Positions 1-64,000 of a DNA stretch of 64,000 bases are shown one piece after another. Origin of the DNA: Candidatus Micrarchaeota archaeon. Lineage in GTDB: Archaea > Micrarchaeota > Micrarchaeia > Micrarchaeales > CABMGC01. Numbering within the stretch: position 1 is the first letter of the stretch; each line of letters opens with the position of its first letter. Below the pieces are notes generated by a model. It saw nothing but the letters and a program-made list of their open reading frames with translations, did no database searches and was not told the DNA's origin. The stretch covers positions 4,726-68,725 of the forward strand of contig JAKATZ010000024.1 in assembly GCA_021827925.1 (NCBI GenBank), read 5' to 3'. Made by a program: the position numbers and the translations under genes.

Positions 1-82
1 GTATGCCTATCGTATCTCCTTTCTTCAGGTGCCCTGGCTTTATCAAGTCCATTACATCCCTTGCATGCAGTAATATAAATCA

Positions 83-733
83 TTGAAACGTATCATATTT
101 ATCATGTACGCTAGCAGAAGGACAGAAGGGGATGGCATAGCAGCGCAGGTAACACTGATAGTCCTTGGAAAGGCAACGCATATGGGTCCGGGAGGGGAGC
201 ATATGCTCTCGCCAAGAGGGGATGCCGTGATGAAAGCCTCGGTTGCAAGTTACATGATGCACAAGGAGAGCGGCCACAAGGTCCGTGTGTATTATACAGG
301 AGGTGCACCTAATTTCACAGTTGCACAGAATGCCATTCCGATTTTGAGAAGGAGCGTGCCCGGAGTCTCGCAGGCAGAATTGTTCAGGAACATAGCCGTT
401 TCGCATTACGGAGTTCAGGAAGGGGATACAGTGGCGATAGCCAAAGGGTCAGACCTCATGCAGAACCTGCGCAATGCGAAGAGGAGGCTCGATCAGGATG
501 GCGCAAGAGACATTACGACAGTTGAGATACACGTAGACGGATACCAGTCAGGAAGGGCGGCGATGGTCGCGAAGAGTACGTTTAGAGGATATGAATATAG
601 CGTGCGCCCGGCTTATGCTGAGAGGGGCAGAGCAATGGCAGCATTTGAATGTTGTTGTTACGAGCCGATAGAAACTGTATACATGTTCGCTGCGCTTAGG
701 CTGCATGACCTTTTTGAAGACAGAAGGAAATAG
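83..733 (+). CDS. DUF218/YdcF-like protein (tentative)
   Basis: 216-aa ORF. The pattern IVLG...LSPRGDAV...VYYTGG...VSQAELF...GDTVAI resembles the YdcF/SanA (DUF218) family as I recall it. The start is uncertain because there are several in-frame Met codons. Confidence 0.4.
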   Translation: MKRIIFIMYASRRTEGDGIAAQVTLIVLGKATHMGPGGEHMLSPRGDAVMKASVASYMMHKESGHKVRVYYTGGAPNFTVAQNAIPILRRSVPGVSQAELFRNIAVSHYGVQEGDTVAIAKGSDLMQNLRNAKRRLDQDGARDITTVEIHVDGYQSGRAAMVAKSTFRGYEYSVRPAYAERGRAMAAFECCCYEPIETVYMFAALRLHDLFEDRRK

Positions 734-781
734 ATTTCCGCAGGTCTGCAGAGGATAGGAGTAGAAAGGAAGAAAGCAGGT

Positions 782-1150
782 TTACTGCTTCTTCCTCTTT
801 ATTATCTTTACTTTTGCGGGTGTTATGAGTATTCTGCTCTCGTCTATCTGGCCTATGTCCCCGTTAGTCTTCTCGATGTATGCCTTGAGCTTCGTAACTA
901 TGCTATTCCTCGTAGTAGGCCTTTTGTTAAGCTCGGATATATCCAACAGTATTATGTTTCTCTTTGAGAGTTCATCCTGTATCGGCTCCACATCGTCCTC
1001 GCTTACAGCGGTGACTGGCTTTACGTACATGTCCGCAGGTTCATGGAGAAGATCTACGTCCTCCATTTCCGCTGAATTCATGTACTCCTCTATATTCATC
1101 TCCTTTGCGGAGGAACCGAATGCTTGGCCAAGCTTGCTAAAAACTCCCAT
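782..1150 (-). CDS. sepF: Cell division protein SepF (archaeal FtsZ anchor, DUF552)
   Basis: 122-aa ORF with an N-terminal amphipathic MGVFSKLGQAF, an acidic linker and a C-terminal core (VKPV...DDVEPIQDELSKRNIILLDISEL...GDIGQIDESRILITPAKVKI) typical of SepF. Confidence 0.65.
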   Translation of the reverse strand: MGVFSKLGQAFGSSAKEMNIEEYMNSAEMEDVDLLHEPADMYVKPVTAVSEDDVEPIQDELSKRNIILLDISELNKRPTTRNSIVTKLKAYIEKTNGDIGQIDESRILITPAKVKIIKRKKQ

Positions 1151-1255
1151 TTTATCGCCAGTTTGTTCTGGATAGACATGTACGAATAGGTATTAAAAAC
1201 TTTCGCATGGCGGACGCGACAGCAGATATAACGCAGCTCGTGGCCCGCATTCCGG

Positions 1256-1900
1256 CTATCGCTCTGCCTGCGGCGGGACTCCGTCGCGTATTAGACGTGA
1301 TATGGAGGCTTTTGAAAGCCCGTTGTGCGCAGGGAGTGATGCTTCCCGCAGGGAGGGCAGCATGCCGAGGACGGAGAATGGGTCGGAGCAGACGCACACA
1401 CTTGCAGAAGCCTCGCGCAGTCGTGCCGTCCCCTGAGAAGACCTTGCGATCCATGCGAACTGCTTTGCTGCAAGCTCAATGGTGGCAGAGGATAGCCCGA
1501 GACCATGCATCTTCGTCAGAGCAGCGTGCGCTATCGCGGTGCGTTCGGCCCTCTCTCCGATCGAATCGGAAGGAGCGGACCATACGTCGTAAAGATGACC
1601 GGAGGAAGCATGGGATATTCTTGAGAGCGATATCATAAGGCGGATGGAAGCAGAAGCATGGCGGCGCGCTTCGGCAGTTGATAAAGGACCTTCGGTGGCC
1701 TTTGAGATCTGGCTGGCCATCCATCCGAACCAGAATGCACGCAGAGTAGATGCTGGTTCTGCTATCTCTTCGGAGTAGAGCTCAGCCATCCTTTTGTGAA
1801 CATCTGCCGCTACGGATCCTCCTAGAAGCCGCAATACGTCTGCGACGTACCTCTTCCCGGTGGCGTCTGGCATTTTTATCTCTCCTGCGTGTATTTTCAT
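1256..1900 (-). CDS. Hypothetical protein in a locally GC-rich, CGN-Arg-using segment
   Basis: 214-aa ORF that is Ala/Ser/Arg-rich and helical-looking. I recognise no family motif. It competes with a 143-aa plus-strand ORF at 1207..1638. Confidence 0.35.
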   Translation of the reverse strand: MKIHAGEIKMPDATGKRYVADVLRLLGGSVAADVHKRMAELYSEEIAEPASTLRAFWFGWMASQISKATEGPLSTAEARRHASASIRLMISLSRISHASSGHLYDVWSAPSDSIGERAERTAIAHAALTKMHGLGLSSATIELAAKQFAWIARSSQGTARLREASASVCVCSDPFSVLGMLPSLREASLPAHNGLSKASISRLIRDGVPPQAER

Positions 1901-1960
1901 GGTGATCAGGTTATCTGCTTTCTGGGCATGATATTTATGCTTTGCTGAAGGATTGAATTC

Positions 1961-4090
1961 TCATGCGCTTACCTGCGCCCATATCTTCTGCGCGACCTCC
2001 CTGCCGAAGAGCTTTGTGAGCATGGCTTCAGACCCTTTTTCCCTGAGTTCGGCGACGCTCCGTATGTTTCCGGAGTGCAGGACCCTTGCCCTAACCCTTC
2101 CAACTTGCTCTAGGCGCACGAGATCAAGAAGCTCCTTCTTTATCCCGTATTTTGTCCTGACCCTCACCTCCAGTATCTTGGCAGGGCTCATGTGCATTAG
2201 CCTTGCAATCTCGGCGCTTGCGTGCAGCAGCCAGTCGGCATTCTGTATCTTTGTAAAGAGGGAACCAGGAGTCTCGCCGTATTTCTTAGTGATGAGATAT
2301 TCATTCGCCTCGCTTATCCATTCGTCAAGCATCAGCGCCGTGCTGAAAGGCCGCTCGGGCTCGTAGTGGGAGAGCTGGTATGCGAATTCGCTGTCGATCA
2401 GATGGTTGTAATCAGGCATCCTCTCCCATGCATCCTCAGCTACCTTTGAGTACGGAACCATCTCAGGAGTATTGGATACCATGAATAGGATGCCAAGGTC
2501 GTCCTTTGCCTTTGGTATCGAATCGATCATCCATTTCGCGGAGATGGGATTTATGTATAATTCGCTCACCCTCCTGCCTATCCTCGTTGCTGAGAAGATG
2601 CCTTCATTATCCTCTATGAATTTCCATTCCTGCAGCTCGCGCAGTACCATTGTGGTTATGCGCTTGAGTTCCTCTGAACTCCCATACTGGTACCCGTAAA
2701 AGGTTTCGGAAAGAAAGCCAAGCATGGAATCCTCCCTGTGAAGGAACCCGGAAGCTATGAAGGAGAGGAGATGCATCCTCAACACGGGCAGCACCCCTAT
2801 CTTCGATACTATCGGAGATAGCTCCGCGTCGATGTACCGTTTCCACAGCTCCTTGAGCTCGGCCTTGCTTCTCGCTATCAGCATGGCTCTCCCCTCGGTA
2901 TCGTACTTTGGCCTGCCCGCCCTACCGAAGAGCTGGGCCACCTCATTGGCGCCTATCTTTACGCTTCCTTCTCCGCCGCGATACCTGGTTGTGTCCCTTA
3001 CCACCACAGTATGCGCAGGCAGATTGACACCTATCCCGAGAGTAGTCGTTGAACATAGAACCTTTATCTCGCCGTTCTTGAATGCATCCTCAACCTCGCG
3101 GCGCTGCTCATTCACAAGGCCGCTATGATGGAAGGCTATGCCATTCCCCACAAGGCCAGATAGCTTCTCGCACTGAAGGGTGGGCTTTCCCAATGCTGAG
3201 AGGATGCGCTTTCCGGATTCCATTAACAGTGGTTTGGTTTCTTCCTTCAGGTACCTGGCGGTAAGCTTCGAGAGCCTTTCGGCCCCGGCTTCCGCGTTCC
3301 TCTTCGTAGCGTAGAATAATATTGCCTGCTTTCCTCTTCGTAGAGTGTCTTCTGTTATCCTTGCCTCCGGAGTCTTCCCTTCGCTCTCAAGTCGTTCCTC
3401 TTTGCCATTGAGATAGCTGACGATGCCTTCCAGCTCCACGCCTTTTTCAAGCGGAACAGGACGGTAGCTGCTCTCGACCAGGCCGGAGCCGAGCCAGTCC
3501 CTCAGCTCCTGCGCGTTGCCGATGGTTGCGCTCAGGGCTATGAACTGCGCATCGCTGCAGACACGCTTCAGTCTTGTCAGGAGTATCTCAAGGGTAGGCC
3601 CTCTGCCAATCTCGTCAAGCAGGTGTATCTCGTCGAATATGATGCAGCCTATGGATTCTAGCCAGCTTATGCCCCTGCGCATCAGGCTGTCGAACTTCTC
3701 CGTTGATACGAATATTATGTCGTACTCCCCAAGCCAGCTGTCAAGGGAGTCAAGATCGCCTATCGATAGCGCTACTTTCACGAAAGGATAAGAGCTCTTG
3801 AACTCGTCGTACTTCTCGCTCGCTAGGGCGCGCATCGGGGCTATGTACACGGCTTTCTTGAATTGCCACAGGACGGTGCGCAGCATAGCCATCTCGGCTA
3901 TGAATGTCTTTCCGCTGGCGGTAGGAGCTGCAACTACAATGCTTCTCCCTGATAGAAGGCCCTCATTAACAGCGATCTCCTGAGGAGGAGTCAGTTCCAC
4001 GACTCCGCGCTTAGCCGCCTCTGCAATCACTTCGTCGGGCAGCCTGCCCTTCAGCTCTGTCATGCGCATCGATAAGGACCCTGCAGCCAC
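1961..4090 (-). CDS. hel308: Ski2-like DNA helicase Hel308
   Basis: 709 aa. Walker A is AAPTASGKTF and the DEAH-type box is FDEIHLL. Helicase motifs follow (SATIGN, HHSGL, TTTLGIGVNLPA, GRAGRP), and the C-terminal winged-helix/ratchet/HhH length is typical of Hel308. Confidence 0.9.
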   Translation of the reverse strand: MAAGSLSMRMTELKGRLPDEVIAEAAKRGVVELTPPQEIAVNEGLLSGRSIVVAAPTASGKTFIAEMAMLRTVLWQFKKAVYIAPMRALASEKYDEFKSSYPFVKVALSIGDLDSLDSWLGEYDIIFVSTEKFDSLMRRGISWLESIGCIIFDEIHLLDEIGRGPTLEILLTRLKRVCSDAQFIALSATIGNAQELRDWLGSGLVESSYRPVPLEKGVELEGIVSYLNGKEERLESEGKTPEARITEDTLRRGKQAILFYATKRNAEAGAERLSKLTARYLKEETKPLLMESGKRILSALGKPTLQCEKLSGLVGNGIAFHHSGLVNEQRREVEDAFKNGEIKVLCSTTTLGIGVNLPAHTVVVRDTTRYRGGEGSVKIGANEVAQLFGRAGRPKYDTEGRAMLIARSKAELKELWKRYIDAELSPIVSKIGVLPVLRMHLLSFIASGFLHREDSMLGFLSETFYGYQYGSSEELKRITTMVLRELQEWKFIEDNEGIFSATRIGRRVSELYINPISAKWMIDSIPKAKDDLGILFMVSNTPEMVPYSKVAEDAWERMPDYNHLIDSEFAYQLSHYEPERPFSTALMLDEWISEANEYLITKKYGETPGSLFTKIQNADWLLHASAEIARLMHMSPAKILEVRVRTKYGIKKELLDLVRLEQVGRVRARVLHSGNIRSVAELREKGSEAMLTKLFGREVAQKIWAQVSA

Positions 4091-4464
4091 AATTCCCCGC
4101 GGCAGTATCTTTTTATACCAGAAAGTGTACCGTTATGTTAGAAATTGTAAGGGTATAAAGAGGATTTGTACAAACATATATAAATATTGTATGCATCTTA
4201 TCTGCAAATAAAGAGCGAAAAAGGAACCGTTCAATATGCAACAAAGACCGTTTCTAGGAAAGATCGCAGGGATCGCAGTGGTTAGGGGCGGCTCAGTTCT
4301 GTCTAATCCTTCTGGCGTTAGCACGCATACAAATACCATTGGTATGTGAGATGAGCAATACTATAGCTTGCGCAGTTTATACTCCAGCCGTTCCTCTGTC
4401 TTCATACACTGATTCGCAGATACGGTATTTCGTTATTCATGCTGAAAAATATAGGTAGATAAGA

Positions 4465-4887
4465 ATGTTTGGTCCACACCTAACTATAGACATATATGGA
4501 TGCGATGAGGGTGCGCTAAGTTCCCCCGAGTGTATAAGGGAGATGCTGAACGAGATGCCAGAGATGCTCGGAATGCACAAAATATCGGAGCCGAGCATAC
4601 TTCCATACAGTGGAAAGGAAGGCTCTTTTGACAAGGGCGGAGTTTCCGCCTTTGTGATAATAGCCGAATCCCATATAAGCATACACACTTTTGTCTATCA
4701 GAAGTACGCTTCAGTAGACATCTTCTCCTGCAAGGAGTTCGATGTGGAAAAGGCGGTTAAGTATGTGACCGGCAAATTCAAGGCAAAGAAGGCCGAAAGG
4801 AATTTCATAATGCGCGGGCGGGAATTCCCTAAAGAAGTAAGCAAGGCAAAGGTAATAGTAAGGAACCAGAGGCACAGCCTCTACTGA
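4465..4887 (+). CDS. speH: Pyruvoyl-dependent S-adenosylmethionine decarboxylase proenzyme (SpeH/SpeD class 1)
   Basis: 140 aa. G.HL.ID.YGC is present, as is the self-cleavage motif AESHISIHTF. Confidence 0.85.
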   Translation: MFGPHLTIDIYGCDEGALSSPECIREMLNEMPEMLGMHKISEPSILPYSGKEGSFDKGGVSAFVIIAESHISIHTFVYQKYASVDIFSCKEFDVEKAVKYVTGKFKAKKAERNFIMRGREFPKEVSKAKVIVRNQRHSLY

Positions 4888-4908
4888 GGAAGAGCCATTG
4901 CAAGAGGC

Positions 4909-4928
4909 GTCCCGCCGCAAGGCGGGAC
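4909..4928. terminator. Perfect 8-bp GC-rich hairpin between convergent genes
   Basis: GTCCCGCC-gcaa-GGCGGGAC read directly. It sits 22 nt after the speH stop and upstream of the 3' end of the convergent flavin reductase gene. Confidence 0.35.
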
Positions 4929-4976
4929 TGCCACCATATCTTTTCGTGCTTATGTGAAATGCCAGGGATTGCCAGA

Positions 4977-5570
4977 TCAATCCTTCCTGTGTTTGGAGAC
5001 CACATCCCCCATATCCTCAAGCGCCTTAGCATCCGGCTTCTGCACTTCGGCGCCTATCTTGTAATACTTCCGCTTATGGTAGATTATGGGATTCGCATCA
5101 GTGTACGATGCTTTTACAACATAACCGATATACATTATGTGGCTGCCCAGCTTTCTGTGCTCCACGACCTTGCACTCGTAGTTGGCCGCAGCACCCTCGA
5201 CCATGTGTGCGTTTATCTTTTCAGCCTTGTAGAATTTGACGCCGAGTTCTTCAAGAGTCTTTACCTTGTCGACCTCCCTGCCCGAGTAATTGCCGGCTAT
5301 GCTTCCCGCCACATTATGGCTTTCAGCAGCAAGACTGACTCCGAACTCGTTGGTTGCCTTTATGTTCTCGTTAGTAGCGTCAAGGGGATTTAGGCATACT
5401 GCAAGCAGAAAAGGATCGGATGAAACCCTGTGGACCCATTCTGCGGACATGACATTATTACCTACTGGGCCGTTGCTAGTCACCAGTCCGACATTGGTAA
5501 TTAGTTTCCTCCCTGCGTTTATAGTATTCTCGTCCATACGGACATATTGGCTCCCATGATTATTAAGCAT
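4977..5570 (-). CDS. Flavin reductase-like FMN-binding domain protein
   Basis: 197 aa. VGLVTSNGPVGNNVMSAEWVHRVSSDPFLLAVCL matches the flavin-reductase-like domain pattern. Confidence 0.7.
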   Translation of the reverse strand: MLNNHGSQYVRMDENTINAGRKLITNVGLVTSNGPVGNNVMSAEWVHRVSSDPFLLAVCLNPLDATNENIKATNEFGVSLAAESHNVAGSIAGNYSGREVDKVKTLEELGVKFYKAEKINAHMVEGAAANYECKVVEHRKLGSHIMYIGYVVKASYTDANPIIYHKRKYYKIGAEVQKPDAKALEDMGDVVSKHRKD

Positions 5571-5655
5571 TGCACTGTAGGAACTGCGTAGCCTGTGTGG
5601 CAGTAGGGGCGCCAGGATTGGGTTTATTATCTTTTATGTGAATCATATTAGCAAT

Positions 5656-5766
5656 GCCCTGGTAGCTCAGTGGTAGAGCGCTTGTCTTGTAAATAAACTT
5701 CTTAGAAAGAAGTTTAATCAAGAACTGGAAAACAAGAAGTCGGGGGTTCAATTCCCTCTCAGGGCT
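5656..5766 (+). tRNA. tRNA-Thr (anticodon UGU) with a ~39-nt intron
   Basis: Cloverleaf read by eye. The acceptor is GCCCTGG/TCAGGGC and the D arm is GCTC-AGTGGTA-GAGC. The anticodon stem is CTTGT/ACAAG with loop CTTGTAA, and the T arm is GGGGG-TTCAATT-CCCTC. An insert at about 5692..5730, 3' of the anticodon, holds a perfect 9-bp hairpin AAACTTCTT-aga-AAGAAGTTT. Confidence 0.85.
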
Positions 5767-5852
5767 ATTAAGCCAAGAGCCGCGAACCTCAGCCGTTTTG
5801 TATGGTTTTAAATATTATTCCTGACCAATAACTGGTGTGCCGTTGTGACACC

Positions 5853-6320
5853 ATGGAAGCGGATCCGATCGTAGAAGATGCCGACGATATGCTGATTGGA
5901 GAAGGGGACGAAGAATCAGGTGAAGAGGGAGGGAAAGAGGCATATCCCACCACACCCATGGTTGAAGATAAGGAAACTGAAGATGAGATCAATAGACTTG
6001 ATGATGCCATAGTTGGTGAAGAGAAAGCTGCGGGTGTCTTTGAAAATAATACAGTCAGCATGGTTGGATTAGCTGTAGTGATGGTTATCGGGTCTCTGAT
6101 GAGCCTTTCTTATGTTATTGCGTTGAACAATGGCGGAGAGCTTCTTATTATTATTATTCTGTATGGATTAGCAATAGCCCTGGTTATTGCGTTCTGGAAA
6201 AAATATATGCGAAACATATATGTGGCAATGATTGCATGGTCTTTTCTCTTCGGGGGCCCGTGGGGTGCGCTATTCTTTTATTATGTGATAGCTCAGAGTA
6301 GGGGTTACTCAATAGGATGA
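5853..6320 (+). CDS. Hypothetical membrane protein with an acidic N-terminal domain
   Basis: The ORF track gives 5835..6320 with a GTG start; the first ATG is at 5853. It has a very acidic ~70-aa N-terminus followed by 3-4 hydrophobic helices. Confidence 0.5.
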   Translation: MEADPIVEDADDMLIGEGDEESGEEGGKEAYPTTPMVEDKETEDEINRLDDAIVGEEKAAGVFENNTVSMVGLAVVMVIGSLMSLSYVIALNNGGELLIIIILYGLAIALVIAFWKKYMRNIYVAMIAWSFLFGGPWGALFFYYVIAQSRGYSIG

Positions 6321-6338
6321 TCATGCCCATAGGCGCAC

Positions 6339-7138
6339 GTGCAGATTGATCGTATGAATAATGTCCTCAAGCGCTTTGTTCTTTATATTGCCGCACTGCC
6401 GATTTTCTTGTTAATGGCAGCAGGAATTGTAGCGTATGCCAAAAACGCGCAGCCAACGGTGCAGTGGATAGGATATATAGCTGCCACAAATGCAAGCAAT
6501 CCTGCGCGTTCTGTAACCTTCGTCAATGGCTCCTGGATAGTCCCGCTCCTTGGTCCTGGCCTGTTTGCAAGGACTTTTCATCTTCCATGGGATGCAAAGG
6601 AATGGATAGGGATTGGGGGCTATGACAACGATCCCACTATCGTTCAGATCGGGACTGAGACGACTTATTACGGGAATGATACAACGAGCTATTACGCATG
6701 GTATGAATACTTCAATAGCAGTTACAGGACGACCAACAGAAAGAAGGTTATAGCAAACTTTACAATTAACCCTGGAGACATCATGTACGCTAGCGTAAAT
6801 GCATTGCAAACTGTTCTTCTTCACCGCAGCGCTGGTCCATTATTCTAGAGGATGTGTCTGCCAGGGAGAAGTTTCAGAACGCCTCCGTATTTAATGCTAC
6901 AAGAACATATGCGGATTGGGTAGTTGAGGTTTTGCCTAAAGCGGACATATTTTCACAATACTTCGTTAATATGACGCATGTGTTTTTTGGCCAGACATAC
7001 ACAGGCATAGAATCGGATTATGCTACAGTAGGCAATATCACAGGTCCGATCGGACTTTTGAATCACAGCAGGATAAATCAATCGGATATAGAGCACGCAT
7101 CAGGACTGTATGATAATGCCAGCTTTACGATAAGATGA
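6339..7138 (+). pseudogene. Peptidase G1 (eqolisin/glutamic peptidase) family gene split by a frameshift
   Basis: ORF 6339..6848 carries W.GY.A and WIGIGGYDNDPTIVQIGT (catalytic Gln context) and YYAWYEYF. ORF 6854..7138, in another frame, carries YADWVVEV (catalytic Glu context). The second frame is open back to 6794 and reads ...RWSIILEDVSAREKF, so the two halves overlap around 6800..6850. Confidence 0.6.
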
Positions 7139-7228
7139 TCTACCTGGCAGTGATGCTACGCTAAGTATTAGAGGCAAGAGATTGTTGAATATCTGTACAT
7201 ATTATTTTAACGACAATTATTTGTCATT

Positions 7229-7679
7229 TTACATCATCTTCTGGCTTTTGCCTCTTTCGCATGTGTAGTCAGATGGAAGATGCGCAGTGAATGAGCCAGA
7301 CGGAGGAGATTCTGCTGTTGCTGCGTACTTGGAAAGTACAATGCAGATACTTGGCTTTTTCCGCACTGCATCGTGCAATGATGCGATAGTCTCATCCAGG
7401 ATAATTGTACAGATTCCTTCTCCGTGCAGCGGTGAGGGCGGTATCGAGCACCTGCGCGCCTGTTTTTGGATTTCCGGAGATTCCGCCGATAAGCACGCCC
7501 CGTATAACGCCATGGAGATAGTTTTCATCTCCTCGTCTCAGGCCGCTAAGTTCTTCCAGCTTTCTAAGCAGGGGTTTTGCCTGCACTCCGTAAATTCCTC
7601 GCATAGGAGATGTTGTTAGTGCTCTTTCGAATGCGGAGGTTTGTGGCAATTCGGGGTTCAGAACTATCCTAAGGGTCAT
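7229..7679 (-). pseudogene. Possible frameshifted gene (two overlapping same-strand ORFs), function unknown
   Basis: ORFs 7392..7679 (95 aa) and 7229..7528 (99 aa) overlap on the same strand in different frames. I recognise no family. Confidence 0.2.
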
Positions 7680-7836
7680 CGGATCACATGGCTTTTCTGC
7701 TTTGTTGGCTTATAAAGCTTTTCTGCTAGGAATTAGAGGATAGCAGGCTTGCATTACGGCAATACGGGCGCGTTTTCAGGAAAAGGAATTGGGTACCGGA
7801 GTTACCAGTCACAAGACCCAAAAGAATAAAAGAGAG

Positions 7837-8016
7837 ATGCGGGTAATATCGGCGATTGATATGTGCAAGGCTTGTCATGCGATGATAGGATGCAGCTGTT
7901 ACTGCAAGAAAGAATGGCACGCCAACGTGAACGAAGGCAGTACTGGAGGGAAGGGGGAGTTCTGCACGAAATGCAACCACCCGTTCAGGGAAGAAAGCGT
8001 TGGAGTAACAATATAG
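7837..8016 (+). CDS. Small zinc-ribbon-like Cys-rich protein (tentative)
   Basis: Internal ATG of ORF 7789..8016. It has CKAC...C.C...CTKC cysteine pairs. It competes with an antisense ORF at 7726..7980. Confidence 0.3.
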   Translation: MRVISAIDMCKACHAMIGCSCYCKKEWHANVNEGSTGGKGEFCTKCNHPFREESVGVTI

Positions 8017-8099
8017 TTTGATACCAAGCGTTAGAAGATATTACGTTAGGCTGTCATATTTTTCAGCCTTCTCGGTGTGTGATGGCGGCCTTTTTGCAT

Positions 8100-9056
8100 T
8101 CATAGGATTGTGAGCAAGGCAGGAGTGGTGGCAATTGCCAGCGCGGTGCCAATGCTGATGCAAAGGAGGATGGGGGGAAGCGCGGGAATAGGTTTCTTTA
8201 ATCTGTTGGAAACGTAAAAGGCGAAGAGTATGCCTACTGCAAATGAGAGAAACATTATTGCAAAAGGAAGGCCCAGCTGCTCCGATATGCCCCGTGACAT
8301 GGCTGCGGGAATTATGGAAAGCACGAACGCGCCGGGAATGACCACATCCCCGGCTCCGAGCGCTGCGCCAGTGCCTGCGCGCTTCCTACTCCGCCCTGAA
8401 GAGTTACCGGAATCGAACCTTGAAACAAGGTCCTTAATGCTTCCGGATACGAAAAGCACGGGAAGCGGATCGCCTTCGAGCGAGATGCGCGAAAGCGTCA
8501 GCATGTGCTTGGTCTTGAAGACTGCGAGATAATCGTATACGGAGAAACCTACGAAGAGAATATATAGGTACAGAGGTACGACCTGCGTTGCCAGGCCTGT
8601 CATCATGTACACGGATACCGATACTGTGAATAGATTCAGGTACTTCTCCCTGCGGGTGAAATAAAGAAACACTGATAGAGCAAGAAGCCCAAACGGCAGG
8701 AAGAGAAGGGTGTAGTTCGAATTGTGCGAGGAGAGCGGAGTAGGCACTCCGAATGCGCCCAGAAGGAGTAGCAGGCCGTCGCCTAGGTATAATGCGGAAA
8801 GCGGCACCATCAGGCCGGTTAGAAAACCAAGCGCTCTGCGAATGTTGGGTTTCTTCTTAAGCCCAAATTTTATAATTATAGCAGAGAAGGCCGCAAGGAG
8901 GATAAACTGGAATGCGAGATATCCTTCCCCTGTTGTGCCGTTTATCTGCTGCAGGGAGTGGGAAGCGGTCAGATACTGTGAGTAAAGAAGCGTAGCCCCG
9001 GATGCTATTGCAAATGTCAGAACCGAGACAGCGAAAAGCTTAGCCCTATCATACAT
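8100..9056 (-). CDS. Presenilin/signal-peptide-peptidase homologue (GxGD intramembrane aspartyl protease, A22)
   Basis: 318-aa polytopic protein with the three signature motifs in order: FSVYDYLAVF (YD), ALGAGDVVIPG (GxGD) and IPALPPILL (PAL). Confidence 0.8.
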   Translation of the reverse strand: MYDRAKLFAVSVLTFAIASGATLLYSQYLTASHSLQQINGTTGEGYLAFQFILLAAFSAIIIKFGLKKKPNIRRALGFLTGLMVPLSALYLGDGLLLLLGAFGVPTPLSSHNSNYTLLFLPFGLLALSVFLYFTRREKYLNLFTVSVSVYMMTGLATQVVPLYLYILFVGFSVYDYLAVFKTKHMLTLSRISLEGDPLPVLFVSGSIKDLVSRFDSGNSSGRSRKRAGTGAALGAGDVVIPGAFVLSIIPAAMSRGISEQLGLPFAIMFLSFAVGILFAFYVSNRLKKPIPALPPILLCISIGTALAIATTPALLTIL

Positions 9057-9273
9057 TCATTTGCACCGGTATCGCAACTGTTTATGCTAGTAAAATACGC
9101 AATAGTATTGCAATCTATGAGTATTTATATCCTAGCTGAATGCCAACCGTGACATCATCGCGCGCACGGATGGCGCAGTGTCTCCTGCCACTTTTTAACC
9201 CGGACACTGCCGTACGCATGCGGCAGATAGTGTTGTTTAGGAAGGAAGCAGGTAAAAGAATAGCCGAAGGAGG

Positions 9274-9549
9274 CTATTCTCTGCCGCAACTGCAATTGTC
9301 TTTGTCGCAGCTGCACGCACAGCTTCCGCAGGAACCGCAGCTGCATTGCGAAGACTCTTTGCAGCTTCCGCCGCAATCGTCAGAGCAGCAGGAAGATACT
9401 GACTTCATCCTTCTGAAAGTCATCCTCTCGGCCATCATGTACCCTTTTATGAATGCGCGTAGCTCTTTCTCATCCATTGACTTCAGAAGTTCCTCCCTTC
9501 TCCGGAACATCTCCGCCTTTCCCTCATGCTCTTCTTTTACATCTTTCAT
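9274..9549 (-). CDS. Small protein with a metallothionein-like Cys-rich C-terminal tail
   Basis: 91 aa. A charged helical N-terminus is followed by CCSDDCGGSCKESSQCSCGSCGSCACSCDKDNCSCG. The overlapping plus-strand ORF 9140..9592 is low-complexity. Confidence 0.5.
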   Translation of the reverse strand: MKDVKEEHEGKAEMFRRREELLKSMDEKELRAFIKGYMMAERMTFRRMKSVSSCCSDDCGGSCKESSQCSCGSCGSCACSCDKDNCSCGRE

Positions 9550-9602
9550 TATTCCACCAATTTATTTTTGTTCTTTAAGCTTATATAGTTAACTTCTAGA
9601 AA

Positions 9603-11813
9603 TTGCGAATGTGCCATTGGAAGAGCCGATGGTCTGCAGGGCATAATGTTTTAAACAGAGCGGGCAACGCTTTTAAATCAGGAGATGCCACCGATAATAG
9701 GGTCCTGGGTTCCGGGAGCCCTGATCGGGTGTTTTTGATGCCTTCTTATTTTGATGAAGAGACAGAAAAGATAGCCGATGCGGCCATGGCAGTAATAGAG
9801 GAGGAGGTAGGCAGGGGAAAGGTAAATGTTGCAGATTATGAAGATTTGCGCGACACAGTAAAGGCACTTGCCGAGAGGATCCTGCAGGTAGGAGGGATGC
9901 GGAAGGCAATCTCTTCGGCGCGCAGGGTGGTGAATATCGCCAATGCCCCTTTGCTTCTTGCACTCGGGGATAGCGACGGGACGGCAAGAGGTGTGCTTTT
10001 AGGAGACATAGAGCGCCTAGGGCAAGGAGGGAACGATTTGCCTAAAGAGATAAAGGCAATGGAAGAAAAATATGCCCCTCTAAGAAAGAGAAGAAAGGAG
10101 ATAACAGCCCTCCTTGCGGCCTTTCACGGAGACGCCGCAAGATTCGCCTCTTCTTTCGTATTTAGGGTTTTCGATAAGACCGGGAACGGGGACGCGCTTG
10201 AAGACGCGTGCGCTATGCTGGAAATGGCCAAGAAGGCGGGAGCCGTAGATGAGAATGACACTGCCGTGGCGACAGTAGAGACGCTTGCCGGATTTGCGAA
10301 GGTATCAAGCGGGAGAAATATGGCTGCACAGCTCAGTGCACTGCGAGGATCGCTCGGCGTGTTTCTCAGGCGCGGGGACTTGGAAGGCATGGAATTCTGC
10401 GCGAAACTTGCCGAGCAGGGAGTGGGGACAGAAGGAATAGACTTCTTCGGAAAAATGCTCAACGAGCCGTCGAGCAGGAGGATACTCCTGCATATGGCGG
10501 CTGATGAGTTCGGCGGGGAGCTTGTCACTGCGGCTGTGAGGCATGGTGCCGGCGCTGAGAGGTACAGAATGGTTTCATTCATGCACGCTGGAGGGGATCC
10601 ATTAGATATTGAGGGGTTGTTTGCAATGGAGGAAGGCGCGCTGCGCGGCAGACTGGAAAGGATGCTTGGCGAACGCGGAATATCGCATCCTGGCGCCCTC
10701 AGCGATGAGGAGAAGATCAAGGTTATGCAATCCTTGTCGAGCAGGTCTGAAGAAGAGGCCGCAGAGGATATTGCAGCGCTAGACGAACTGATGAGGCTGC
10801 GCAGAATGCCGGGAGGACAGATGCGCGGCATTGAGAGAATAAAGAGCAAGGGATTCTGTGCAGAGAGATTGCAGGAAACAGCGATAATAGGAGAACTGCC
10901 TCTTGATGCGAAAGGAGTGCAGATGAGAATAGAGCCGGAAGCTCTAGTAAACGATCTCGCAGCGAGCATTTCAGGCAGAAACGGAGGAGATGCCAGGGCA
11001 AGGCTCTCGCAAGTGTTCTCCTTGGATAAGATAGGCAGCGCGCAGGGAGAATGGGCAAGGATAATGCATCAGGAGCCTGATGCGAATCTAGCTCTTAGAA
11101 GCTTCATCTCTGGAGACAGGGAAATATCGCATCTGAGCTTGCTGCAGCATATCTCTTCTGCCGCTAGAAACTCGGCGTCTGGTGCCGGCAGGGATGCACT
11201 GCTGGAGATGGCAAACACCGTGAGGGGAGCCTTCGACACTTCCAGCATAACAAACGGCAGCAGGATTATTGCTTACACAGTAAAAGGCAATGGAAACGCA
11301 CTTGTGATAGAATCGCCAAGGACAGGATGCTGCGCATTTGACCATTACACAGGAGGGCTGAAAGGTCCTGCAGGCTATGCCGCAGATCCAGCAGTGATAC
11401 TGGTACAGTTTGCAGCAGCAAGAACCATGCTGAGATCGCCGGAGGAATTGAATCCAATAGGAGTAGCTATCACTGCACTGGGAATTGAACGCGATGGCAG
11501 CAGGGTCCTTTTCGTGAACAGCACGGAGGGCGGCATCGAGTTCAGGAGGGCGGTTTCAGGACATGAGGGATGGGTGCTCGAGATGCTCAGGAAAAAGGCC
11601 GCAATGACAGGCGCGCAGGTGCTCGTCTTCGGTACAGATGTACTTAATGAAACGCCAAGGGAGATCGTAAACAGGCTGTCTGGCAAAGGGAGCATAGGGA
11701 GAGAAGAAACAGTTGAGTTAATGATACTATGCAGGAGGGAGAGGATGCTTGACAACGTAAGGACAGGCACTGCGTCGTTCGAGCGTGCGAAGGCGGCAAG
11801 GTGCAGGGTATAG
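9603..11813 (+). CDS. Large hypothetical soluble protein
   Basis: 736-aa ORF with a TTG start. Alternative starts are ATG 9609 or ATG 9738 (MPSYFDEE). A TATA-like cttatatag lies around 9580. I recognise no motif. Confidence 0.6.
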   Translation: MRMCHWKSRWSAGHNVLNRAGNAFKSGDATDNRVLGSGSPDRVFLMPSYFDEETEKIADAAMAVIEEEVGRGKVNVADYEDLRDTVKALAERILQVGGMRKAISSARRVVNIANAPLLLALGDSDGTARGVLLGDIERLGQGGNDLPKEIKAMEEKYAPLRKRRKEITALLAAFHGDAARFASSFVFRVFDKTGNGDALEDACAMLEMAKKAGAVDENDTAVATVETLAGFAKVSSGRNMAAQLSALRGSLGVFLRRGDLEGMEFCAKLAEQGVGTEGIDFFGKMLNEPSSRRILLHMAADEFGGELVTAAVRHGAGAERYRMVSFMHAGGDPLDIEGLFAMEEGALRGRLERMLGERGISHPGALSDEEKIKVMQSLSSRSEEEAAEDIAALDELMRLRRMPGGQMRGIERIKSKGFCAERLQETAIIGELPLDAKGVQMRIEPEALVNDLAASISGRNGGDARARLSQVFSLDKIGSAQGEWARIMHQEPDANLALRSFISGDREISHLSLLQHISSAARNSASGAGRDALLEMANTVRGAFDTSSITNGSRIIAYTVKGNGNALVIESPRTGCCAFDHYTGGLKGPAGYAADPAVILVQFAAARTMLRSPEELNPIGVAITALGIERDGSRVLFVNSTEGGIEFRRAVSGHEGWVLEMLRKKAAMTGAQVLVFGTDVLNETPREIVNRLSGKGSIGREETVELMILCRRERMLDNVRTGTASFERAKAARCRV

Positions 11814-11875
11814 TGCCGCAGGGCGTTTGGTTTAGATAGCTTTAAAGGAGTTTTCAGTTCATTATCCTTGATTCA

Positions 11876-12145
11876 ATGGTCTTCGGGATAGGCAACGCCC
11901 TCGTATCTGAGCTTGTCATCGTGGCAGCCTCGATACTGATACTTTATATCATCTTCAGACTCGGAAAGCTCCTGATGGGACTGATAGTTAACGTTGTACT
12001 CGGCTTCGTATCTATCTTTGTCATAAACGCGGTGTTCGGCCTTGGCATAAGCTTCAGCCTTCTTGCAATCATAATAACTGCGCTGCTCGGCCTGCCGGGA
12101 GTCGCGCTGATAATAATACTGAAGGTGCTTGGAGTAAGCATCTGA
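11876..12145 (+). CDS. BofA-like small membrane protein
   Basis: 89 aa with 3 hydrophobic helices. The C-terminal LLGLPGVALIIILK resembles the BofA family signature (ILGIPGIAALVVIK in B. subtilis BofA, from memory). Confidence 0.5.
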   Translation: MVFGIGNALVSELVIVAASILILYIIFRLGKLLMGLIVNVVLGFVSIFVINAVFGLGISFSLLAIIITALLGLPGVALIIILKVLGVSI

Positions 12146-12227
12146 GTGGTTTCGAGGCATTCCGCTAAATAAAAGCCACGCGAGCCTTTTTATCACATCT
12201 CATACTCTTTAGAATTGCGACCGTGGT

Positions 12228-12704
12228 GTGTGCTTCGTGAGGGGCGTTTTTATAAGAGGCAGGATGAGAAGGAGGCTGCGCGAGGATACGCTTAGCGCTA
12301 TTTCTGCCTTTGGAGCGCATGTGCTTTACCTGCTCAGGAACAGATACATTGCGTTCGCTACTGCGGCGTCGGTGCTGCTCTTCAGCTATTATGTCATGCC
12401 TTCCATGTGGAAGTACATCATCTCCACGCTTATAACGTACTTCGTGTTTACCATATTCATGCGCTACTCGCTACCCATCGGAGTTTTCAGGATAAAACGC
12501 CATGGCAGGAACGTTGTTTCTGACGGGCACGCGTACCTGCTGCTGATATTCATAATAATAGCAGCCACCATACTCAGCAGCGTGGCTTCTGACTACATGG
12601 AGTTGGTAGCATCACTCAGCCCGGGCAACGGACATGCGATAGTAGCAGTGCAGACGTTCGCCATACTCGGATTGCTGCTCCTTGACATGAGGTTCGAACT
12701 TTGA
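12228..12704 (+). CDS. Hypothetical membrane protein
   Basis: 158-aa ORF with a basic N-terminus and 4 hydrophobic segments. The start is uncertain. Confidence 0.45.
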   Translation: MCFVRGVFIRGRMRRRLREDTLSAISAFGAHVLYLLRNRYIAFATAASVLLFSYYVMPSMWKYIISTLITYFVFTIFMRYSLPIGVFRIKRHGRNVVSDGHAYLLLIFIIIAATILSSVASDYMELVASLSPGNGHAIVAVQTFAILGLLLLDMRFEL

Positions 12705-12761
12705 GATGGAAAGGAGAAGGTTTAAATTGCTTGCTATTCTAGGAATTACCGGGATGGTGGC

Positions 12762-12956
12762 TTGGACAAGAGAAGCAGGCAGGTAATAGCGGCTATACTT
12801 TTGCTTATACCTTTCGTGGTGTATTTCGACGTTCCGTTTTACAACGTGGCTGATCCGACACTGGGGGGATTGCCCTTCTACTATTGGTTCCAGCTGATAA
12901 TGCTTCCCGTTTCCGCCGTACTTTTCCTGATAGCGGCTATGCTTATAGATAGGTGA
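12762..12956 (+). CDS. DUF3311-like small membrane subunit preceding an SSS transporter
   Basis: 64 aa with 2 TM segments. It sits directly upstream (5-nt gap) of the symporter, the usual DUF3311 arrangement. Confidence 0.55.
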   Translation: MDKRSRQVIAAILLLIPFVVYFDVPFYNVADPTLGGLPFYYWFQLIMLPVSAVLFLIAAMLIDR

Positions 12957-12961
12957 AATGA

Positions 12962-14536
12962 ATGCTAGTGAGTATTGCAGGTATTGTGCTTTTCCTGATA
13001 CTTTTCGTTATATTCGTTGCGCTTGGTTTCTACGGTTCCAGGTGGCGCAGGGGCAATCTAGGCCAGCTGGCCGAATGGGGCATAGCAGGCAGGAGACTTG
13101 GCCCTTATGTCAGCTGGTTCCTGATAGGGGCGGACGTTTTTACAGCATATACGTTCGTGGCCGTGCCCTCGCTAGCTTACGCAAGCGGCTCGATGGCATT
13201 CTTTGCCGTGCCGTATGTGGCGATAGTGTTCGCTATCGCGATGATGACGATGCCAAGGCTCTGGCAGGTTTCGAGAAACAAGGGTTACATTACCGCTTCT
13301 GACTTTGTAAAGGACAGGTTCAACAGCAGGTTCCTCTCGATTGTGCTTGCGATAACGGGAGTGGTGGCAACGCTGCCGTACATAGCACTTCAGATAACCG
13401 GCATGCAGGCGGTGCTCACGATAATGCTACAGGGGATAGCAAGTGCAAGCGTGGAATCCGAGATTGCACTCGTCATATCCTTCATAATACTGGCGGCATT
13501 CACCTTCACAAGCGGGCTCAGGGGAGTGACTCTGGGTTCGATATTCAAGGATGTGCTCATCTTCCTTACAGTGATAGTAGTAATAGTAGCTGTTCTCGTA
13601 TCTTACGGTGGATTCGGTCACGCCTTCTCGGCCATTGCCGCTGCAAAAGGTGCAGCTGCTGCGAATTACTCAAGGCTGCCTCCGGAGAGCGTACCTGCTT
13701 TCTTCACGCTCTTTCTAGGCAGTGCTCTTGCGCTTTACCTTTACCCGCACATAATAAACGGAAGCCTCGCCTCTGAAAACAAGAAGACATTGAGGAGGAG
13801 CCTGGCCATGCTACCAGTATATTCAATAGGGCTTGGATTTCTCGCACTTTTCGGAATCATAGTGTACGCTGTGCCTAATGCCCTTGCGATCGTAAAGTCT
13901 ACAGGCAACGGCCTTCTGACTGTGCCGGCACTGATAGTGACTGTGCTGCCGGGATGGCTCGCAGGGATCTGCCTGCTTGGGATATTCATAGGAGGAATGG
14001 TGCCCGCTGCGCTTATGGCGATAGCATCAGCGAACCTCCTCTCGAGGAATGTCGTCAAGGAATTTGTAAAACTGAGCCCGGAAGGCGAGACAAGGCTGGC
14101 GAAATGGCTCTCTGCTGCCATAAAGTTCATAGCACTGGGATTCGTCTTCGTTGCCCCGCTTACCTACGCCATACAGCTACAGCTTCTCGGAGGCATAATC
14201 ATACTTCAGCTGCTGCCCGCTGTCTTCCTGGGCCTTTACATTAAGAAGATGGACTGGAAACCGCTTAGCCTCGGATGGGCGGCAGGGCTCATATCAGGAA
14301 TATGGCTTGTGCTTGTGGCGAATCACTTTTCCTCGCTTGCAACCTCTGATTTCCATACAGGACTCGGATTGCTCTACATAGGCCTGATAGCGCTTGGAAT
14401 AAACCTCTTGGTATCGTTCCTGGGCTCGGTGCTTGTCAATGCAATGGGTGCCAGAAGGAATGGGCTGCTCAAAGAGAGCGATCTTGTGAGTGAAGTGAAA
14501 GCAAGGGTCGCTGGCAGCCGAGTGTCGAGAAGGTAG
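12962..14536 (+). CDS. Sodium:solute symporter (SSS) family transporter
   Basis: 524 aa with about 13 hydrophobic helices. The N-terminal GRRLG...W.L.GAD..TAYTF pattern is typical of the SSS family. Confidence 0.8.
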   Translation: MLVSIAGIVLFLILFVIFVALGFYGSRWRRGNLGQLAEWGIAGRRLGPYVSWFLIGADVFTAYTFVAVPSLAYASGSMAFFAVPYVAIVFAIAMMTMPRLWQVSRNKGYITASDFVKDRFNSRFLSIVLAITGVVATLPYIALQITGMQAVLTIMLQGIASASVESEIALVISFIILAAFTFTSGLRGVTLGSIFKDVLIFLTVIVVIVAVLVSYGGFGHAFSAIAAAKGAAAANYSRLPPESVPAFFTLFLGSALALYLYPHIINGSLASENKKTLRRSLAMLPVYSIGLGFLALFGIIVYAVPNALAIVKSTGNGLLTVPALIVTVLPGWLAGICLLGIFIGGMVPAALMAIASANLLSRNVVKEFVKLSPEGETRLAKWLSAAIKFIALGFVFVAPLTYAIQLQLLGGIIILQLLPAVFLGLYIKKMDWKPLSLGWAAGLISGIWLVLVANHFSSLATSDFHTGLGLLYIGLIALGINLLVSFLGSVLVNAMGARRNGLLKESDLVSEVKARVAGSRVSRR

Positions 14537-14610
14537 AGGGGCAGTTGCAATATAAACCTTGCCGGCAAAGGTATAAGCGTATACTGCAGGAATTCTTTAA
14601 GGCGATAGCG

Positions 14611-15516
14611 ATGCTTGTCTGTAAGGGGCTTACCAAGAGGTATGGGAAGAATCCGAATGCTCTTGAGAGCATTGATTTTTCAATACCATCGAAGGGCATC
14701 TTTGCGCTGATAGGAAGGAACGGTGCGGGAAAGACAACGCTTGCAAGGATCCTTGCAACAGAGCTGATACCGAGCTCCGGAAGCGCGAGCATAGACGGAA
14801 TGGATGTTGTTGCCGATGCCACCAGGCTTAGGGAGCAGATAGCGATACTGCCGCAGGAGGCAAGGGCAATACCGTGGCTGACATCGAAGCAGAGCATTGT
14901 CTCGTATCTCCTTTACAGGGGCTTTTCTCTTGGCGAATCAGAGGAGAGGGCACAATCGGCACTTGCAAGGCTGGACCTGCAGGATTATGAGAACAAGCTG
15001 ACAAGGATACTTTCTGGAGGCCTGAAGAGGAAGGTTCTCGTAGCCACGATACTCGCGGCAGATTCGAGGATCGTATTTGTAGACGAGCCGACCACAGGGC
15101 TGGACCCGATATCCAGAGCGGACCTCTGGAAAGTGCTTGAAGAGCTCAAGAAGGAGCACTTCGTATTCCTCACGACGCACTACCTAGAAGAGGCGGAGAA
15201 GCTAGCAGATGTGATAGGCATACTTGACAGCGGCAAACTCCTGGGTTTAGGAAGCCTTGCGGAGCTGAGGAAGCAGGCGGGATACCAGTACAGCATAAGG
15301 ACGCAGCAGGAGGATGTGAAAACCAAGGAAGGCATTGCAATAAGGGGGCTTGACGGTTCTGTGCAGATACTCACCACCGAGGAAGAGGCCGGAAGGCTTG
15401 CCGAGAAGCTCGTAAAGGACAAGGCACGGTTCTCGATAAACCCGACATCACTTGAGGACATATTCTATTACCTGGTGAAGAAGCCGATAGAGGAAGAGAA
15501 TTATGAAGAAGAGTAG
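14611..15516 (+). CDS. ABC transporter ATP-binding protein (ABC-2 type)
   Basis: Walker A is GRNGAGKTT, the signature is LSGGLKRK and Walker B is IVFVDEPTTGLD. The ATG at 14611 is preferred over the track start at 14545. Confidence 0.85.
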   Translation: MLVCKGLTKRYGKNPNALESIDFSIPSKGIFALIGRNGAGKTTLARILATELIPSSGSASIDGMDVVADATRLREQIAILPQEARAIPWLTSKQSIVSYLLYRGFSLGESEERAQSALARLDLQDYENKLTRILSGGLKRKVLVATILAADSRIVFVDEPTTGLDPISRADLWKVLEELKKEHFVFLTTHYLEEAEKLADVIGILDSGKLLGLGSLAELRKQAGYQYSIRTQQEDVKTKEGIAIRGLDGSVQILTTEEEAGRLAEKLVKDKARFSINPTSLEDIFYYLVKKPIEEENYEEE

Positions 15517-16237
15517 CCAGGTTTACGCGTCAGTGTTGGTTAACGCGCTTTACGTGATGAAGAACTATCCAGTTACACTGGTTAACACTCTCCTCGCGCC
15601 GCTCTCCATACTGGTCGTCATTGTGCTGGTGAGCAAGGGGAGTCTTCTGGCCGTCTCGGTGGAAGGCGCGCTTATAATGACGATGGTATCGGCAGGGATA
15701 GGTCTGCAGGGGGACCTCTCGCACCTTAAGAACGATTTCAGGTTGCAGGACATGGTCGTAAGCTCGCCCACAAGCGCCTTTGTTTACATGATTGGTATGG
15801 CATTTTCAGAGATAGTCTATTCCGCGCCTGCGCTGATGATACTGATTGTGCTCGCCATGCTCTACGTGCACACAAGCATCGTTGGAGTGGCAGTCACTCT
15901 TGCTGTGCTCGCTATGATATTCACTTTCTCTATAGCGCTAGGTTTTCTTCTCTCTACGTTCAGCTCGGATATAGTGCAGAACTGGGCTTTCTTCGGACTT
16001 CTCTCCACGATACTGACCACAATACCACCCATTTATTATCCTATTACATACATACCACTTCCATTCAGATACATAGCGTATCTCTCGCCGACCACGTACG
16101 CGGCGGAAATAGCGCAGAATGCCATAGGTTACCTTCAGCTGCCTGCGTCCTCGCTGGCCATAGACTGGATAGTGATAATAGCAGTGACGATGGCGCTCTT
16201 CGTGATGGCGATGAGAAAGAGCAAGTGGCGCGAATGA
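15503..16237 (+). CDS. ABC-2 type transporter permease
   Basis: 244 aa with 6 hydrophobic helices. It overlaps the ATPase gene by 14 nt. Confidence 0.75.
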   Translation: MKKSSQVYASVLVNALYVMKNYPVTLVNTLLAPLSILVVIVLVSKGSLLAVSVEGALIMTMVSAGIGLQGDLSHLKNDFRLQDMVVSSPTSAFVYMIGMAFSEIVYSAPALMILIVLAMLYVHTSIVGVAVTLAVLAMIFTFSIALGFLLSTFSSDIVQNWAFFGLLSTILTTIPPIYYPITYIPLPFRYIAYLSPTTYAAEIAQNAIGYLQLPASSLAIDWIVIIAVTMALFVMAMRKSKWRE

Positions 16238-16256
16238 GATAAGAAAAGGGTAGCGC

Positions 16257-17498
16257 ATGAAAGACGAGATGGGATTCGGGTTCCTGCTTTATTCGAGGAT
16301 ATTCAGGAGCGTAGCGATAATATTTATGACACTGGCATCACCTCTTTACTTGAGCCTTGCCGGATTCAGGGTTCAGGAGATAGGGCTTGTGTATCTCGGG
16401 CTCATGCTCTTCAACTCGGCGTTCTCACTCTTAATAGGCGCGCTCGGAGACAGAATGGGCTACAGAAGGATGCTAATCGTTGCAGAGGTTCCTGCGCTTG
16501 CCGGAGCTGCCATCATCTGCCTGAGCGGCAACAACCTTGCCATAGCGGTTGCAGTGATAGTAGGCGGGATAGGCGGGCTTGCAGGTGGCATTAGGGGGGC
16601 ATTCTCACCGGGACTGACCGCACTGACAGCAAGGAACTACACTGACGATAAAAGCAGGATAACAAAGCTGAGCATGCTGACAATGGTATCTTCGTTTGCC
16701 TCAGTTGGAGGAGCGCTGCTTCTTGTCGCACAGTCGTATGTTGCGGTCTCTATAGGAAACGCGGTCATGGCGTATCGGCTGCTCTTCGGCTTTTCAGCAG
16801 TGCTGATGCTGCTCTCCATGGCCAGCGTTGCGCTAGTGAAAGAAGCCGAGAGGCCCGTGAAGAGCACAAGAATAATGAGGAAGGACAGCTTCAGGTACAT
16901 GATGAGAATAGTAGTTGTGAGAATCATAAACGGGGCTGGACTGGGACTCGCGATGCCATTGCTTCCGCTCGTATTTTCGATAGCATTCGGGCTCTCGCCT
17001 TCTGAGAGCGCGTTCTATATAGGACTAGTGTACATACCCTCGTATCTGGCGACGGGTCTTGGCGCCCGTATTGCCGGTGGCAAGAGGGCTGAAAAGGATT
17101 CAGTCAGCATAGCGTTCCAGACAAGGGCAGCAAGCGGCATACTGATGGCTGCGATGGGTGCTGTTGTGCTTGCAGGCCATGCGTACAGAAATTATGGCAT
17201 AGAGCTCCTCGGTCTTGTCACAGTTCTTTATTCGGCGAGGGCCCTCGTTGCAGGAATGGGAAGCCCTGCTGTGACTGCACTAAACGTGAAAGGCATACAC
17301 AACGAGGATTACGGGACTGCTTCAAGCGTTCAGGGAGTGGCCGGTTCTCTTGCACAGACAAGCACAGGCGCCAGCGGTTATCTGATGGATTACTTCCTCC
17401 CGCTTCCCCTGTTCCTTGGGGGCCTACTGCAGGTGATAGGAGGCATAGCGTACCTCGGCATTCTCGGTAGAAGAGGGCGCAGGGAAAAGAAGGCGTGA
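16257..17498 (+). CDS. MFS transporter
   Basis: 413 aa with about 12 TM segments. It has the MFS loop motif GALGDRMGYRRM between TM2 and TM3. Confidence 0.75.
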   Translation: MKDEMGFGFLLYSRIFRSVAIIFMTLASPLYLSLAGFRVQEIGLVYLGLMLFNSAFSLLIGALGDRMGYRRMLIVAEVPALAGAAIICLSGNNLAIAVAVIVGGIGGLAGGIRGAFSPGLTALTARNYTDDKSRITKLSMLTMVSSFASVGGALLLVAQSYVAVSIGNAVMAYRLLFGFSAVLMLLSMASVALVKEAERPVKSTRIMRKDSFRYMMRIVVVRIINGAGLGLAMPLLPLVFSIAFGLSPSESAFYIGLVYIPSYLATGLGARIAGGKRAEKDSVSIAFQTRAASGILMAAMGAVVLAGHAYRNYGIELLGLVTVLYSARALVAGMGSPAVTALNVKGIHNEDYGTASSVQGVAGSLAQTSTGASGYLMDYFLPLPLFLGGLLQVIGGIAYLGILGRRGRREKKA

Positions 17499-17502
17499 AA
17501 GA

Positions 17503-18243
17503 TCAGCGCTGCCACGCATTTACATATTCGGTGATTGTCGAGTATGTTGCCTCGTCGAGAAGCCCGCTTTTAAGAAGCGACGCGGCCACCTCGCTTATCG
17601 TTGCCACAGCATGCAGATCCATGCCTGCCTCCCTTAGGGACTCCAAACCGCCCTGCTCTCTGTCGAGCAGAACAATCACCCCTGCGACATTGACAGCGAT
17701 GTTCCTTCTTCTGGCTTCGCTTTCAACGAGTTCTCTGTTCTCTATCTTGCTTACTGCGGTCGTTATCAAGTCATCGACAAGCATAACCGTGGCGCCGTCG
17801 GATAATTCTCCGTCCACGTACCTGGATATGCCATGGCCCTTCATCCCGCTCATCTCCTCTATCCTGCGTATGACATCATCAGCGCCATGCGAGTCGTGGT
17901 TCCCGAATGAACCGCTTTCGAACATCGATCTCAGAGATTCTGCTAGTTCTTTATATATTATCGGCTCCTTGCGCGTATATATGACAGGTATGCCTGTTCT
18001 TATCCCTATGGCAGTTGCAAGCGGGATTGCGGCGAGAGGAATGCCGCATAGCGCAGAAGGCTTGTGCTCCATTCTGCTTATCAGCTCCGACATTGCTTCG
18101 GATGCACGGACCAGCACAGCGGGATGCGATGAAAGGATGCGGAGGTCAACATAGTAGGGACTCTGCAACCCTGATTTTAGGGTGAACTTGCCAAACTTTA
18201 TTGCCCCTATCTTCTGTATGCTCTCCCAGAGATCCTCGTACAT
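17503..18243 (-). CDS. pyrE: Orotate phosphoribosyltransferase (with an unusual ~35-aa loop insertion)
   Basis: FGKFTLKSGL.SPYYVDLR is present, and the PRPP motif is VMLVDDLITTAVS. It lies adjacent to pyrF. Confidence 0.8.
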   Translation of the reverse strand: MYEDLWESIQKIGAIKFGKFTLKSGLQSPYYVDLRILSSHPAVLVRASEAMSELISRMEHKPSALCGIPLAAIPLATAIGIRTGIPVIYTRKEPIIYKELAESLRSMFESGSFGNHDSHGADDVIRRIEEMSGMKGHGISRYVDGELSDGATVMLVDDLITTAVSKIENRELVESEARRRNIAVNVAGVIVLLDREQGGLESLREAGMDLHAVATISEVAASLLKSGLLDEATYSTITEYVNAWQR

Positions 18244-18247
18244 TGTT

Positions 18248-18976
18248 TCACCTGTCTTTCAGGATTTGGGAGATCAGGTCCTTCGCTGCTTCGTGAGGAT
18301 CGCGCGAAGAATATATCGCCCTCCCGATTATGGCATACCATGATTCGCCTGCGGCTTTCGCGGCGGCGGTTATCTCTCCCCCCTGGGTTATGAATCCCGG
18401 TACGTACAATGAAATATTCTCGACCTCTGTTTCCAAAAGCGAATGGTAATGACGTATCCTTTCTGGGCTGTTCCCAGGCACCACGAAATTGCTTATTCCC
18501 TTCCTTGCACTGAGAAGATACGCATCGTCAAAACTGCTGTCGGAGAGATATCCGCCCTCGCTGAGCCTGTACTTGGGGTGGGTCATGTCCAGACCGCTTA
18601 TCAGGCCTATGCCCACCTCCTTCGCGTCTGTTATCCAGCGTTCCTGCGATGCAGGGCCGGTCATATGGAATGCTATGAACGCATCGAGACCGGTGCTCTT
18701 CGCGGCACCCAGTATTTCCCTGCCTGTTTCGGGTATATCCGTTCCGCCCTTCTGCAGATCGAGTATGCTTTTCAGACCAGTCCCCCTTACCTCCTCGAGG
18801 AGGGCGGGCAGCCCGTATCGTATGGTGAGGGCCGCGCCGATCTTGACAGCTTCTACTCCTTCGACATCGCACACGCCTTGGACAAGATCGGCGAATTTTT
18901 TCATATCGGCAACATCAGTGGCCACGATTATGCCGCGCTCCTGCTTTATTATGCCGCCCATCAGGAATCCCTGCAA
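18248..18976 (-). CDS. pyrF: Orotidine-5'-phosphate decarboxylase
   Basis: IIVATDV is present, and DLQKGGTDIPET corresponds to the D.K..DI..T motif. It sits 4 nt upstream of pyrE. Confidence 0.75.
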   Translation of the reverse strand: MQGFLMGGIIKQERGIIVATDVADMKKFADLVQGVCDVEGVEAVKIGAALTIRYGLPALLEEVRGTGLKSILDLQKGGTDIPETGREILGAAKSTGLDAFIAFHMTGPASQERWITDAKEVGIGLISGLDMTHPKYRLSEGGYLSDSSFDDAYLLSARKGISNFVVPGNSPERIRHYHSLLETEVENISLYVPGFITQGGEITAAAKAAGESWYAIIGRAIYSSRDPHEAAKDLISQILKDR

Positions 18977-18993
18977 TACAAATTGAGGTTGGG

Positions 18994-19500
18994 TTATTTA
19001 GCCATTTGCGAGCGGCGACGTGCTTTCCTGTCAAGGCTCCTCTTCGAAGATCGGAGGACTCTTCCCTCTGCGTCTATCTTTCCGGCGCGTATCCTTGATG
19101 AGGATATGGGAAGTTTGTCTTCGGCCAGAACGTACCTTACCTTAACTATGCGCAGCTCCTTCAGCCCTTTGGACTTACGTATCTGATTTATCTCCTTTGC
19201 AGTTCGGTATGTCTCCCCGCTCACGACTATGGCATCGAGATCCCAGCGGAGTGAGAAGCTGAATTTGTCATGGATCTTTATTATACGGAACCTTTTTCCA
19301 AAACCTGCGGCAAATCCCTTAAGTTCGCGTTTCCTCTCTGCGAAGCTCTTTGTCGGATTGCCCTTATGCTTTGCAAAACTGTCAGAAGTGAGGGCTATGT
19401 ACACCGGTTCGCCCAGTTCAAACGCTTTCCTCAGAAGTGCCCTGTGCCCTTTGTGAAGATACGCGAATGTACCGCCCACAAGCACTTTCATTTCCATCAC
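18994..19500 (-). CDS. coaD: Archaeal phosphopantetheine adenylyltransferase (cytidylyltransferase fold)
   Basis: GGTFAYLHKGHRALL is the (T/H)xGH nucleotidyltransferase motif, and the C-terminal motif is ISSSRIR. Confidence 0.8.
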   Translation of the reverse strand: MMEMKVLVGGTFAYLHKGHRALLRKAFELGEPVYIALTSDSFAKHKGNPTKSFAERKRELKGFAAGFGKRFRIIKIHDKFSFSLRWDLDAIVVSGETYRTAKEINQIRKSKGLKELRIVKVRYVLAEDKLPISSSRIRAGKIDAEGRVLRSSKRSLDRKARRRSQMAK

Positions 19501-20699
19501 AAAAGCAATTTAACAGTCTTGCCGTAGTGCTTTTTCAGAAGCCACTCGAGCTCCTCGCAGAGGTTCTTTTCCTCGGTCCTCAGGCGCTCGGCGTCTTCGG
19601 AGGCTGACTTGCGCTCTGTCGCAAGCCTTTCGGCGCGTGAACCCTTATCGAGCATCTTCAAATGCTCCTGCCGTAGGGCAGATGCCTGTGCCTCGAGGGA
19701 AGCCTTCTCCTCCCTGCTGGATCTGGCCCTCTCGATCTCGCGCTTCAGGTCCCCGGAGAGCACAAACCCGACGCTTGCGATAGTTTCATCGGCGTTCTTC
19801 ACCTCTATGCTCCCTGATTTTATTCCTGCGGCGAGACCCTTGGCAAGACCCGCGAATATGGAGTATTCTTCCTGCGATTCGAGAGATTGTGGAATGGATA
19901 TGAATTCGGCAAGCTTCCTTTTCTCTAGAGAGAGATGGTCGTATTTCCTTGAGGCGCGTTCGAGAGGCTGCAGCATCCAGGCTATGCGCTGCTGCGAGCG
20001 CAGCATTGCGGAATAGGCGCTAGCAACCTCAGCTTCCTTCGCTGCAAGCTTCTCGGCAAGCTCGCCTGCGGCTTCTGACCCAGGTGGCGCATCTGAACCG
20101 GGAGGGTGTGAAGAGAGAAAATCCTTTAATTCCTCAAGCTCTGAACTTACCCCCATGAGCTCTGATAGTTTGCCTTTCAGCAGAAGGTATTCCGAGTAAT
20201 AAGGTTCGCCCCTGTCCAGCTCTGACTTGAGGCTCGCTACAAGCTTCTCGATCGAGGAGAAGTTCTTCTTGAACGAGCCGAGGTGACGCGAATATGCGAG
20301 GAAGGCAAGCCTGTAAGTGCCGTTTATGCCCATGATCTCACGGATCATGGCTTCTGCGTCTGTGTAAATGCGCTTGTACTTCTCGTAGGCATTGCCCGAG
20401 TCCGCGGCCTTTCTGTATTCCGACATGGCCCTCTTCAGGGTCTTTGCGTACGTGCTCTTCTGACTCTTTACAGACCCGGTATTTGCAAGGTAGACTTCCT
20501 CAAGCTCGGGTTCATCCTCTATCCCATCAAGATAGTCACATGCTTTGATGAACTCTTCCTCCTTTGACCGGAGCTCTTCCAGCATCGCCTCTGCTCTGGA
20601 ACTTAATTGCAGGGTTTTTCTTCCGAAGAGCGATTCGAGGAGAGCAGGTAGCTCGCTTGCCTTCACTTCCTCGGGTGGCTCCCGTCTGCCCAAGAACAT
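19497..20699 (-). CDS. Hypothetical coiled-coil protein
   Basis: 400 aa, rich in E/K/L/A with heptad-like stretches. Its stop overlaps the coaD start by 4 nt, indicating an operon. Confidence 0.55.
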   Translation of the reverse strand: MFLGRREPPEEVKASELPALLESLFGRKTLQLSSRAEAMLEELRSKEEEFIKACDYLDGIEDEPELEEVYLANTGSVKSQKSTYAKTLKRAMSEYRKAADSGNAYEKYKRIYTDAEAMIREIMGINGTYRLAFLAYSRHLGSFKKNFSSIEKLVASLKSELDRGEPYYSEYLLLKGKLSELMGVSSELEELKDFLSSHPPGSDAPPGSEAAGELAEKLAAKEAEVASAYSAMLRSQQRIAWMLQPLERASRKYDHLSLEKRKLAEFISIPQSLESQEEYSIFAGLAKGLAAGIKSGSIEVKNADETIASVGFVLSGDLKREIERARSSREEKASLEAQASALRQEHLKMLDKGSRAERLATERKSASEDAERLRTEEKNLCEELEWLLKKHYGKTVKLLL

Positions 20700-20896
20700 C
20701 CAATTGACCTCTTACTTATGCTACTACATCATACTTATATCTTGTTGCCTCTTGGAAGAGACGTATGGCTTTGCGCAGCCAGGAATCAACCACCCCACAG
20801 CAAGCTGTGAGGTATGCTGTATCGCAAGACTGTTGCATCTTCGATATTAGTGTTCCCACCCCAGGGGTTGGGGTATACTCTAGGCTAATTAATGAG

Positions 20897-21418
20897 TTAC
20901 AGCCGTAGATTGCGCGCTGGTGCGCCGTCTGTGCTATTGAGTAGCCCAAGTTCGCGTGCCTTTGCAAATGCCTTGTGCAGGACATATTTTACGTTTGGGT
21001 ATGTCTCAAGGCCGTCTATATCCTCTTCGCCAAACCACCCTAGAGCGGTCTCCGCTTCCCCGGATGGATCACCTTCATTCTTTGCAAGATAGATCATATC
21101 GAAGTGCTGATGATTGCCGCTCTTGTAAGCAACGTCCTCATGCATTATGATGAAAGGACGTGGCAGTTCGTAGTCGTGTGCATCCGTAGCGCCGTTCCAC
21201 TCGATAGCATTGTCGGTATCGATGATCCTTATCTTCAACCCTGTTTCCTCGAGCGTTTCGCGCACGGCAGTGTACTGCGGGGTCTCGTTTTCCTCAGTGT
21301 GCCCGCCGGGCTGCAGCCATACTCCTAGCTTCAAGTGTTTAAGAAGAAGCACTTTTCCATTCCAGAAAACCAGGGAGGAGCCGCATACGCAGACTTTTGA
21401 CATGGAAAACCCATACAT
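20897..21418 (-). CDS. NUDIX hydrolase
   Basis: The Nudix box is GGHTEENETPQYTAVRETLEETGL. Confidence 0.85.
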   Translation of the reverse strand: MYGFSMSKVCVCGSSLVFWNGKVLLLKHLKLGVWLQPGGHTEENETPQYTAVRETLEETGLKIRIIDTDNAIEWNGATDAHDYELPRPFIIMHEDVAYKSGNHQHFDMIYLAKNEGDPSGEAETALGWFGEEDIDGLETYPNVKYVLHKAFAKARELGLLNSTDGAPARNLRL

Positions 21419-21579
21419 AAAACGCGTGGAAGTTATAAAAAGTTAGGCGCAACGTGGCATGATTATGATACACGCACCGGTTCATGCGCAGGTTATGCGC
21501 ATACGGCATGGCAGAAGAAAATTGTCATGCATCATAATCTCTTTATACTTTTGCGACTCCCATACTAATTGCAGCAACA

Positions 21580-22089
21580 ATGGATGGTCAGATGGAGGTC
21601 TTACTTATACCTGAAAAGAGGGCGAAGTTACTTTTAGCGGAACTTGAGAGCGTAAGGAAAAAATTGAAATGCAAGATAGAACTGGATAACGAGAATGAGG
21701 TAAGGATAGAGGGCGACCCTTATGATGAATACACGGCAAGGAATGTGATAGAAGCATTCGGCAGGGGCTTTGACTTCAGTGATGCGTACAAGCTGCTTAG
21801 CGACGACTATTTCTTCAAGTATATAAGCTTGAAGGAGATGTTTAAGAGCAAAGAGCAGGCAAAGAGGATAAAGGCGCGCATAATAGGCACTGAGGGCAAG
21901 GCCAAGGAGTATATGCAGGAAGTAAGCGGTGCCCGCATAGCCGTCTACGGGAGCACCGTAGGGATAATAGGCAGGATAGACGAGGTAGAGATCGCGACAA
22001 GCGCACTACAGGTGCTGCTTGAGGGCGGAACGCATAAGAAGGCGTATAGGATAATGGAAAGCACGCGAAGGAAGAAGAGTGAGGAGTGA
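21580..22089 (+). CDS. KH-domain RNA-binding protein (archaeal Dim2/Pno1-like)
   Basis: 169 aa with two KH-like modules. The second carries IIGTEGKAKEYMQEVSGARIAV (GxxG loop). Confidence 0.75.
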   Translation: MDGQMEVLLIPEKRAKLLLAELESVRKKLKCKIELDNENEVRIEGDPYDEYTARNVIEAFGRGFDFSDAYKLLSDDYFFKYISLKEMFKSKEQAKRIKARIIGTEGKAKEYMQEVSGARIAVYGSTVGIIGRIDEVEIATSALQVLLEGGTHKKAYRIMESTRRKKSEE

Positions 22090-22095
22090 ATGTGA

Positions 22096-23757
22096 ATGGC
22101 AGAGGAGGTAAGTTCCGAGAAGATATTCAAGGAGTTCAAGGAGCATTCGATATCGGAGTTCTTCAGGAAGAACAGTCAGATGCTTGGCTATTCTGGAAAA
22201 GTGAGGTCGCTGACCACCATAGTCCACGAATACGTATCGAATTCCCTCGACGCTTGCGAAGAGGCAGGCATACTGCCGGATATATCGGTAGAGATAAAGG
22301 AGCTTGAGAACGGGAAATATGCCGTAGGCGTAGGAGACAACGGGCCGGGAATACCGAGCAAGATAGTGGGGAAGGCGCTGGCAACAGTCCTCGCAGGCAC
22401 AAAGTTCCACAGGTATCTGCAGCAGAGGGGGCAGCAAGGAATAGGAGCATCGGGATGCACACTGTTCTCGAAAATAACCACCGGAAAGGACATACGTGTC
22501 AGGGCGATGACTGAAAGGGAGAACTACGGATGCGAAGTCACGATAGACATAATATCTAACAGGCCGCTAATATCGAATTTTGTGAAAGACGGGAGCAGGA
22601 AGGAAAGGGGCACAAGCATATATGGCGAGTTCGGAGATGTTAAGTATGAGAACAGCGATCATGGAGTGTACGAGTATCTAAAAAGGACGGCTCTCTCAAA
22701 TCCGCATGCGACCATAAGACTTCTTGATCCGACAGGCAAGGAGAGCCTCTTCGTAAGGGCCACTGACGAGATGCCAAAGAAGGCAAAGGAGACAAAGCCG
22801 CACCCCCTGGGCATATCCACAAATGATCTCGTGGAGTTTGCACACAGGAGCACTGCAAAGAACGTGGGCGTATTCCTTGCCGAGGCTTTTTCAAGGGTCT
22901 CTCAGGGCAAGGTCGCTGAACTGAGGGAGATAGCAAAAGAGGTGAACTTCGATGCGGCGCCGAGGAGCCTCCGATGGAAAGATGCGGAGAGCATAGTGAA
23001 TGCGTTCAAGCAGGTCAAGTGGGTCGGCCCTGAGATGGATTCGCTGTCCACAATAGGGGAGAAACAGATAGAGATAGCAATAAGGAATATATTGAATCCG
23101 AAATTCCTGAGTGTTGTTGAGAGAAAGCCCAAGGTCTTCAGGGGAGGGATACCATTCGTTGTCGAGGCAGGCATAGCGTACGGAGGTGATGCGGGAAAGC
23201 GCACCGGTGAGAAGAAGGAGGGAGAGGAGGAGGGATCGGCTTCAAACGTGGAGGGAAGCGTATTACGATTTGCGAATAAGGTGCCCCTTCTTTTTGACGG
23301 CTCTAACTGTGCCATAACAGAGGCGGTCAGGAGTATACAGTGGAAGAGGTACGGCATAGCCAGATTCGAGGAGGAGCCCGTGAGCGTGCTAATAAACATA
23401 TCTAGCGTGTATGTGCCGTACTCAGGAGTAGGCAAGCAGGCTGTAGCGCAGGAGGACGAGATAATAGAGGAGATAAAGCTTGCGGCAATGGACTGCGGCA
23501 GAACCCTCCAGCGATATCTTAGTGGAATAAGAAACATGGCGGCGCAGGAATCTAAATACAAGACGATAATGAGGTACGTTGATCAGCTCTCCGGGGACCT
23601 GTCAGAGATAACTGGCAAAAGCAGCATCGAAATAAAAGCCTCGCTTAAGGCCCTCGTGGAGAGCAGGTACAAACCAGCGGAAGGCAGGCGCCTTGCGGAG
23701 GAAGAGAAGGAAAACGAAGCCGAGGCTGATGAAGGAGAAGAAGAGGCAGAGGAATAG
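22096..23757 (+). CDS. top6B: DNA topoisomerase VI subunit B
   Basis: 553 aa. The Bergerat/GHKL motifs are HEYVSNSLDA, GDNGPGIP and GQQGIGASG. The N-terminus SISEFF.KN...LG is typical. The C-terminal tail is acidic. Confidence 0.9.
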   Translation: MAEEVSSEKIFKEFKEHSISEFFRKNSQMLGYSGKVRSLTTIVHEYVSNSLDACEEAGILPDISVEIKELENGKYAVGVGDNGPGIPSKIVGKALATVLAGTKFHRYLQQRGQQGIGASGCTLFSKITTGKDIRVRAMTERENYGCEVTIDIISNRPLISNFVKDGSRKERGTSIYGEFGDVKYENSDHGVYEYLKRTALSNPHATIRLLDPTGKESLFVRATDEMPKKAKETKPHPLGISTNDLVEFAHRSTAKNVGVFLAEAFSRVSQGKVAELREIAKEVNFDAAPRSLRWKDAESIVNAFKQVKWVGPEMDSLSTIGEKQIEIAIRNILNPKFLSVVERKPKVFRGGIPFVVEAGIAYGGDAGKRTGEKKEGEEEGSASNVEGSVLRFANKVPLLFDGSNCAITEAVRSIQWKRYGIARFEEEPVSVLINISSVYVPYSGVGKQAVAQEDEIIEEIKLAAMDCGRTLQRYLSGIRNMAAQESKYKTIMRYVDQLSGDLSEITGKSSIEIKASLKALVESRYKPAEGRRLAEEEKENEAEADEGEEEAEE

Positions 23758-23764
23758 GCAGCCG

Positions 23765-24187
23765 CTACCTGTATCCGCTCAGGTCAGGTTCGGTTTTTGC
23801 GCCAGGAACCTTTGCAGGCTTTAGTCGGTACCAGTTCGCATACAGCCACATGTTATAGCGATGCTGCTCATGAATGAACGTGAGCGTGAGGTATCCGAAC
23901 TCGTCTTCGTGCCCCATCACTGCTATCGAATCTGCATCTGCAACTTTGCCGCCGCCGACGTATATCATCCTGACCCCCAGTTTGGCGGCGGCATCGAGAA
24001 ATTGCTTGTAATCCGTTCCGCCTGCAGGCGCCCACCAGTCGACATTCGTGTAGTTTCCTGCTGGCCAACCGAAGAAGACAGCAAACCTGCTTTTGCAGTA
24101 TTCCTTTATCTCGCCCAATACGGGCTTTAGATCGTCCGCCACGCCGAACTGTACCTTCCTCCATTCCGGACTGGTTTCCGCTTCCAT
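23765..24187 (-). CDS. Hypothetical protein (possible last gene of the large minus-strand operon)
   Basis: 140-aa ORF, Trp/Tyr-rich, with no motif I recognise. It starts 48 nt downstream of the preceding gene on the same strand. Confidence 0.5.
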   Translation of the reverse strand: MEAETSPEWRKVQFGVADDLKPVLGEIKEYCKSRFAVFFGWPAGNYTNVDWWAPAGGTDYKQFLDAAAKLGVRMIYVGGGKVADADSIAVMGHEDEFGYLTLTFIHEQHRYNMWLYANWYRLKPAKVPGAKTEPDLSGYR

Positions 24188-24235
24188 TAAATCACTTCAA
24201 TATCGGTTATAGCGCATAGCGCAATGATCATGCAT

Positions 24236-26602
24236 TCAGAAAAGCAGCTGATCCAGATTGTTTGTATCTATCATCTTTATCGTAGAGTACGAGACGCCCA
24301 TTTTGAGAAGCTCGGATTCCTCGCCATAAGAGAAATACAGCCTGTCGGTAAACTCTGCCCTCGACTCCTCGTCGAGGAATACAAGAAATGCACGCTGATC
24401 CTTGCTCATCTTTATCTTCTTCCTGCTAGTGGGCCCGGATTGTATGAATATCTGGCTCTGGGAACCGGACCTGGTGATGACCATGTCCGCATTATCGTTT
24501 GTATCGAGGTCGGTGAAGAGTATGGCATGCTCAACGCAATAGTCGCGGAGCTTGCGGAATATCACAAGGTAGGCAATGTCATGATTCGCTGCATCGACCC
24601 AGCGCTTCGGCGCGTAGTAGTTCGAGGCCGAGAGCAGCTTGCCCTGGGATACCAGCCTGTCCAGTATGTAAGCCGTGTTCTGCAGGGTTATTGCTATGGG
24701 CATATTGTTGTACCGTACGTTACCGCTTATGCCAGTCTTAACTTCCTCTGGGGTGAGCGGCATGTACCTCCAATGGAAGCGGTAATTGACAGTATCGAAT
24801 ATGTTGAGGATCGTGTTGGCGTCAGTCTTCGCCTCCGCCTTCTTACCCGATGAGAACTCCGGCACGTCTACGTAGTACTCGTCCCTTACCGGCGTCTTGA
24901 TTATGAGATTCAGCAGAAGGATAACGAACACTGCTATCCCGAACTCGAGGTAGAACGGAGGTATAGGGCTCTTTCCGGAGTACCTTGCGGAGTAGTAGTA
25001 GGTGTAATTCAACAAGCTTACAGCAAAGGACTGCTGACCGTAGCTTATGACTGTGCCCTTCGGCAGGAGATATGAGATGAGGCCTTCCGCCACGGTGCCG
25101 TTTTCACGGTAGATGTTGTTTATGCTTGCAGTATATGGAACCCCGGAGATGTATCTGCCATTGCTCTCCGCGCTGAATACGAACGTCCCGTTCTTGAAGT
25201 TTATGGTAACCGGAGTTATGACCACTCCGGCTTCGTAGAATAGTGCAGACCCGTAAAGGGTGTCGTTTGAATCACGCAAGGACGCCACGTAATAGCCGCT
25301 TGGAAGTGCGAATGAGGTGTACTTCACAGGCACGAGCGATGCGTTGAAGAATCCCACAGGCAGGCTCTCTTTCAGGTTGAGGCTTTGATCGTATATGTCC
25401 AGATAGAAGAGCCTTGAGCCTATGTTCGGATTTGAGAGCTTTATGTACACAGGTACCACGTCTGTTGCGCCTATGACCCGCGGCATTCCCACGCTGGCAC
25501 TGGCATTGTACCTGATGCTTATGGGCGCCTCTTCGTACGAGCTTCCGTTCACGTTGGATGCGGTGAATGTTAGAAGGGAGTATGAGGAATTTATGACAGC
25601 TGAAGCGGATGCGTACTGGACTGGGGAGTTTGATGCGAATACAGTTGTTATCCCGTGAGAGGTTCCATTGATGAAGACACTTCCGCTCTCCACCGGACGC
25701 ATCCATGCCCTGGACGCTATTATGCGCGATATGTCGCTGGCCTCTGCGCTGGCATTGACATACGCATCGGTAGGATAATTGCTTAATGCCAGGATGGTGC
25801 CATTGCCATAGTTCGCATAGGTTACAGGGCCGATACTTGAACCGTTCATGAAGCTGAAGGTAGGCGAATTGAAGTATATTGTGCCGAACTGAAGCCTGGT
25901 TGCTGTGGCATTCTGCGGATATGCAGAAGGGGCTGTTCCTAGACCTGCGGCGCCCAGAACGTCAAGCGTCCCCTGAGGGGTGAGATATATGACTCCGTTC
26001 GTTATGCTCTTTGAGAAATTCTGCCCCACGTAGATTATAGTATCGCCTTTTTCCATGAGGCTGAGAATGGTGGCATTGTCGCTCTGGTTTGGGCTTCCGG
26101 AAGGCAGCAAAGAAGTAGGCATTATGCCCGAAGGCACTACTATGAGGGAATTGTCGGGCACGGTGCCTATGTCGAATAGACTGACCATGCGCAGACTGCT
26201 CGCGTTGCGCAGCAGGCCGTACGCCTGCATGTCGGAAAGCATCGACGAGTATAACTGGAGCTCATCGAAGCATTTCTCGCACGTGCTTCCGAGATTCAGG
26301 AGGACGACGCTTTCGAAAGGGTTATTCTTGTACATGCTGAGGGTGACATTGAGCGTTGAGGAATTCGTGAGGTTGTATCTGAACGTAGCATATCCTACCG
26401 CATAACCGGAATTGTTGTAGGAGAATACACCTTTGGAGACTATGGAGTGGCTCATCGCTATTTGGCCTGACGGAGGCGCGGTCACATTAGAGGCAAGGCT
26501 CTGCAGTACCGAGATTTCATTGCGCAGGTATGCCGAGATTCCTGCCAGAAATAAGACCGCGAGAATCACGGAAACGAGTAGTATAACTTTCTTTGAAGGC
26601 AT
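24236..26602 (-). CDS. Large bitopic protein: N-terminal signal anchor, sequon-rich beta-rich ectodomain, one TM, ~210-aa cytoplasmic domain
   Basis: 788 aa. The N-terminus is KKVILLVSVILAVLFLAGISAY. More than a dozen N-x-S/T sequons are present. A second TM (FYLEFGIAVFVILLLNLII) precedes the C-terminal soluble domain. Confidence 0.65.
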   Translation of the reverse strand: MPSKKVILLVSVILAVLFLAGISAYLRNEISVLQSLASNVTAPPSGQIAMSHSIVSKGVFSYNNSGYAVGYATFRYNLTNSSTLNVTLSMYKNNPFESVVLLNLGSTCEKCFDELQLYSSMLSDMQAYGLLRNASSLRMVSLFDIGTVPDNSLIVVPSGIMPTSLLPSGSPNQSDNATILSLMEKGDTIIYVGQNFSKSITNGVIYLTPQGTLDVLGAAGLGTAPSAYPQNATATRLQFGTIYFNSPTFSFMNGSSIGPVTYANYGNGTILALSNYPTDAYVNASAEASDISRIIASRAWMRPVESGSVFINGTSHGITTVFASNSPVQYASASAVINSSYSLLTFTASNVNGSSYEEAPISIRYNASASVGMPRVIGATDVVPVYIKLSNPNIGSRLFYLDIYDQSLNLKESLPVGFFNASLVPVKYTSFALPSGYYVASLRDSNDTLYGSALFYEAGVVITPVTINFKNGTFVFSAESNGRYISGVPYTASINNIYRENGTVAEGLISYLLPKGTVISYGQQSFAVSLLNYTYYYSARYSGKSPIPPFYLEFGIAVFVILLLNLIIKTPVRDEYYVDVPEFSSGKKAEAKTDANTILNIFDTVNYRFHWRYMPLTPEEVKTGISGNVRYNNMPIAITLQNTAYILDRLVSQGKLLSASNYYAPKRWVDAANHDIAYLVIFRKLRDYCVEHAILFTDLDTNDNADMVITRSGSQSQIFIQSGPTSRKKIKMSKDQRAFLVFLDEESRAEFTDRLYFSYGEESELLKMGVSYSTIKMIDTNNLDQLLF

Positions 26603-26607
26603 CGTAC

Positions 26608-26751
26608 CTATCCCTTGTATTCCATCTTATTGCTCTTGAGGAGGTACTTGTCTACAAGGGACTGTATCTTCCTTGATACGATGTTTGCCTCCCCGCCGTA
26701 GTGCTTGAGTATGCGGTATATGCGGATATTCCTGTACTTTCGGTTTATCAT
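26608..26751 (-). CDS. Candidate small basic protein (47 aa), below the usual ORF cutoff
   Basis: MINRKYRNIRIYRILKHYGGEANIVSRKIQSLVDKYLLKSNKMEYKG. The ATG lies 24 nt after the upstream stop and the stop lies 5 nt before the downstream start, so it fills an otherwise empty 172-nt gap in a tightly packed operon. Confidence 0.35.
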   Translation of the reverse strand: MINRKYRNIRIYRILKHYGGEANIVSRKIQSLVDKYLLKSNKMEYKG

Positions 26752-26774
26752 CACGCGGTATTGCAACGAAGCAC

Positions 26775-27509
26775 CTAGCTCTGAAGGCTCAGGTACCCCA
26801 TGGATACCATCTTGTCGAGTATCTCCTCGACACGCGGCGCGGCTACGCCATGGTTCTTGGCGAACTCGTTGATGTCGATGGTATTGTTGTGCACCTCTAT
26901 CCAATCTTGGACCATACCCATCAGCGAACCGTCCGAATAAGTTTGCAGCGTCTTAAGGCGCTCGCTCAGCTTCTTATTGTCATCATTCAGCTGTGCCGAC
27001 TGTATAGTAAGGTTTCGGTTCGAAGAGGCGAGCTCCAGGTTGAGTCTCTTGAGCTCGCGGTACTCGCCCAGCATGACATCGTACTTATTGAATAGGGTAC
27101 TGTACGGCTGCGAGAGGCCATTTATTATGTGGTCGAGGACCGAATCTATGTATTGCATGAACGTGCCCTCGCTTATATCGTACTGGTCGGATATCATCGA
27201 GATCAGGGAAGCCATGTTTTTCAGTATCACCGCTCTGCGCATGTTCTCGCTTGTATCGTGCGGTATGGAGTATATAACGCTGAGCTCATTGCCGGTTATC
27301 GAGATTATATGGAAAAGATACGGTTTCTTGTGTATGTTCCTGCTCTCTACGCGTACTATCACGAGCTCGCTGCCTTCGATTTTTGAGGAGTAGAATGGCA
27401 CTCTCTTGATTTTGTCCCGTATCCCGTCCAGGCTTCCGATAAGCTTCCCGCTGAAGGAGATCTTCTCCGTCTTGGGCTCGGGCGCCGTCTCTTCTGCCAC
27501 AAGTATCAC
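26775..27509 (-). CDS. Coiled-coil protein with a C-terminal winged-helix-like domain
   Basis: 244 aa. A central heptad region (ELKRLNLELASSNRNLTIQSAQLNDDNKKLSERLKTLQ) is followed by a C-terminal INEFAKNHGVAAPRVEEILDKMVSMGYL wHTH-like segment. Confidence 0.6.
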   Translation of the reverse strand: MILVAEETAPEPKTEKISFSGKLIGSLDGIRDKIKRVPFYSSKIEGSELVIVRVESRNIHKKPYLFHIISITGNELSVIYSIPHDTSENMRRAVILKNMASLISMISDQYDISEGTFMQYIDSVLDHIINGLSQPYSTLFNKYDVMLGEYRELKRLNLELASSNRNLTIQSAQLNDDNKKLSERLKTLQTYSDGSLMGMVQDWIEVHNNTIDINEFAKNHGVAAPRVEEILDKMVSMGYLSLQS

Positions 27510-27533
27510 ATATTACTAAGAGTCTAAATCTAT

Positions 27534-27944
27534 TTATTGCTTGCGCTTCTCTCCGAGAGAGACTGGTTCGGCTTTCCTTCGTGATATCGAACCTCTGCTG
27601 ACCGAAAGTGCAGGGAGCCAGTTTATGAGAGAGAGAAGATAGAGGAGTATGATTATCATTACGCTGAAGAGCAGTGAGCCTATGCTAGGGGAGAGGAGCA
27701 TGCTCACCACCAGCACAGCGACGCCAAGGATAAGGTATAGCCTCTGCCGAGATATGTATCTCTTGCGGTACTTGTTGTATTTGGGATAGCACTCTTTACA
27801 GACGACAACGCGGTTGTTCAGTCTCTTTCCGCGAACGTAGCCGTTTATTGTGCGTATCGCACGGGAAACGTTATCCTCGCGTATCTCTATGCCGTCCTTC
27901 TCCTTGCCGCATATTATGCAGTAGCTCTTCCTCCCCTGTGTCAT
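27534..27944 (-). CDS. Zinc-ribbon membrane protein
   Basis: 136 aa with an N-terminal CIICGK...CKEC ribbon, 2 TM helices and a basic tail. It has a 4-nt overlap with the upstream gene. Confidence 0.6.
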   Translation of the reverse strand: MTQGRKSYCIICGKEKDGIEIREDNVSRAIRTINGYVRGKRLNNRVVVCKECYPKYNKYRKRYISRQRLYLILGVAVLVVSMLLSPSIGSLLFSVMIIILLYLLSLINWLPALSVSRGSISRRKAEPVSLGEKRKQ

Positions 27945-28246
27945 TCGACCACCAGGGTAACGACCCTGCCGAAAGTGCTCTTTATCTTCTCCTCGTCGAG
28001 GGTATTGAATATGTCAGTTATGGTTACGTCGTCTATGCCTATGCGCCGGAGCAGGTTTGAGACTTCTGGCTGCCTAAGGCCAAGCTTCTGCAGCATACCG
28101 ACAAAGGCGACTACGTTCACGTGTCTGTGCATCTTGTTCAGGGAGGATAGCATTCCTTCTATGCTGCTTTCACTGATGCCCATGGAAGTGAGCATCCTCT
28201 TCATATCTATACGGCTTATTATGAAAGTTCCGGGCAAGGCAACCAC
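27941..28246 (-). CDS. Small helical protein built from repeated 'L..(M/I/L)G(I/L/V)....(I/V)...(L/F)' hairpin modules
   Basis: 101 aa with three copies (MLTSMGISESSIEGML, MLQKLGLRQPEVSNLL, LLRRIGIDDVTITDIF). The same module ends the upstream ATPase (FLRSMGVSDSIITRIF). It starts 1 nt after the ATPase stop. Confidence 0.55.
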   Translation of the reverse strand: MVALPGTFIISRIDMKRMLTSMGISESSIEGMLSSLNKMHRHVNVVAFVGMLQKLGLRQPEVSNLLRRIGIDDVTITDIFNTLDEEKIKSTFGRVVTLVVE

Positions 28247-28247
28247 C

Positions 28248-29753
28248 TTACGAAGTGTATGTGAAGATTCGTGTTATTATGCTGTCAGAGACGCCCATGC
28301 TTCTCAGGAAGCTTATTATTATCTCCCTGCCTACGTTCCTTCCGGATATCGTCTGCACTAGCCATCTCACGTCGACCATCCTGTTCTTATCGTCCATGTC
28401 CTTGAATATGTCCTGGATCACCTGTGAACTCAGACCGCTCTCCACGAACTTCGAGGTAAGATCCATCTTCTCGAAGGAGTATTCCTTCTGTGTCTCGCGG
28501 GCAGCCAATTCGTCCGGATTCAGAACCTCGGCGATGGTTATCGTGTAGCTGTTCAGCGGCACCTCCCCTATTATGCGGTCTATTATGAACGTGTTGGGGA
28601 ACTGCACGGAGGTGTTGAACGACATGTCAACCGCGGCCTGACCGACACCGAAGCGCGTTATCTCACGGCGTATAAACCCTGAAAAGTTTAGCGAACCCTG
28701 CAGATAGTTCATGAACTTCTCGAATCGTATCCTTAACATCACAGTGGTGCCTACGTTTGAGAATATCGCCTCGTTGATGTCGGTTGGATTCTGTGAGGCA
28801 ACTATGAGTCCGAACTGATACTTTCTGCCTTCCCTTATGATCGTTATGGCATCGCTGCGTTCATCACTGGCGACCTTCCATGCCTCGTCAAGGACGACAA
28901 GCGCCTTGAGCCCGCGTGCGGCACTCCATCCTTCGGCACGCATCTTCTCCTTCAGCGTCTGCAGTATGAAAAGCGCTGCAAGGGCCCTGAATCTCTCGTC
29001 AGGTAGACTTGATAGATCGAGATCCACAAGGCCGGAGCTGGATAGCTTGCCCAGATCTATGGTGCTCTCCCTTGCAAAGTAATCTTCGCCTTCCCGGGAG
29101 AACTGCCGCAGCCGGTATATCGCATTCTCAAGTTCCGCAGGATACTCGTAGCTTCCTTCCTGCAATTTTTCATCGAGAAGACTTGCGACGTCTTTAAGCG
29201 TAGGCGCCTTACCGTCAGGTGAAGCCGGAGCGGCAAGGTTGAAGCCGGCATTGATGTACGCCTGCTCTATCGCCTCTGCAGTGAGCCTCCTCTGCTCTGG
29301 AAAACCGGATATATCGGTGAGTATGTCGAGCGAGTTCATTATCTGTTTTACCCTGTCTATGGGCTTCATGCCCGATAGATCCATTATGTTTAGGTAGTCT
29401 CCCTTCGCCAGGGATATGACAGTGCCGCCGCTCTGCTTCACCCATGCAACATATTCCCCCGCCCAGTCGATTATTATCGCATTGGTATTCCAGATATAGC
29501 TTGCGCGCGTTATGAATGTCTTGACGAAAAAGCTTTTTCCTGCCCCGGTTATCCCCACAACGGCTATGTGCGGATTTGTGAGGTTGGAGTACGTCCACGT
29601 GAAAGGCACGCTGAACAACTTTGTTATGCCCAGGAATATGGAGTTTGTGGGGTCGTTCAGAAGGAACTCCTGCGGCGGCTCCGGAGGGCGACTTAGGAAG
29701 ATCCTCTTTGAAAGCTCGTTGCTCATAACATTCTGTATCCTTACAAGCGTCAT
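28248..29753 (-). CDS. FtsK-HerA superfamily ATPase (DUF87 / HerA-VirB4-like)
   Basis: 501 aa. Walker A is GITGAGKS, encoded at 29532..29555 and checked against the nucleotides. Walker B is ALVVLDEAWK. REGRKYQFGLIVASQNPTDI is typical of HerA/VirB4-type P-loop ATPases. Confidence 0.85.
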   Translation of the reverse strand: MTLVRIQNVMSNELSKRIFLSRPPEPPQEFLLNDPTNSIFLGITKLFSVPFTWTYSNLTNPHIAVVGITGAGKSFFVKTFITRASYIWNTNAIIIDWAGEYVAWVKQSGGTVISLAKGDYLNIMDLSGMKPIDRVKQIMNSLDILTDISGFPEQRRLTAEAIEQAYINAGFNLAAPASPDGKAPTLKDVASLLDEKLQEGSYEYPAELENAIYRLRQFSREGEDYFARESTIDLGKLSSSGLVDLDLSSLPDERFRALAALFILQTLKEKMRAEGWSAARGLKALVVLDEAWKVASDERSDAITIIREGRKYQFGLIVASQNPTDINEAIFSNVGTTVMLRIRFEKFMNYLQGSLNFSGFIRREITRFGVGQAAVDMSFNTSVQFPNTFIIDRIIGEVPLNSYTITIAEVLNPDELAARETQKEYSFEKMDLTSKFVESGLSSQVIQDIFKDMDDKNRMVDVRWLVQTISGRNVGREIIISFLRSMGVSDSIITRIFTYTS

Positions 29754-29785
29754 GATATCTTACCCCTGGCTAAACATATAAGCAT

Positions 29786-30613
29786 TCACTTTTGCACCTG
29801 GAAGAACTTGTTTATCTCTGCGAAATCGTACGTGCGGTAGTTGAACTTGTGCAGGTAGTACAGCTCCCTGCCGACTACGCGGCTTATGCTGAGATCGAAC
29901 GCGTTGAAGAGCGTCTGCAGCTGGCTTAGCTGGTTCGCCAGTGCATCCGTGGCCTCCTTTTCGCTTATCCCGACGGCCGTGCTCTCTATGTACATTAGAG
30001 AAGTTATTGGCCTTTCGCCTCCGGATATGCGGTCTATGCGTGTCTGCATCACATTTATCTTCCTCTGAAGCTCCTGGACGGTCATCTGGCTTGGATTCGT
30101 GCCGCTCAGCTCCTTTGATAGCTGGAATGATAGAAGGCCTCTCTGGGCCTCGAGCTCTTCGCGGTAGCCCTGTAGATCCTTTGCGGCGGATATGGCATTG
30201 AACTTGAAAGGGAAGTTTATGTTCATGACCATGCGTTCCCACTTGTCAGGTGCTGATGCCATCGCCTCTTCCTCCCCAGCAACCACATTCTCAGCTGTGA
30301 ATATGTATCCATAGATATTTGCAGTCAGATAACCTGTTGCGTAATGCAACCCTTTGGTGTATTTTAGTATGCAGTTTTGCGAGCTTGGTATCAGGTAATC
30401 CTTCGCTGGTATCGTGTTTATCTTGAGGATTTTCGTGAAAGCGGGGAATATTATGAAATCCGCATAGTTTATTATGAGGATAGCAAGTATGGCGAGGATG
30501 GCAAGTGCGAGCATCAGAATTCCGAAGGCGCCGTAGCTAGCGTAGTTAAGCGCCACGACAAGCACGGCAGCTAATGACGCCCCGAGATAGAGTATGGTTG
30601 ATTCGTCCATCAT
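29786..30613 (-). CDS. Bitopic (2-TM hairpin) protein with a ~200-aa soluble coiled-coil-containing domain
   Basis: 275 aa with two N-terminal TM helices followed by a soluble domain. It has a 4-nt overlap with the upstream gene. Confidence 0.65.
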   Translation of the reverse strand: MMDESTILYLGASLAAVLVVALNYASYGAFGILMLALAILAILAILIINYADFIIFPAFTKILKINTIPAKDYLIPSSQNCILKYTKGLHYATGYLTANIYGYIFTAENVVAGEEEAMASAPDKWERMVMNINFPFKFNAISAAKDLQGYREELEAQRGLLSFQLSKELSGTNPSQMTVQELQRKINVMQTRIDRISGGERPITSLMYIESTAVGISEKEATDALANQLSQLQTLFNAFDLSISRVVGRELYYLHKFNYRTYDFAEINKFFQVQK

Positions 30614-31503
30614 ATCCCCTCTTCGATTGTCTTCTGCCGCAGGCGTTCGCTCACCGTTTCCACAGGTATCATGTAATCTGGCTCTGTGAAGTTTAGCATC
30701 TCGGATCCAGTGGCTATTGATGCGTTTACCCCAAGAGTGGCACTGATGCCTGCGGCGAGCTCTTCTGCCTGCTGAACCGCTATGTTTACCGCCTCCTCGT
30801 CGCTCCCGCCCATCGCAGTTAGCATTGCGTACGTAAACAGTGATTGCGAGTGCACTTCACTGACATTGTTCAGTAGGTTGCGCCACATCGTAACCTCTCC
30901 CCTTATGCGCTCTGAAACGCTCTTCGGCACCCCTTTTTTCGCCTCGCTCTCAGCGTATCTCTCTCCGGCCTCATTGAGCTTGTTCCTTATGCTGTTGATA
31001 TAATCGTCCTTGTTTATCACATAGAGCTGGGAGGAGATCTTGACGGGGGATTTTGTTAGGGCGAGTATCCTGCTGAAGAGTCTGGCAAAATCCGCTTTCT
31101 CCGCTGCGCTCATCTCGGTGGAGGATCTGTACACGGGAATCTTTATGAAAACTGAAGCGTAGGAGTTAGAACCTTCCTTCACTATCAGGGCATTGCCAGA
31201 AGGCGCCATGTAGAAAGGATCATCGGCGCTGAGAACCATGGCTCTGCCTTTCATGCGCAGCGCAGGCAGTACAAGATATGAATAGTACTTGGTTGAGAAT
31301 GCCACAACTGCTAGAAGAAGCGAGAGTATCCCGAATGCCACGTTTGCAAGTGGATAAGGTGTAGTGGATGCGACAAACGCGAACAGCAGGGCCGCGCCTA
31401 TAAATATCACGAATATCAATAGCTGCGAATTGGTTGGCAGTGTAGCACCTTCCTGTATGATCTCTGAATGGTAGGAGCATCCTTTTATACTTTTATACAG
31501 CAA
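30610..31503 (-). CDS. Bitopic (2-TM hairpin) protein with a ~200-aa soluble domain, same architecture as 29786..30613
   Basis: 297 aa with two N-terminal TM helices followed by a soluble domain. It overlaps the upstream gene by 11 nt. Confidence 0.65.
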   Translation of the reverse strand: MLYKSIKGCSYHSEIIQEGATLPTNSQLLIFVIFIGAALLFAFVASTTPYPLANVAFGILSLLLAVVAFSTKYYSYLVLPALRMKGRAMVLSADDPFYMAPSGNALIVKEGSNSYASVFIKIPVYRSSTEMSAAEKADFARLFSRILALTKSPVKISSQLYVINKDDYINSIRNKLNEAGERYAESEAKKGVPKSVSERIRGEVTMWRNLLNNVSEVHSQSLFTYAMLTAMGGSDEEAVNIAVQQAEELAAGISATLGVNASIATGSEMLNFTEPDYMIPVETVSERLRQKTIEEGI

Positions 31504-32593
31504 AAGCGCGCATCCTGCCGGAGAGCTGCGTCATCCCGCCTATGAATTCTGCAATCTGGCCTATGATAAGGTAGGTCACGCCGAGTATGAGCGCAGGATA
31601 GAAGAGCACAGAGAGCCAGTAGTCGCCCATGCTCGCCTGTATTCCGTCCAGGCCTTTCGTCACCAGGTTGGATGATGGCGAAGCAGCACCGAATATCGCG
31701 CCGCTCGTACCGCCGTACTGCTGCAGCTCGCTGCTTGCAATGACAGCCTGCTGCATCAGCTTAGGAGCTGTGGAGATTTCAGCGAAAGAAAATAGGACGG
31801 GCATCACGAAATAGAAGCCTATTGCTACGGCTATCATTATTCCCCCCAGGCCGCGGGTGGGAAGCACTGTGCGGAAGATCACCCCAGGTATGAGGAAAAC
31901 TGGTATTGCCATGTAAGAGAACAATAAGATCAGATAGAATTCACCGTAAAGCAGCATTATGCCGTCGAGCTGCAAGTCGACAATGGCCCATGCCGGCGTA
32001 TAGAAATACCATGTGGCCAGATACGCGAGCGGCTCTGTTATCGGTCTTATGCATAGGGGCAGGCATATCTCTGTCCTTATGCTTGTGTAGAACCTTACGG
32101 CTATTATTACCCTGAAGAGCTGATATACGCTGTTCTGCTCTGCGTTTATTGTATTGCTTATGTAGGTGAGGGACGAGGTATAAGGATTCCCGCTAAGCAC
32201 GAAGCTTGGGAGCAGGCCGAATATTATGCCGGCAATAGTGAGGAACATTATGACTATTATCGCGCTTGCCAGGGCTTCGTACATCTCCCCTATGCCGAAC
32301 GTTCTCAGGCGCTCATTGCGCAGGACTGTGCCCATAACGAAGATAAGTATGGCGATGAAGAAAGAGAGGAGCACCGCAAGGAAGGCGAGAGGCTCCCACT
32401 TTGTCCAGTTGGAGATCAGGGCCTGGTTTATCGACTGGGCGCCTTTCTGGCAGTACCATGGGGAGACTGCGTTTACTATCCCCGTCTTTGCGCAGTATTC
32501 ATATAGAGGCACGGCTGCGCCTGCTGCTGCCATGGTGCCGAAGACCAGAAGCGCGCACAGTATAAGAAATTTTTTCCTCTCCGTTTGTATCAC
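31493..32593 (-). CDS. Polytopic membrane protein, paralog F of a 6-member tandem family
   Basis: 366 aa with a signal-like N-terminus and multiple TM segments. The family motif is GVIFRTVLPTRGLGGIMIAVAIGFYFVMP. The upstream motif is ERLRTFGIGEMYEALASAIIV. Confidence 0.7.
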   Translation of the reverse strand: MIQTERKKFLILCALLVFGTMAAAGAAVPLYEYCAKTGIVNAVSPWYCQKGAQSINQALISNWTKWEPLAFLAVLLSFFIAILIFVMGTVLRNERLRTFGIGEMYEALASAIIVIMFLTIAGIIFGLLPSFVLSGNPYTSSLTYISNTINAEQNSVYQLFRVIIAVRFYTSIRTEICLPLCIRPITEPLAYLATWYFYTPAWAIVDLQLDGIMLLYGEFYLILLFSYMAIPVFLIPGVIFRTVLPTRGLGGIMIAVAIGFYFVMPVLFSFAEISTAPKLMQQAVIASSELQQYGGTSGAIFGAASPSSNLVTKGLDGIQASMGDYWLSVLFYPALILGVTYLIIGQIAEFIGGMTQLSGRMRAFAV

Positions 32594-33762
32594 CTGAGTA
32601 TTCCGGTCAGCATGGACAGGAAGTCCATGCGCTCGCCTATTGCCTGCGAGAAATCAATTATGAAAGTATCTACTATTATAAAGTTCAGTAGAGGCACAAA
32701 GACCAGCCCTATTATGATCAGCCCAAGATAAGTCATTACCGAGCCCATGTATACGGATAATGCATTCACGCCTATTGCTGCAGGGCACAGCGTGATGTCT
32801 ATGATGCATGCTGCAACTTCCAGCGGAGACTGCGGAATTAGTGAGTTAGGAAGCAGGAGGATTCCTGCTTTCGCAGCTGCAGGGAATACTTGGTTAAGTC
32901 CATAATCTATGAATCCGTAGGTCATGCTTACCATGAGCGGATATATGAGGCCTATGCCTAGCGCAAATGCTATCATTGAGCCGCCGAATGTGCGCGTTAT
33001 ACCAAATGTTCTGGCTATCAGTCCCAGGGCCATGAATATTGAGAATATAAGCACGGATGCCGAAAGCAGGACCAGCTGCACCTGATTCAGTATCATCATG
33101 CCATAAATGAATGCTATCGCAGGGCCGCTGTATTTGTAAACAGTGTTGGCAGGCAGCAGGGATATTGCCTTCGATCCTAGTGTGAATGAAAACAGTGCAG
33201 AGAATCCGGTGGGAACCCCGCTGGCAAGCTTTGAACTTAGGGAGAAGTCTAAAGAAGGAATCAACGAGGATACAAGAAGTGCGTAATAGAGATAGGAGTT
33301 AGCCTCACTGGTGAATACGTTGAAGGTGTACATGTCACATATGCCGAGTGAGTAGAAATTATTAGGAGTAACTCCGGAGGGATTCGATGCCTGTGGTACT
33401 GTAGGGTTTCCAGGAGTCGGAGAGCATTGAGGAGGCACTAGTCCGCCTATTACCAAGGCAGGAACAGGATTGGCAGTGCAGAGGACTGTCGAAAAGGAGG
33501 CAAATATCAGTATCAGCACTATGGAGAGAAGGACTTCGTATATCTTTATCCTCGTCCATGTGCGGATATCGCTCCTGCCAACAAAAGGGCTCAGCCCATA
33601 AACAACGGAAAGAACGGCTATGACAGCAAACACAGCAAGGACAACTACAGGAAACCAGGAGGTGTAAGGAGAAGTTAGGAAAGCGCTGACGCTGCTGGTG
33701 CAAGCGTTGACAATGCTAAGCATGAAAGGCAGCATCACACGGTAGTAAAGGAACTCTTCCAT
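32590..33762 (-). CDS. Polytopic membrane protein, paralog E
   Basis: 390 aa. The family motif is GLIARTFGITRTFGGSMIAFALGIGLIYP. The upstream motif is RTWTRIKIYEVLLSIVLI. Confidence 0.7.
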   Translation of the reverse strand: MEEFLYYRVMLPFMLSIVNACTSSVSAFLTSPYTSWFPVVVLAVFAVIAVLSVVYGLSPFVGRSDIRTWTRIKIYEVLLSIVLILIFASFSTVLCTANPVPALVIGGLVPPQCSPTPGNPTVPQASNPSGVTPNNFYSLGICDMYTFNVFTSEANSYLYYALLVSSLIPSLDFSLSSKLASGVPTGFSALFSFTLGSKAISLLPANTVYKYSGPAIAFIYGMMILNQVQLVLLSASVLIFSIFMALGLIARTFGITRTFGGSMIAFALGIGLIYPLMVSMTYGFIDYGLNQVFPAAAKAGILLLPNSLIPQSPLEVAACIIDITLCPAAIGVNALSVYMGSVMTYLGLIIIGLVFVPLLNFIIVDTFIIDFSQAIGERMDFLSMLTGILR

Positions 33763-35028
33763 TCAGATCAACTTGTTCATGAGCTTGCCGCTTTGCAGTG
33801 AAGGCGCGCCGAGTAGATCGCCGACCATCTCAAGCATGTCGTATGCCACTACAAACGCTATTCCGAAGCCGAGTACCTCTAGCGCGGAATCCGCAGCTCC
33901 TTGTGCAAATATCTGCAGTGTTATTATAAACGCATTACCCATAGCGACATTTGCCCCGCCTGGAGCTAGAAGCGAGAGCATCGCGGCGCCTAACTGATAT
34001 ATCCTACCGAGGGTTATTGAACCTGCGTCACCAGTGCAGAAAGCGATCTTTTGGGTTGAACTATTGCATACCGTGTTTTGTGATATCGTACTAGGAGTAG
34101 GCGCCAATGCAAGGAATGGGAACAATATTGAGGGGAATATTATGAAGAAAGATATGAAAAGAGCTATGAGTGATCCTCCCGCAGGCCTTGTCCATGGCAA
34201 TGACCTGAGCACAAGGCCGACGTAAAGAAAGAGGGGGAAGAGGAAGTAGAAGATGTAAAGCAGAAAGATCACGCCAATCCCCAGAAATAGGAAGAGGAAG
34301 ATTATTGCGGTCTGCAGGAACGTCACAGAGACCATAGGGCCTATGCCTTCAAAAGGCTGCACTGTGCCCTGTGGGATATAGTTTGATAGCGGACCCCCAA
34401 CGGAGAACGAGAAGTATGAGTTTTGAACTATCTCGAATGGTATCAGGAGTGCGAAGGTGCCGATTATGCTGAATAAGGATGGCGTGACCTGACTGTTCAT
34501 TATATTAGTACAGAGCGAAGAGTAGAGAGCAGTGACTCCGGAGCCTTCCGTTATGTGCGTTGTTGTAACCCCCAAGGCATCCGTGATATTTGAGAAAAAA
34601 TTGAGTGTGCTGTAGGCAAACGAGAGGCTTGCTGTGATCACAACCACTATTATTATGTTCAGTATCTGCTCCATGTATTCTGCCCTAACGAATGCCACGA
34701 GCTTGTGTATCCCGAAAGCCGCGCCTATCGCATACACCACAGATAGCACGATGAGAACCATTGTTACTATCAGCATTGAGAGGTCTATCAGATGCGAGTA
34801 TATCAAGGTGGAGCCAGCGGGGTTGAAGCTGTTTGTGACGATGTTGGGATTCGTATTTGCGAAGAGGGTATCGCAATATCCAGCAGATGCAGCGTTTACA
34901 AGGAAGAAAGATAGCATTGAGAATAGGGATATTGCAAGGAAGGCGCGCCTGCGTACCGTACTGTGAACTGCTTCGCGCTCACGGGCCGGCTTTCCGAAGT
35001 CCATATTAACAGTTCTTCTTTCTTTCAT
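33763..35028 (-). CDS. Polytopic membrane protein, paralog D
   Basis: 421 aa. The family motif is GLVLRSLPWTRPAGGSLIALFISFFIIFP. The upstream motif is VAFVRAEYMEQILNIIIV. Confidence 0.7.
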   Translation of the reverse strand: MKERRTVNMDFGKPAREREAVHSTVRRRAFLAISLFSMLSFFLVNAASAGYCDTLFANTNPNIVTNSFNPAGSTLIYSHLIDLSMLIVTMVLIVLSVVYAIGAAFGIHKLVAFVRAEYMEQILNIIIVVVITASLSFAYSTLNFFSNITDALGVTTTHITEGSGVTALYSSLCTNIMNSQVTPSLFSIIGTFALLIPFEIVQNSYFSFSVGGPLSNYIPQGTVQPFEGIGPMVSVTFLQTAIIFLFLFLGIGVIFLLYIFYFLFPLFLYVGLVLRSLPWTRPAGGSLIALFISFFIIFPSILFPFLALAPTPSTISQNTVCNSSTQKIAFCTGDAGSITLGRIYQLGAAMLSLLAPGGANVAMGNAFIITLQIFAQGAADSALEVLGFGIAFVVAYDMLEMVGDLLGAPSLQSGKLMNKLI

Positions 35029-36599
35029 ATAAGCCTACCTAGTCCTAGAAGGAAGGTGTCTCCTCCGAAAAGCGAGGATAGACCTTTCAGGCTTGCAAGC
35101 GTCAGCAGGATGTTGAGGATCGGGAGCACAATTCCGATCACAGATATTATCCCGTACATCTGCTCAAGACCGAATAACGTGTTTATGACCTCTTTCGGAT
35201 CGCAACCGAGATTATACGTGAGAAACTTGGGTGCACTCTGATATACATTTCCAATCAGTGCCGTAAGTGCAAGGTACTGACTGTATCCAGGTACAAGGTA
35301 TGAACCAGCATCCAGAAGTTCCTGCTGCAGAAGGTTGCTCCCTCCGCTAGAGCCGAATGGTATCGGCCAGCAGCCGTAGTAGTTTATTATGGATTCAGCG
35401 TTTGGAAATACGTAGAAGTTTATGTTCTTGGCGTAGTCCACACACGGTGTTCCTTTGTCAGTAAACCGAGGGCAGCTGCTGTCCCCAGGAGGCGTGCCGT
35501 TCAGATATAGGACAGGTATGACAGAAGGAGATGATGGCGATGGAGGAGAGCCGAGTATGGATGTGGTTGGCGCACCGGTTATTGGCATCCTGCTGCATGA
35601 GCCCGTAGTAGGACAGGTCAGCGAAACGTACTCGAACAGGTAGATGGTAGGGTAGATTATCACTGAGGCAAGGGCTATCGCTATCAGAAGGCCTCCGAGC
35701 CGGCGCGTTAGAAATGAGGCGCGCAGTATCACGCCTGCTGCTAACAGATACGGCCATGCGAAGAGCGCGAAGAGTATGGCCAGAAGCTGTATTTGGAACA
35801 TGTAGAACATCATTGTTGCCTGGGTGAGCACCGAAAACATTACCCCTCTGAACACAGTGTAAGCAGAATACGGCAGATAGGCTATCATCACCTGCCAGGT
35901 GTCAGGTATCTGGCTAGTCCCAGACGCCTGCAGATTCTGCACACCATTCTGTAGACAGAAGAGCTCAGGGAGGCAAGCGCCGCTTATTGGCTGCAGGGCG
36001 GAAAGATAGTTTGTATATCCCTCGAAGATGTAGACTGCGTTTATGTTCTCGGATATCTGCTCGGTAAGATTCGCGGTTATTAGATAGGTTGATGCAAGTC
36101 CGTAATCGAGATTGGCGGTCGCATCTGTCTTGCCGGCCTTGCTTATCAGACTCGAACATATGGTGTTTGTAGGAGTAACGGTAGACGGTGAGACGAGGGT
36201 TGGCGGCTCTATGTTGCCTACCAGCAGTATGTTGGCATTGTCGAGCTGACCACATATTTTGTTCACATTGCCTTGTGGTAAAGAAGAAAGTACGGCATAG
36301 AAAGTACTGCCATAGAAGTTCAGAACCATGAGTATTATTATGACCATTGCAACAGTACCTAGTGCCTGGCTGTATTCACTTATCGCATTTGCCTTTATGC
36401 GGCGGTTGTTCAGCAGATATCCTATTATGTAGTATATCAGCGTTATGCCTACTCCCAGAAGCGAAGCAAGAAGCACAAGTGGGAGCCAGCTGTTTAGCAC
36501 AGATACACTCGTTTCTACGGTTGGAGCTGCCGCGTGAAGTGAAGCGAAAAATACTGCAGATGTTACTGCCGCAAGATAGAGGCATAGTGAGCGTCGCAT
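35025..36599 (-). CDS. Polytopic membrane protein, paralog C (largest, with long extracytoplasmic inserts)
   Basis: 524 aa with signal peptide ...FFASLHAAAP. The family motif is GVILRASFLTRRLGGLLIAIALASVIIYP. The upstream motif is RIKANAISEYSQALGTVAMV. Confidence 0.7.
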   Translation of the reverse strand: MRRSLCLYLAAVTSAVFFASLHAAAPTVETSVSVLNSWLPLVLLASLLGVGITLIYYIIGYLLNNRRIKANAISEYSQALGTVAMVIIILMVLNFYGSTFYAVLSSLPQGNVNKICGQLDNANILLVGNIEPPTLVSPSTVTPTNTICSSLISKAGKTDATANLDYGLASTYLITANLTEQISENINAVYIFEGYTNYLSALQPISGACLPELFCLQNGVQNLQASGTSQIPDTWQVMIAYLPYSAYTVFRGVMFSVLTQATMMFYMFQIQLLAILFALFAWPYLLAAGVILRASFLTRRLGGLLIAIALASVIIYPTIYLFEYVSLTCPTTGSCSRMPITGAPTTSILGSPPSPSSPSVIPVLYLNGTPPGDSSCPRFTDKGTPCVDYAKNINFYVFPNAESIINYYGCWPIPFGSSGGSNLLQQELLDAGSYLVPGYSQYLALTALIGNVYQSAPKFLTYNLGCDPKEVINTLFGLEQMYGIISVIGIVLPILNILLTLASLKGLSSLFGGDTFLLGLGRLI

Positions 36600-37766
36600 T
36601 CATGCACCCCAGAAAGGACCTACGCCAATTATCGAAGACAATGAGTTGAGTCCCTTCGTGAACCCTATCGCAAATCCCACAGTCATCGCAAGATCTAACG
36701 CTATTAATACAATTCCCTCGAAGAAGTACGCGCCGACATCAGGCACGAATGAATTTATGATGTCAGGAAGATCAAAGAAACCTTTTATCAGGTTGATGTA
36801 GAATCCTGTTGTGCCGCTTTGCGCATATGAAAAGTAGTAGTTGAAGGGTACGCTGAGAGTTCCGTACCCGAATATGTTGGGAGCCTGGTTTGACGAGAAG
36901 AGGCTACTGACAGGTATGTTTGAAATCGGATATTTGCCAAGGTAAGCCGAGTAAGGATTGCATACTGTCCCTTTGTTTGTGCAGTAGAGCCAGCCAGTTA
37001 TGTAATAATTCATGGATATGGTCATGGGAAAAATGAAATATAAGGCTATGGCAAGGGCTATCACAGAATTTGCAGCCTCGCGGAGCCTGGGTCCCGAAAA
37101 GCTTATCGATCTTAGTATGACCGCAGTGGGTATCAGGGTTATTAGGGCAAATTGTTCTATTAGGGGCATGATGAAATACAGCGAGAAGAGTATACCGAAG
37201 GTAAGCATGATTATGCCAGTGAAAACTCCTGAAAACGTTGTAGCATAATCGTAGGCTATATAGACCAGCTCGCTGCCAGGCGACACGCCGAGGGAAAAGA
37301 AGGGCGTTGGTATCGAGAAGGAGGTGACTATGTTTGCAATTGCGCTGTCTAGATTTCCATCTATTATGAATGATATTCCCTCGGACCACACATTGGTTGC
37401 AAGTCCTATGCCCTTCGAGTATAGAAGATTATGCAGGTAGAGATGGGCAAACTGGTAAGGATCGAACTGCGCAGAGTTGCCAGTAAGCAGCGCTGCGGTA
37501 CTGCACATGGGAAGTGCGAAGGTTATCAATGAGACCACGAGAAGCATGCTTATCACACCCTGCACGAGCTCGTACCTGACAACTCCCCTCAGCCTTTCCC
37601 TTGTGGCTATTGGAAGGACACTCCCTACTGCATATATGAATGAAGAGATGGCCATCGTTGCTAACACTATAAGGGCTGTTGCTTCGATCCACTGTGGCCG
37701 GTATATTGCGCCGAACGTGCAGGTGGACTGGAAGAGTGAGGTTACGGCGAAGAAAAAATCCATCAT
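36600..37766 (-). CDS. Polytopic membrane protein, paralog B (most divergent motif)
   Basis: 388 aa. The motif is AVILRSISFSGPRLREAANSVIALAIALYFIFP, where GG is replaced and 2 residues are inserted. The upstream motif is RLRGVVRYELVQGVISMLLV. Confidence 0.65.
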   Translation of the reverse strand: MMDFFFAVTSLFQSTCTFGAIYRPQWIEATALIVLATMAISSFIYAVGSVLPIATRERLRGVVRYELVQGVISMLLVVSLITFALPMCSTAALLTGNSAQFDPYQFAHLYLHNLLYSKGIGLATNVWSEGISFIIDGNLDSAIANIVTSFSIPTPFFSLGVSPGSELVYIAYDYATTFSGVFTGIIMLTFGILFSLYFIMPLIEQFALITLIPTAVILRSISFSGPRLREAANSVIALAIALYFIFPMTISMNYYITGWLYCTNKGTVCNPYSAYLGKYPISNIPVSSLFSSNQAPNIFGYGTLSVPFNYYFSYAQSGTTGFYINLIKGFFDLPDIINSFVPDVGAYFFEGIVLIALDLAMTVGFAIGFTKGLNSLSSIIGVGPFWGA

Positions 37767-39173
37767 TCACACCAGCTTCAGCTTGCCGCCTATCTGCAGG
37801 CGTATCGTGCCGCCGAGCATCCTCGCGATGTTGTCTGTCATAGGGAATGCGATTATCGCGTCCAGAATGAACAGGAAGTAAGTCTGCAGCATTATGTAGA
37901 TGTTGTTTTGTATGACGAAGTTCATTGCAGGATAGGGATTGTAGATTGACTCGAATGCAATATTGTTTGTAACACCAACTATCAGAAGAGGATTTGAGGG
38001 AATCCCGGAAGGAGAGCATCCGTGCGAGGTTAGGAAGTTGAATACCTTGTTAAGGATTGTGGGAGAGTAGGTACTGCACGAATAAGCCGGAAGGTCTGTC
38101 GGCATCATGTTCGCCGCGCCAAGTACGTTTGAAAAATAATTGGATACAGGGGTGTTGAGAATGATTAGCAAGGAAGGCCAGATGATACTAATGCCTATCC
38201 CAAAAGCTATAAGTGTGCCGCCTATGCCCCTTATGAATGGGAATGCGCGCATAATCAAGCCCATAGGTATGAGAACAAGCAGGCCGATGCGTATCAGAAG
38301 AGGCAGGAGTACTATCTGGCCTATGAATACGGCCATCGCTGGCGTTTCGAGAAAAACCAATGCATCATTAAACACGGATACAAGCTGTACGTGATATATG
38401 AAATCGGATTGAAGGAAGAAATTCCCGAATATGATGAAGGATACCATTGACCTGAAGACTGGTATGAAATCAAGGGCCGCTGGAAGCGGAACAGGAGGTA
38501 CAGGAATCCCAGGAAAGACAAATGAAAGACCGGAATACACCCCGTTTCCAGCAAGTCCGTTGTTTTTCGTGCCGCTGAAAAGGGAACCTATGCTTGTAAG
38601 CTGGCTTGTGAAACCGCCGCCTCCGCCCAGCCCTCCTTTGAATAACCCGAATGAGAGGAAAAGGGAGATCATGTGCTTTATTCCGTACTCTATCTCACCC
38701 TCGGTGTTGCAAAGATATACCTCTGAGCCGTAAGTAAGCAGATCTGCATTGGCTATATAGGTAGGGGTTCCTGCGCGCAGGGAAGCGCGACCTGAAGCGG
38801 GTATGTTATTGCCAGCAGTTATCACGGCTATGTTGCCTATCAACGTGACTACTGAGAATATAGCTGCTACGAGCATCACAGACTTTGCGAACTCCCAGTA
38901 CTCATTGCCCAACCAACCGGAGATGCCCGCCGAGGGAAATAGCTTGCTCAGTATGTACCCTATGACTATCACATCGAAGGATATGAAAAGTGCGATTATG
39001 GATATGCCTATTGAAATCGCAGGGATCTTGAAGCCCAAGCCTATGTTGTTTGCTATGTTCCCGGGCTGACACTGACTGAGGCTTGATAGCGTAACAGAAG
39101 GAGCTGCGTTTAGTGTGCAGAGCATCATGAGAGAAGCTAGCAGCAGGAGGATGCCATGCCTTAAAGAGGGCAT
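37767..39173 (-). CDS. Polytopic membrane protein, paralog A
   Basis: 468 aa with signal peptide ...MLCTLNAAPS. The family motif is GLIMRAFPFIRGIGGTLIAFGIGISIIWP. The upstream motif is GNEYWEFAKSVMLVAAI. Confidence 0.7.
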   Translation of the reverse strand: MPSLRHGILLLLASLMMLCTLNAAPSVTLSSLSQCQPGNIANNIGLGFKIPAISIGISIIALFISFDVIVIGYILSKLFPSAGISGWLGNEYWEFAKSVMLVAAIFSVVTLIGNIAVITAGNNIPASGRASLRAGTPTYIANADLLTYGSEVYLCNTEGEIEYGIKHMISLFLSFGLFKGGLGGGGGFTSQLTSIGSLFSGTKNNGLAGNGVYSGLSFVFPGIPVPPVPLPAALDFIPVFRSMVSFIIFGNFFLQSDFIYHVQLVSVFNDALVFLETPAMAVFIGQIVLLPLLIRIGLLVLIPMGLIMRAFPFIRGIGGTLIAFGIGISIIWPSLLIILNTPVSNYFSNVLGAANMMPTDLPAYSCSTYSPTILNKVFNFLTSHGCSPSGIPSNPLLIVGVTNNIAFESIYNPYPAMNFVIQNNIYIMLQTYFLFILDAIIAFPMTDNIARMLGGTIRLQIGGKLKLV

Positions 39174-39232
39174 GTATTCTTCTTGACATCAACAGCTATA
39201 AATAAGGCGCGCATTACACACTGCATGCTCTG

Positions 39233-40687
39233 CTAGGTAAGGGGTGTGCTGTGGGTGCGCATACGGTAGTGGAAGAGACGCATTCTGGTGATCCCGCCTC
39301 CTGCATTCATTTCGGCTACGGGCTCGCCTCCTTCTAGCCATATCCTTCCGGTAGGTTTCAGTATAACCTGTCCTTTGCGTGGCCCTTCTGTTTCGCGCAG
39401 TATCTTGCCTTCGGCATTCATCATTGGCGCTATGACGAATGCTCTGCGTGGATTGAAGGAAACGCCGATCCGCATCTGAGTCCCTGGAAAAAGGCCGTGC
39501 CGGAGTTCAGCATGCTCGAATTCACCAGTAGTGACTACCCTACCCAGGGAACGGCCGTAAAACTGCGTTGTACGCGAGAGCCTGATGTGCCTTAGCTCGG
39601 TAAGCCGGCGTTGCAGCTGGTCGATGTGATCACTGTGCATCGCAGCGATGCTGTCTTCGCCTGAGGAGATGGCATTATTCCATGCCATTCTTGCGGCGCT
39701 CATCTGCCTCTGAAGAAGCGCTTGCTGCCTGTTGAAATCCCTAACCTCAAGAGTGCGCTCCCATTTATCCGCTATATCGCCCCACATCCTTGCATGGTAA
39801 TTAAGCGCACGTTTTTCCGCACCTTCGAATGAGGATCTCGCCGTCTCAATGCCTCCTATTATTCTCCGCATTCTCGCAGCGTATCTTCTTCTCTGGCGCT
39901 CGGTTCGTGCATTCATGAAGCCTTGATAAGCCCTATCCCGCCTATCATATAACCTTCCAAGGTATTGCATTCTGCGTTGCTTATATACAGCAAAATGGTA
40001 TCTGAGGTCCGCCTCGGCTCGCTTGCTTTGCGAGCCCTCGAATAACGTGCTTGTCGTACTCCTGAACGCTTGACTTGTTTCCCTTCTTCTCCCCCACTCT
40101 GCCTTCGCCGCGGAGATCCTCTGGCCTTTGCGCGCACGAATGCTGCTCCTTATCGGATTGTATATCACAGCCCAGCCGGAGGCGTTTTGCCTTCTCATAC
40201 CAGGCCAATTTAGCGGATTGAATCTCGAGAACCTAGTACTTGCGCCTCCTGCAGGGCCCTGTGGAATTCCATGCGGAGAGCTTGGCGCGCCGCTTGGAAG
40301 GGCAGAGGCCGGCGCCGCGCCTGCGGCTGCAGCCGCAAGTGCAACTTCAGAGGTAGGTATTGTGCTAGGACCTGAGGGTGGGCTACCTGCACCTGTGCCT
40401 CCGCTGCCGGACTTTCTGCCGAACGTCCAGCCGCTTTTGGCTCCCACAGTCCTCCTCAGGTTGGGATCGAGTATCGTCCTGAAAGGAAATGCAGACTTGC
40501 CGGAAAGGTTGCCCTTTGAGCTGGGAGTTATGCCTGCCAGCGTCGCTATTCCGAATATCGCGAATATGTTGAAGCCGCGCGTTGCGCCTGCAGCGGCGAG
40601 TATGAGTATCGCTATTATGAACAGAGGTATGAATGCGTTAATCGAGCCTATCGAGAGCAATATGTACAGCAACGTTGCCAGCAGCAT
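39233..40687 (-). CDS. First operon gene: N-terminal TM hairpin, Gly/Pro/Ala/Ser-rich linker, Arg-rich helical domain, C-terminal beta-like domain
   Basis: 484 aa. The N-terminus is LLATLLYILLSIGSINAFIPLFIIAILILAAAGA. The low-complexity stretch is SGSGGTGAGSPPSGPSTIP...AAAAAGAAPASALPSGAPSSP. A long R/Q/A-rich helical region follows. Confidence 0.65.
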   Translation of the reverse strand: MLLATLLYILLSIGSINAFIPLFIIAILILAAAGATRGFNIFAIFGIATLAGITPSSKGNLSGKSAFPFRTILDPNLRRTVGAKSGWTFGRKSGSGGTGAGSPPSGPSTIPTSEVALAAAAAGAAPASALPSGAPSSPHGIPQGPAGGASTRFSRFNPLNWPGMRRQNASGWAVIYNPIRSSIRARKGQRISAAKAEWGRRRETSQAFRSTTSTLFEGSQSKRAEADLRYHFAVYKQRRMQYLGRLYDRRDRAYQGFMNARTERQRRRYAARMRRIIGGIETARSSFEGAEKRALNYHARMWGDIADKWERTLEVRDFNRQQALLQRQMSAARMAWNNAISSGEDSIAAMHSDHIDQLQRRLTELRHIRLSRTTQFYGRSLGRVVTTGEFEHAELRHGLFPGTQMRIGVSFNPRRAFVIAPMMNAEGKILRETEGPRKGQVILKPTGRIWLEGGEPVAEMNAGGGITRMRLFHYRMRTHSTPLT

Positions 40688-40719
40688 CGCGTTTCCCTAT
40701 TGGGAATAGCCGTTTATGA

Positions 40720-40729
40720 TTTATATAGT
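40720..40729 (-). promoter_or_regulatory. Candidate TATA box for the large minus-strand operon
   Basis: The minus strand reads ctatataaat, centred about 37 nt upstream of the ATG at 40687. That is consistent with an archaeal TATA at about -26 and a short leader. Confidence 0.3.
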
Positions 40730-40882
40730 TTGGCACGCGGAGCAGAAACCTGAGGGGGAGGTGCGCAGCGCGTGAGCCCTATACAGAAACGGATAGATTT
40801 ATAAATGAGAAGCAGCATATACTAATTACGTAGTAAGGCTTAAGCTGAAAGGCAGACGGCTGATCCTACAGAGGAAAACAAA

Positions 40883-41143
40883 ATGTCCAGAGAATTTGGA
40901 GAAGAAGAAGGAAGGGGAGATAGGAGATCGGGAATGAAGCCGAACTATTTCTTGCCGAAGCCAGTGAAAGTTGGCGACGAGGTAGAGCTCACTATAGAAG
41001 CAACAGCTTCGAAGGGAGACGGTATAGCAAAGAGGGAAGGCTACGTTATCTTTGTAAAGGATGCGAAGCCTGGCGACACCGTCAAGGTCAGGATAACCGA
41101 CGTGAGAGCCAAGTTTGCTATAGGAGAGCTTCTCAGCGCATAA
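40883..41143 (+). CDS. TRAM domain protein
   Basis: 86 aa. PVKVGDEVELTIEATASKGDGIAKREGYVIFVKDAKPGDTVKVRITDV matches the typical TRAM beta-barrel sequence pattern. Confidence 0.8.
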   Translation: MSREFGEEEGRGDRRSGMKPNYFLPKPVKVGDEVELTIEATASKGDGIAKREGYVIFVKDAKPGDTVKVRITDVRAKFAIGELLSA

Positions 41144-41303
41144 ATACAGTGCGTGAAGGGAAACACAGTAGTTATTTGAATATTCTTTTATTCTATTTCT
41201 GATTGTTTTTTAGTTGTTAGCAGAGCTTAGTTTAACCTGTAGGGAGCGAATCCGGCAGTCGCATATAAAATAGTTCTCATCCAATGGCGTAACGGTGTTG
41301 AAA

Positions 41304-41909
41304 ATGGGAAAGTACGAAGTTCCACAGCTGCCTTATAGTTACGGTGCTTTAGAGCCGTATATATCGGAACAGATAATGAAGCTGCATCATGACAAACATC
41401 ATGTGGCATACGTTAACGGCGCGAACGCTGCGCTGGAGAAGCTCGAAAAGGCAAGGAAAGGGGAGGCGCAGGTAGATATAAGGGCGGTTTTGAGGGATTA
41501 TAGCTTTAATTTCGGCGGGCACAAGTTGCACAGCCTCTTCTGGCCGAATATGGCGCCTTCTGGGAAGGGCGGCGGCGGCCCGGGCGGCAGGATTGCCGAC
41601 AAGATTAATGCGAGCTTTGGCAGCCTTGAAAAGTTCAAGGCCCAGTTCAGCGATGCTGCCAAGACGGTGGAGGGAAGCGGATGGGCACTCCTCCTTTACG
41701 ACGATGAGACGGACCAGCTTGTACTTACGCAGATAGAGAAGCAGAACTTCATGCATCTAGCAGGGTTGCCGATACTCCTAGGCCTTGATGTGTGGGAACA
41801 CGCATACTACCTGCAGTACTGGAACGACAGAGGCAAGTATGTGGATGCATGGTGGAACGTAGTGAACTGGGACGACGTGGAGAACAGGTTCGGCAAGGCA
41901 ACACAGTGA
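41304..41909 (+). CDS. sodA: Fe/Mn superoxide dismutase
   Basis: LPYSYGALEPYIS, HHDKHH and DVWEHAYYLQY are present. The track start is GTG 41295 and the first ATG is 41304. A TATA-like catataaaat lies around 41262..41271. Confidence 0.9.
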   Translation: MGKYEVPQLPYSYGALEPYISEQIMKLHHDKHHVAYVNGANAALEKLEKARKGEAQVDIRAVLRDYSFNFGGHKLHSLFWPNMAPSGKGGGGPGGRIADKINASFGSLEKFKAQFSDAAKTVEGSGWALLLYDDETDQLVLTQIEKQNFMHLAGLPILLGLDVWEHAYYLQYWNDRGKYVDAWWNVVNWDDVENRFGKATQ

Positions 41910-42043
41910 GAAGCACATGTGCAAAAAGCAGGGAGCCCAGGAACAGACTCGCCTGCCTAATGCCATGTCTTGAAAATCGCGCAGTAGTATGCAGTTAAAA
42001 AGCTTAGGCATGCTACCGGATAGGCCTATATATCAAGAATCAC

Positions 42044-43021
42044 TTGATACTGCTTGACAGTGTTGCGATGTCACTCTTAAGCAAAAATCACGCATGCGAG
42101 CCACGGCACCGGGAGATGGTACAAGCCGCGGGTGGAGATGCGGAGGAGGCGCTGAGGGGAGCTGTACGGAAAGCCGCAGGGAATGGTATTATTGGAGCGA
42201 TGAGGACTACGGCTTCGATGCTTTGCAGTAGCCTGGAAATTGCAATGAAATCAGAAGCAATCACAGTAGGGCTTGCCGCAACGCTCTTCTGGATGAGCCA
42301 GAATAACGTGTGGCAAGTGCCTGGCATATCGCCGAACTGGGGAGGCTACGTCGCAAGAACGGATCCCGCGAAACAGAAGGAGGAGATAACATCGGCCAGC
42401 GCAGCGTTTACGGTGCCGCCTGTGAAAGGAGGCGATTTCTCTCAGTGGGTTGGGATAAGCTCTACGTTAGGCACCGGGGAGATAGTGCAGGCAGGAGTTG
42501 TGGCGTTCGCATTTAACAAAGGAGTTGTGTACCTCGCATTCGCAGAAGACTTCCCCCACAGGATAGAACCGCTAGGCGCAGTGATGCCTGGAGATGAAAT
42601 ATCAGTAAATATCGCGCTTAAGGAGAACAAGTGGAATGTCACACTGTCTGATACAAACGGCAGAGGCCCCGGAAATGCTTCTTTCAAGGCTTCTTTTGAG
42701 AAGGATTCGCAGCTAAGGTATGCAGAGTGGATTGTGGAGCCGCAGACTATATGCACAGGAGGGCCGCAGACGTGCGTGATAGAAAAGCTCGGAGATTTTG
42801 GCGTAGCAAGGTTTTCGAGCGCGGGGTTCTGGATAGATGGAACCGCAGGTAAGATTGATCACGCTTCTATGCGCCCCGTGGTGCTTGCCGAACCTGTGAT
42901 CGCAGGAGATGGGAGCCTCTCCGTGTTAATGGGCCTCTCGTCATTGATTCGGAACGGGGACGGATTCGCTGTAACATACAGCAAGACCACGCTGTTTGAA
43001 CCCGAACGGCAGAAGGCATGA
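42044..43021 (+). CDS. Peptidase G1 (glutamic peptidase/eqolisin) family protein
   Basis: NWGGYVA, WVGISSTLGTGEIVQAGV (Gln context) and YAEWIVEPQT (Glu context) are present. It is a paralog of 6339..7138. The start and prepro region are uncertain. Confidence 0.65.
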   Translation: MILLDSVAMSLLSKNHACEPRHREMVQAAGGDAEEALRGAVRKAAGNGIIGAMRTTASMLCSSLEIAMKSEAITVGLAATLFWMSQNNVWQVPGISPNWGGYVARTDPAKQKEEITSASAAFTVPPVKGGDFSQWVGISSTLGTGEIVQAGVVAFAFNKGVVYLAFAEDFPHRIEPLGAVMPGDEISVNIALKENKWNVTLSDTNGRGPGNASFKASFEKDSQLRYAEWIVEPQTICTGGPQTCVIEKLGDFGVARFSSAGFWIDGTAGKIDHASMRPVVLAEPVIAGDGSLSVLMGLSSLIRNGDGFAVTYSKTTLFEPERQKA

Positions 43022-43120
43022 ATGCGACGCAGGAGATGCATGCCTGGCAGCGATGGAATTCTTGGCATCGGCTTCTACGAATGCGCTATTTGGGATTGCA
43101 GGCAGGCCTTGAAATGGAGA

Positions 43121-43729
43121 TTAGTCTTTGACAAGAGATATCCCTATCCTGGTGCCCATCCTCTGCATGAAACCCATCGAGATCAGAGCGAGCCCCATAG
43201 GCTCTATGTACCTTGAGGTCCTCAGGGGACCTACGTCTACAGGCTCAAAACCTATGTCCTTGCCTATGCCCTCTACGATGCCCTTTGCACTCTTGTCGTC
43301 GCCTGCGATAAAAAGGGTCAACTTGTGCGCCCCTATACTGCCTGAGCCCATGTTCTCTGCGAATACAGTATTGAATGCCTTGACAACCTTCGCCCCAGGG
43401 AGCATCTTCGAAAGCTCTTCTGCGGCAGAGGACGAGAAGCCTACTGCCTGTGCGCCGGATTCGTCAAGAGGATTCGATACGTCTATGACAACCTTGCCCT
43501 TGAGGTTCTCCTTTCCCGCTTTCTCGACAACTTCGCGCATTGCACGATAAGGGACTGCTGCTATAACAACGTCTGCCCATTTCGCAGCGTCGCTTAGATG
43601 CAGCACCTCTGCGCCGTTAACTTTCGATGGGATTGGATTTCTGGATCCGAACTTAACTTCGTGCTTCTTTGAAAGGCCCTTCCAGAGTGCCTTGCCCACG
43701 TTTCCCGTGCCCAGTATGGCGATTTTCAT
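43121..43729 (-). CDS. NADPH-dependent F420 reductase-like / NADP oxidoreductase (PF03807-type)
   Basis: The Rossmann motif MKIAILGTGNVGKAL sits at the internal ATG 43729, verified as cat at 43727..43729. The track start at 43783 adds 18 unlikely residues. Confidence 0.7.
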   Translation of the reverse strand: MKIAILGTGNVGKALWKGLSKKHEVKFGSRNPIPSKVNGAEVLHLSDAAKWADVVIAAVPYRAMREVVEKAGKENLKGKVVIDVSNPLDESGAQAVGFSSSAAEELSKMLPGAKVVKAFNTVFAENMGSGSIGAHKLTLFIAGDDKSAKGIVEGIGKDIGFEPVDVGPLRTSRYIEPMGLALISMGFMQRMGTRIGISLVKD

Positions 43730-43833
43730 GAAACCATCCAGGTTCATTCTCTGTGGGGGCATATTTATGCCTATGCCAGGCACGCTTGCTCTAGGGTAAA
43801 CTGGGGGTTTCTTTTAGTATACATCAGAGGAAA

Positions 43834-43909
43834 TGGTGCGAGCGCCGGGATTTGAACCCGGGTTCTTGACTTGGCAAGCCAAAGTCCTACCAGGCTAGAC
43901 TACACTCGC
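43834..43909 (-). tRNA. tRNA-Gly (anticodon GCC), CCA encoded
   Basis: The reverse complement reads GCGAGTG-TA-GTCT-AGCCTGGTA-GGAC-T-TTGGC-TTGCCAA-GTCAA-GAAC-CCGGG-TTCAAAT-CCCGG-CGCTCGC-A-CCA, a full 76-nt cloverleaf. Confidence 0.9.
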
Positions 43910-44028
43910 AAACTATCGAGTGGATATATCGCTGCAATAGTATATATTGCTTGCGCTGTCAAATTCGCGCTTTATGCTAGAGTCGTGAAGCGGCGCTTGC
44001 CTTCAAGCAGATATTCGGAAGGTCTATA

Positions 44029-44856
44029 TTGTTTATGAGCTCCGTAATTGTCATGGAATTCCTTGAGTTGGGAAAAAGCGGGGAGAAGATACCCGTTCTT
44101 GGGCAAGGGACATGGAAGCTTGGCCTAGACAGGGAGAAGGAAAAGGAAGCCCTACTTGCAGGCATCGAGAATGGCATGACGCTCATAGATACCGCAGAGA
44201 TGTACGGTACGGAGGACATAGCGGGGGAAGCGGCAAGGGGGAGGGAGGGATTGTTCATAGCCACAAAGGTATCTCCCAGCCATTTCCATTATGCGGATGT
44301 GATTAAGTCATGCAATGCAAGCCTTGAAAGGCTGGGCATTGGATGCATAGACCTGTACCAACTGCACTGGCCCAACTCGTCGGTGCGTATCAAGGAGACA
44401 ATGGAAGCGATGGAGAAGCTTGTCGAAGATGGCAAGATCAGACATATAGGCGTTAGCAACTTCTCGGTTAGAGAGATGGAGGAAGCGATGGGTGTGATGA
44501 AAAGAAACGAGATAGCATCAAATCAGATCGAGTACAGCGTAATCTCGAGGAGGGCGGAGAAGGAAGGCATAACGGATTTCTGCAGGAAGAACAGGATAAC
44601 GGTAATTGCGTACAGCCCGCTGGGCAGGGGGAGCGTGCTTAGCATGAAGGGAGATGGACTTAACGCCGCGCTTGAGGAGATAGGCGGCGCGCACGGCAAG
44701 AGCAGGGCCCAGGTGGCGCTGAATTGGCTGGTATCAAAGGGAAATACGGTAGCTATACCAAAGGCAGGGAGCATGTCCCATGCGATAGAGAATTCTGGGG
44801 GCGCGGGATGGAGAATGGAAAGGGAAGAAGAGGAGAGGATAGATGGTTTTTTATGA
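44029..44856 (+). CDS. Aldo/keto reductase
   Basis: LGQGTWKLG, IDTAEMYG, DLYQLHWP and IGVSNF are present. Confidence 0.85.
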   Translation: MFMSSVIVMEFLELGKSGEKIPVLGQGTWKLGLDREKEKEALLAGIENGMTLIDTAEMYGTEDIAGEAARGREGLFIATKVSPSHFHYADVIKSCNASLERLGIGCIDLYQLHWPNSSVRIKETMEAMEKLVEDGKIRHIGVSNFSVREMEEAMGVMKRNEIASNQIEYSVISRRAEKEGITDFCRKNRITVIAYSPLGRGSVLSMKGDGLNAALEEIGGAHGKSRAQVALNWLVSKGNTVAIPKAGSMSHAIENSGGAGWRMEREEEERIDGFL

Positions 44857-45029
44857 ATGGGGACAGCAGGGGCATGGCAAGGCTCCTGAATCCCTTCACA
44901 AAAAGGACTGCCTCATTCTGGGCGGAGCTTCTCTCAAGAAGGGAGGCGAAGCGGCAGGAGATTCTGAAGTCCGGGAAGAATTCGGAAAAGGATATATAGA
45001 TTTTGAGATGCTGATCTGTAGGGATTGCG

Positions 45030-45785
45030 ATGAGGATCTCTGCAAAGATAGCGATATACATTTTTGTAATACTGTTAATATTCCTCTTCGGGACCTTCGG
45101 CACATACGTGCTGGGGCACTACGACAACGGTTTCAACGTAAGAATCAATTCGTTGATAGATGCGGCATACTTCACAGTGATAACAGTATCGACAGTAGGA
45201 TACGGGGATATTTATCCGGTAAGCAGGACGGCGAAGATATTCGTCATGGTGCTGGTGGTAGTAGGGCTTGGCGTATTCCTGAGCGCCGTCAGCGTGCTTT
45301 CGAGTGATTTTGTGACTGAGAGAATAGAGAGGATTTCAGGCAGACCTTCTTCGATAGAAAGAAGGTTGCTAAAGAATCATGTTGTGCTGATTGGAGCAGA
45401 CACTGTGAATGCGAACCTTGCGGAAAGGCTCAAATCGAAGAACATAAAGTTTGTGATGATAACCGCGGATAAGAGCACAATGGAGAGCCTTAGGGACAAG
45501 GGCTACAGGGCTTACATAGCTGACGAGACTGACGAGAGGGATATGATGCTATTCGAACTCGGGAAGGCGAAATCGATCGTGCTAGACATGCGCGACAAGT
45601 CAAGGATGGTGTATGCAGTGCTAGTTGTAAGGAACCTTGCCAAGGATTCCAGGATAGTGATAGTTGCACATAACAAGGAAGAGGAGAGGAACGCAAGGAA
45701 GCTCGGCGCAGGGATAGGGATAATAAACCCTGCAAACCTCGCGTCGGAGATACTTTCGAAAAAGATAATGGAGCTCAAAGCATAG
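45030..45785 (+). CDS. Two-TM potassium channel with a C-terminal RCK/TrkA-N domain (MthK-like)
   Basis: The selectivity filter is TVSTVGYGDIYP, followed by the Rossmann-like HVVLIGADTVNANLAERL. Confidence 0.85.
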   Translation: MRISAKIAIYIFVILLIFLFGTFGTYVLGHYDNGFNVRINSLIDAAYFTVITVSTVGYGDIYPVSRTAKIFVMVLVVVGLGVFLSAVSVLSSDFVTERIERISGRPSSIERRLLKNHVVLIGADTVNANLAERLKSKNIKFVMITADKSTMESLRDKGYRAYIADETDERDMMLFELGKAKSIVLDMRDKSRMVYAVLVVRNLAKDSRIVIVAHNKEEERNARKLGAGIGIINPANLASEILSKKIMELKA

Positions 45786-45798
45786 AAGGAGGGAGAGA

Positions 45799-46863
45799 TT
45801 GTTGCAGGCATTATTGCTTAGGATAAACAGCAAGGACCCAGAGAGCACGAGAATACGCATAGCTGCATCCGCGATAAGGAGAGGAGGCATTGTTGTTTTC
45901 CCGACGGAGACTGTTTACGGCATAGGTGCCAACGCTCTTGACCGGAAGGCGTGCGAAGGAATATTCAGGGCAAAGGGCAGGGAGAGGGACAACCCGCTAA
46001 TCGTGCACGTGGAGGGTATGGCGATGGCGGAGCGCATAGCGCTTGTGCCTGAAAAGTACAGGAAGTTTATAGAAAAGACGTGGCCGGGACCAGTGACATT
46101 CGTAATGAGGGCAAGGAGCGCCTTGCCCAAGGTCGTCACTGCCGGCAGAAAGACAGTCGCGGTGCGCATGCCTGCTAACAGGATAGCGTTGGCACTCATA
46201 AGGGAGAGCGGCGTACCGATAGCTGCGCCGAGTGCGAACAAGTCAAAGATGCCCTCGTCGACTTCGGCGGCGCATTCGATGAGATACTTCGGCGAGACTG
46301 CAGATGTCATAATAGACGGGGGGAAAGCGCGCATAGGACTTGAATCGACGGTTGTTGACCTTCGCAGCTTCTCGCTGCTCAGGCCAGGCGCTATGACTGC
46401 CGAGAGGATCGAGCGCGTGTTTGGGAGAAAATTGAATATGCTGCACGAAAAGAAAGTAAGGAGTGGCAGAGCGCCGCCCAGCCCAGGCATGAAATACAAG
46501 CACTATGCGCCGGAAAAGCCGCTCTTCCTGTTTGAGGGCAGGGCTGCTGCGCTTGCTCCAATTCTGAAGAAAACAGGCAGGAAGGCCGCATTCATAGGCT
46601 CTTCCGAGTCGTGCATGAAGCTGCACGGCATTGCGGTGTGCATCAGCTTAGGAAGCGCGAGGAGCCAGGCGGCGGTAGCAAGGAATCTCTTCGATGCACT
46701 GATTAAAGTTGATAGCGTAGGCGCGGAGTTCGCAGTTATAGAGTCTTTCGGGGAGAGAGGCATCGGTCTCGCAATAATGAACAGGATAAGGAAGGCTTCA
46801 GACAACAAATCTTTCAGAAGCATGAAGGAGCTTGAGGCCCTGCTTTCGCAGGCAGGGTACTGA
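45799..46863 (+). CDS. sua5: L-threonylcarbamoyladenylate synthase (Sua5/YrdC with Sua5 C-terminal domain)
   Basis: VVFPTETVYGIGANALD, RAKGRERDNPLIVHV and APSANKS are present. The 354-aa length is consistent with a Sua5 extension. Confidence 0.85.
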   Translation: MLQALLLRINSKDPESTRIRIAASAIRRGGIVVFPTETVYGIGANALDRKACEGIFRAKGRERDNPLIVHVEGMAMAERIALVPEKYRKFIEKTWPGPVTFVMRARSALPKVVTAGRKTVAVRMPANRIALALIRESGVPIAAPSANKSKMPSSTSAAHSMRYFGETADVIIDGGKARIGLESTVVDLRSFSLLRPGAMTAERIERVFGRKLNMLHEKKVRSGRAPPSPGMKYKHYAPEKPLFLFEGRAAALAPILKKTGRKAAFIGSSESCMKLHGIAVCISLGSARSQAAVARNLFDALIKVDSVGAEFAVIESFGERGIGLAIMNRIRKASDNKSFRSMKELEALLSQAGY

Positions 46864-46879
46864 TTTAGGCGCACACACG

Positions 46880-47677
46880 TCAGCCGCCCCTCCTGAAAAG
46901 CCTTGAGATGAATGAGAAAAATCCCTGCGAGACTGCTTCCTTTGAGCCTATGCCTGTGCGAGTGACGTACTTAATGCTCATGTCATGTATGGCCCTCGAG
47001 AACTTTGAGCGGCGCCTGAGATATGCAGGTATGTGCGATGCCACGCTGATTGGCACGCTCTCGTCTTCTGGAAGCGCTGCGAACAGGTTATCCTTGCATA
47101 CTTCCTCTATTTCCTTGAGGCTAAGTTCGTACCGCTTGTATCTGAGCCTGTTCGCAACGAAGATCTTTGCTATCCGCGATCTCTCGTATATGTGTGCAAG
47201 CCTGACGGCGCTCACGCATGCGGACATTTCAGGAGTCAGGAGTATGAGAGCTTCTGTGTTAGAATCTATGTTGAGATACTTTAATATCCCAGTGGAAACC
47301 GGGCCAGGATATGTGTCTATGATATTGAAGTCGTAATTGGAACTCGTTATCTTCCGGTATACGTAGGAGATGTTCCTGAAGCTGGATTGATCCGGATCCT
47401 TCCCTGTTATCTCTCCGGGAAGCACGTGAAGCCCTGTCGGCCCGTGTATAGTTACTGCGCTCTCAAGGCTTGCTTTGCCGGACATTACGGCGCGTATGCC
47501 AATGTTTGCATCAGCGAGACCCATTTGGAAACCTACGCTGGGATTATAGAAGTCCATATCGGTCAGTAGGGTACGGTAACCCTGCATCCTTAGAGCGACC
47601 GCGAGATTGACAGCGACAGTTGTTTTTCCCACACCTCCTTTCTGCGAGGAGATTATAAGGTTATACGTTTTGTTCAT
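46880..47677 (-). CDS. MinD/ParA-family P-loop ATPase
   Basis: The deviant Walker A is SSQKGGVGKTTVAVNLA. The gene start lies within the last 17 nt of the upstream surface-protein gene. Confidence 0.8.
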   Translation of the reverse strand: MNKTYNLIISSQKGGVGKTTVAVNLAVALRMQGYRTLLTDMDFYNPSVGFQMGLADANIGIRAVMSGKASLESAVTIHGPTGLHVLPGEITGKDPDQSSFRNISYVYRKITSSNYDFNIIDTYPGPVSTGILKYLNIDSNTEALILLTPEMSACVSAVRLAHIYERSRIAKIFVANRLRYKRYELSLKEIEEVCKDNLFAALPEDESVPISVASHIPAYLRRRSKFSRAIHDMSIKYVTRTGIGSKEAVSQGFFSFISRLFRRGG

Positions 47678-49682
47678 CGCCGCCGCTCCTTTTGATCTGC
47701 TCGCGGATTCTTACGAGCTCTTCGGCCCTGCGTTTCTGGTAACGAGGCCTGCCTGACCTTATCCTGAGCAGTATTAATCCTACCAGAAATATTATAAATA
47801 TGGATAGACCCACCTCAAGCTCTAATAAGCCTATGTTTATCTGGTAGGTGTTTGGAGGTATCTGCTGCGGAATGGTGGTAGTTGGTATTTTCTGCAGCAC
47901 TATCAGAGGTATCGTGTAGGTAAGATTTGATCCAGCGGTAGTTATGTAAAGAGTTACCAGGTTTGTGCCTGTCTGCGATCCTGCGGTCACATTGAAGTAC
48001 TCAATCATTAGCCTGTTTGGAGTGGCGTTCACAGTCTGGGTGGGGTTCTGCACCGCGAGAGAAGGAGGAGCGGTCAGCGAAAATGCGACCGCGTGTGAAG
48101 AGGTACCTGTGTAGAGCGCATCAACCTCTATCTGTGCAGTGCTGTCATTGTAGAAAGTAGGAACCTTTATATTGAGAACGCGAATTATGCCCTGCGGATA
48201 GCTGGGGGCCGGCTCCTGTAGCGTAGCCTGTATCTGGCTTAATGCAGTTATGTTTATCGGGTTGCTTATCGAGTAGTAGACGTATGCTGCACCGCCGGCG
48301 GGGAGGTGGGCGAGGAACGATGAGATTGTGTAATCGTAATTTGATGCGTTTACGGTGCTTGGGAGCCCTGTCGCGGTGATGTTGTTCTTGCCATGTGCCA
48401 CAATTTTTGGAAGGCTTGCGACGACAGTCGCGTTGTTTATATCCTTGTTCTGCGGCCCTATGACTTGCAGAGTTACTAGTGCAGTGTTGTTCTGCGAGAT
48501 TATCTGCTTCAGCAGTAGGCTCTTGCCTGGGGAAGGGCTTGCGACAAGGAATTCGAGGAACTCGGTCCTTTGGGTAGCCACGCCGTTCACTATGCTGAGC
48601 GTCATGTTTATTGGTATCACGTAAAGACCGCTGCCAAGGCTGCCGGCACCCGGATTGAACAGTATGCGGACAGACACGCCGCTGCCAGGATTGAGAAGAA
48701 GGGAGTATGCGGAGAGGGAGAGGATCTTCGAGTATGATGAAGGGAAGGACATATTGACGTATTCCTGATTGTTTCCGGTATTGGCTATGCCCAGTTCGGA
48801 TATTGCACTGCTATTCTGCTGTGTCGAGATTAGAAGAGGGAAGGAAGTGAATGATAATGTGGGAAAGCCGGCCACCTGCTGCTTAGGAGGCGGTCCGGGC
48901 TGCTGCTGCGGAGCGGAGGAGACAAAGTAGCTTGCGTTTCTGGAATTTGAGCGCACGGTTGTCCCGTTTGCAGTGTAATTGACATATGCTGTTGCGAAGT
49001 AGCTACCGCCGCTGCCTGTTACATTGCTCAGTGATATTGTTAGGTTCTCTTCCTGTCCGGGAGTCAGCGGAGAGGCGGAAAAGTTGAACGTGTGGTCGGA
49101 GCTCCCGTTTATGATCAGGAAGAGGCTCAGCGAGTTTGATGCGAAATCGCCGATGTTCTTCAATGTCGCGTAGAATGTAACCGTTGCGCCTATGCCAGCG
49201 GATGACGGAGATTCAGAAAAGTCTAACAGGCTTATATTCACAGGCATTAGAAGGTCTATGAGCTTTGAACTGGAGTTGCTGCTGGGCCCCTGGGAAAAGT
49301 GTATCCTGGCTATGTAGTTGCCCGCAGGCAGCGCTAGCGAATTTATCGGAGCTATTGGATACGTTGCCTTCGCAGATACTATGCTATTGACTATCTCATT
49401 CTCTGATACGAACTGGTGACCCGTTGACTGGTAGGTCAGGGTGAATGTGCCTGGAACATTCTGCAGAGTGCAGGTTGATTGCGCAGACAGCGTGTAATTC
49501 AGAAGTATGTTTCCAGTACGTACGTACAGAGTATTGGCATTTAGCGTGACGTTAAACGGGCATGCAACTCCGACGTTAGCAATCACGTTCTCGGTTGTGG
49601 CGGCATTGCCTGCGCCGGGAACTGATGCAAGAATGATTGCAGCCAGAAGGGCGATTTTGATAATAGTCTTATCGCGAGTCAT
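47661..49682 (-). CDS. Large cell-surface (glyco)protein with a CARDB-like domain, signal peptide and C-terminal TM anchor
   Basis: 673 aa. The signal is IALLAAIILASVPGAGNAAT. There are many N-x-S/T sequons. VTFYATLKNIGDFASNS is CARDB-like. The C-terminus is GLSIFIIFLVGLILL plus a basic tail. Confidence 0.7.
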   Translation of the reverse strand: MTRDKTIIKIALLAAIILASVPGAGNAATTENVIANVGVACPFNVTLNANTLYVRTGNILLNYTLSAQSTCTLQNVPGTFTLTYQSTGHQFVSENEIVNSIVSAKATYPIAPINSLALPAGNYIARIHFSQGPSSNSSSKLIDLLMPVNISLLDFSESPSSAGIGATVTFYATLKNIGDFASNSLSLFLIINGSSDHTFNFSASPLTPGQEENLTISLSNVTGSGGSYFATAYVNYTANGTTVRSNSRNASYFVSSAPQQQPGPPPKQQVAGFPTLSFTSFPLLISTQQNSSAISELGIANTGNNQEYVNMSFPSSYSKILSLSAYSLLLNPGSGVSVRILFNPGAGSLGSGLYVIPINMTLSIVNGVATQRTEFLEFLVASPSPGKSLLLKQIISQNNTALVTLQVIGPQNKDINNATVVASLPKIVAHGKNNITATGLPSTVNASNYDYTISSFLAHLPAGGAAYVYYSISNPINITALSQIQATLQEPAPSYPQGIIRVLNIKVPTFYNDSTAQIEVDALYTGTSSHAVAFSLTAPPSLAVQNPTQTVNATPNRLMIEYFNVTAGSQTGTNLVTLYITTAGSNLTYTIPLIVLQKIPTTTIPQQIPPNTYQINIGLLELEVGLSIFIIFLVGLILLRIRSGRPRYQKRRAEELVRIREQIKRSGGDEQNV

Positions 49683-49795
49683 CTATGCGTCCCCATACGA
49701 ATGATAAAGATAGTAGTATAATGCTCTTACCTTCCCAACTAAATGCCTTTCTGAAGAAGTATCAACTGTCAGATAAAGCAAGAGCGGACACAGGG

Positions 49796-50197
49796 TCAGT
49801 GCCTCCCCATGTCGTAAAGAGTTACTGCAAGAAGGAGCAGGACTATAACATGCACGGCTGTGCAGAATATGCATATATTGCCGACCAGCTTTTCTAGATA
49901 AATGAAGTACACGACAAATCCTATGCCCAACGCATTCCATATGGCTAGCGCATCTTCGCTTCGCATGCGCAGTAGAAGCAGAATCTCTACTGCGAAGAAT
50001 GCTACCCCGAAAACGGCGATAGGAACACCGAGTAGGTATGCGTAGCTGCTATTAAGAACATTCTCGCAGTTTATTATCCCGCCAGAGGGACAGGCAAGAG
50101 GTATTCCAGCATAATGATATGCGGTAAGATATATGGAAATCATTATGCCGAGAAGCGAGAGTGCCAGCGAGATGCGCCTGGCGCGCGGCGATGCCAT
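49796..50197 (-). CDS. Vitamin K epoxide reductase (VKOR) family membrane protein
   Basis: The loop cysteines are LACPSGGIINC and the redox motif in a TM is CIFCTAVH. The ATG at 50197 (verified) avoids overlap with the upstream gene; the track start is 50275. Confidence 0.7.
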   Translation of the reverse strand: MASPRARRISLALSLLGIMISIYLTAYHYAGIPLACPSGGIINCENVLNSSYAYLLGVPIAVFGVAFFAVEILLLLRMRSEDALAIWNALGIGFVVYFIYLEKLVGNICIFCTAVHVIVLLLLAVTLYDMGRH

Positions 50198-50201
50198 CAG
50201 A

Positions 50202-51023
50202 TTACCCTGCGGATTCTGCCTGCTTGACATAGCCCTGGCCGCACACGCTCGCCGGAGTGTTGTTGTCCATGGCACAGATCTGTGCGGTGAGCAGGTTCGC
50301 AGAGCCCACTATGGCCTGCGATTGCATTGTTGACGGATCGTGCAACTTTCCCTCTATTATGCTCCAGTTGTCTCCGTTAAGGACAGAGAGGGGATCATAT
50401 GTCGCACCTACAAGCACAGAGCTGTTCCCGAAATCCACGAACGGTATGGAGCCCCCGGGATTATAAGCGAAGAAGGTAGTGTTCTCTTGGTGGGTGGGCC
50501 TTTGTAGAGTCGGATATGAAGGGGGAAAACTCCCGTTTATGGCCTTGTTGCCTTCAATCTCAACGCTGACGAACGAGATGTAAGGGCTGTAGTATGTGGA
50601 ATTTACGAAAGTGAACGTCGGAGAATTCGGAGCGTAGTCGCTGCTGCTGGAAGTCATGTAGGATATGCCGCTGAATGTTCCGAATCGCATCAGGGCTATT
50701 ATCATTGCCCATCTCTCTGCTGCGCAGTAAGGACAGTACTCAGCGCCTATGTAAAGCACCTCTGGCTTCCCATTTAGATAAAGTGGCGTTGTGTTCTTTA
50801 TCTTGCTTATTCCCTTGTACCCCTCAGGCCATATTCCTACAGCATTGCTCACGTTTGCAGGTATCGCCATGCCATTGAGGAATTGCGGAGATACGGGCTT
50901 GCCGTCGTATGAGACCATGCTGGCTCCGCCTGGATTCCCCGCGCCGCTGAGCGAAAATATGAGCACTGCTGAAGCAAGTATGGCCACAAGTATTACTATC
51001 AGGTGAAGGTGCTTTTTATTCAA
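50202..51023 (-). CDS. DUF929-like secreted thioredoxin-fold protein (CxxC)
   Basis: 273 aa with a signal anchor. [22 protein letters not shown] is the DUF929 signature as I recall it. It lies directly upstream of VKOR. Confidence 0.65.
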
Positions 51024-51099
51024 GAAACCACAGAGTATATAATCCAGGGTAGATATTTAAAACTATTGAGCGCCGGATTTCTTAACGGCGCTGTACGAT

Positions 51100-52521
51100 T
51101 CATGCTGTGCCGTAGGAAAGGCGCGCCTTTATTAGCTGCACAAGCTCGGAAAGCATCCTTTTCTTCTCGGATTCTCCCGAGAGTTTTATGCTTGCTGCGC
51201 TCTGGTGTCCACCTCCGGAGATTATATCTGAGGGGTGCCTTTCACGCATCTCGCGTATCACTTCTAGGAGCATTACCCGAGATGCAAGCTGTTTGTCGAC
51301 CCTTATGGAGAGGTAGGAATCAAAATGCAGCACTAGCACGCATGGAGATCCACGGAGTTCGGAAAGCTTGCCAAGCAGCTTAGAAGAGAATCTCCCCGGA
51401 AGAGGATACTTCACTCCGTCGTCACGCATCTTACTGAAATCGAGGAGGTATACGCAGGTATCCGCATATCTGTACTCCTTCACAGATTTGACAGCTTCGC
51501 CGAGAAGCTCCCCAAGCCTGACCCTCGCATAGCTTATGAGCTCTTCCCTCCTTGTTTTGTTTTCAAGCACTGCCGCTATATCCATCGGAGTTAGATTTCC
51601 AGGTGCTGACGATGCCAGTTTCGTGTCGCTTGTGAGGAGGTCAAGCAGCAAGGAGATGCCATTGTCATTACCGTCTCCTACGCGGTACGAGCTGTAATCG
51701 CCTATCAGGGATGCGTTCTCGATCATAATTGTGTCTGACCTGCATAGTGTCTTTGAGAATGCAGAAGCAAGGAATCCTGCGGTGTAGTTCGAATCGCCTT
51801 CGAATAGCCAGGGATTGGAATAATGGGCCATCCTGCTCCCGAAGAATCCTTCCGGCACTGGATGGTGATCCAACCAGAGTATATCGAACCTTTTCTCGGC
51901 GGCGTGTATGCCGGCCTCGCTCTCAGGGGCGGTGCCGAAATCTATCAGCACCAGCAGCGGCTTCTCCAGTGACTCATAGTTGTTTGATATGAGTATGTCT
52001 GAAGCTGCATCATACTCGGAGTATGTGACTCCCTTGTGCATCAGCCATACCGTGTTGGATTTTTTCACAGCGAGCTTGCCGGTTCCCATTAGCTCAGACA
52101 AAGCAAGATACAGGCAGTATGCACCGCTAGAACCGTCAGCATCGTTGTGGAACCTCACTAAGACAGGCGCGCCGTATAGAAGTTTCTTTACAAGCATGCT
52201 TGATGATGCGATGAGGGAATCCCACATCGCGCGAGTGGTTCGGTCTATCTCTTGCGAACCAGTAAGGTACGGCTCCATTATCGGAAGCCTTGCCGCCTCC
52301 TCGGATATCGCAGAAGATATGCCTCCGTTGAACAGCCCCTGCTCTTTTGGGGCAGGATAAGCGATCCCGTTCTCAGTATTTACTGCTTCGCCAAGGGAAA
52401 GCATCTCGATGCCTTTCGCCTCTTCGAGAGTAGCGCCGGATGCGGAGGCGCTCGCTACGTAATAGACAGGATTCATACCCGAATGTTTTATGCATGATAT
52501 TATTCCTTCCATAGGTTGCAC
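51100..52521 (-). CDS. RecJ-like DHH/DHHA1 phosphoesterase (archaeal RecJ/GAN family)
   Basis: The motifs HNDADGSSGA, LIDFG, WLDHHP and GGGHQSAAS occur in the canonical order. Confidence 0.8.
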   Translation of the reverse strand: MQPMEGIISCIKHSGMNPVYYVASASASGATLEEAKGIEMLSLGEAVNTENGIAYPAPKEQGLFNGGISSAISEEAARLPIMEPYLTGSQEIDRTTRAMWDSLIASSSMLVKKLLYGAPVLVRFHNDADGSSGAYCLYLALSELMGTGKLAVKKSNTVWLMHKGVTYSEYDAASDILISNNYESLEKPLLVLIDFGTAPESEAGIHAAEKRFDILWLDHHPVPEGFFGSRMAHYSNPWLFEGDSNYTAGFLASAFSKTLCRSDTIMIENASLIGDYSSYRVGDGNDNGISLLLDLLTSDTKLASSAPGNLTPMDIAAVLENKTRREELISYARVRLGELLGEAVKSVKEYRYADTCVYLLDFSKMRDDGVKYPLPGRFSSKLLGKLSELRGSPCVLVLHFDSYLSIRVDKQLASRVMLLEVIREMRERHPSDIISGGGHQSAASIKLSGESEKKRMLSELVQLIKARLSYGTA

Positions 52522-52524
52522 CGG

Positions 52525-53613
52525 CTAAGGGGTCTGGTTGAGCGTCTGGTACAGGCAGTCGCTGTTGAACGTGGCATTATGTATATACCCACAGTAGGAG
52601 GTATCATTGTAAGCTGATGCGAGACTGTCATAGCACTGGGATTGCATATCGGCAGCGCCTAGGGATGCGCATATGCTTGCATTTCTTGTGCTTATGGCCT
52701 CTGAGAGCAGAACGCCGTACACACATTCCTGGGAGTACTGCGGAGAGTTTCTGCAGTCTGAGAGGAGCATTGTGTAGTTAAGTGAGGTTGTTGCGTTGCT
52801 GCCATAAACAGGCGGTGCAGAGTAGTAGCACAGATTCAGAGCGGAGCTGCCTGAGATAGAAGGGCAATAGCTTGAGTTGTCCTGGCTCTCCGCCAGGTAC
52901 AGATAGCACAGGTCCCTCGGGCTGTATGTGCCGTTTGCTGTGGCATTCAGATAGTAGAGCAGCGGACCTAGCGATGCCGCAAGCTTCTCCCCTGTACCGG
53001 CGGAGGAGCTCAGGTTTTCGTAAAGCGCCTCGGCGATGCTGGCCGATGTGCTGTTCGTAACTGCTGTGCAGTAAAACCCATCCCCCGTGGTGGATGCTTT
53101 CTCCAGGTACACTGCGGAGAGGCACGATGCTGATGGCGAGCTATTTCCATAGCTGCATGCGCTTGCATTAGCGTGCGACAGAGCGAATGATTCAAGGCAG
53201 GCTGAACGGGAAGATGCATTAAGCATGGTGCATGGCTCTGCTGAGGAAGTTGCATTGGCTATCTCAGCGCCGCACTGCTGCGCGTATGCGGTAGATGAGA
53301 GCAGTGTGCACGTGCTCGCATTGGAGTATAGCGTAGCTGCTCCATAGTAGCACGAATCGGAATAGGGCTGAGGAAGCGAGGCGCATCCGGAAAGATTGTT
53401 GGACTGCGCAGAGAGTAAAGCCAGACAGGAATACCTTTGCTGACCCGTTCCGGAGCATCCGCCGGCGGTGCCGTGATCATATGCAAGAACCACTGATGCC
53501 GCCGCGACAAGCGCAATGCACAGTACCGCAAGAGCGTAGAGCTTTGTTTTTTCTCCTGCCGAAAGCAGGGACATGCTCCCTCCCGTACTTTCTTTCGCAT
53601 CAACGTAGGGCAT
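52525..53613 (-). CDS. Secreted or anchored Cys-repeat protein
   Basis: 362 aa with an N-terminal signal anchor. About nine ~30-aa repeats each hold a Cys pair (e.g. SDSCYYGAATLYSNASTC, RSACLESFALSHANASAC, MQSQCYDSLASAYNDTSYC) and embedded sequons. Confidence 0.6.
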   Translation of the reverse strand: MPYVDAKESTGGSMSLLSAGEKTKLYALAVLCIALVAAASVVLAYDHGTAGGCSGTGQQRYSCLALLSAQSNNLSGCASLPQPYSDSCYYGAATLYSNASTCTLLSSTAYAQQCGAEIANATSSAEPCTMLNASSRSACLESFALSHANASACSYGNSSPSASCLSAVYLEKASTTGDGFYCTAVTNSTSASIAEALYENLSSSAGTGEKLAASLGPLLYYLNATANGTYSPRDLCYLYLAESQDNSSYCPSISGSSALNLCYYSAPPVYGSNATTSLNYTMLLSDCRNSPQYSQECVYGVLLSEAISTRNASICASLGAADMQSQCYDSLASAYNDTSYCGYIHNATFNSDCLYQTLNQTP

Positions 53614-53694
53614 TGTCGCTGCACCTTTCAGGTATTTTGAACCGTTTACGCATAATTATATCAATATTGCTTCATATTTATAACCTTGTAAGCG

Positions 53695-54417
53695 GTGTTT
53701 CCATTGGACAGAAGAATCCTGGCTTTCGGCATCCTGCTGATGTTGGTAGGCGTGATTGTAGGCTCTGCTGCAATGAACAGCAGCCTTGGAGATCTGGGAG
53801 TCCATGGAACAGTTCTTGCGCCAGGAACGGCTGCGAGTATGAGCATGCAACTCAACCGTTCGAGCGAGGCCGTGCTCTCTTACAATTCTACAGCTCCCAT
53901 TGATTTTTATTTCATGGACAGCAGCGCGTTTGCCATGCTCCCCCAGAATGGTAGCGCGCATGGAATACGCGGCATCGCAGCAAGCATGAATGGCAACGGG
54001 ATTTATTTCTCTTCGGTCAACAGGAGCTATGGTGGCTTTGTATACACAGGGGAGAATGCAACGGCAGAGTTCATAGGGCCGCAGAATAACGGAAGTGGAA
54101 TATCGGGGCCTGTTACACTGAAGAACGGCACGTATTATGCAGTTTACGCGGACAACTATCCCTATGCCGCGAATGTGGTAACGGGATTTAATTACATAAA
54201 CCCGCAGTCGATACCGGCATCGGTCTCGTTTGCAGGGCTGATGTTCATGGCAGGCGTAATCGCAGTCATACTGTCATTCCTTAGGAAAGGCAAGGGAAAC
54301 GCAGAGCCGAGGGAGGAGGAGATAAGGAGGGCGTATGATGAGATAGACGCGGATAACGCAAGAACGGGTAGCAAGAGCAGGAAAGGGAAGGCTGCTCGGA
54401 AAAGGAGCAGGGGCTGA
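53695..54417 (+). CDS. Bitopic membrane protein (TM, ~170-aa ectodomain, TM, basic tail); first gene of the KaiC-like operon
   Basis: 240 aa with a GTG start. The TM segments are ILAFGILLMLVGVIVGSAA and FAGLMFMAGVIAVILSFL. The C-terminal tail is rich in K/R. Confidence 0.55.
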   Translation: MFPLDRRILAFGILLMLVGVIVGSAAMNSSLGDLGVHGTVLAPGTAASMSMQLNRSSEAVLSYNSTAPIDFYFMDSSAFAMLPQNGSAHGIRGIAASMNGNGIYFSSVNRSYGGFVYTGENATAEFIGPQNNGSGISGPVTLKNGTYYAVYADNYPYAANVVTGFNYINPQSIPASVSFAGLMFMAGVIAVILSFLRKGKGNAEPREEEIRRAYDEIDADNARTGSKSRKGKAARKRSRG

Positions 54418-54423
54418 GGCGCT

Positions 54424-55380
54424 TTGATGGAAACGGGGAACGTTGCCGAAGGCTGGAGGACAGAAATAGCAGGCGTGATAGTTGCAGTTGCCGATCTTAT
54501 AGCAAGGATCATACTCTCTGAAGTCGAGGCCGCGAGGGAGAAGCAGAACATTCTCGCAAAGATGTACATGAAGCTAGAGCAGGATAAGCTTGAGAAGGCG
54601 ATGGCGCCGTACATAGGCGCAGTGGTTTTCCTCTCTTTTACAGGCAAGGAAGTGAACGGAAAGAGCATCGAGGGCATAGTAAGGTCGGCAGGAATAGAAC
54701 CGGAAGACAGGTTTCTGAAATTCGCGGCATCGCTTAATTTTGAGAACAGCATCATAGCATATGCACCTGCAGTATACTTCTTGAAAGTGGTGAGGAGGGA
54801 GATCACCGCAGAAAACGTGATGGCAGTAGTAGGCGCAATGGGAAAGAGCACCGACGAGAAGATAGCAAGACACGTGCTGGATATCTACAGTATGCAGAGC
54901 GCAGCAAGCAAGAAGAGCGCAGAGATAGGATTCGAGGAGAGGATGATAAGCTCGGTTAGGGAAGCTGCGACCATGCTCTCTAAGATAATGCTGATAGAGC
55001 TTGACAGGACCTTCGAGAAGAAGGACATCGCAGACCATATAGGGAAGGGATTCATACCTTACCTCGCAGCGGTAGGTACGCTAGTGTATGCCGGAGAGGA
55101 CATAGATGCGGTTGGTGCGGAGAAATTCTATAGATACATAGCAGCGATGGTTGAGGCAGTTGGGGTCGCCGCTGACAAGTCGATGCTTGAGTACGTATCG
55201 TCATTCAACTACGGCAGCTCCGGGTTCGTGTATGTCTCTGCCGCATATTACCTGAAATCAATTGGCATGAATGTGGATATACGACAGGTCATGGCCGTTG
55301 TAGCGGCATCCGGAGAGAATCCGGATGAGGCTACCGCGGGCTTTGTATTGACAATATACAAGGATTACAACAAGGTATAA
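54424..55380 (+). CDS. Protein built from four ribosomal-stalk-P1(N-terminal domain)-like half-repeats (two double units)
   Basis: 318 aa; the ATG is at 54427. YIGAVVFLSFTGKEVNGKSIEGIVRSAGIEPEDRFLKFAASL aligns position for position with my recollection of archaeal P1 (Y..AALLL...GKEI....I..VL.AAGVEVDE......AL). A second unit begins at YLAAVGTLVYAGEDID. There is no acidic stalk tail. Confidence 0.55.
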   Translation: MMETGNVAEGWRTEIAGVIVAVADLIARIILSEVEAAREKQNILAKMYMKLEQDKLEKAMAPYIGAVVFLSFTGKEVNGKSIEGIVRSAGIEPEDRFLKFAASLNFENSIIAYAPAVYFLKVVRREITAENVMAVVGAMGKSTDEKIARHVLDIYSMQSAASKKSAEIGFEERMISSVREAATMLSKIMLIELDRTFEKKDIADHIGKGFIPYLAAVGTLVYAGEDIDAVGAEKFYRYIAAMVEAVGVAADKSMLEYVSSFNYGSSGFVYVSAAYYLKSIGMNVDIRQVMAVVAASGENPDEATAGFVLTIYKDYNKV

Positions 55381-55404
55381 AAAACGATTATAATAGGTAT
55401 ATGC

Positions 55405-56118
55405 ATGGCTTCAGCAAAGACACAGGTCAACAAGATAAGCACAGGGGTTGTGGGCCTTGATGAGATGCTCTACGGAGGCATACCCGAGGGCAACCAGATG
55501 CTCATGGCCGGAGATGCGGGAACCGGAAAGACGCTGATGTCTTTCGAGATGCTGTACAGGAACGCGAACATAAATATACCGAGTACGTTCATAACACTCG
55601 AGGAGGGAAGGAAGTCGCTGCTCGAGAATGTTAAGGGAGCGTTCTCGTACTTTGATGACATCGACGACCTTGTGGATAGGAATATGATAACTGTAACTGA
55701 GCAGAAGGTAGTGGAGGCATTCAAATCGAGGGAGAGCCTGCAGTCGTTCATAGTGGGCATAAACAGGATAATTCAGGCAAACAGCTCAAGAATAGTTGTC
55801 TTTGACTCTATCTCGCCCATAAGGCCGCTGATAGACAGTGACAGGACGTTCACGCGGGCGATAAGCCAGATGATAGAGAACTTCAGGAACCTGGGCGTGA
55901 CTAGCATAGTCAACGTGGAGACTGCTTCGCCAACGCTCACAGAGGTTGCAGGGCTTTATGGCACGTACATGTTCGATGGGATAGTCAAGCTCAGCACTTA
56001 CAAGGAGCAGAACAGTTTTCAGTACCTGATTACCGTTGTCAAGATGAGGAGGTCGAATCACAAGAACAGCTCGATGCCTTTCGAGATAACGCCGAAGGGC
56101 TTCAACATATTCAGATAG
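55405..56118 (+). CDS. KaiC/RecA-superfamily single-domain ATPase (ArlH/KaiC-like), copy 1
   Basis: 237 aa. TGVVGLDEMLYGGIPEG is present, Walker A is GDAGTGKT and Walker B is IVVFDSI. KMRRSNH is the typical KaiC-like C-terminal motif. Confidence 0.85.
   Translation: MASAKTQVNKISTGVVGLDEMLYGGIPEGNQMLMAGDAGTGKTLMSFEMLYRNANINIPSTFITLEEGRKSLLENVKGAFSYFDDIDDLVDRNMITVTEQKVVEAFKSRESLQSFIVGINRIIQANSSRIVVFDSISPIRPLIDSDRTFTRAISQMIENFRNLGVTSIVNVETASPTLTEVAGLYGTYMFDGIVKLSTYKEQNSFQYLITVVKMRRSNHKNSSMPFEITPKGFNIFR
55450..55676 (+). repeat. Near-identical nucleotide block shared with 56986..57212 (KaiC-like copies 1 and 3)
   Basis: Compared base by base: about 227 nt with roughly 15 mismatches, including a perfect run of about 70 nt. 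The first 50 nt (55450..55499) are identical between copies 1 and 3, and a 33-nt core of that stretch (gctctacggaggcatacccgagggcaaccagat) also occurs in copy 2 at about 56236. Confidence 0.8.
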
Positions 56119-56158
56119 TTTTGAAGATGGAAAGACGTGGTATAAAAATATAAAAGCT

Positions 56159-56932
56159 TTGTGTGATATTAAGATTCCTGCCAGTGATTTGATGCGAGAA
56201 AGGATAGAAACGGGGATAGGGGGTATAGACCGTATGCTCTACGGAGGCATACCCGAGGGCAACCAGATAGTCATAGCAGGAGGTCCTGGTTCGGGAAAAA
56301 CTCTCCTCTGTTTCGAGTATCTTTACAACAACGCGATCAACGGGCAGATAGGGCTCTTCATCTCACTTGAGGAAGACACCGGGCTCATAATAGAGAATGC
56401 GAAGGAGGCATTCTCGGATTTCAAAGACATAGACAAAATGATAGCAGACAAGAAGATAGTCGTGCATGGGGCTAATGACACGAGATCGTACATACAGCGC
56501 GATGCCCAGGGATCATCTTACACATTCGGAAAGTTCGTCACCGAAATAGAGTCTTTGATAGAATCCACTAACGCCACGCGCGTTGTGATAGACTCGGTAT
56601 CGATAATAAAGCTTCTTATGAAGGATCCTTTCGAATACAGGAACACTTCGATGAGCCTTGTCGCGGTGTTGAGGAGGTCCAAGGTAACCGCGCTGCTTAC
56701 GATGGAGATAGAATCCTCGGAGAAGAACAAGCTGATATTCCAGCCGGAATTCTTTATATACGATGGCATAATAATAATGTATTCAAGCGCGGGGGAGGGA
56801 GGTAGCAGGATACCTACGATGGAGATAATTAAAATGAGAGGCTCGAACCACAGTTTCGCTACGGTGCCTTATGAAATAACCGCGGGTGGGATCAACCTCA
56901 TGCTGCTCGCCGAAAGGCGCGCTGACGGATAG
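56159..56932 (+). CDS. KaiC/RecA-superfamily single-domain ATPase, copy 2 (divergent)
   Basis: 257 aa with a TTG start, verified. Walker A is GGPGSGKT and Walker B is RVVIDSV. KMRGSNH is present. Confidence 0.8.
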   Translation: MCDIKIPASDLMRERIETGIGGIDRMLYGGIPEGNQIVIAGGPGSGKTLLCFEYLYNNAINGQIGLFISLEEDTGLIIENAKEAFSDFKDIDKMIADKKIVVHGANDTRSYIQRDAQGSSYTFGKFVTEIESLIESTNATRVVIDSVSIIKLLMKDPFEYRNTSMSLVAVLRRSKVTALLTMEIESSEKNKLIFQPEFFIYDGIIIMYSSAGEGGSRIPTMEIIKMRGSNHSFATVPYEITAGGINLMLLAERRADG

Positions 56933-56940
56933 ATGATGCG

Positions 56941-57654
56941 ATGGCAGCCGAGAACAAGATAGTAAACAGGATGAACACAGGGATAGTGGGCCTTGATGAG
57001 ATGCTCTACGGAGGCATACCCGAGGGCAACCAGATACTGATTGCGGGAGATGCAGGAACCGGAAAGACGCTGATGTCTTTCGAGATGCTGTACAGGAACG
57101 CGAACATAAATATACCGAGTACGTTTGTAACTCTTGAGGAGGGAAGGAAGTCGCTGCTCGAGAATGTTAAGGGAGCGTTCTCATATTTTGACAATATCGA
57201 CGATCTTGTGGAGAACAATACGATATCGATATCGGAACAGACAGCTATGAGCGCATTCAGATCGAAGGAAAGCTGGCAGACGTTCATAGTAGGCATAAAC
57301 AGGGTGCTGAAGGAAAACAACTCGAAGATACTGGTAGTGGATTCGCTTGCTCCGCTCAGGCCTCTTGCGGAGGATGACAGGACGTTCACGCGGGCGATAA
57401 ACCAGATGATAGAGAACTTCAGGAACCTGGGGATAACGAGTATCATAAATATGGAGACGTCATCAATGAACCTCACTGAGGTTTCAGGCCTTTACGGAAC
57501 GTTCATGTTCGATGGGATAATAAGACTTGGCACCTTCTACATGGAAGGCAGCTTCCAGTACCTGGTTACCGTTGTCAAGATGAGGAGGTCGAATCACAAG
57601 AACAGCTCGATGCCTTTCGAGATAACGCCGAAGGGGCTTAACGTATTTAGATAG
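56941..57654 (+). CDS. KaiC/RecA-superfamily single-domain ATPase, copy 3 (recent duplicate of copy 1)
   Basis: 237 aa, colinear with copy 1 at a constant offset of 1536 nt. It has the same Walker motifs. Confidence 0.85.
   Translation: MAAENKIVNRMNTGIVGLDEMLYGGIPEGNQILIAGDAGTGKTLMSFEMLYRNANINIPSTFVTLEEGRKSLLENVKGAFSYFDNIDDLVENNTISISEQTAMSAFRSKESWQTFIVGINRVLKENNSKILVVDSLAPLRPLAEDDRTFTRAINQMIENFRNLGITSIINMETSSMNLTEVSGLYGTFMFDGIIRLGTFYMEGSFQYLVTVVKMRRSNHKNSSMPFEITPKGLNVFR
56986..57212 (+). repeat. Partner of the repeat at 55450..55676
   Basis: See the partner entry. Further identical patches lie at about 55839..55895 vs 57375..57431 and 56032..56099 vs 57568..57635. Confidence 0.8.
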
Positions 57655-57665
57655 AGGAGTAGCGC

Positions 57666-58622
57666 ATGGAAAGGGTTCTGGTAACCGGCTCGACCGGATT
57701 TATAGGAAGGGAGCTTGTGCGGCGTCTGCTTGATAGCAACCGTGAAGTCCATACACTGGAAAGATACGTGACCGGGAGGTACAGCTTCGATGGCGGTGCA
57801 CGCGTGGTGAATCATCATGCGAGCCTTACAGATTATCCCGCAGTAAGGAACATAATAGGAGACGTCAGGCCGGATTACGTAATACACCTTGGAGCTGTGA
57901 GTGCGGTATCATTCTCTTATGACCATTATATAGAGATAAGCGATACGAACTATATAGGCACGATAAACCTCGCCGAGGCATGCTACAGGGAGGTGCCAGG
58001 ATTCTCGCAGTTCATTTTTGCAAACACGAGCGAGAGCTATGGAATGACTTTGAAGAGCAAGTCTGGGAAGTTAACCGAGGAATCGGAGTTCAACCCAAAC
58101 AGCCCGTACGCAGTTGCTAAGGTGGCATGCGAGATGTACCTCAGATACATGGGTCAGGCGTACAGGTTCCCTTACACTGCAATGAGGCCTTTCAATACCT
58201 ACGGTAGGAAGGAAAACGCCCATTTCTTCATAGAGAGGACGATAACCCAGATGCTTGCAGGAGAAACAGTACATCTAGGCGATCCTGAAACGGTTAGGGA
58301 CTGGCTTTACGTAGATGACCACGTTGACGGCTATATGAAGGCACTTGGGAACAAAAAGGCCGTAGGTGAATCAATAAATCTCTGCACTGGCAGGGGATAT
58401 ACCACAAAGGAAACTGCGGATATCATAGCGAAGCTTGCAGGGTTCAGTGGTAAGATCGTATGGAACTCCACACCAAGGAGGCCTCTTGACGCGAGGATCC
58501 TCATAGGAGACAACAGCAAGGCCAAGAAGCTGCTGGGGTGGGAGCCCAGATATCAGCTTGAGGAAGGGCTGGGCAAGATAATAGAGTATCTGAAGTCTAA
58601 GAAAGGAGACGCGCGGGCTTGA
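57666..58622 (+). CDS. NAD-dependent sugar epimerase/dehydratase (extended SDR)
   Basis: VLVTGSTGFIGRELVRRL is present, and the catalytic motif is YAVAKVACE (YxxxK). Confidence 0.85.
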   Translation: MERVLVTGSTGFIGRELVRRLLDSNREVHTLERYVTGRYSFDGGARVVNHHASLTDYPAVRNIIGDVRPDYVIHLGAVSAVSFSYDHYIEISDTNYIGTINLAEACYREVPGFSQFIFANTSESYGMTLKSKSGKLTEESEFNPNSPYAVAKVACEMYLRYMGQAYRFPYTAMRPFNTYGRKENAHFFIERTITQMLAGETVHLGDPETVRDWLYVDDHVDGYMKALGNKKAVGESINLCTGRGYTTKETADIIAKLAGFSGKIVWNSTPRRPLDARILIGDNSKAKKLLGWEPRYQLEEGLGKIIEYLKSKKGDARA

Positions 58623-58692
58623 TCCGGAAAGATAATGTCCTTACATTTGGATGCGAGGATTGCCGTCGATTTACTACTGTGGATCTGTAGAT

Positions 58693-59304
58693 TTAAGGCG
58701 TATTTAGCAGATGCTGCGGCACGGCGCTTGATGCTATGAAAAGCGCAAGCGCACTCCCCAGAAAGAGGAATACGCAGAAGATTGCTATCACAGCCACCCA
58801 CGCGATTGACCTGTTTTTGATTCCGGATTCCGCCCTGTCTATCATCAAGGATACGGGATACCCGAGTATTCCAACTATGCCGAATGATGAGTACAGACCT
58901 AGCAGGGCTATCGGTGCAGAAGTAAAGTTGAGATCGTATCCTGTAATCCCGTAGTATATCGCAACGGCACCGAGAAGCAGTGAGAGGATGCCTATGAAAC
59001 GTAGCTGCGATTTGATGCGCATGGCCCATGCAGTGCCTATGAATATTAGGCCTACAAGAGGGTAAATATCATAGAACAGGATGTTGTAGCTGCCTGGCAG
59101 GGGCCAGAAGAACTGGCCGTACAGTCCTGTCAGAAAGATGTATCCCCCCAGAAGGGCGAGAGGCAGAAAACCTGAGCGCATGCTCTCGGTGGATTTCTTC
59201 CCGCTCCGATATATCAGGTAGCTTTCTATTATTATATACAGCAGTATGAAACCGGCAAATCCAAGCACTATCAATTGTGAGGTAAGAAGGTCTACGAAAG
59301 GCAT
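58693..59304 (-). CDS. Polytopic membrane protein (DUF981-like, tentative)
   Basis: The internal ATG at 59304 (verified) gives MPFVDLL.... The protein has 6-7 TM segments, and WPLPGSYNILFYD resembles DUF981 as I recall it. Confidence 0.5.
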   Translation of the reverse strand: MPFVDLLTSQLIVLGFAGFILLYIIIESYLIYRSGKKSTESMRSGFLPLALLGGYIFLTGLYGQFFWPLPGSYNILFYDIYPLVGLIFIGTAWAMRIKSQLRFIGILSLLLGAVAIYYGITGYDLNFTSAPIALLGLYSSFGIVGILGYPVSLMIDRAESGIKNRSIAWVAVIAIFCVFLFLGSALALFIASSAVPQHLLNTP

Positions 59305-59370
59305 CCCAACACTAATGATACTGAAAAGGCTGCGTTTAAATAAGTAACGGTATCTACAATGCAACCCGGG

Positions 59371-60057
59371 TCAGAGATTCCCCAGCCGCACCTTTATCTC
59401 CTCGGAGCTTAACTTGGTGGTAAGAAGGGGGATGTGCTCTATCTGAGAAATCTTTACGGCCAGCTTGTCTACAGCGTCGAGATTCTGTATGACGACAAGG
59501 CGCGGTTTTATCGGAGCTACCCTTACTACGACCATGGGAGACCTCCCGGTACTTACCTGGTCAAAGATGAATGCCCTTTCGTTTGTAGTCCCGAATAGCC
59601 GAGGGTACTCCGCAGGAGATATCTCAAGTATGACCCGCAGGCTGTCAAGAAGGGTGTACCCGAAAAGCTTCATCGTATCCAGGTAGCTGGGATTCGCCAC
59701 TATCTTTGCGTCGATTATGCGCGCGAAGTCTATGCCGCTTATTGGAGCTGAAAAATCGCGTATGGAATAGAACGGCTCTTCGTTTGCGCTGTTGAATTTC
59801 TGTAGGTTGCGCACGACCTCCCCGCCGCGCTGCGCGTCTATCGAGAATAATGCATTTATGAAGCGCTTTATAACGCCAGCGCCAGGGCTGGCCCTCCTGT
59901 TGCCTTCGTAATCACTTATTGTAGATGTTGATATCTTCAGCAGCTTGGCAAGCTCTATCTGGGATATGCCGAACAGCTCGCGCCACTTCTTCATCGTACT
60001 GCCAGGTGTCTCTGAGAGGGTTATCTCTCCTGCTATGCGTTCCTGCAGGCTGTCCAT
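59371..60057 (-). CDS. XRE-type HTH transcriptional regulator with a conserved archaeal C-terminal domain
   Basis: The HTH is WRELFGISQIELAKLLKISTSTISDYEGNRR. The internal ATG at 60057 (verified) removes the overlap with 60129..60839. Confidence 0.7.
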   Translation of the reverse strand: MDSLQERIAGEITLSETPGSTMKKWRELFGISQIELAKLLKISTSTISDYEGNRRASPGAGVIKRFINALFSIDAQRGGEVVRNLQKFNSANEEPFYSIRDFSAPISGIDFARIIDAKIVANPSYLDTMKLFGYTLLDSLRVILEISPAEYPRLFGTTNERAFIFDQVSTGRSPMVVVRVAPIKPRLVVIQNLDAVDKLAVKISQIEHIPLLTTKLSSEEIKVRLGNL

Positions 60058-60128
60058 ATTTATCGTTAATATAGATAGTAAGCGAACCTTAATAAGGCTT
60101 TTGACGAAGTCTCTTGAAAGCAGAGGTA

Positions 60129-60839
60129 TTACTCTCCCCACATCTCGGCCTTGATGCTCTTCTCCTCTACTCCGAGAGAGATCAGTGCATCCTTCAGGGC
60201 TCTTACGAATGCCGGAGGGCCGCATATGTAGCTTATGCGTTCCTTGAAATCCGGCACATCCCTCTTTATCATGTCCGCATTCACGTGCCCTGTTTCCCCT
60301 TTCCAGATATCGTTCTCCCTCGGCCTTGTTACAGTGACGGTAGTCCTAAGGCCGTCTTCCAGCTCCATCCCCTTCAGTTCGTCAGCATAGATTATTTCGT
60401 CGGAATACTTGACGCTGTACATGAGGCTGCAGTCGAGCTTCTTACCAACGCTTTTTGCGTATCGCAGCATTGAAAGGAATGGCGCTATCCCCGTTCCTCC
60501 TGCGAGAAAGAGGAATTTGGTTCCTGAGTTTATCTCGAATTTGAACTGGCCGTAAGGAGCAGAAAGAAGATACACGTCGCCGAGCTTTGCAGCCTCCAGT
60601 TTCGAAGTCAGCCTGCCGTGTATGAGCGCTATCAGGAACTCGAATCTGTCGGCAGGGGGTGAATTTGCCATCGAGAAAGCCCTGGCGATGCTCTCTTTCT
60701 CGTCCTTATACTGAAGCATAGCAAACATTCCAGGCACAAAATCCACGCTGGTGCCATCCTTTGCCCTGAATACAAAAGAGGTTACTAGTGGTGTCAGTCG
60801 GGTTATTTTCTCCAGAACATAGGATTTGTTAAGTATCAT
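60129..60839 (-). CDS. FNR-like FAD/NAD(P)-binding oxidoreductase
   Basis: FVPGMFAMLQY, RAFSMANSP (the R.YS-type FAD motif) and LFLAGGTGIAPFLSML are present. Confidence 0.75.
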   Translation of the reverse strand: MILNKSYVLEKITRLTPLVTSFVFRAKDGTSVDFVPGMFAMLQYKDEKESIARAFSMANSPPADRFEFLIALIHGRLTSKLEAAKLGDVYLLSAPYGQFKFEINSGTKFLFLAGGTGIAPFLSMLRYAKSVGKKLDCSLMYSVKYSDEIIYADELKGMELEDGLRTTVTVTRPRENDIWKGETGHVNADMIKRDVPDFKERISYICGPPAFVRALKDALISLGVEEKSIKAEMWGE

Positions 60840-60932
60840 GGCAGCACAGGATATGATGCATAGTATATGGGGGAAACGCTTATAATGATAACCTTGCGGA
60901 CGGCGAAAAACGGAGAGGAAAAGCCGCTGAGA

Positions 60933-61271
60933 TCATTGCGTGCTCTTTATGCCGGTGAAGCCCTCCACGGCCTTCTCGAACTTCTCGAGCGCCTTTATGA
61001 TCTCCTTAAGTTTTGGATTTATGTTGTATCCGAGATCGTAGCCGCGCTCTGTACGGATGTGAGTAGGCTGCAGTATGTTAAGGTTCATTGAGAGATTCCT
61101 TAGGGTCAGTATCAGGGTTTTGCGGGTAAAACTCTTGCCGAGCAAAGTGTATAGTTCGCGGGTCGTCCTCGGCGACTTGATCATTAGCAGCTTCAGGACG
61201 GCATAATTCGGCTTGCTCAGAAGCTTCCTTATCATCCATACTCCGTCGTCGTCCTTTTCGCGCTTTGCCAT
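60933..61271 (-). CDS. Small winged-helix transcriptional regulator (tentative)
   Basis: 112 aa. YAVLKLLMIKSPRTTRELYTLLGKSFTRKTLILTLRNL looks like a wHTH. Confidence 0.5.
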   Translation of the reverse strand: MAKREKDDDGVWMIRKLLSKPNYAVLKLLMIKSPRTTRELYTLLGKSFTRKTLILTLRNLSMNLNILQPTHIRTERGYDLGYNINPKLKEIIKALEKFEKAVEGFTGIKSTQ

Positions 61272-61438
61272 GCTTGCACCCGATTGCGATAGTATTGAAA
61301 CGCCAAGTTTTATAAATGTATATTTATTTTATTGAGGTCTACTTTTTTTATTGGGCTAAACTATTTTTAGAAAAGTATAAAAACTTTTGTCCGCTTTAAT
61401 ACCATAATAAAATATACTTAAGTATATGAGAAGATACC

Positions 61439-62971
61439 ATGATAAAAGAAATTGTTGACTCTGCACTCGGAATGTTTTACGGAATGGCATTACAGGATGG
61501 GAAAAGTGCCGGGATGGGATTTTCTGTCGGAGCTCCGGCAGAGATCGGACAGGGGCAGCGCACGGCGGCGGGACCCGTAGAAAGGCGCTTCGTGCAGACA
61601 GGGGATACTTACGCGTATTCCATCGGCAGCGGCGCTGTCACCTGGCAGGAAATGAAGCTGATGGCGGTTGCAAAGACGAGGGTGAGAGAAAGGATCGCCG
61701 ACGCTGATTCGCATTGTCATGGCTTCTTTACGAAAGCGTCTGATCTGGCTAATGAGGCGCTGAATGAACTCGGCTGTCACGAGGAGGCGCGCTGGCTCTC
61801 TTATTTAATAGCGCACGACATGGCAGGATACGGCCCCATAAGCATATTGCTTGAGGACAGGGATAATATAGCAGGTGTGGAAGTTAAATCCGCTTTTTCG
61901 CCGATATTGGTGCTTTCGAAAAACCATGGGAGGTGCTTGACAAATCTCCGTTTTGCAGGAGAAGAGGCCTTCAGGAGTACTATGAACAGATTCGTACTCG
62001 AGAATGGAAGAGGTCTAGGGCAGGAAGGCGTGGAAATCGATGTGAGGATAAGAGATGCCATACCGCATGCGCTGGCAGGACCTTATGCGGGAAGAGGGCC
62101 CGCTGCCTCGATAATGACAGGCAGGAACATGGGAGCAGAGAATATCCTGCTTGACGGAACGGCAAGCCCGGATGTCATTGCATACCTATGGATTGCACTT
62201 GAGTCAAGAATGAACGTTATTGTTTCAGGCGGGCGTGCTAGCGGAAAGTCGGCTTTGATTTCAGCACTGGCGGGCTTCTTACCAAGGCATAGCAGACTAG
62301 CAGTGATCGGAAATCGGACCGATGAACCATTACCCATGGGACCTCTTTTCTGCGTTGCGTCTGTTGATGGGTCTGGATACGGGAATATCGATACGGGAGA
62401 ACAGGTGGCTGAATTGCTTGGGACAGGACCGGATAGGATGATCTTCGGTGAGGTCAGGGGAAGGGAGGCTGCAGCGCTTTTCTCAGGAGCAAATGAGGGA
62501 GTGCCATTTATAACCACTGTGCGCAGTGATGAAGGAGGACTTTCTCTGCCGGTAATGCTCAACGCAAAGCCCATATGCATAGGACCGGTGGCGCTGAGCA
62601 TGCTCGATCTTTCGGTGCACATGATGCGGACAGATCCAGAAACTGTACACATCGCTTCCATATCCGAGTACCTCTGGCTGAGCAGGGCGGAGACCGAGTG
62701 CGGATCGGATATCGGCAATGGAGATTCTGTTGAAGAGTTGCCGCTGCTTGAATACGGCACGTTCGGAAAAAACCTGGAAAGATCGAAGGTCTTGAAGGCG
62801 TATTCAAGAATGATGGGGGTAGGGATTGCATACGCAGTTGCAGAGCAGAAAGCCAGGGCTGATGCGATAAGGAAAGCGTTGGATGAGAAAGATAGCAGGG
62901 ATGGCCTGAAAAGGCTTGTCTCACATCATCTCGGCCTCATGAGCAGGAGGTACGATCAGCCAGTCGAATGA
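61439..62971 (+). CDS. Divergent type II/IV secretion-family ATPase (FlaI/ArlI-VirB11-PilB class)
   Basis: 510 aa. Walker A is SGGRASGKSA, and the Walker B region GPDRMIFGEVRGREAAALF is typical of the family. The Asp-box (IGNRTDEPL) and His-box (ITTVRSD) positions look degenerate. Confidence 0.7.
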   Translation: MIKEIVDSALGMFYGMALQDGKSAGMGFSVGAPAEIGQGQRTAAGPVERRFVQTGDTYAYSIGSGAVTWQEMKLMAVAKTRVRERIADADSHCHGFFTKASDLANEALNELGCHEEARWLSYLIAHDMAGYGPISILLEDRDNIAGVEVKSAFSPILVLSKNHGRCLTNLRFAGEEAFRSTMNRFVLENGRGLGQEGVEIDVRIRDAIPHALAGPYAGRGPAASIMTGRNMGAENILLDGTASPDVIAYLWIALESRMNVIVSGGRASGKSALISALAGFLPRHSRLAVIGNRTDEPLPMGPLFCVASVDGSGYGNIDTGEQVAELLGTGPDRMIFGEVRGREAAALFSGANEGVPFITTVRSDEGGLSLPVMLNAKPICIGPVALSMLDLSVHMMRTDPETVHIASISEYLWLSRAETECGSDIGNGDSVEELPLLEYGTFGKNLERSKVLKAYSRMMGVGIAYAVAEQKARADAIRKALDEKDSRDGLKRLVSHHLGLMSRRYDQPVE

Positions 62972-63057
62972 AGCCATAGGTATGCAAGGTTTTTCACGCG
63001 AATTTATAAATGGTGCGCGTGTATTATCCTAAGTATAAGGTTTGGGGTGTCGCATAG

Positions 63058-63549
63058 TTGGAAGTATCTGACCCAATCGCGAGCAATGCTCAGTTAAGCC
63101 AGCAGGGGAGTGCGCCAGACGGTGAGAAGAAACTTGAGGCGATGGTAAGATCGCTGGCAGTACTGATGGCGAAAATCTCGCTGAGGGAGACAAGTAGGGC
63201 ATTCGAGGATGGAGGGGTCAAGGATTATCAAGACAGGATAGTACCGTACCTCGCTGCTGTGGACATGCTAGCCTTCACAGGCAGGGACATAGATTCTGAG
63301 GGCATAATAAAGCTGGTAAGATCCATAGGAATAATACCTGAAAGCAATATGGTGGATAAGGTCATAGCGCTTAGATTCAAGAACAGCCTCGTTTATGCCT
63401 CTGCGGTGTACTTCCTTGTTTCGGCAGGCAAGGAGCCCACGGTCGACATGATACTGCTCGTGATAAGGGCACTTGATATGCACCCTGATTCAAGCCTTGC
63501 AGGGTACGCAATAACCCTCTACAGGCTTTATAAGGATGCGAGCTTGTAG
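63058..63549 (+). CDS. P1(N-terminal domain)-like double-repeat protein, paralog of 54424..55380
   Basis: 163 aa with a TTG start. YLAAVDMLAFTGRDIDSEGIIKLVRSIGIIPESNMVDKVIALRF and YASAVYFLVSAGKEPTVDMILLVIRALDMHPD repeat the unit seen at 54424..55380. A TATA-like aatttataaatgg lies around 63001..63013. Confidence 0.55.
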   Translation: MEVSDPIASNAQLSQQGSAPDGEKKLEAMVRSLAVLMAKISLRETSRAFEDGGVKDYQDRIVPYLAAVDMLAFTGRDIDSEGIIKLVRSIGIIPESNMVDKVIALRFKNSLVYASAVYFLVSAGKEPTVDMILLVIRALDMHPDSSLAGYAITLYRLYKDASL

Positions 63550-63648
63550 CGGAATCGTATGGATAGATATGGCGTGAATACGCCCGGATACGGGGCGCTG
63601 CCCAATAATTTTAAACGATGCGGTGCATTGTAGAGTAAGTTGATTCGC

Positions 63649-64000
63649 ATGGAGGACTCATTGAAATTGGACATGGAAAGCACCGCGCTTGTTGTAATAG
63701 ACCTGCAGAAGGGCATAGTAAGAATGCCCGTTGCGCCGAATGACGCTAAGACAGTAATAGCAAATGCTGCGGCTCTTGCAGGCGCATTCAGGAAACGGGG
63801 GATGCAGGTATTCCTTGTCAGGGTTATGCTTAATGAAAAGGAGCGGCTCGAGCCAGTGGCAGATCAGCAGTCTAGCCTCGGAGATCTTCCGAAAGACTGG
63901 TCGGAGATAGTGCCGGAACTCGGCCCAGAGGAGGGAGATGTTGTAATAACGAAGAAACAATGGGGTGCCTTCTACGGTACCGAACTGGGCCTGCAGCTCA
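63649..64000 (+). CDS. Isochorismatase-family cysteine hydrolase (partial, runs off the window)
   Basis: It is absent from the ORF track because there is no stop in the window. I translated it by eye: MEDSLKLDMESTALVVIDLQKGIV...GMQVFLVRV...VVITKKQWGAFYGTELGLQL. An in-frame stop lies at 63631. Confidence 0.7.
   Translation, partial: MEDSLKLDMESTALVVIDLQKGIVRMPVAPNDAKTVIANAAALAGAFRKRGMQVFLVRVMLNEKERLEPVADQQSSLGDLPKDWSEIVPELGPEEGDVVITKKQWGAFYGTELGLQL

Follow-up and report, generated by a model that had tools for sequence, protein, structure and literature searches.

Gene content of the locus

The 64-kb stretch of DNA analyzed here (the window) belongs to a MAG of the Micrarchaeota (DPANN). Listing and translation of its ORFs reproduced the minus-strand run of 15-16 genes, with overlaps and abutting codons, that a preliminary description of this DNA had reported. 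Sixteen closely spaced ORFs (g1-g13, a 47-codon ORF, g15 and g16) run from 40687 to 23765, all on the minus strand. Four junctions (g4/g5, g6/g7, g8/g9 and g11/g12) overlap by 4 nt, in three others (g2/g3, g3/g4 and g5/g6) the stop codon directly adjoins the next start codon, and the remaining intergenic gaps in the g1-g16 run are of 59 nt or less. The TATA-like box noted upstream of the first gene reads TATATAAA (40720-40727, minus strand); it precedes the g1 ATG by 32 nt and, as read from the sequence, is a candidate promoter for the operon. The convergent gene top6B (22096-23757, plus strand) closes the block. Housekeeping genes flank the operon, whose GC content (0.47-0.51) is uniform and like that of the flanks, without a compositional break, as had been stated. 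The inventory drawn up earlier holds for the six polytopic paralogues, the two soluble-domain proteins with two TM helices, the DUF87/HerA-VirB4-type ATPase, the Zn-ribbon membrane protein, the coiled-coil/wHTH protein, the sequon-rich bitopic protein of 788 aa and the possible 47-codon ORF in the larger gap.

A VirB4/CedB-type motor split over three polypeptides

g10 (28248-29753) encodes a 501-aa P-loop ATPase of the VirB4/CedB class (HerA-FtsK superfamily), equivalent to the C-terminal motor domain, with GITGAGKS as Walker A, VVLDEAWK as Walker B and an EF-hand-like helical module in its last ~90 aa. Its Pfam matches are DUF87 (1e-14), AAA_10 and the TraG P-loop; FtsK_SpoIIIE stays under the Pfam threshold. 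In NCBIfam, the VirB4-like family CD1110 (5e-18), CedD (1.5e-17), CedB (3e-16) and TraC (3.5e-16) all come ahead of HerA, with every score far below the curated cut-offs (CedB, 59 bits against a 700-bit cut-off; HerA, 48-50 bits against 800-970). Against the PDB, HerA (5e-12) precedes VirB4 (4AG5, 1e-6), and in profile matches HerA-type proteins (E 1e-22) again stand ahead of 4AG5 (6e-17). Judged by its own sequence, the g10 ATPase domain cannot be separated from HerA. Homologues of g10 exceed 1,000, and most of the named matches among the best 120 belong to Micrarchaeota. Among the best-scoring matches outside its own family, in a library of 1.84 billion proteins, are ATPases of 870-913 aa. 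These nearest outgroup ATPases are fused proteins that align with the CedB model over almost its full length (E 1e-26 to 7e-42). Of the fused-ATPase relatives, those whose surroundings were inspected belong to Ced-like modules, two of which have recorded CedA1-domain matches. Adjoining g10 is g11 (27941-28246), an EF-hand-like helical protein of ~100 aa whose profile matches calmodulin in the PDB (E 1e-6), and which is homologous to a module that more distant relatives carry fused to the C-terminal end of the ATPase.

g8 (30610-31503) and g9 (29786-30613) each encode two TM helices and an alpha/beta domain, and they are mutual paralogues (hhalign 99.9%). The start of g8 is uncertain; gene callers take the ATG at 31410, which gives 266 aa. 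The g8 HMM matches the N-termini of fused CedB-like ATPases, and in six fused ATPases the initial ~250 residues are recognized by the g8/g9 profile in hmmsearch (E 5e-11 to 7.5e-6); by hhalign the profile aligns with the N-termini of fused ATPases at 98.2% (E 3.5e-14, 167 columns). In Foldseek searches with the AlphaFold2 model of g9 (pLDDT 85.6), the top five PDB matches are chains of 685-808 residues from the R388 inner-membrane complex (E 0.035-0.21, probability 0.38-0.75), which we take to be TrwK/VirB4; taken absolutely, this is a weak match (E 0.035, TM 0.25-0.30). The VirB4/CedB-type motor is split over three polypeptides, with the ATPase domain in g10 and paralogous copies of the N-terminal domain in g8 and g9, and each copy carries its own two-helix membrane anchor.

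Polytopic paralogues and pilin-like hairpins

The six polytopic membrane proteins, g2 (37767-39173), g3 (36600-37766), g4 (35025-36599), g5 (33763-35028), g6 (32590-33762) and g7 (31493-32593), are mutual paralogues (hhalign 95-99%; g2 against g3-g7, 98-99%). g2, a candidate VirB6/CedA-like protein, carries an R-x2-GG...P motif and has positional orthologues across loci, and g4 holds the largest extracytoplasmic insert (11 Cys). g7 is the best conserved of the six (identity 40-54%), with the invariant motif P-G-x3-R-x3-P-x-R-x2-G-G ... P in a cytoplasmic loop and P-x18-GG in its C-terminal part. Its AlphaFold2 model is all-helical (pLDDT 86, pTM 0.75); g7 found no sequence match in the PDB and the model no Foldseek match there, R388 VirB6 included. 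No protein of the window matched Pfam TrbL/VirB6 or CedA1.

Comparison with CedA-like proteins provides two invariant motifs common to g2-g7 and this group, with identical spacing: an R-x2-G whose R is followed 18 residues later by a P, and, within the last helix, P-x18-G(G). The g2-g7 superfamily core aligns with the CedA-like proteins by hhalign at 49% (E 1.7e-4, 131 columns), within a span of 23-49% that lies below the usual confidence, and with a CedA-like profile that comprises only four sequences; the core HMM scores one CedA-like protein at 24.7 bits. When the CedA-like HMM is run over 15,357 ORFs, g7 orthologues score best after its own sequences and CedA1, in alignments that are weak, collinear and end to end.

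The N-terminal hairpin of g3 (residues 32-78) resembles a VirB2/TrbC pilin. A pilin-like family aligns with the g3 family and N-terminus (hhalign 86%, E 5e-6), a jackhmmer search seeded with stand-alone pilins reaches the same family, and among the window ORFs g3 scores best with the pilin HMM, which found no stand-alone pilin in the 64 kb. In relatives, small two-helix proteins lie within or beside the homologous modules; in L089 and L149 they are immediately upstream. For eight of ten such proteins the top Pfam match is T4SS_pilin or TrbC/VirB2, and one exceeds the Pfam gathering score (28.7 bits, E 1.5e-6). We consider it probable that a CedA/VirB6-like polytopic protein is represented in g2-g7 by six paralogues of ancient origin and fixed position, and that each begins with a pilin-like helical hairpin, clearest in g3, and bears its own extracytoplasmic insert. 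The earlier view that the membrane parts could not be mapped to known systems finds no support, given the identity of g8/g9, the CedA likeness of g2-g7 and the VirB2-like hairpin of g3, and the VirB2/TrbC-like pilin genes of relatives.

Accessory components

In g1 (39233-40687, 484 aa), a linker rich in Gly, Ser, Pro and Ala joins an N-terminal region that has a hydrophobic hairpin to an Arg-rich C-terminal region (72 K+R). The protein has no family match. Its place as first component stands in part: the N-terminal membrane part (residues 1 to ~70), and no other portion of g1, recurs in other loci, and its position varies between species, with the homologue lying between g7 and g8 in seven loci (L021, L022, L027-L029, L043 and L106). 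g12 (27534-27944) is a basic zinc-ribbon protein (CxxC...CxxC) with a C-terminal membrane hairpin, and it conservedly adjoins the ATPase in Micrarchaeota-type loci. The cytoplasmic protein g13 (26775-27509) has an N-terminal domain and a ZapB-like coiled coil, and its C-terminal winged helix matches that of Sulfolobus CdvB (2XVC, E 3e-5). Almost all related systems examined, near or distant, have such a protein alongside the ATPase. The 47-codon ORF (26608-26751) would encode a small basic protein (12 K+R); public assemblies annotate it as a gene, and 29 other loci have it at the corresponding site, with 33-55% identity. In the 788-aa bitopic surface protein g15 (24236-26602), an anchor or signal at the N-terminus precedes an ectodomain of ~520 aa that carries 22 N-glycosylation sequons; residues 545-574 form a TM segment, and a conserved cytoplasmic domain of ~215 aa follows. 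The protein is kept in Micrarchaeota-type loci, and family searches returned a faint Ig/filamin-like match alone (E 0.3). g16 (23765-24187), a soluble protein of 140 aa counted earlier as a possible member of the operon, has no family match and probably lies outside the system, as no other locus fetched holds a homologue.

Conservation across archaeal loci

A survey of gene neighborhoods recovered 58 species-level loci with ATPase homologues. Thirteen genes (g2-g13 and g15; the count leaves out the conserved 47-codon ORF) are collinear in 29 independent loci, the order g10 to g15 in 51 and g2 to g10 in 36, which is far beyond chance. All polytopic paralogues show one-to-one positional orthology across loci, the chromosomal site adjoining top6B recurs in ~40 species, and identity of g10 within Micrarchaeota (62-82%) exceeds that of the neighboring top6B (51-71%). 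The operon is chromosomal, vertically inherited and conserved across Micrarchaeota, and the kept order bears out the proposal of one conserved operon for a membrane-embedded apparatus around a VirB4-like ATPase of the FtsK/HerA superfamily. More distant archaeal relatives hold a minimal module of a VirB2-like pilin, one polytopic protein, an N-terminal-domain protein, the ATPase and a g13-like coiled-coil/winged-helix protein; their single polytopic genes score best against g5 or g7.

In agreement with the preliminary description, neither relaxase, integrase nor NurA was found in the 64-kb window, nor type IV pilus parts in the operon; coupling protein/VirD4, replication genes, Mre11 and Rad50 were likewise not found in the window. 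Effector-like or toxin genes occur neither in the operon nor beside it. Outside the ATPase, no component has a match in Pfam, NCBIfam or PHROG.

Relation to known systems

One of the nearest known counterparts is Ced, the chromosomal DNA-import system of Sulfolobales (CedA, CedA1, CedA2 and CedB, plus CedD/CedE; PMC9905601, PMC11868833). Both are chromosomal and devoid of a relaxase, both use a VirB4-like ATPase with a membrane-anchored N-terminal domain and a polytopic partner with a pilin-resembling N-terminus, and in both the pilin/polytopic genes precede the ATPase gene. Ced also offers a precedent for splitting VirB4 functions, in that each of its paralogues CedB and CedD spans a portion of the N-terminal domain of VirB4. 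Unlike Ced, the operon belongs to DPANN and not to Thermoproteota, encodes ATPase and N-terminal domain in separate genes with the latter doubled (g8, g9), has six polytopic paralogues against one or two, lacks in its window a stand-alone CedA1-type pilin (no PF27251 match was recorded), and adds the conserved g11, g12, g13, 47-aa protein, g15 and g1. Ted of Thermoproteales (TedA, TedB and TedC), which we compared by description only, is likewise a domesticated, independently diverged type IV secretion derivative, made of a VirB2-like signal-peptide pilin, a VirB6-like protein and a VirB4-like ATPase (PMC9905601). It has in common with the operon's relatives the VirB2-like pilins bearing signal peptides, whereas its loci, unlike the operon, associate with HerA, ParA and Rad50 genes.

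The monoderm conjugative T4SS (MPF-FATA class) is represented by the best NCBIfam match of g10, CD1110, and the monoderm and Patescibacteria systems resemble the operon in their single-membrane architecture and in the VirB2-like pilins near some members. The Patescibacteria T4SS is also relaxase-poor, chromosomal and phylum-wide in an ultra-small, host-dependent lineage (PMC12102498). However, sequence similarity to these systems is confined to the ATPase core, and the operon is archaeal, has a split VirB4 and a different accessory set, and shows no Pfam match to VirB6/TrbL, VirB8, VirD4 or hydrolases. With HerA-NurA resection and HerA-based defense, g10 has in common the P-loop core (DUF87; PDB HerA E 5e-12 to 1e-22). 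Unlike the ATPases of those complexes, it has no N-terminus of HAS-barrel length and is tethered to the membrane via g8/g9, among at least 11 membrane proteins, in an operon with no NurA or other nuclease partner. The core is of the T4SS/Ced kind, while five or six components lack an equivalent in those systems: g1, g12, g13, the 47-codon ORF and g15, plus g11 if counted on its own. We found no description of this operon in the literature searched. To that extent the claim of an undescribed machine stands; the implication that it is unrelated to known systems does not.

Proposed function and alternative explanations

The best reading of the conserved operon is a heavily remodeled relative of bacterial conjugation and archaeal Ced machinery. 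We give a probability of roughly 0.6 to a domesticated, type IV secretion-derived, Ced/Ted-like translocon, extensively rebuilt and with lineage-specific additions. A g10 hexamer would dock at the membrane via g8/g9 and power a channel or short stalk built of g2-g7. The glycosylated surface protein g15, with its conserved cytoplasmic tail, could provide cell-surface contact or gating, and g13, g12, the 47-aa basic protein, the Arg-rich g1 and the EF-hand-like g11 may recruit or regulate the substrate. By analogy with Ced/Ted, and given the many basic or nucleic-acid-type cytoplasmic modules, the substrate is most likely DNA, which would be imported from or swapped with neighboring cells. The operon is in this respect a concrete, testable candidate for the passage of DNA or large molecules across the envelope of the tiny, host-dependent Micrarchaeota. 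The acidophilic symbiosis suggested as a setting fits, with the source organism itself being the putative symbiont.

The same T4SS-derived machine might instead serve host interaction, forming or energizing a structure by which the Micrarchaeota cell contacts its Thermoplasmatales host, or a conduit joining the two, for effector delivery, for uptake of host macromolecules or lipids, or as an adhesive pilus-like stalk of g2-g7. We regard this as unlikely. The lineage is host-dependent (PMC5498576, PMC8975820), the operon is conserved on a par with housekeeping genes, which suggests a core role, the g2-g7 ectodomains are large, variable and Cys-containing, and g15 is predicted from its 22 sequons to be heavily glycosylated. 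Precedents come from Patescibacteria, whose chromosomal T4SS mostly lacks a relaxase and is reported essential in epibiotic growth of Saccharimonadia (PMC12102498), and from nanohaloarchaeal giant surface proteins with a VirB4-like domain (PMC10266531). Yet effector or toxin genes are missing, the characterized archaeal relatives Ced and Ted transport DNA, several cytoplasmic parts look fit for nucleic-acid binding, and the nanotubes imaged in a Micrarchaeota-related archaeon/host pair were reported to be embedded in the host's envelope (PMC11329633).

An envelope machine of an entirely new category, having nothing but a generic HerA/FtsK-type motor in common with known systems and membrane parts that arose independently of VirB6/CedA and VirB2, would agree with the missing family matches, with g7 lacking any PDB sequence or fold match, with the HerA-type proteins at the top of the ATPase's PDB matches and with the sub-threshold likeness of g2-g7 to CedA. 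It is improbable in view of g8/g9, which correspond specifically to the CedB/VirB4-type N-terminal domain (98%) absent from HerA, of the VirB2/TrbC-type pilins in homologous modules, of the motif spacing common to g2-g7 and CedA-like proteins, and of a gene order (pilin, polytopic protein, ATPase) as in Ced. The same HerA matches, the ZapB-like and CdvB-like parts of g13, the very high conservation and the housekeeping neighbors could also speak for a membrane-tethered HerA-type DNA repair helicase or an FtsK-like pump in chromosome segregation or cell division. This we hold to be very improbable, as the window lacks the NurA, Mre11 and Rad50 partners, HerA and FtsK_SpoIIIE scores fall short of their thresholds, and at least 11 dedicated membrane proteins and the relatives' pilin genes fit poorly. 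Slimmest are the prospects of a still-mobile integrated conjugative element or plasmid-derived transfer module, even though T4SS are usually plasmid- or ICE-borne and L146, a fused-ATPase relative among the nearest, adjoins a phage-type integrase. That reading is largely refuted by the absence of mobility genes from the window, the uniform GC content, the one chromosomal site beside top6B in ~40 species and the positional orthology of every paralogue.

Conservation and layout of the operon

The block comprises 16 successive minus-strand ORFs (g1–g16) that run from 40687 to 23765, as read from ORF listing and translation. Its junctions are exactly those of the preliminary description: four overlaps of 4 nt, three abutting stop/start pairs, and remaining gaps of 59 nt or less. 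The sole large gap, between g13 and g15, had been suspected of holding a 47-codon ORF and is indeed filled by one (26608–26751, minus strand), which encodes a small, very basic protein and is found at the same place in 29 other loci. A candidate promoter element read from the sequence, TATATAAA, lies at 40720–40727, 32 nt upstream of the first start codon. The convergent gene top6B bounds the block, as had been noted, and is likewise convergent downstream in about 40 loci. The GC content is uniform with that of the flanking DNA, in agreement with the earlier remark on composition. The labels proposed for the products also stand: the six polytopic membrane proteins g2–g7 are mutually paralogous (hhalign 95–99%), g10 is a DUF87/AAA_10 P-loop ATPase, g12 is a membrane protein with a zinc ribbon, g13 combines a coiled coil with a C-terminal winged helix, and g15 is bitopic, with 22 sequons for N-glycosylation. 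The 2-TM proteins g8 and g9 are paralogous to each other (hhalign 99.9%).

More than 1,000 homologues of g10 were found; the best 120 listed are 72–100% identical to it (72–82% without the window's own sequence), and most named entries among these 120 carry the label Micrarchaeota. The window itself belongs to a Micrarchaeota MAG, as contig DAHXQZ010000025.1. The gene-neighborhood survey around the ATPase orthologues, which had been suggested as a check, covered 58 loci of species-representative genomes and 80 metagenome loci. Synteny is kept, as the 13-gene order from g2 through g13 followed by g15 is fully collinear in 29 independent loci, with g10 to g15 collinear in 51 and g2 to g10 in 36; most of the other loci are cut short by contig ends or represent variants at a greater distance. 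Since every g2–g7 paralogue has its own positional orthologue, the six-fold duplication is older than the split of these species. Identity across loci is higher for the ATPase (62–82%) than for top6B (51–71%), and far lower for the membrane parts (23–57%). Recurrence of g1 is limited to its N-terminal membrane region, at locations that differ between loci. No homologue of g16 exists in any other locus, and this gene is thus probably outside the system. The block is a conserved operon-like unit, and comparison of the loci indicates that the system is conserved throughout the sampled Micrarchaeota and that other archaea have simpler relatives of it. In two of the homologous loci (L005 and L006), the g13–g15 pair is inverted and relocated upstream of g8, and g2–g7 are non-adjacent, which argues that the block is open to rearrangement.

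A split VirB4/CedB-type motor

Taken by itself, the ATPase core of g10 is ambiguous, inseparable from HerA. Among NCBIfam models, the VirB4-like CD1110 family (5e-18) and CedD, CedB and TraC (to 3e-16) come slightly ahead of the HerA models, all of these matches being far under the curated cut-offs and confined to the C-terminal ATPase domain of the models. Among solved structures, HerA-type proteins are on top and the VirB4 C-terminal domain 4AG5 is a close second. The scores of g10 fall below the cut-offs of the CedB equivalog NF041017 (59 bits vs 700, over the C-terminal third only), of the HerA equivalog (48–50 bits vs 800–970), and of FtsK_SpoIIIE (18.5 bits vs 24, with a match restricted to 27 P-loop residues).

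This ambiguity is settled by the neighbors g8 and g9. Each presents two TM helices and a soluble domain of ~200 aa that is predicted to be the missing VirB4 N-terminal domain. In the PDB, the five best Foldseek matches of the confident AlphaFold2 model of g9 (pLDDT 85.6) are chains of 685–808 residues, presumably TrwK/VirB4, from the inner-membrane complex of R388 type IV secretion, with weak scores (E 0.035–0.21, probability 0.38–0.75). A g8/g9 profile matches the first ~250 residues of six ATPases of 870–913 aa (E 5e-11 to 7.5e-6), and hhalign pairs g8/g9 with the N-terminal domain of CedB-like fused ATPases at 98.2% (E 3.5e-14, 167 columns). In a search of 1.84 billion proteins, these fused 870–913-aa ATPases are among the best-scoring g10 relatives outside its own family, and they match the NCBIfam CedB model nearly end-to-end (E 1e-26 to 7e-42). 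The g8/g9 match and the CedB-like fused relatives in Ced-like modules together identify the motor as a VirB4/CedB-type ATPase divided among g8, g9 and g10, with the two paralogous N-terminal-domain proteins as its tether. Both constituents of the VirB4 family, the N-terminal domain and the C-terminal P-loop domain, are present in split form. The relation of g10 to CedB-like proteins exists at the superfamily level, via the fused intermediates. A precedent for splitting the VirB4 N-terminal functions is found in Sulfolobales, where they are shared out between the paralogous proteins CedB and CedD (PMC11868833).

The closest fused-ATPase relatives (ATPases of 861–913 aa) belong to four Ced-like outgroup modules, L059, L146, L147 and L148, with the order small protein (where the contig reaches), CedA-like protein of 287–291 aa, ~60-aa protein and ATPase. 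In three of the four a ~430-aa protein follows the ATPase, with no similarity to g12, g13 or g15. The precomputed Pfam records flag the CedA1 domain (PF27251) in these modules, with matches on record for L059 and L147, and show no CedA/CedA1 match for the window's own genes. L146 adjoins a phage-type integrase; the ENA sample accessions of L147 and L148 are numerically near that of the window (ERZ272...).

In some relatives of the operon, the ATPase gene is broken by inteins with LAGLIDADG homing endonucleases (P0362, P0363; L115:799–4323), inserted at two different sites, one directly past Walker A and the other in the Walker B region. The usual homing targets of inteins are very conserved, important proteins.

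The polytopic proteins g2–g7

In the topology common to g2–g7, a helical hairpin, preceded in most of them by a signal or anchor helix, is followed by an extracytoplasmic insert that varies, and then by a second hairpin and a last helix. An invariant motif occupies the cytoplasmic loop of the second hairpin (P231, P236, G237, R241, P245, R247, G250 and P265 in g7), and the last helix of g7 contains P333-x18-G352. None of the six has a Pfam, NCBIfam or PDB sequence match, VirB6/TrbL (PF04610) has no match among the operon products, and the model of g7, all-helical with pLDDT 86 and pTM 0.75, has no Foldseek match in the PDB. Profile searches of the PDB with g7, g8/g9 and g15 gave nothing useful.

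Two motifs are common to g2–g7 and the CedA-like proteins of the outgroup modules, with identical spacing; in the CedA-like proteins they are R164-x2-G167 with P182 (18 residues past R164), and P244-x18-G263. The pooled core of g2–g7 and their distant single-copy relatives aligns with four CedA-like sequences at hhalign 49% (E 1.7e-4), over 131 columns that span both motifs, while the individual g2–g7-type families give 0.2–23%, all to the same region. One CedA-like protein reaches 24.7 bits with the core HMM. In the opposite direction, the CedA-like HMM, built from four sequences only, was run on 15,357 ORFs and ranks the g7 orthologues best after its own sequences and CedA1; this match is weak and is collinear from the first hairpin through the last helix. 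Viral contigs scanned for further CedA-like sequences yielded none. By these alignments, homology of g2–g7 to the CedA-like proteins is probable but not proven.

Distant relatives and pilins

According to how far their ATPase is from that of the window, the loci were graded in three tiers. Those of tier A (ATPase identity 62–82%) present the complete window-type operon. Tier B (55–58%) presents a single g8/9-like gene, an ATPase with a C-terminally fused g11 module, g12, g13 and g15, preceded in some loci by three tandem small genes. Tier C (36–46%) is reduced to a small protein (observed in about half a dozen loci), one g7/g5-like polytopic protein of 290–350 aa, a g8/9-like protein, the ATPase (plus the g11 module) and a g13-like protein; its loci lie among archaeal housekeeping genes, so the distant relatives are archaeal. 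The ancestral layout is visible in these more distant relatives.

The small proteins of the related modules are two-helix proteins, and for eight of ten the top Pfam match is T4SS_pilin or TrbC/VirB2 (E 1.5e-6 to 4e-3), with one of the ten above the TrbC gathering score. These matches indicate that the related modules carry VirB2-like pilins, which stand alone within the modules or adjoin them. The N-terminal hairpin of the g3 family matches the pilin family at 86% (E 5e-6), and jackhmmer seeded with the pilins retrieves the g3 orthologues. This pilin-like N-terminus echoes those of CedA and VirB6, which resemble their cognate pilins (PMC9905601). We regard g2–g7 as probable CedA/VirB6-like proteins with pilin-like N-termini.

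No stand-alone pilin occurs in the 64-kb window. Two fairly close relatives, Micrarchaeota with the full operon, have stand-alone VirB2-like pilin genes upstream of g2 (L041:27–212 and L054:129–296), each beside a 243-aa polytopic ORF (L041:279–1010 and L054:382–1113). Neither protein has a homologue in the window, in which the place of the pilin is taken by the unrelated g1. As pilin candidates, g1 and g12 were discarded for want of any signal.

Accessory proteins

Scans of all products against Pfam, NCBIfam and PHROG identified the ATPase only, and a Pfam rescan to E 10, with a copy of Pfam that does not contain PF27251, added nothing. A g13-like protein accompanies the ATPase in nearly all related systems. 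The winged helix of g13 (26775–27509), at residues ~196–240, resembles the CdvA-binding winged-helix domain of Sulfolobus ESCRT-III/CdvB (2XVC, E 3e-5). An EF-hand-like helical module constitutes g11 (27941–28246) and recurs in the ~90 C-terminal residues of g10 (28248–28511); the profile of this module matches calmodulin in the PDB (E 1e-6), and a canonical Ca-binding loop is not evident. In the more distant relatives the module is part of the ATPase chain; it is missing from the fused Ced-like outgroup ATPases. Of the other parts, g12 is basic and has a zinc ribbon and a membrane hairpin, g1 is Arg-rich, and g15 has a conserved cytoplasmic tail and an ectodomain that gives a faint Ig-like signal only. 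There is no counterpart of g1, g11, g12, g13 or g15 in the described type IV secretion or Ced systems.

Relation to known systems and proposed function

The preliminary description had pictured a candidate undescribed machine with membrane parts that could not be mapped by eye to VirB6, CedA or TadB/C. The membrane apparatus around a VirB4-like ATPase, encoded by a conserved operon, is retained. The unmappable parts are not, given that g8/g9 correspond to the CedB/VirB4 N-terminal domain; with a CedB/VirB4-type split motor and probable CedA/VirB6-like g2–g7, the machine is not categorically new. The operon belongs with the Ced and Ted systems that derive from type IV secretion, as a new and heavily rebuilt form of them; the likeness to Ted is to its published description.

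The called genes in ~60 kb of the window include no relaxase and no VirD4-type coupling protein, and TrwB_AAD_bind gives a sub-threshold match on g10 itself and nowhere else. The 64-kb window also lacks integrases, replication genes and NurA, and the reported absence of relaxase, integrase and NurA is confirmed within it. That the block keeps its place in the chromosome, is even in composition and shows one-to-one orthology speaks against a mobile element. The parts of type IV pili or archaella, PilB/ArlI (T2SSE), PilC/ArlJ and class III signal-peptide pilins, have no Pfam match in the operon. The nearest T2SSE-type ATPase is unlinked, at 21 kb from the operon: the product of the gene at 61439–62971 (plus strand), 510 aa long, matches T2SSE (PilB/ArlI-type) weakly and probably belongs to an archaeal type IV pilus.

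In the mechanism that we propose, a g10 hexamer would dock via g8/g9 onto a heteromeric g2–g7 channel or stalk, g15 would mediate contact at the surface, and the substrate would be handled by g13, g12, g1 and the 47-aa protein. We infer, from the analogy with Ced/Ted and the basic or nucleic-acid-type modules, that this substrate is most likely DNA. The main rival explanation assigns to the identical machine a job in host interaction, for which Patescibacteria offer a precedent: their type IV secretion system is chromosomal, and most of its clusters are without a relaxase (PMC12102498). The operon thus has a parallel in these ultra-small bacteria. For the Ced/Ted-type apparatus, kinship with Ced/Ted and conjugation leads to concrete hypotheses: DNA uptake or exchange, a location where cells touch, binding between g8/g9 and g10, and a heteromeric g2–g7 assembly.

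A bolder reading, which we consider unlikely, is that the operon builds a conduit between ARMAN/Micrarchaeota and Thermoplasmatales. A pseudo-hexameric ring or stalk of six different VirB6/pilin-like proteins, matched to the hexameric split-VirB4 motor, would reach the host via g15 and import host DNA or other macromolecules that the reduced symbiont needs. Were this the case, the conduit would be the archaeal counterpart of the essential Patescibacteria type IV secretion system, and simpler versions of it would exist in other archaeal (possibly DPANN) lineages.

To our knowledge, no molecular machine in Micrarchaeota has yet been assigned either to the acquisition of what DPANN archaea are unable to synthesize or to the connections seen between ARMAN cells and their hosts. 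The operon provides a defined chromosomal candidate of ~15 genes for both. It also widens the evolutionary plasticity known for type IV secretion, with VirB4 split in three genes and a six-fold VirB6/pilin-like expansion.

No description of the cluster was found by full-text searches that paired DPANN or Micrarchaeota with VirB4, T4SS, HerA or Ced, nor is it described in the genome papers of cultured Micrarchaeota or in the archaeal 'dark matter' survey. As secretion systems, the Mia14 genome paper gives type IV pili, Sec and Tat only. Nanotubes imaged by cryo-ET in a Micrarchaeota-related co-culture are described as lying within the host envelope (PMC11329633). The idea that this study assigns a gene cluster to the nanotubes was dropped, as its text names no ATPase, VirB4 or HerA.

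Other genes of the window

Three tandem KaiC/RadA-like ATPase paralogues of 237–246 aa each (Pfam PF06745) occupy 55405–57654 on the plus strand. A gene for a peptidase A4, an acid-active glutamic peptidase, lies at 42044–43021 (plus strand), and a second A4-like gene, of 164 aa, is called in a sister assembly of this region at about window 6350–6850. These peptidase genes are taken to fit an acidophilic habitat.

Follow-up and report, generated by a model that had tools for sequence, protein, structure and literature searches.

A six-paralog membrane protein array encoded with a VirB4/HerA-clade ATPase in Micrarchaeota

The Ced system of the Sulfolobales and the Ted system of the Thermoproteales import DNA and represent domesticated type IV secretion systems, whose components show no recognisable sequence similarity between Ced and Ted (PMC9905601). 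In the window studied here, i.e. the whole analysed stretch of 64 kb from a genome of the Micrarchaeota (DPANN archaea), we find a locus which, like Ced and Ted, is chromosomal and archaeal and combines a VirB4-like ATPase with polytopic membrane partners, and which probably encodes an undescribed envelope machine. In contrast to Ced and Ted, no CedA/VirB6-like or CedA1/VirB2-like protein was detected in the locus, and the polytopic partner is not one protein but six paralogs (M1 to M6) of an unrelated-looking family. Moreover, the VirB4-type N-terminal domain is absent from the ATPase polypeptide and may be supplied by two separate hairpin proteins, and the labelled relatives retrieved for this system fall only into Micrarchaeota bins or bins that look mislabelled. 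No published description of this system was found.

Rickettsia is obligately host-dependent and carries several tandem, diverged polytopic paralogs next to a VirB4-type motor, with other components duplicated as well. There the paralogs can be recognised as VirB6 homologs, and the rest of the system, including VirB8-11 and VirD4, is canonical. A vir-homolog type IV secretion system with tandem VirB6 paralogs has been described for the Rickettsiales (PMC2653234). Our locus shares with it the tandem polytopic paralogs, the VirB4-type motor and the host dependence, the duplicated component here being the hairpin pair D297/D275, whereas the M family fails every VirB6 comparison run. Compared with the inner-membrane complex of R388 (8rtb, 8rtd), its membrane hairpin, soluble domain and ATPase together resemble VirB3 plus VirB4 divided among several genes, but no counterparts of VirB2, B5, B8, B9, B10, B11 or D4 were found at this locus. 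VirB6 of known type IV systems is reportedly pentameric rather than hexameric, and a homopentamer in the R388 structure papers, whereas the locus holds six different proteins.

Outside type IV secretion, the mycobacterial Mce transporters for lipid import consist of a heterohexamer of six paralogs (MceA-F), two paralogous permeases (YrbEA/B) and one ATPase. The arithmetic of six paralogs, two paralogs and one motor within a single operon is the same here, and Mce sets, by analogy only, a precedent for six non-identical paralogs in one six-fold envelope-spanning assembly. Each Mce protein has one membrane helix, whereas the M proteins have several each, and neither an MCE domain nor an ABC ATPase was found among the locus proteins. 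In the FliP5-FliQ4-FliR1 export gate, long helical hairpins of related subunits build up a helical structure of pseudo-six-fold symmetry projecting out of the membrane, which illustrates that non-identical subunits are useful where each position of an assembly is unique. The motor type of the flagellar/type III gate differs, and the M proteins show no sequence or Foldseek similarity to FliP, FliQ or FliR. Finally, SPEARE-type giant proteins of the Nanohaloarchaeota contain a VirB4/TraG-like ATPase domain and have been proposed to act in host exchange (PMC10266531). They likewise join a VirB4-like motor to a large surface-exposed protein in a host-dependent DPANN lineage; the ATPase there is fused to the giant surface protein, with no six-paralog array described (PMC10266531).

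The six-gene array and its neighbours

M1 to M6 are six adjacent minus-strand genes (31493-39173) and true paralogs. An earlier, sequence-only reading of the window had proposed six tandem open reading frames, all of which were recovered with exactly the proposed sizes and positions; it had also placed them next to the ATPase gene, from which M6 is in fact separated by two genes. The genes of the locus are as follows.

39233-40687, minus strand: U484, a membrane-hairpin protein in which the first ~75 residues (the hairpin) are the only conserved part
37767-39173, minus strand: M1, 468 aa, an N-terminal hydrophobic segment plus five core membrane helices
36600-37766, minus strand: M2, 388 aa, the most divergent copy (family HMM E 1e-41)
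35025-36599, minus strand: M3, 524 aa, the longest predicted outside loops, 11 Cys
33763-35028, minus strand: M4, 421 aa, with a basic N-terminal cytoplasmic extension
32590-33762, minus strand: M5, 390 aa, without an extra N-terminal helix
31493-32593, minus strand: M6, 366 aa, the shortest and best conserved copy
30610-31503, minus strand: D297, two N-terminal membrane helices and a ~200-aa soluble domain
29786-30613, minus strand: D275, a membrane hairpin and an alpha/beta soluble domain; most orthologs 273-275 aa
28248-29753, minus strand: P-loop ATPase of the VirB4/HerA clade, 501 aa
27941-28246, minus strand: D101, small and helical, similar to the C-terminal ~60 residues of the ATPase (E 0.001)
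27534-27944, minus strand: D136, zinc-ribbon-like at the N-terminus (CxxC...CxxC), then a long hydrophobic stretch in the membrane
26775-27509, minus strand: D244, a soluble coiled-coil protein whose C-terminal end is possibly a winged helix (only weak hints from Pfam)
26608-26751, minus strand: small basic open reading frame of 47 aa that gene finders place between D244 and D788, of uncertain membership in the system
24236-26602, minus strand: D788, a large glycoprotein-like surface protein with a signal/anchor helix

The start of D297 is uncertain, as the TTG at 31503 yields 297 aa and the gene callers' start at 31410 yields 266 aa. Beyond the hairpin, U484 is of variable length, with whole orthologs of 327-811 aa, and in this window that part is rich in Arg (pI 11.6). 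Elsewhere the U484 gene is found either upstream of M1 or in the interval from M6 to D297. A tRNA gene is located ~3 kb beyond U484 in the window. D788 continues into a ~500-aa predicted outside domain bearing all of its 22 N-x-S/T sequons, followed by one membrane helix and a strongly conserved cytoplasmic domain of ~210 aa. Within the array, the gene junctions measure 0 or -4 nt, the start of M4, for example, overlapping the stop of M3 by 4 nt, an arrangement that fits equimolar co-production of the six proteins.

Paralogy was evaluated with a family HMM built from 111 other family members and M6. Applied to the 64-kb window, the HMM matches exactly M1 to M6 (E 1e-41 to 3e-83) and no other open reading frame. 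Hence, the similarity goes beyond hydrophobic composition, and the late motif strings quoted in the sequence-only reading occur verbatim and all within one alignment block. The family signature consists of an R-x5-R-x2-GG turn, an early E-x2-E motif and a Gly-rich tail, the latter two having also been proposed earlier and proving real. The alignment of all six proteins shows no substitution at R309, R315, I322, A323 and P333 (M1 numbering). A wider set of 108-112 diverged members has no or almost no variation at R241, R247 and P265 (M6 numbering), while at least 90% of them keep G237, G250, G251, E103, E106, G352 and G353. Besides this common core, every orthogroup from M1 to M6 has its own conserved signature. 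M1 (family HMM E 2e-74; orthologs 26-50% identical at 37 loci) has paralog-specific conserved residues and a Gly-rich stretch within a large predicted outside loop; M2 carries a variant turn, R-x6-G-P-x-L-R-E-x-A-N without the GG, that is kept among its orthologs; and in the M5 orthogroup K-I-Y-E/D replaces E-x2-E as the early motif. The six proteins are ancient and mutually non-interchangeable paralogs, belonging to a family of about 2,700 clusters at 50% identity.

Membrane topology and family assignment of the M proteins

Each M protein contains about five core membrane helices. A signal-peptide-like or transmembrane N-terminus had been ascribed to each of them; such an extra segment is present in M1, M3, M4 and M6, whereas in M2 and M5 the first core helix begins very close to the N-terminus. 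The family-wide conserved features are all on the predicted cytoplasmic face, namely E-x2-E in its basic loop, the hairpin turn with R-x5-R-x2-GG and the amphipathic tail rich in Gly. The earlier assignment of the Arg/Gly turn to the cytoplasm agrees with the density of Lys and Arg, which in each of the six proteins amounts to 14-23% in the loops predicted to be inside and to 1-5% in those outside. The large outside loops of the predicted topology differ from paralog to paralog and from species to species and diverge fast, and in some relatives Ig-like TIG or PKD domains precede the core in the predicted outside part.

The AlphaFold2 model of M6 (pLDDT 88.5, pTM 0.80) is all-helical and comprises a helical hairpin of 55 and 51 residues with R241 and R247 at its cytoplasmic turn. 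Its helices of 34-55 residues exceed a membrane span. A Foldseek search with this model against 350,542 PDB chains returned nothing at E<0.08, with no R388 chain, including TrwI/VirB6, among the 50 matches listed, and in sequence the M proteins do not match any chain of the PDB either. Neither Pfam nor NCBIfam contains a model that matches the family, and at E<=1 NCBIfam gave no relevant match for the M proteins. The VirB6/TrbL model (PF04610) matched neither the six proteins at E<=1 nor 112 family members at E<=0.01, and hhalign comparison of M-family profiles with TrwI and with a five-sequence VirB6 profile gave probabilities of <=0.2%. A VirB6/TrbL identity thus fails by hmmscan, hhalign and Foldseek, even though the M proteins share with VirB6 that they are polytopic and encoded alongside a VirB4-type ATPase. 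Pfam and NCBIfam likewise gave no match to membrane transporters, whether ABC, MFS or others. The impression that the motif is foreign to known families was therefore borne out, since matches to transporters, VirB6/TrbL, CedA and other known families were all lacking.

The motor ATPase and its candidate partners

The ATPase carries a Walker A motif (GITGAGKS, residues 67-74) and a Walker B motif (VVLDEAW, residues 286-292). Its whole P-loop domain aligns to the C-terminal halves of the CD1110 (E 5e-18), TraC (3.5e-16) and VirB4_CagE (2e-8) models, and further alignments were obtained with 4ag5, a structure of the C-terminal domain of VirB4, and with the Walker B region of TrwK/VirB4 of R388. 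Scores lie 5-20 times below the curated cutoffs of the VirB4-family models, and HerA models score about equally, covering only the C-terminal half with 48-50 bits against cutoffs of 800-970. A HerA-NurA pair for DNA-end resection is not supported, given this low HerA score and given that neither NurA nor any other nuclease was found in the locus. With PADLOC, the ATPase matches generic HerA, DndH and mad8 P-loop models and none of the nine other locus proteins scanned gives a match, so that HerA-based anti-phage defence was rejected for want of a known effector partner among these nine.

D297 and D275, which lie between the array and the ATPase, are more likely the direct motor partners. The sequence-only reading had passed over these two proteins, as well as the VirB4-like character of the motor and the confinement of all finds to Micrarchaeota. 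The D297 and D275 families are paralogous (hhalign probability 96.5%, E 1e-9). For the D275 model (pLDDT 82), the top three Foldseek matches are 8rtb_A, 8rtd_O and 8rtd_T of R388 type IV secretion, the only coherent matches obtained. These chains of 747-808 residues point to TrwK/VirB4 (823 aa), since the other named subunits have at most ~400 aa. The match is weak (probability 0.99, E 0.048, TM 0.34, 168 columns) and is reported at the level of whole chains, and sequence and profile comparison of the D275 family with TrwK found nothing. Pfam and NCBIfam gave no match to a VirB2-type pilin, a VirD4 coupling protein or a relaxase among the locus proteins, the pilin comparison covering proteins other than the U484 hairpin. 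The best reading is that of a motor-driven envelope apparatus related to type IV secretion through its motor alone.

The nature of the motor also bears on an alternative which we regard as unlikely, namely a DNA-handling machine around an FtsK/HerA-type pump that either imports host DNA for nucleotide salvage, as in Ced, or serves chromosome segregation or division, the six membrane proteins being the DNA conduit or its anchor. Partial matches of the ATPase to the CedD and CedB DNA-import models and those to HerA speak for it, as does the identity of 67-80% between the ATPases of the fetched Micrarchaeota genomes, which would suit a core housekeeping role. Potential nucleic-acid binders exist in the Arg-rich U484, in D136 with its zinc ribbon and in D244 with an end that may be a winged helix; the portion of U484 rich in Arg, however, is not conserved between species, and the DNA-binding hints are all sub-threshold in Pfam. 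The DNA and RNA precursor pathways of Ca. Micrarchaeum harzensis are incomplete (PMC8975820), a further point in favour, but the locus holds no nuclease, ParA or recombinase gene, and a division role has no obvious need for six surface-exposed paralogs and a glycoprotein-like surface protein. This explanation overlaps the one we prefer, differing mainly in the cargo named.

Conservation in Micrarchaeota and the proposed apparatus

The locus is present, with 1:1 orthologs, in 80 species-level genomes fetched for Micrarchaeota, and 151 relatives in all were confirmed by scan. A set of about 14 genes and their order are conserved across the fetched loci. In 37 species-level genomes the array reads exactly M1 to M6, in the same order and with 1:1 orthology; 18 further loci that are cut by the locus end show consistent suffixes of the array, and in three more the split open reading frames belong to the same six groups. 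No copy number other than six occurs among the complete loci examined, so that this check, set by the sequence-only reading, came out in its favour. In most genomes the array and the ATPase share one operon and in some they are apart, the array then always being accompanied by D297 and D275; a complete chromosome with the ATPase module ~130 kb from the array still has six copies.

This pattern weighs on the possibility, which we judge quite improbable, that the M proteins are separate receptors, adhesins or permeases that share a membrane anchor, each with its own host ligand or solute, and that the ATPase genes are mere operon neighbours. Such proteins would readily account for large, paralog-specific and fast-diverging predicted outside loops (orthologs 26-53% identical against 67-80% for the ATPase), for the Ig-like adhesin-type domains of some relatives and for the genomes in which the array stands apart from the ATPase module. 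Yet independent surface proteins usually vary in copy number, whereas number, order and junctions are fixed here in 37 genomes, and the feature common to all six is the cytoplasmic face, which argues for a shared internal partner. The constant company of D297 and D275 in split modules and the absence of any transporter family match also count against it. Conjugation machinery of an integrated plasmid or virus is highly improbable. In its favour are the membership of the ATPase in the clade that serves conjugative elements, the TraC/VirB4 genes that are its nearest annotated relatives on plasmids, and the tRNA gene beyond U484. Against it stand the uniform vertical pattern in 80 genomes as the strong counter-argument, flanking housekeeping genes (e.g. 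topoisomerase VI B, ribosomal protein operons and PCNA), a base composition without anomaly, no integrase, relaxase or coupling protein found in the locus, a scan of 2.9 million viral contigs in which the ATPase had no relative, and no match of the partner proteins to virus or phage families.

Our preferred explanation, to which we give about even credence, is that M1 to M6 form the membrane core of a chromosomal apparatus of about 14 genes that is so far found only in Micrarchaeota and is driven by the VirB4/HerA-clade ATPase. Made in equal amounts, the six proteins would assemble into a single heteromeric platform with one of each, a six-subunit arrangement that is plausible; the proposal of a hetero-hexameric membrane ring in the sequence-only reading is thereby partly supported. 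The long helices of the platform would project about 3-4 nm past the membrane in a stalk-like manner, while the conserved cytoplasmic face would dock onto the hairpin paralogs D297 and D275. In the role of VirB3 plus the VirB4 N-terminal domain, these two could link the platform to a presumably hexameric ATPase ring, and D788 may bridge the space beneath the S-layer. The transfer of a macromolecule across the envelope would then be powered by ATP hydrolysis, most likely during contact with the Thermoplasmatales-type host on which these reduced archaea depend; as to cargo, DNA or protein and possibly lipid are our guesses, as would be any direction of transfer.

In cultured Micrarchaeota transporters are few and the biosynthesis of DNA, RNA and lipids is incomplete, and they are believed to rely on direct contact between cells (PMC8975820). 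Micrarchaeota may use the machine for exchange of material with their hosts. In a Micrarchaeota co-culture, cryo-tomography has revealed a 21-nm barrel-like docking structure in the symbiont envelope to which no protein is assigned (PMC11329633). Tentatively, and with low confidence, the envelope machine of about 14 genes could hold each of the six paralogs at a unique position of a six-fold ring or a one-turn helical seed above a hexameric ATPase, and could possibly be this barrel, where host nanotubes attach. If so, the assembly would be the gate by which the symbionts obtain DNA, lipids or proteins from their host.

Six tandem genes kept in number and order

The sequence-only reading had described six consecutive genes for polytopic membrane proteins, here M1 to M6, and had proposed that their products might form a pseudo-hexameric channel matching a hexameric ATPase. 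All six open reading frames are present with the lengths that it gave, on the minus strand at 31493-39173, and its motif strings occur verbatim in M1 to M6 within a single alignment block. Partner genes are named by the length of the window protein in amino acids.

Genes of the locus in the window
39233-40687, minus strand: U484, N-terminal two-helix membrane hairpin in the first ~75 residues, the sole conserved part
39173 to 31493, minus strand: M1, M2, M3, M4, M5 and M6 (468, 388, 524, 421, 390 and 366 aa), head to tail
28248-29753, minus strand: the ATPase, a 501-aa P-loop protein of the VirB4/HerA clade with Walker A and B motifs
27941-28246, minus strand: D101, like the last ~60 ATPase residues (BLASTP E 0.001)
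24236-26602, minus strand: D788, ~500-aa predicted outside domain, followed by a single membrane helix and a highly conserved cytoplasmic part

The junctions from M1 to M6 measure, in order, 0, 0, -4, 0 and -4 nt. TATA-box-like, A/T-rich stretches (ctatataaat, ccttatttatag) were read by eye at 40719-40730 and 39196-39207 on the minus strand, ~25-40 nt 5' of the U484 and M1 starts, which suggests two putative archaeal promoters.

Among themselves the window paralogs share only 17-24% identity, with R309, R315, I322, A323 and P333 (M1 numbering) invariant in all six. Pairwise alignments are nevertheless colinear across 230-310 residues with BLAST E-values down to 1e-7, and the M3-M6 pair reaches 1e-9 with phmmer when the database size is nominally set to one million. 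A family HMM built from 111 other members and M6 matches M1 to M6 in the 64-kb window with E-values of 1e-41 to 3e-83 and no other ORF, so that the shared block is not a mere hydrophobic likeness.

To count the paralogs elsewhere, we scanned for loci with the ATPase as query, taking one genome per species; 151 relatives were confirmed and 80 loci kept, and each of their ORFs was assigned by best match to the window proteins. Almost all kept loci are labelled Micrarchaeota, the remainder being unlabelled or apparently mislabelled bins, and they include Ca. Micrarchaeum sp. A_DKE, a cultivated strain with a complete genome. The series M1-M2-M3-M4-M5-M6 is found exactly, and in that order, in 37 loci; in a further 18 the fetched DNA ends within the array and what is left is the correct suffix of the series, and three loci contain split ORFs, all from the same six groups. 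No other copy number was seen among the loci classified, as the proposed six-fold assembly had led one to expect. In L008/L023 (JAMCYP010000009.1), L030 and L044, M3, M4 or M5 lies in two or three ORF pieces, probably assembly frameshifts, with real pseudogenes as the alternative. Some contigs with the locus were deposited as Saccharimonadales bacterium, 'bacterium', Methanothrix sp. and Marsarchaeota (L035, L070, L089, L008), names that seem to stem from faulty binning or labelling.

Against the window proteins, orthologs show 25-53% identity, compared with 17-24% between the window paralogs; thus, the duplications are older than the divergence of these lineages. Every orthogroup has its own conserved signature: M2 carries a turn variant, G-P-x-L-R-E-x-A-N, without the GG, and in M5 K-I-Y-E/D replaces E-x2-E. 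As judged from sequence, we regard M1 to M6 as individually indispensable and as co-transcribed with tight junctions.

A membrane-protein family with a conserved cytoplasmic face

Searching 1.84 billion representative proteins, clustered at 50% identity, with a profile of the six window paralogs yields 2,705 clusters at E<=1e-3, of which 1,641 also pass E<=1e-10, and all taxon-labelled matches are Micrarchaeota or bins that look mislabelled. In alignments of 108-112 diverged members, R241, R247 and P265 (M6 numbering) are invariant or nearly so, and G237, G250, G251, E103, E106, G352 and G353 are kept in >=90% of members; A255 attains this level solely in the broader family alignment. Pfam has no match over the core in any of the 112 members scanned, NCBIfam, PADLOC and PHROGs return nothing meaningful for the M proteins, and the family profile finds no match at E<=10 in the PDB sequence set. 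Comparing the two hairpins and the tail of the M family with each other by hhalign revealed no internal duplication. The M proteins constitute a membrane-protein family of ~2,700 clusters (50% identity) without a Pfam model or a Foldseek match in the PDB.

The AlphaFold2 model of M6 (108-sequence alignment; pLDDT 88.5, pTM 0.80) is all-helical, with helices of 34-55 residues and a 55+51-residue hairpin that holds R241 and R247 in its turn. Hydropathy and the model together give about five core membrane helices, and in 6/6 paralogs the Lys+Arg density is 14-23% in predicted inside loops versus 1-5% in predicted outside loops. This topology places all family-wide conserved elements at the cytoplasmic side, and the variable loops outside together with the Ig-like additions of some relatives; helical extensions would reach ~22-29 residues beyond the membrane, roughly 3-4 nm if fully helical. 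Such additions, TIG or PKD/SprB Ig-like domains N-terminal to the core, occur in a few of the 112 members scanned; in P0091 (582 aa) and P0165 (912 aa), Ig-like domains of the TIG or PKD/SprB/Y_Y_Y kinds stand before the membrane core. They fit an outward-facing N-terminal region and hint at adhesion.

The conserved gene set and its motor

The array is part of an unusually conserved set of ~14 genes, found in all 80 species-level Micrarchaeota genomes fetched; its conserved order reads (U484)-M1..M6-(U484)-D297-D275-ATPase-D101-D136-D244-D788. In the complete 853-kb chromosome OY969902.1 (L057, L091) the set is split: M1-M6-D297-D275, with all six M genes kept, lies at ~382-393 kb and the block of ATPase, D101, D136, D244 and D788 at ~244-266 kb, ~130 kb apart, from which we conclude that the set consists of two modules and that the hairpin proteins D297 and D275 go with the array. 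The same split was noted for L028, L029 and L040, the first two of which have D244-D788 in inverted orientation upstream of D297. An identical ATPase protein is encoded on contigs of the Micrarchaeota MAG GCA_027363575.1 and on related metagenome contigs.

The window locus is flanked by topoisomerase VI B and superoxide dismutase, with a peptidase A4 gene nearby; in L007 and L009 it directly follows a large ribosomal-protein operon (S17...S5). These differing neighbours indicate that the gene set is conserved as a block and its chromosomal position is not. Two tRNA genes lie in the window:
5656-5766, plus strand: tRNA gene of 111 bases, which by its length probably contains an intron
43837-43909, minus strand: tRNA gene

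Introns in tRNA genes are common in archaea, and the intron-sized insert, topoisomerase VI B, superoxide dismutase and peptidase A4 point to an archaeal chromosome. Base composition along the locus is unremarkable. An origin from a mobile element or virus was rejected, as none of 2.9 million viral contigs carries a relative and integrase and relaxase are absent. The set is chromosomal and, it appears, vertically inherited, and was seen here only in Micrarchaeota.

The ATPase is 67-80% identical among the fetched genomes. Over its whole P-loop domain it can be aligned with the C-terminal halves of the VirB4-family models CD1110, TraC and VirB4_CagE, as well as with structure 4ag5 of the VirB4 C-terminal domain; HerA, CedB and CedD models span just part of it, and scores against all these models lie far under the curated cutoffs. 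ATPases of the FtsK/HerA/VirB4 type are typically hexamers. The likeness of D101 to the ATPase C-terminus suggests a possible duplicated small helical module.

D297 and D275 each consist of two N-terminal membrane helices and a ~200-aa soluble domain and are paralogous (hhalign probability 96.5%, E 1e-9, 250 columns). In the D275 model (pLDDT 82), which shows a membrane hairpin and an alpha/beta domain, the three best PDB matches are 747-808-residue chains of the R388 type IV secretion inner-membrane complex, a weak match (probability 0.99, E 0.048, 168 columns). We read these chains as TrwK, the VirB4 of R388 (823 aa), since the other named subunits there are all <=~400 aa. Neither hhalign against the TrwK sequence nor a PDB profile search returned anything for D275. 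The modelled likeness to VirB4, though weak, is coherent with an adjoining ATPase that resembles VirB4 minus its N-terminal half.

D136 combines a zinc-ribbon-like CxxC...CxxC N-terminus with a membrane segment, and D244 contains a coiled coil and gives weak hints of a winged helix. U484 precedes M1 in some genomes and in others stands between M6 and D297 (L015, L060, L064, L066-L068, L071, L073, L075, L078, L080, L083 and the window); beyond its hairpin it is length-variable (whole orthologs 327-811 aa) and, in the window, Arg-rich with a pI of 11.6. All 22 N-x-S/T sequons of D788 fall within residues 39-532, the predicted outside part; its C-terminal ~210 residues contain 0 sequons and form the most conserved stretch of the protein in the ortholog set fetched, with no match to a known domain. 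PDB profile searches with D788, D244 and D297 gave nothing below E 0.1. D788 was rejected as the S-layer protein: in Micrarchaeum, that protein is another gene with a Pfam S-layer domain, a match that D788 lacks.

Relation to named systems and proposed function

By its motor, the gene set comes closest to type IV secretion and to Ced/Ted, its archaeal derivatives, and the arrangement of the array recalls the tandem VirB6 paralogs of Rickettsiales. Membership of the M proteins in VirB6/TrbL was rejected: hmmscan, hhalign and Foldseek find no match, in agreement with the sequence-only reading, which had not recognised the motif from these families, and hhalign against a profile of R388 TrwI (its VirB6) and four other VirB6 genes gives a probability of <=0.2%. 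Among the locus proteins we recognised neither a pilin nor a coupling protein nor a relaxase. We therefore consider the set a variant motor-driven translocation apparatus outside every named system. Mce transporters combine six, two and one motor, an arithmetic that the M1-M6 set recalls. The A_DKE supplementary annotation table holds nothing for this locus, for the Micrarchaeota strain Mia14 the inventory of secretion systems names type IV pili, Sec and Tat only, and no description of the ~14-gene set was found in the available text of the literature searched.

In the mechanism that we propose, M1 to M6 would co-assemble, most simply as one of each; this assembly would dock by its cytoplasmic face onto D297 and D275, which would link it to the ATPase ring, and the machine would move a macromolecule across the envelope. 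The earlier idea of six M proteins matched to six motor subunits is an attractive hypothesis. Neither misalignment of the block, nor arbitrary copy numbers, nor a match to a known transporter was encountered; the original observation is confirmed and its interpretation partly supported.

DPANN archaea have genomes under 1 Mb and lack lipid, nucleotide and amino-acid pathways. To our knowledge, no genes have been assigned to the envelope structures seen by cryo-tomography at their contact site. Transporters are few in cultured Micrarchaeota, whose DNA, RNA and lipid pathways are incomplete (PMC8975820); a 21-nm docking barrel was observed in one Micrarchaeota envelope (PMC11329633); and archaea have turned domesticated type IV systems to DNA import (PMC9905601). 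On these grounds host exchange is the most economical guess for the function, which is the weakest step of our reading.

The finding is not an ordinary one, as a large, uncharacterised and strictly six-fold paralog family forms the core of a membrane system that is driven by a VirB4/HerA motor and conserved in an archaeal phylum dependent on hosts. The array represents a clean natural case for asking why six different subunits are used where six identical ones might serve, and hypotheses on the M1-M6 system are directly testable. With a motor of the type that moves macromolecules across membranes, the locus offers ~14 concrete candidate genes for how DPANN archaea get host material, and one strain that carries it, A_DKE, is in cultivation.

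Follow-up and report, generated by a model that had tools for sequence, protein, structure and literature searches.

A micrarchaeal protein family with repeated ribosomal-stalk P1-like domains and its recurrent gene linkage to a pair of KaiC-like ATPases

Analysis of the window, i.e. the whole stretch of 64,000 nucleotides considered here, indicated that it carries a gene whose product is built of four modules which, judged from sequence profiles and predicted structures, are true homologues of the N-terminal dimerisation domain of the ribosomal stalk proteins P1/P2. The protein belongs to a family, designated P1L, which has many members in Micrarchaeota and in four divergent lineages is encoded close to the same pair of KaiC-like ATPases, KaiC-A and KaiC-B. 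The reading that we favour, at a probability of about 0.45, is that P1L is a soluble, all-helical, non-ribosomal family which arose by duplications of the P1 domain and which would act as a scaffold or adaptor together with the KaiC-A/KaiC-B ATPase. The parts of this reading differ in strength: it is very likely that P1L derives from the P1 dimerisation domain and is non-ribosomal, and likely, by inference, that it forms fused pseudo-dimers clamped on a helix of their own, while it is plausible from the gene neighbourhood that each genome has at least one P1L protein acting as adaptor, regulator or client of a KaiC-A/B hetero-oligomer.

Repeat structure of the target protein and its relationship to stalk P1

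The open reading frame 54424-55380 was confirmed to be present on the plus strand of the window. The ATG at 54427 is the likely start, since it directly follows the TTG at 54424 and since a JGI metagenome protein identical to the target product (P0001) is 317 aa long. All four half-repeat strings quoted in the preliminary description were found in the translation, and the internal duplication proposed there was borne out by comparison of the two halves of the protein (BLASTP E=2e-20, 29% identity over 140 columns). The unit size of ~95 aa given with it was too small; the repeat is about 150 aa, since the long helix preceding the two modules also belongs to it. Each unit runs from a long leading helix through module a to module b, the modules being three-helix stretches of ~48 residues (Table 1). 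A unit HMM matched the target twice, at residues 62-157 and 212-315. The AF2 model of the double-unit protein is all-alpha with a pLDDT of 80 and a pTM of 0.81, and the ELDRTFE motif of the unit-2 leading helix is kept in three family alignments.

Table 1. Positions in the window of the target gene, its parts, the genes of the same run and the second family member
Feature	Position	Strand	Remarks
Two-TM membrane protein	53695..54417	+	240 aa; ends 9 nt upstream of the P1L gene
P1L double-unit gene, four P1-N-domain-like modules	54427..55380	+	317 aa; alternative TTG start 54424
Leading helices, unit 1	54442..54576	+	~residues 6-50; AF2 helices H6-38 and H42-50; self-BLAST aligns with unit-2 helix
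Module a1	54601..54750	+	~residues 59-108; like P1 N-domain helices 1-3
Module b1	54751..54900	+	~residues 109-158; P1 N-domain-like; b-profile against 3a1y_A E=5.5e-8
Leading helix, unit 2	54931..55044	+	~residues 169-206; AF2 helix H169-197; conserved ELDRTFE motif
Module a2	55048..55221	+	~residues 208-265; 7-residue insertion relative to a1
Module b2	55222..55365	+	~residues 266-313; Pyrococcus P1 tblastn match 55231-55332, E=0.001
KaiC-like ATPase type B, copy 1	55405..56118	+	237 aa, single domain; PF06745 E=2.3e-39
KaiC-like ATPase type A	56192..56932	+	246 aa; ORF reaches upstream to TTG 56159; PF06745 E=1.6e-50
KaiC-like ATPase type B, copy 2	56941..57654	+	237 aa; PF06745 E=2e-41
NAD-dependent sugar epimerase/dehydratase	57666..58622	+	PF16363 and PF01370; last gene of the run; membership tentative
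Single-unit P1L paralogue, second family member in the window	63058..63549	+	163 aa as listed

The Pfam search of the target returned no match at E<=1, not even to PF00428. The NCBIfam archaeal P1 model TIGR03685 matched residues 63-99, inside module a1, with E=1.1e-7 and 32.1 bits, below its cut-off of 100. A profile of the target and two homologues was then compared with 177,635 PDB sequences, and the best match was 3a1y_A, the P1 N-domain of Pyrococcus horikoshii (E=1e-5). Separate sub-alignments of the a and b modules, made from 212 a+b units taken from 152 family proteins, yielded profiles that matched each other with an HHalign probability of 98.4% (E=7e-15). Both placed 3a1y_A first among the 177,635 PDB sequences, a with E=3.6e-9 and b with E=5.5e-8, and P2 and P1 of yeast and human ranked after it. 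Pairwise tblastn with Pyrococcus P1 matched family genes in the window and in ten other loci at about 1e-5. The signature residues of P1 are kept in both modules in a gapless register, namely Y3 (93%), G14 (73-84%), K/R15, G30, P33 and D/E34; the profile matches extend to about P1 residues 36-44 and cover helices 1-3 only.

Foldseek comparison of the full-length target model with the PDB gave only non-significant matches to helical bundles and transporters. The likeness to P1 lies at sub-domain scale, and the compact single-unit paralogue of the window was therefore modelled instead (pLDDT 88, pTM 0.77). With this model 3a1y_A was the top PDB entry (probability 0.99, 0.5 Å rmsd over 42 columns, TM-score 0.71 normalised to P1), and P1/P2 of wheat, human and yeast were also among the matches. 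The Foldseek E-values of about 1, weak because the P1 domain is tiny, are not significant alone and corroborate the sequence statistics. The resemblance to the P1 N-terminal domain which had been noted from the letters alone is thus upheld by the profile searches, with the predicted fold in agreement.

Four helices make up the N-domain of P1/P2. The dimer interface is formed by helices 1 and 2, to which helix 4 is added in P2, and does not include helix 3; the archaeal P1 domain exposes a pocket for the P0 spine helix when its helix 4 opens (PMC2926600). Scoring of the dimer-interface positions defined in that paper indicated that the equivalent positions are 83-99% hydrophobic in both P1L modules against a background of 50-56%. 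The position of P1-L8 is mostly Gly in module a (102/201) and Tyr in module b (140/191), a complementary small/large pair which would support packing of a on b as in the P1 dimer. The high pTM of the AF2 models (0.77-0.81) points to a compact body. A profile of the leading helix showed no sequence similarity to P0, and derivation of this helix from the P0 spine helix, considered as a candidate, found no support in that profile comparison.

Canonical stalk P1 has a single N-domain and a total length of about 100-115 aa, and its tail, a flexible hinge followed by an acidic C-terminus ending in a conserved hydrophobic motif, binds translation GTPases. The archaeal gene typically lies beside P0 in the L11-L1-P0-P1 ribosomal cluster. 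The target, with 317 aa and four modules, is about three times as long as P1 and ends in ...TIYKDYNKV; a regular-expression search for an acidic run with a terminal L/F found no acidic stalk tail in it or in 152 family members. Its neighbours are the membrane protein, the KaiC-like ATPases and the epimerase, with no ribosomal genes among them. Neither the window nor 366 kb of sequence from related loci yielded canonical P0 or P1 genes, so that a normal stalk in these organisms is assumed. The target protein is not a functional stalk protein, as it scores below the threshold, is too long and has neither the tail nor a ribosomal gene setting, in agreement with the earlier view of a non-ribosomal protein without the acidic/hydrophobic tail. 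Several family members carry the name "ribosomal protein L12E/L44/L45/RPP1/RPP2" in JGI/IMG. This is an automatic homology label; it is misleading and does not denote a known function, so that the expectation of a family without annotated function holds as regards function and not as regards naming.

The P1L family and its KaiC-like neighbours

Exhaustive searching with HMMER over 1.84 billion cluster representatives gave about 150 family clusters at 50% identity; 153 proteins were matched at E<=1e-3, 36 of them at E<=1e-30. Double-unit proteins of ~300-350 aa make up about 57 of the members and single-unit proteins of ~150-170 aa about 93, and both forms are present in one and the same genome. 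The second family member of the window, a single-unit paralogue, was recovered with tblastn at E=2e-19 and with the unit HMM at E=3.5e-34. The median pI of the family members, 5.3, is mildly acidic, and no convincing TM segments were seen in them. Paralogues are frequently grouped: in locus L004 five double-unit genes stand in tandem behind a single-unit gene, L009 has three double-unit genes and L011 two that lie 3 kb apart, and in L026 a double-unit gene is split into a pair of single-unit ORFs (180 and 136 aa) that overlap. The keeping of six or more copies in a small genome suggests a real function.

Named relatives that could be placed were almost all Candidatus Micrarchaeota, one family member bearing the NCBI label Marsarchaeota. 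The GTDB loci retrieved with the KaiC-A of the window were likewise all from Candidatus Micrarchaeota MAGs (12/12), and one of the twelve, L015, which is on the same contig as L010, contains a family gene. Pattern scans based on two of the family alignments found no relatives in GTDB genomes, JGI metagenomes or viral contigs. A match of one member to PF25325 (EF-hand) was rejected as sub-threshold (25.6 vs 27 bits). No paper on the P1L architecture was found under the topics P1-like paralogues, COG2058, L12E with KaiC and Micrarchaeota with KaiC, a scope outside which the main KaiC neighbourhood survey falls; within it, and with no Pfam model found, P1L is an undescribed family and an undescribed architecture of a known domain, as the preliminary description had supposed.

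The target gene is part of a run of six genes between 53695 and 58622, all on one strand and separated by gaps of 9, 24, 73, 8 and 11 nt, which suggests an operon. The gene for the two-TM membrane protein is possibly co-transcribed with the P1L gene, its membership being tentative. An epimerase also follows the paralogue arrays of L001/L004 but is only 27% identical to that of the window.

The three KaiC-like genes reported directly downstream of the target were all recognised by PF06745 (E=2e-39 to 2e-50). Walker A (GxxxxGKT), the catalytic EE pair and Walker B (hhhhDS) are intact in all three products. The two type B proteins, between whose genes that of KaiC-A lies, share 74% amino-acid and about 83% nucleotide identity, copy 2 being a recent duplicate of copy 1. 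The best PDB matches of the window ATPases were the CI domain of cyanobacterial KaiC, PH0284, PH0186 and SSO2452. They reach 115-136 bits with the circadian KaiC model (TIGR02655 / NF006799), whose cut-off is 408, and are single-domain proteins (237-246 aa) as against the two tandem domains of about 500 aa in circadian KaiC. The further label "ArlH-type" could not be sustained: scores with the ArlH model NF052589 were 31-51 bits against a cut-off of 215, no ArlH/FlaH structure was among the PDB matches at E<=1e-10, and no archaellum genes were found in the cluster.

The only secretion-type ATPase nearby, at 61439-62971 and 3.8 kb away, is a weak T2SSE match, and no archaellum or membrane-platform families were found beside it. 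As a conserved partner of the single-unit gene it was rejected, the counterpart position in L004 being occupied by an unrelated 521-aa Asn/Ser-rich membrane protein. The upstream neighbours of other single-unit genes also differ from the T2SSE-like ATPase.

Comparison of the gene neighbourhoods revealed the KaiC-A/KaiC-B pair beside a P1L gene in four divergent lineages, represented by the window, L010, L025 and L026. In L010 a single-unit P1L gene is directly followed by KaiC-A (62% identical to that of the window) and KaiC-B (58%). In L025 a convergent KaiC-B/KaiC-A pair, its members 50-55% identical to those of the window, lies immediately next to a very divergent double-unit P1L gene (19% identical to the target), and in L026 the pair lies ~1 kb from the P1L genes; the KaiC-A copies of these two loci are 50-53% identical to the window KaiC-A. 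Across the four lineages the KaiC orthologues are 50-62% identical, as against about 19-40% for their P1L neighbours. Order, strand and flanking genes differ in each lineage, so that only the trio of P1L, KaiC-A and KaiC-B persists.

Six other family neighbourhoods (L001/L004, L003, L008/L027, L009, L011 and L012) are without KaiC, and no P1L gene lies within 6 kb of the closest lone KaiC-A orthologues (60-68% identity; L013, L014 and L016). Locus L016 has apparent counterparts of the window flanks (DUF929, DHH, Cys-rich, TM and HTH proteins), judged by order and position, size and sequence character; P1L, KaiC-B and the epimerase are absent from it, with the flanking synteny apparently kept. 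A P1L neighbour was thus found with all 4 of the 4 A+B pairs and with none of ~10 lone A-like genes. The linkage to KaiC is recurrent and specific to the A+B pair but not constant, and concerns only a subset of the family genes. The proposal that the P1-like module was recruited to a KaiC system accordingly gains from the four lineages with an adjacent A/B pair and loses from the six neighbourhoods without KaiC, and the constant linkage which had been put forward as a check was not observed.

Proposed function and alternative explanations

According to the favoured reading, P1L would have arisen from archaeal P1 through repeated duplications of its N-terminal dimerisation domain. Module a would pack on module b like the two P1 chains of the stalk homodimer, giving a single-chain pseudo-dimer on which the leading helix would rest, standing in for helix 4 of P1, the spine helix of P0 or both. 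Having no flexible acidic tail, P1L would be incapable of recruiting translation GTPases. Its role would be that of a scaffold or adaptor between proteins, working with a hetero-oligomeric ATPase of KaiC-A and KaiC-B. It could regulate the ring as KaiA and KaiB do for KaiC, or be its client or output partner, and the extra paralogues would diversify the partners.

Small partner proteins regulate or couple KaiC-family rings in the KaiA/KaiB-KaiC and ArlH-ArlI systems, and P1L resembles them in being a small non-enzymatic protein encoded beside KaiC-family genes with intact motifs. P1L is, however, unrelated in sequence and fold to KaiA, KaiB and archaellum proteins, and its putative partner ATPases, to which the gene neighbourhood points, are a single-domain A/B pair. 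To our knowledge, the partners and outputs of archaeal single-domain KaiC-like ATPases are mostly not established, and P1L is a candidate partner for one conserved pair of them.

We regard as very improbable both an ordinary if divergent stalk protein, as the IMG label implies, and a chance or compositional similarity to P1. The automatic JGI annotation (L12E/L44/L45/RPP1/RPP2) speaks for a stalk protein, but a four-module chain three times as long as P1, without hinge or acidic tail, scoring 32 against 100 bits and present as multiple paralogues per genome does not; the missing tail and the sub-threshold scores refute it. Chance might account for the absence of a PF00428 match and for Foldseek E-values that are not significant alone, but is refuted by the profile statistics, two independent module profiles having ranked P1 first among 177,635 PDB sequences at E of about 1e-8 to 1e-9, and the P1 signature residues being conserved in both modules. 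A relation to the ribosome of another kind, which we hold to be unlikely, is that tail-less P1L pseudo-dimers replace P1 dimers on the P0 spine helices and throttle translation, the stalk then having fewer factor-recruiting tails, e.g. in dormancy, possibly under control of the KaiC ATPases. The modules have kept the dimer-core residues and signature motifs of P1, and archaeal P1 is their closest relative. Paralogues of ribosomal proteins in yeast, Mrt4 (of P0), Rlp7 (of L7) and Rlp24 (of L24), have been proposed as assembly-factor placeholders (PMC3814368), but the same paper reports that Rlp7 was found not to be one. Against this reading, the modules lack an equivalent of helix 4, which opens the P0 pocket (PMC2926600), the surface that would bind P0 is plausibly filled by the unit's own long helix, ribosomal gene neighbours are absent, and a single P0 target hardly accounts for arrays of 5-6 paralogues. 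A more far-reaching version gives P1L the role of tail-less mimics of the P1 dimer which silence the stalk of their own or of a host ribosome, KaiC-A/B gating their loading or release. Micrarchaeota live attached to Thermoplasmatales hosts. We consider this version more doubtful still than the simple decoy; if true, it would constitute a new mode of translation control or host manipulation by a repurposed ribosomal part.

P1L could also be a self-assembling structural protein in which the leading helix enters the a-b groove of the next subunit to give head-to-tail polymers or lattices, the paralogue arrays supplying variant building blocks and the KaiC pair an assembly/disassembly ATPase. Uniformly sized paralogues arranged in tandem, here up to six, are a typical feature of structural proteins, domain swapping could be supported by the helix-plus-clamp architecture, and single- and double-unit forms occur in one genome, with the double-unit gene of L026 split into two ORFs. 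The AF2 models are, however, confident compact monomers (pTM 0.77-0.81), which suggests that the leading helix is bound in cis, and the expansion of paralogues fits diversification of adaptors equally well. We think this explanation about as improbable as the simple decoy and prefer the scaffold or adaptor.

For a non-ribosomal scaffold or adaptor derived from P1, the nearest known systems are the stalk proteins themselves. With archaeal P1 (aP1/L12e; TIGR03685, COG2058; 3A1Y P0-(P1)2) the P1L modules share helices 1-3, Y3, G14-K15, G30-x-x-P33-D/E34 and the hydrophobic core. P1L differs in having four (or two) modules per chain with a long extra helix before each pair, in lacking a counterpart of helix 4, the hinge, the acidic tail and a ribosomal operon, and in the presence of several paralogues per genome. 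Like the eukaryotic P1/P2 heterodimer (2LBF, 4BEH; PMC2926600, PMC3326305), P1L a and b are two diverged copies of the domain, here with asymmetric Gly/Tyr residues at an interface position; unlike in the heterodimer, the copies are fused in one tail-less chain in which their pairing is presumed, and the similarity is weaker (E=6e-5 to 0.02). The pseudo-dimer model predicts a single-chain version of the stalk dimer. With Mrt4, Rlp7 and Rlp24, P1L would have in common that a ribosomal domain was duplicated and diverted to a non-canonical role, but these paralogues keep the architecture of their parents, whereas P1L is re-engineered into a multi-module chain.

A core ribosomal part thus seems to have been reused outside the ribosome, the P1 domain having become the repeating building block of a paralogue-rich family in genome-reduced DPANN archaea. 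In the literature searched, the P1/P2 N-terminal domain is not known in any other capacity than that of dimerising and anchoring the stalk proteins. At the level of the databases, the result corrects the wrong naming of P1L proteins as "ribosomal protein L12E/RPP1/RPP2".

Duplication and flanks of the P1L-KaiC cluster

The two KaiC-B genes located on either side of KaiC-A (both single-domain KaiC-like ATPase types) are recent duplicates, 74% identical at the protein level and about 83% at the nucleotide level. The gene order in the window is B-A-B, while the relatives carry the A-B pair only.

As judged from gene order, size and sequence character and not from pairwise alignment, a conserved synteny block is common to the window and L016, a related Micrarchaeota MAG without P1L, KaiC-B and epimerase genes. 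It comprises in order a DUF929-like protein, a DHH-motif protein (473 aa), a Cys-rich secreted protein of 362 aa, a two-TM protein and an XRE-type HTH protein. Since the P1L, KaiC-B and epimerase genes are missing from this shared block in L016, the gene content suggests that the P1L-KaiC cluster was inserted, deleted or relocated between relatives.

Coordinates of the features described (window or own locus)
Locus	Positions	Strand	Feature
Window	1961-4090		Hel308-type helicase
Window	9603-11813, 24236-26602, 47661-49682		three large ORFs (672-787 aa)
Window	22096-23757		Topo VI-B
Window	28248-40687	-	run of genes on one strand
Window	50202-54417, 59371-60225		synteny block with L016
Window	55405-56118, 56941-57654		KaiC-B genes
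Window	61439-62971	+	divergent T2SSE-type ATPase, 510 aa (PF00437, E=1e-6)
Window	63058-63549	+	single-unit P1L gene
L004	5227-11345		tandem P1L array
L008	6201-8542		separate P1L subfamily
L016	6748-11762		synteny block with window
L026	6001-6947		P1L gene as two ORFs
L027	5234-7602		separate P1L subfamily

P1L genes in other contexts

Another P1L family gene, a single-unit one, was found in the window 5.7 kb from the KaiC cluster, and the T2SSE-type ATPase gene lies immediately upstream of it. No archaellum or membrane-platform families were present among the genes surrounding this ATPase, and its adjacency to P1L is not kept in other lineages.

A separate single-unit subfamily, about 21% identical to this paralogue, occurs at L008 and L027 in a conserved context of its own, with a PNP_UDP_1 phosphorylase gene on one side and an IF-2B-family gene on the other, and no KaiC gene was found near either P1L gene. 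This separate, KaiC-free context suggests that partners differ from one P1L subfamily to another.

At L026 a double-unit gene is present as two ORFs of 180 and 136 aa with a 7 nt overlap, each carrying one a+b unit. The split reflects a frameshift or a pseudogene, or else a natural fission that illustrates how single-unit and double-unit forms convert into each other. In the tandem array at L004 (L001 and L002 likewise), a single-unit gene is accompanied by five double-unit genes; these paralogues share 32-68% identity, and a sugar epimerase gene comes after them. The family takes up about 6 kb at L004, in a presumably small genome. The L004 MAG is labelled Marsarchaeota at NCBI, while the remaining placed relatives are Micrarchaeota.

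Remaining genes of the window

At the start of the long same-strand run of genes lies a HerA/DUF87-type ATPase (PF01935, E=1e-14), and several proteins of 390-520 aa follow; Pfam scans of two of these (35025-36599 and 39233-40687) gave no match. The run could encode machinery for secretion or conjugation or a pilus-like structure; it could also be an integrated element. The three large ORFs had no Pfam match at E<=1e-5, and such ORFs are typical DPANN 'dark matter'. The nearby Topo VI-B and Hel308-type helicase genes confirm that the window is archaeal DNA.
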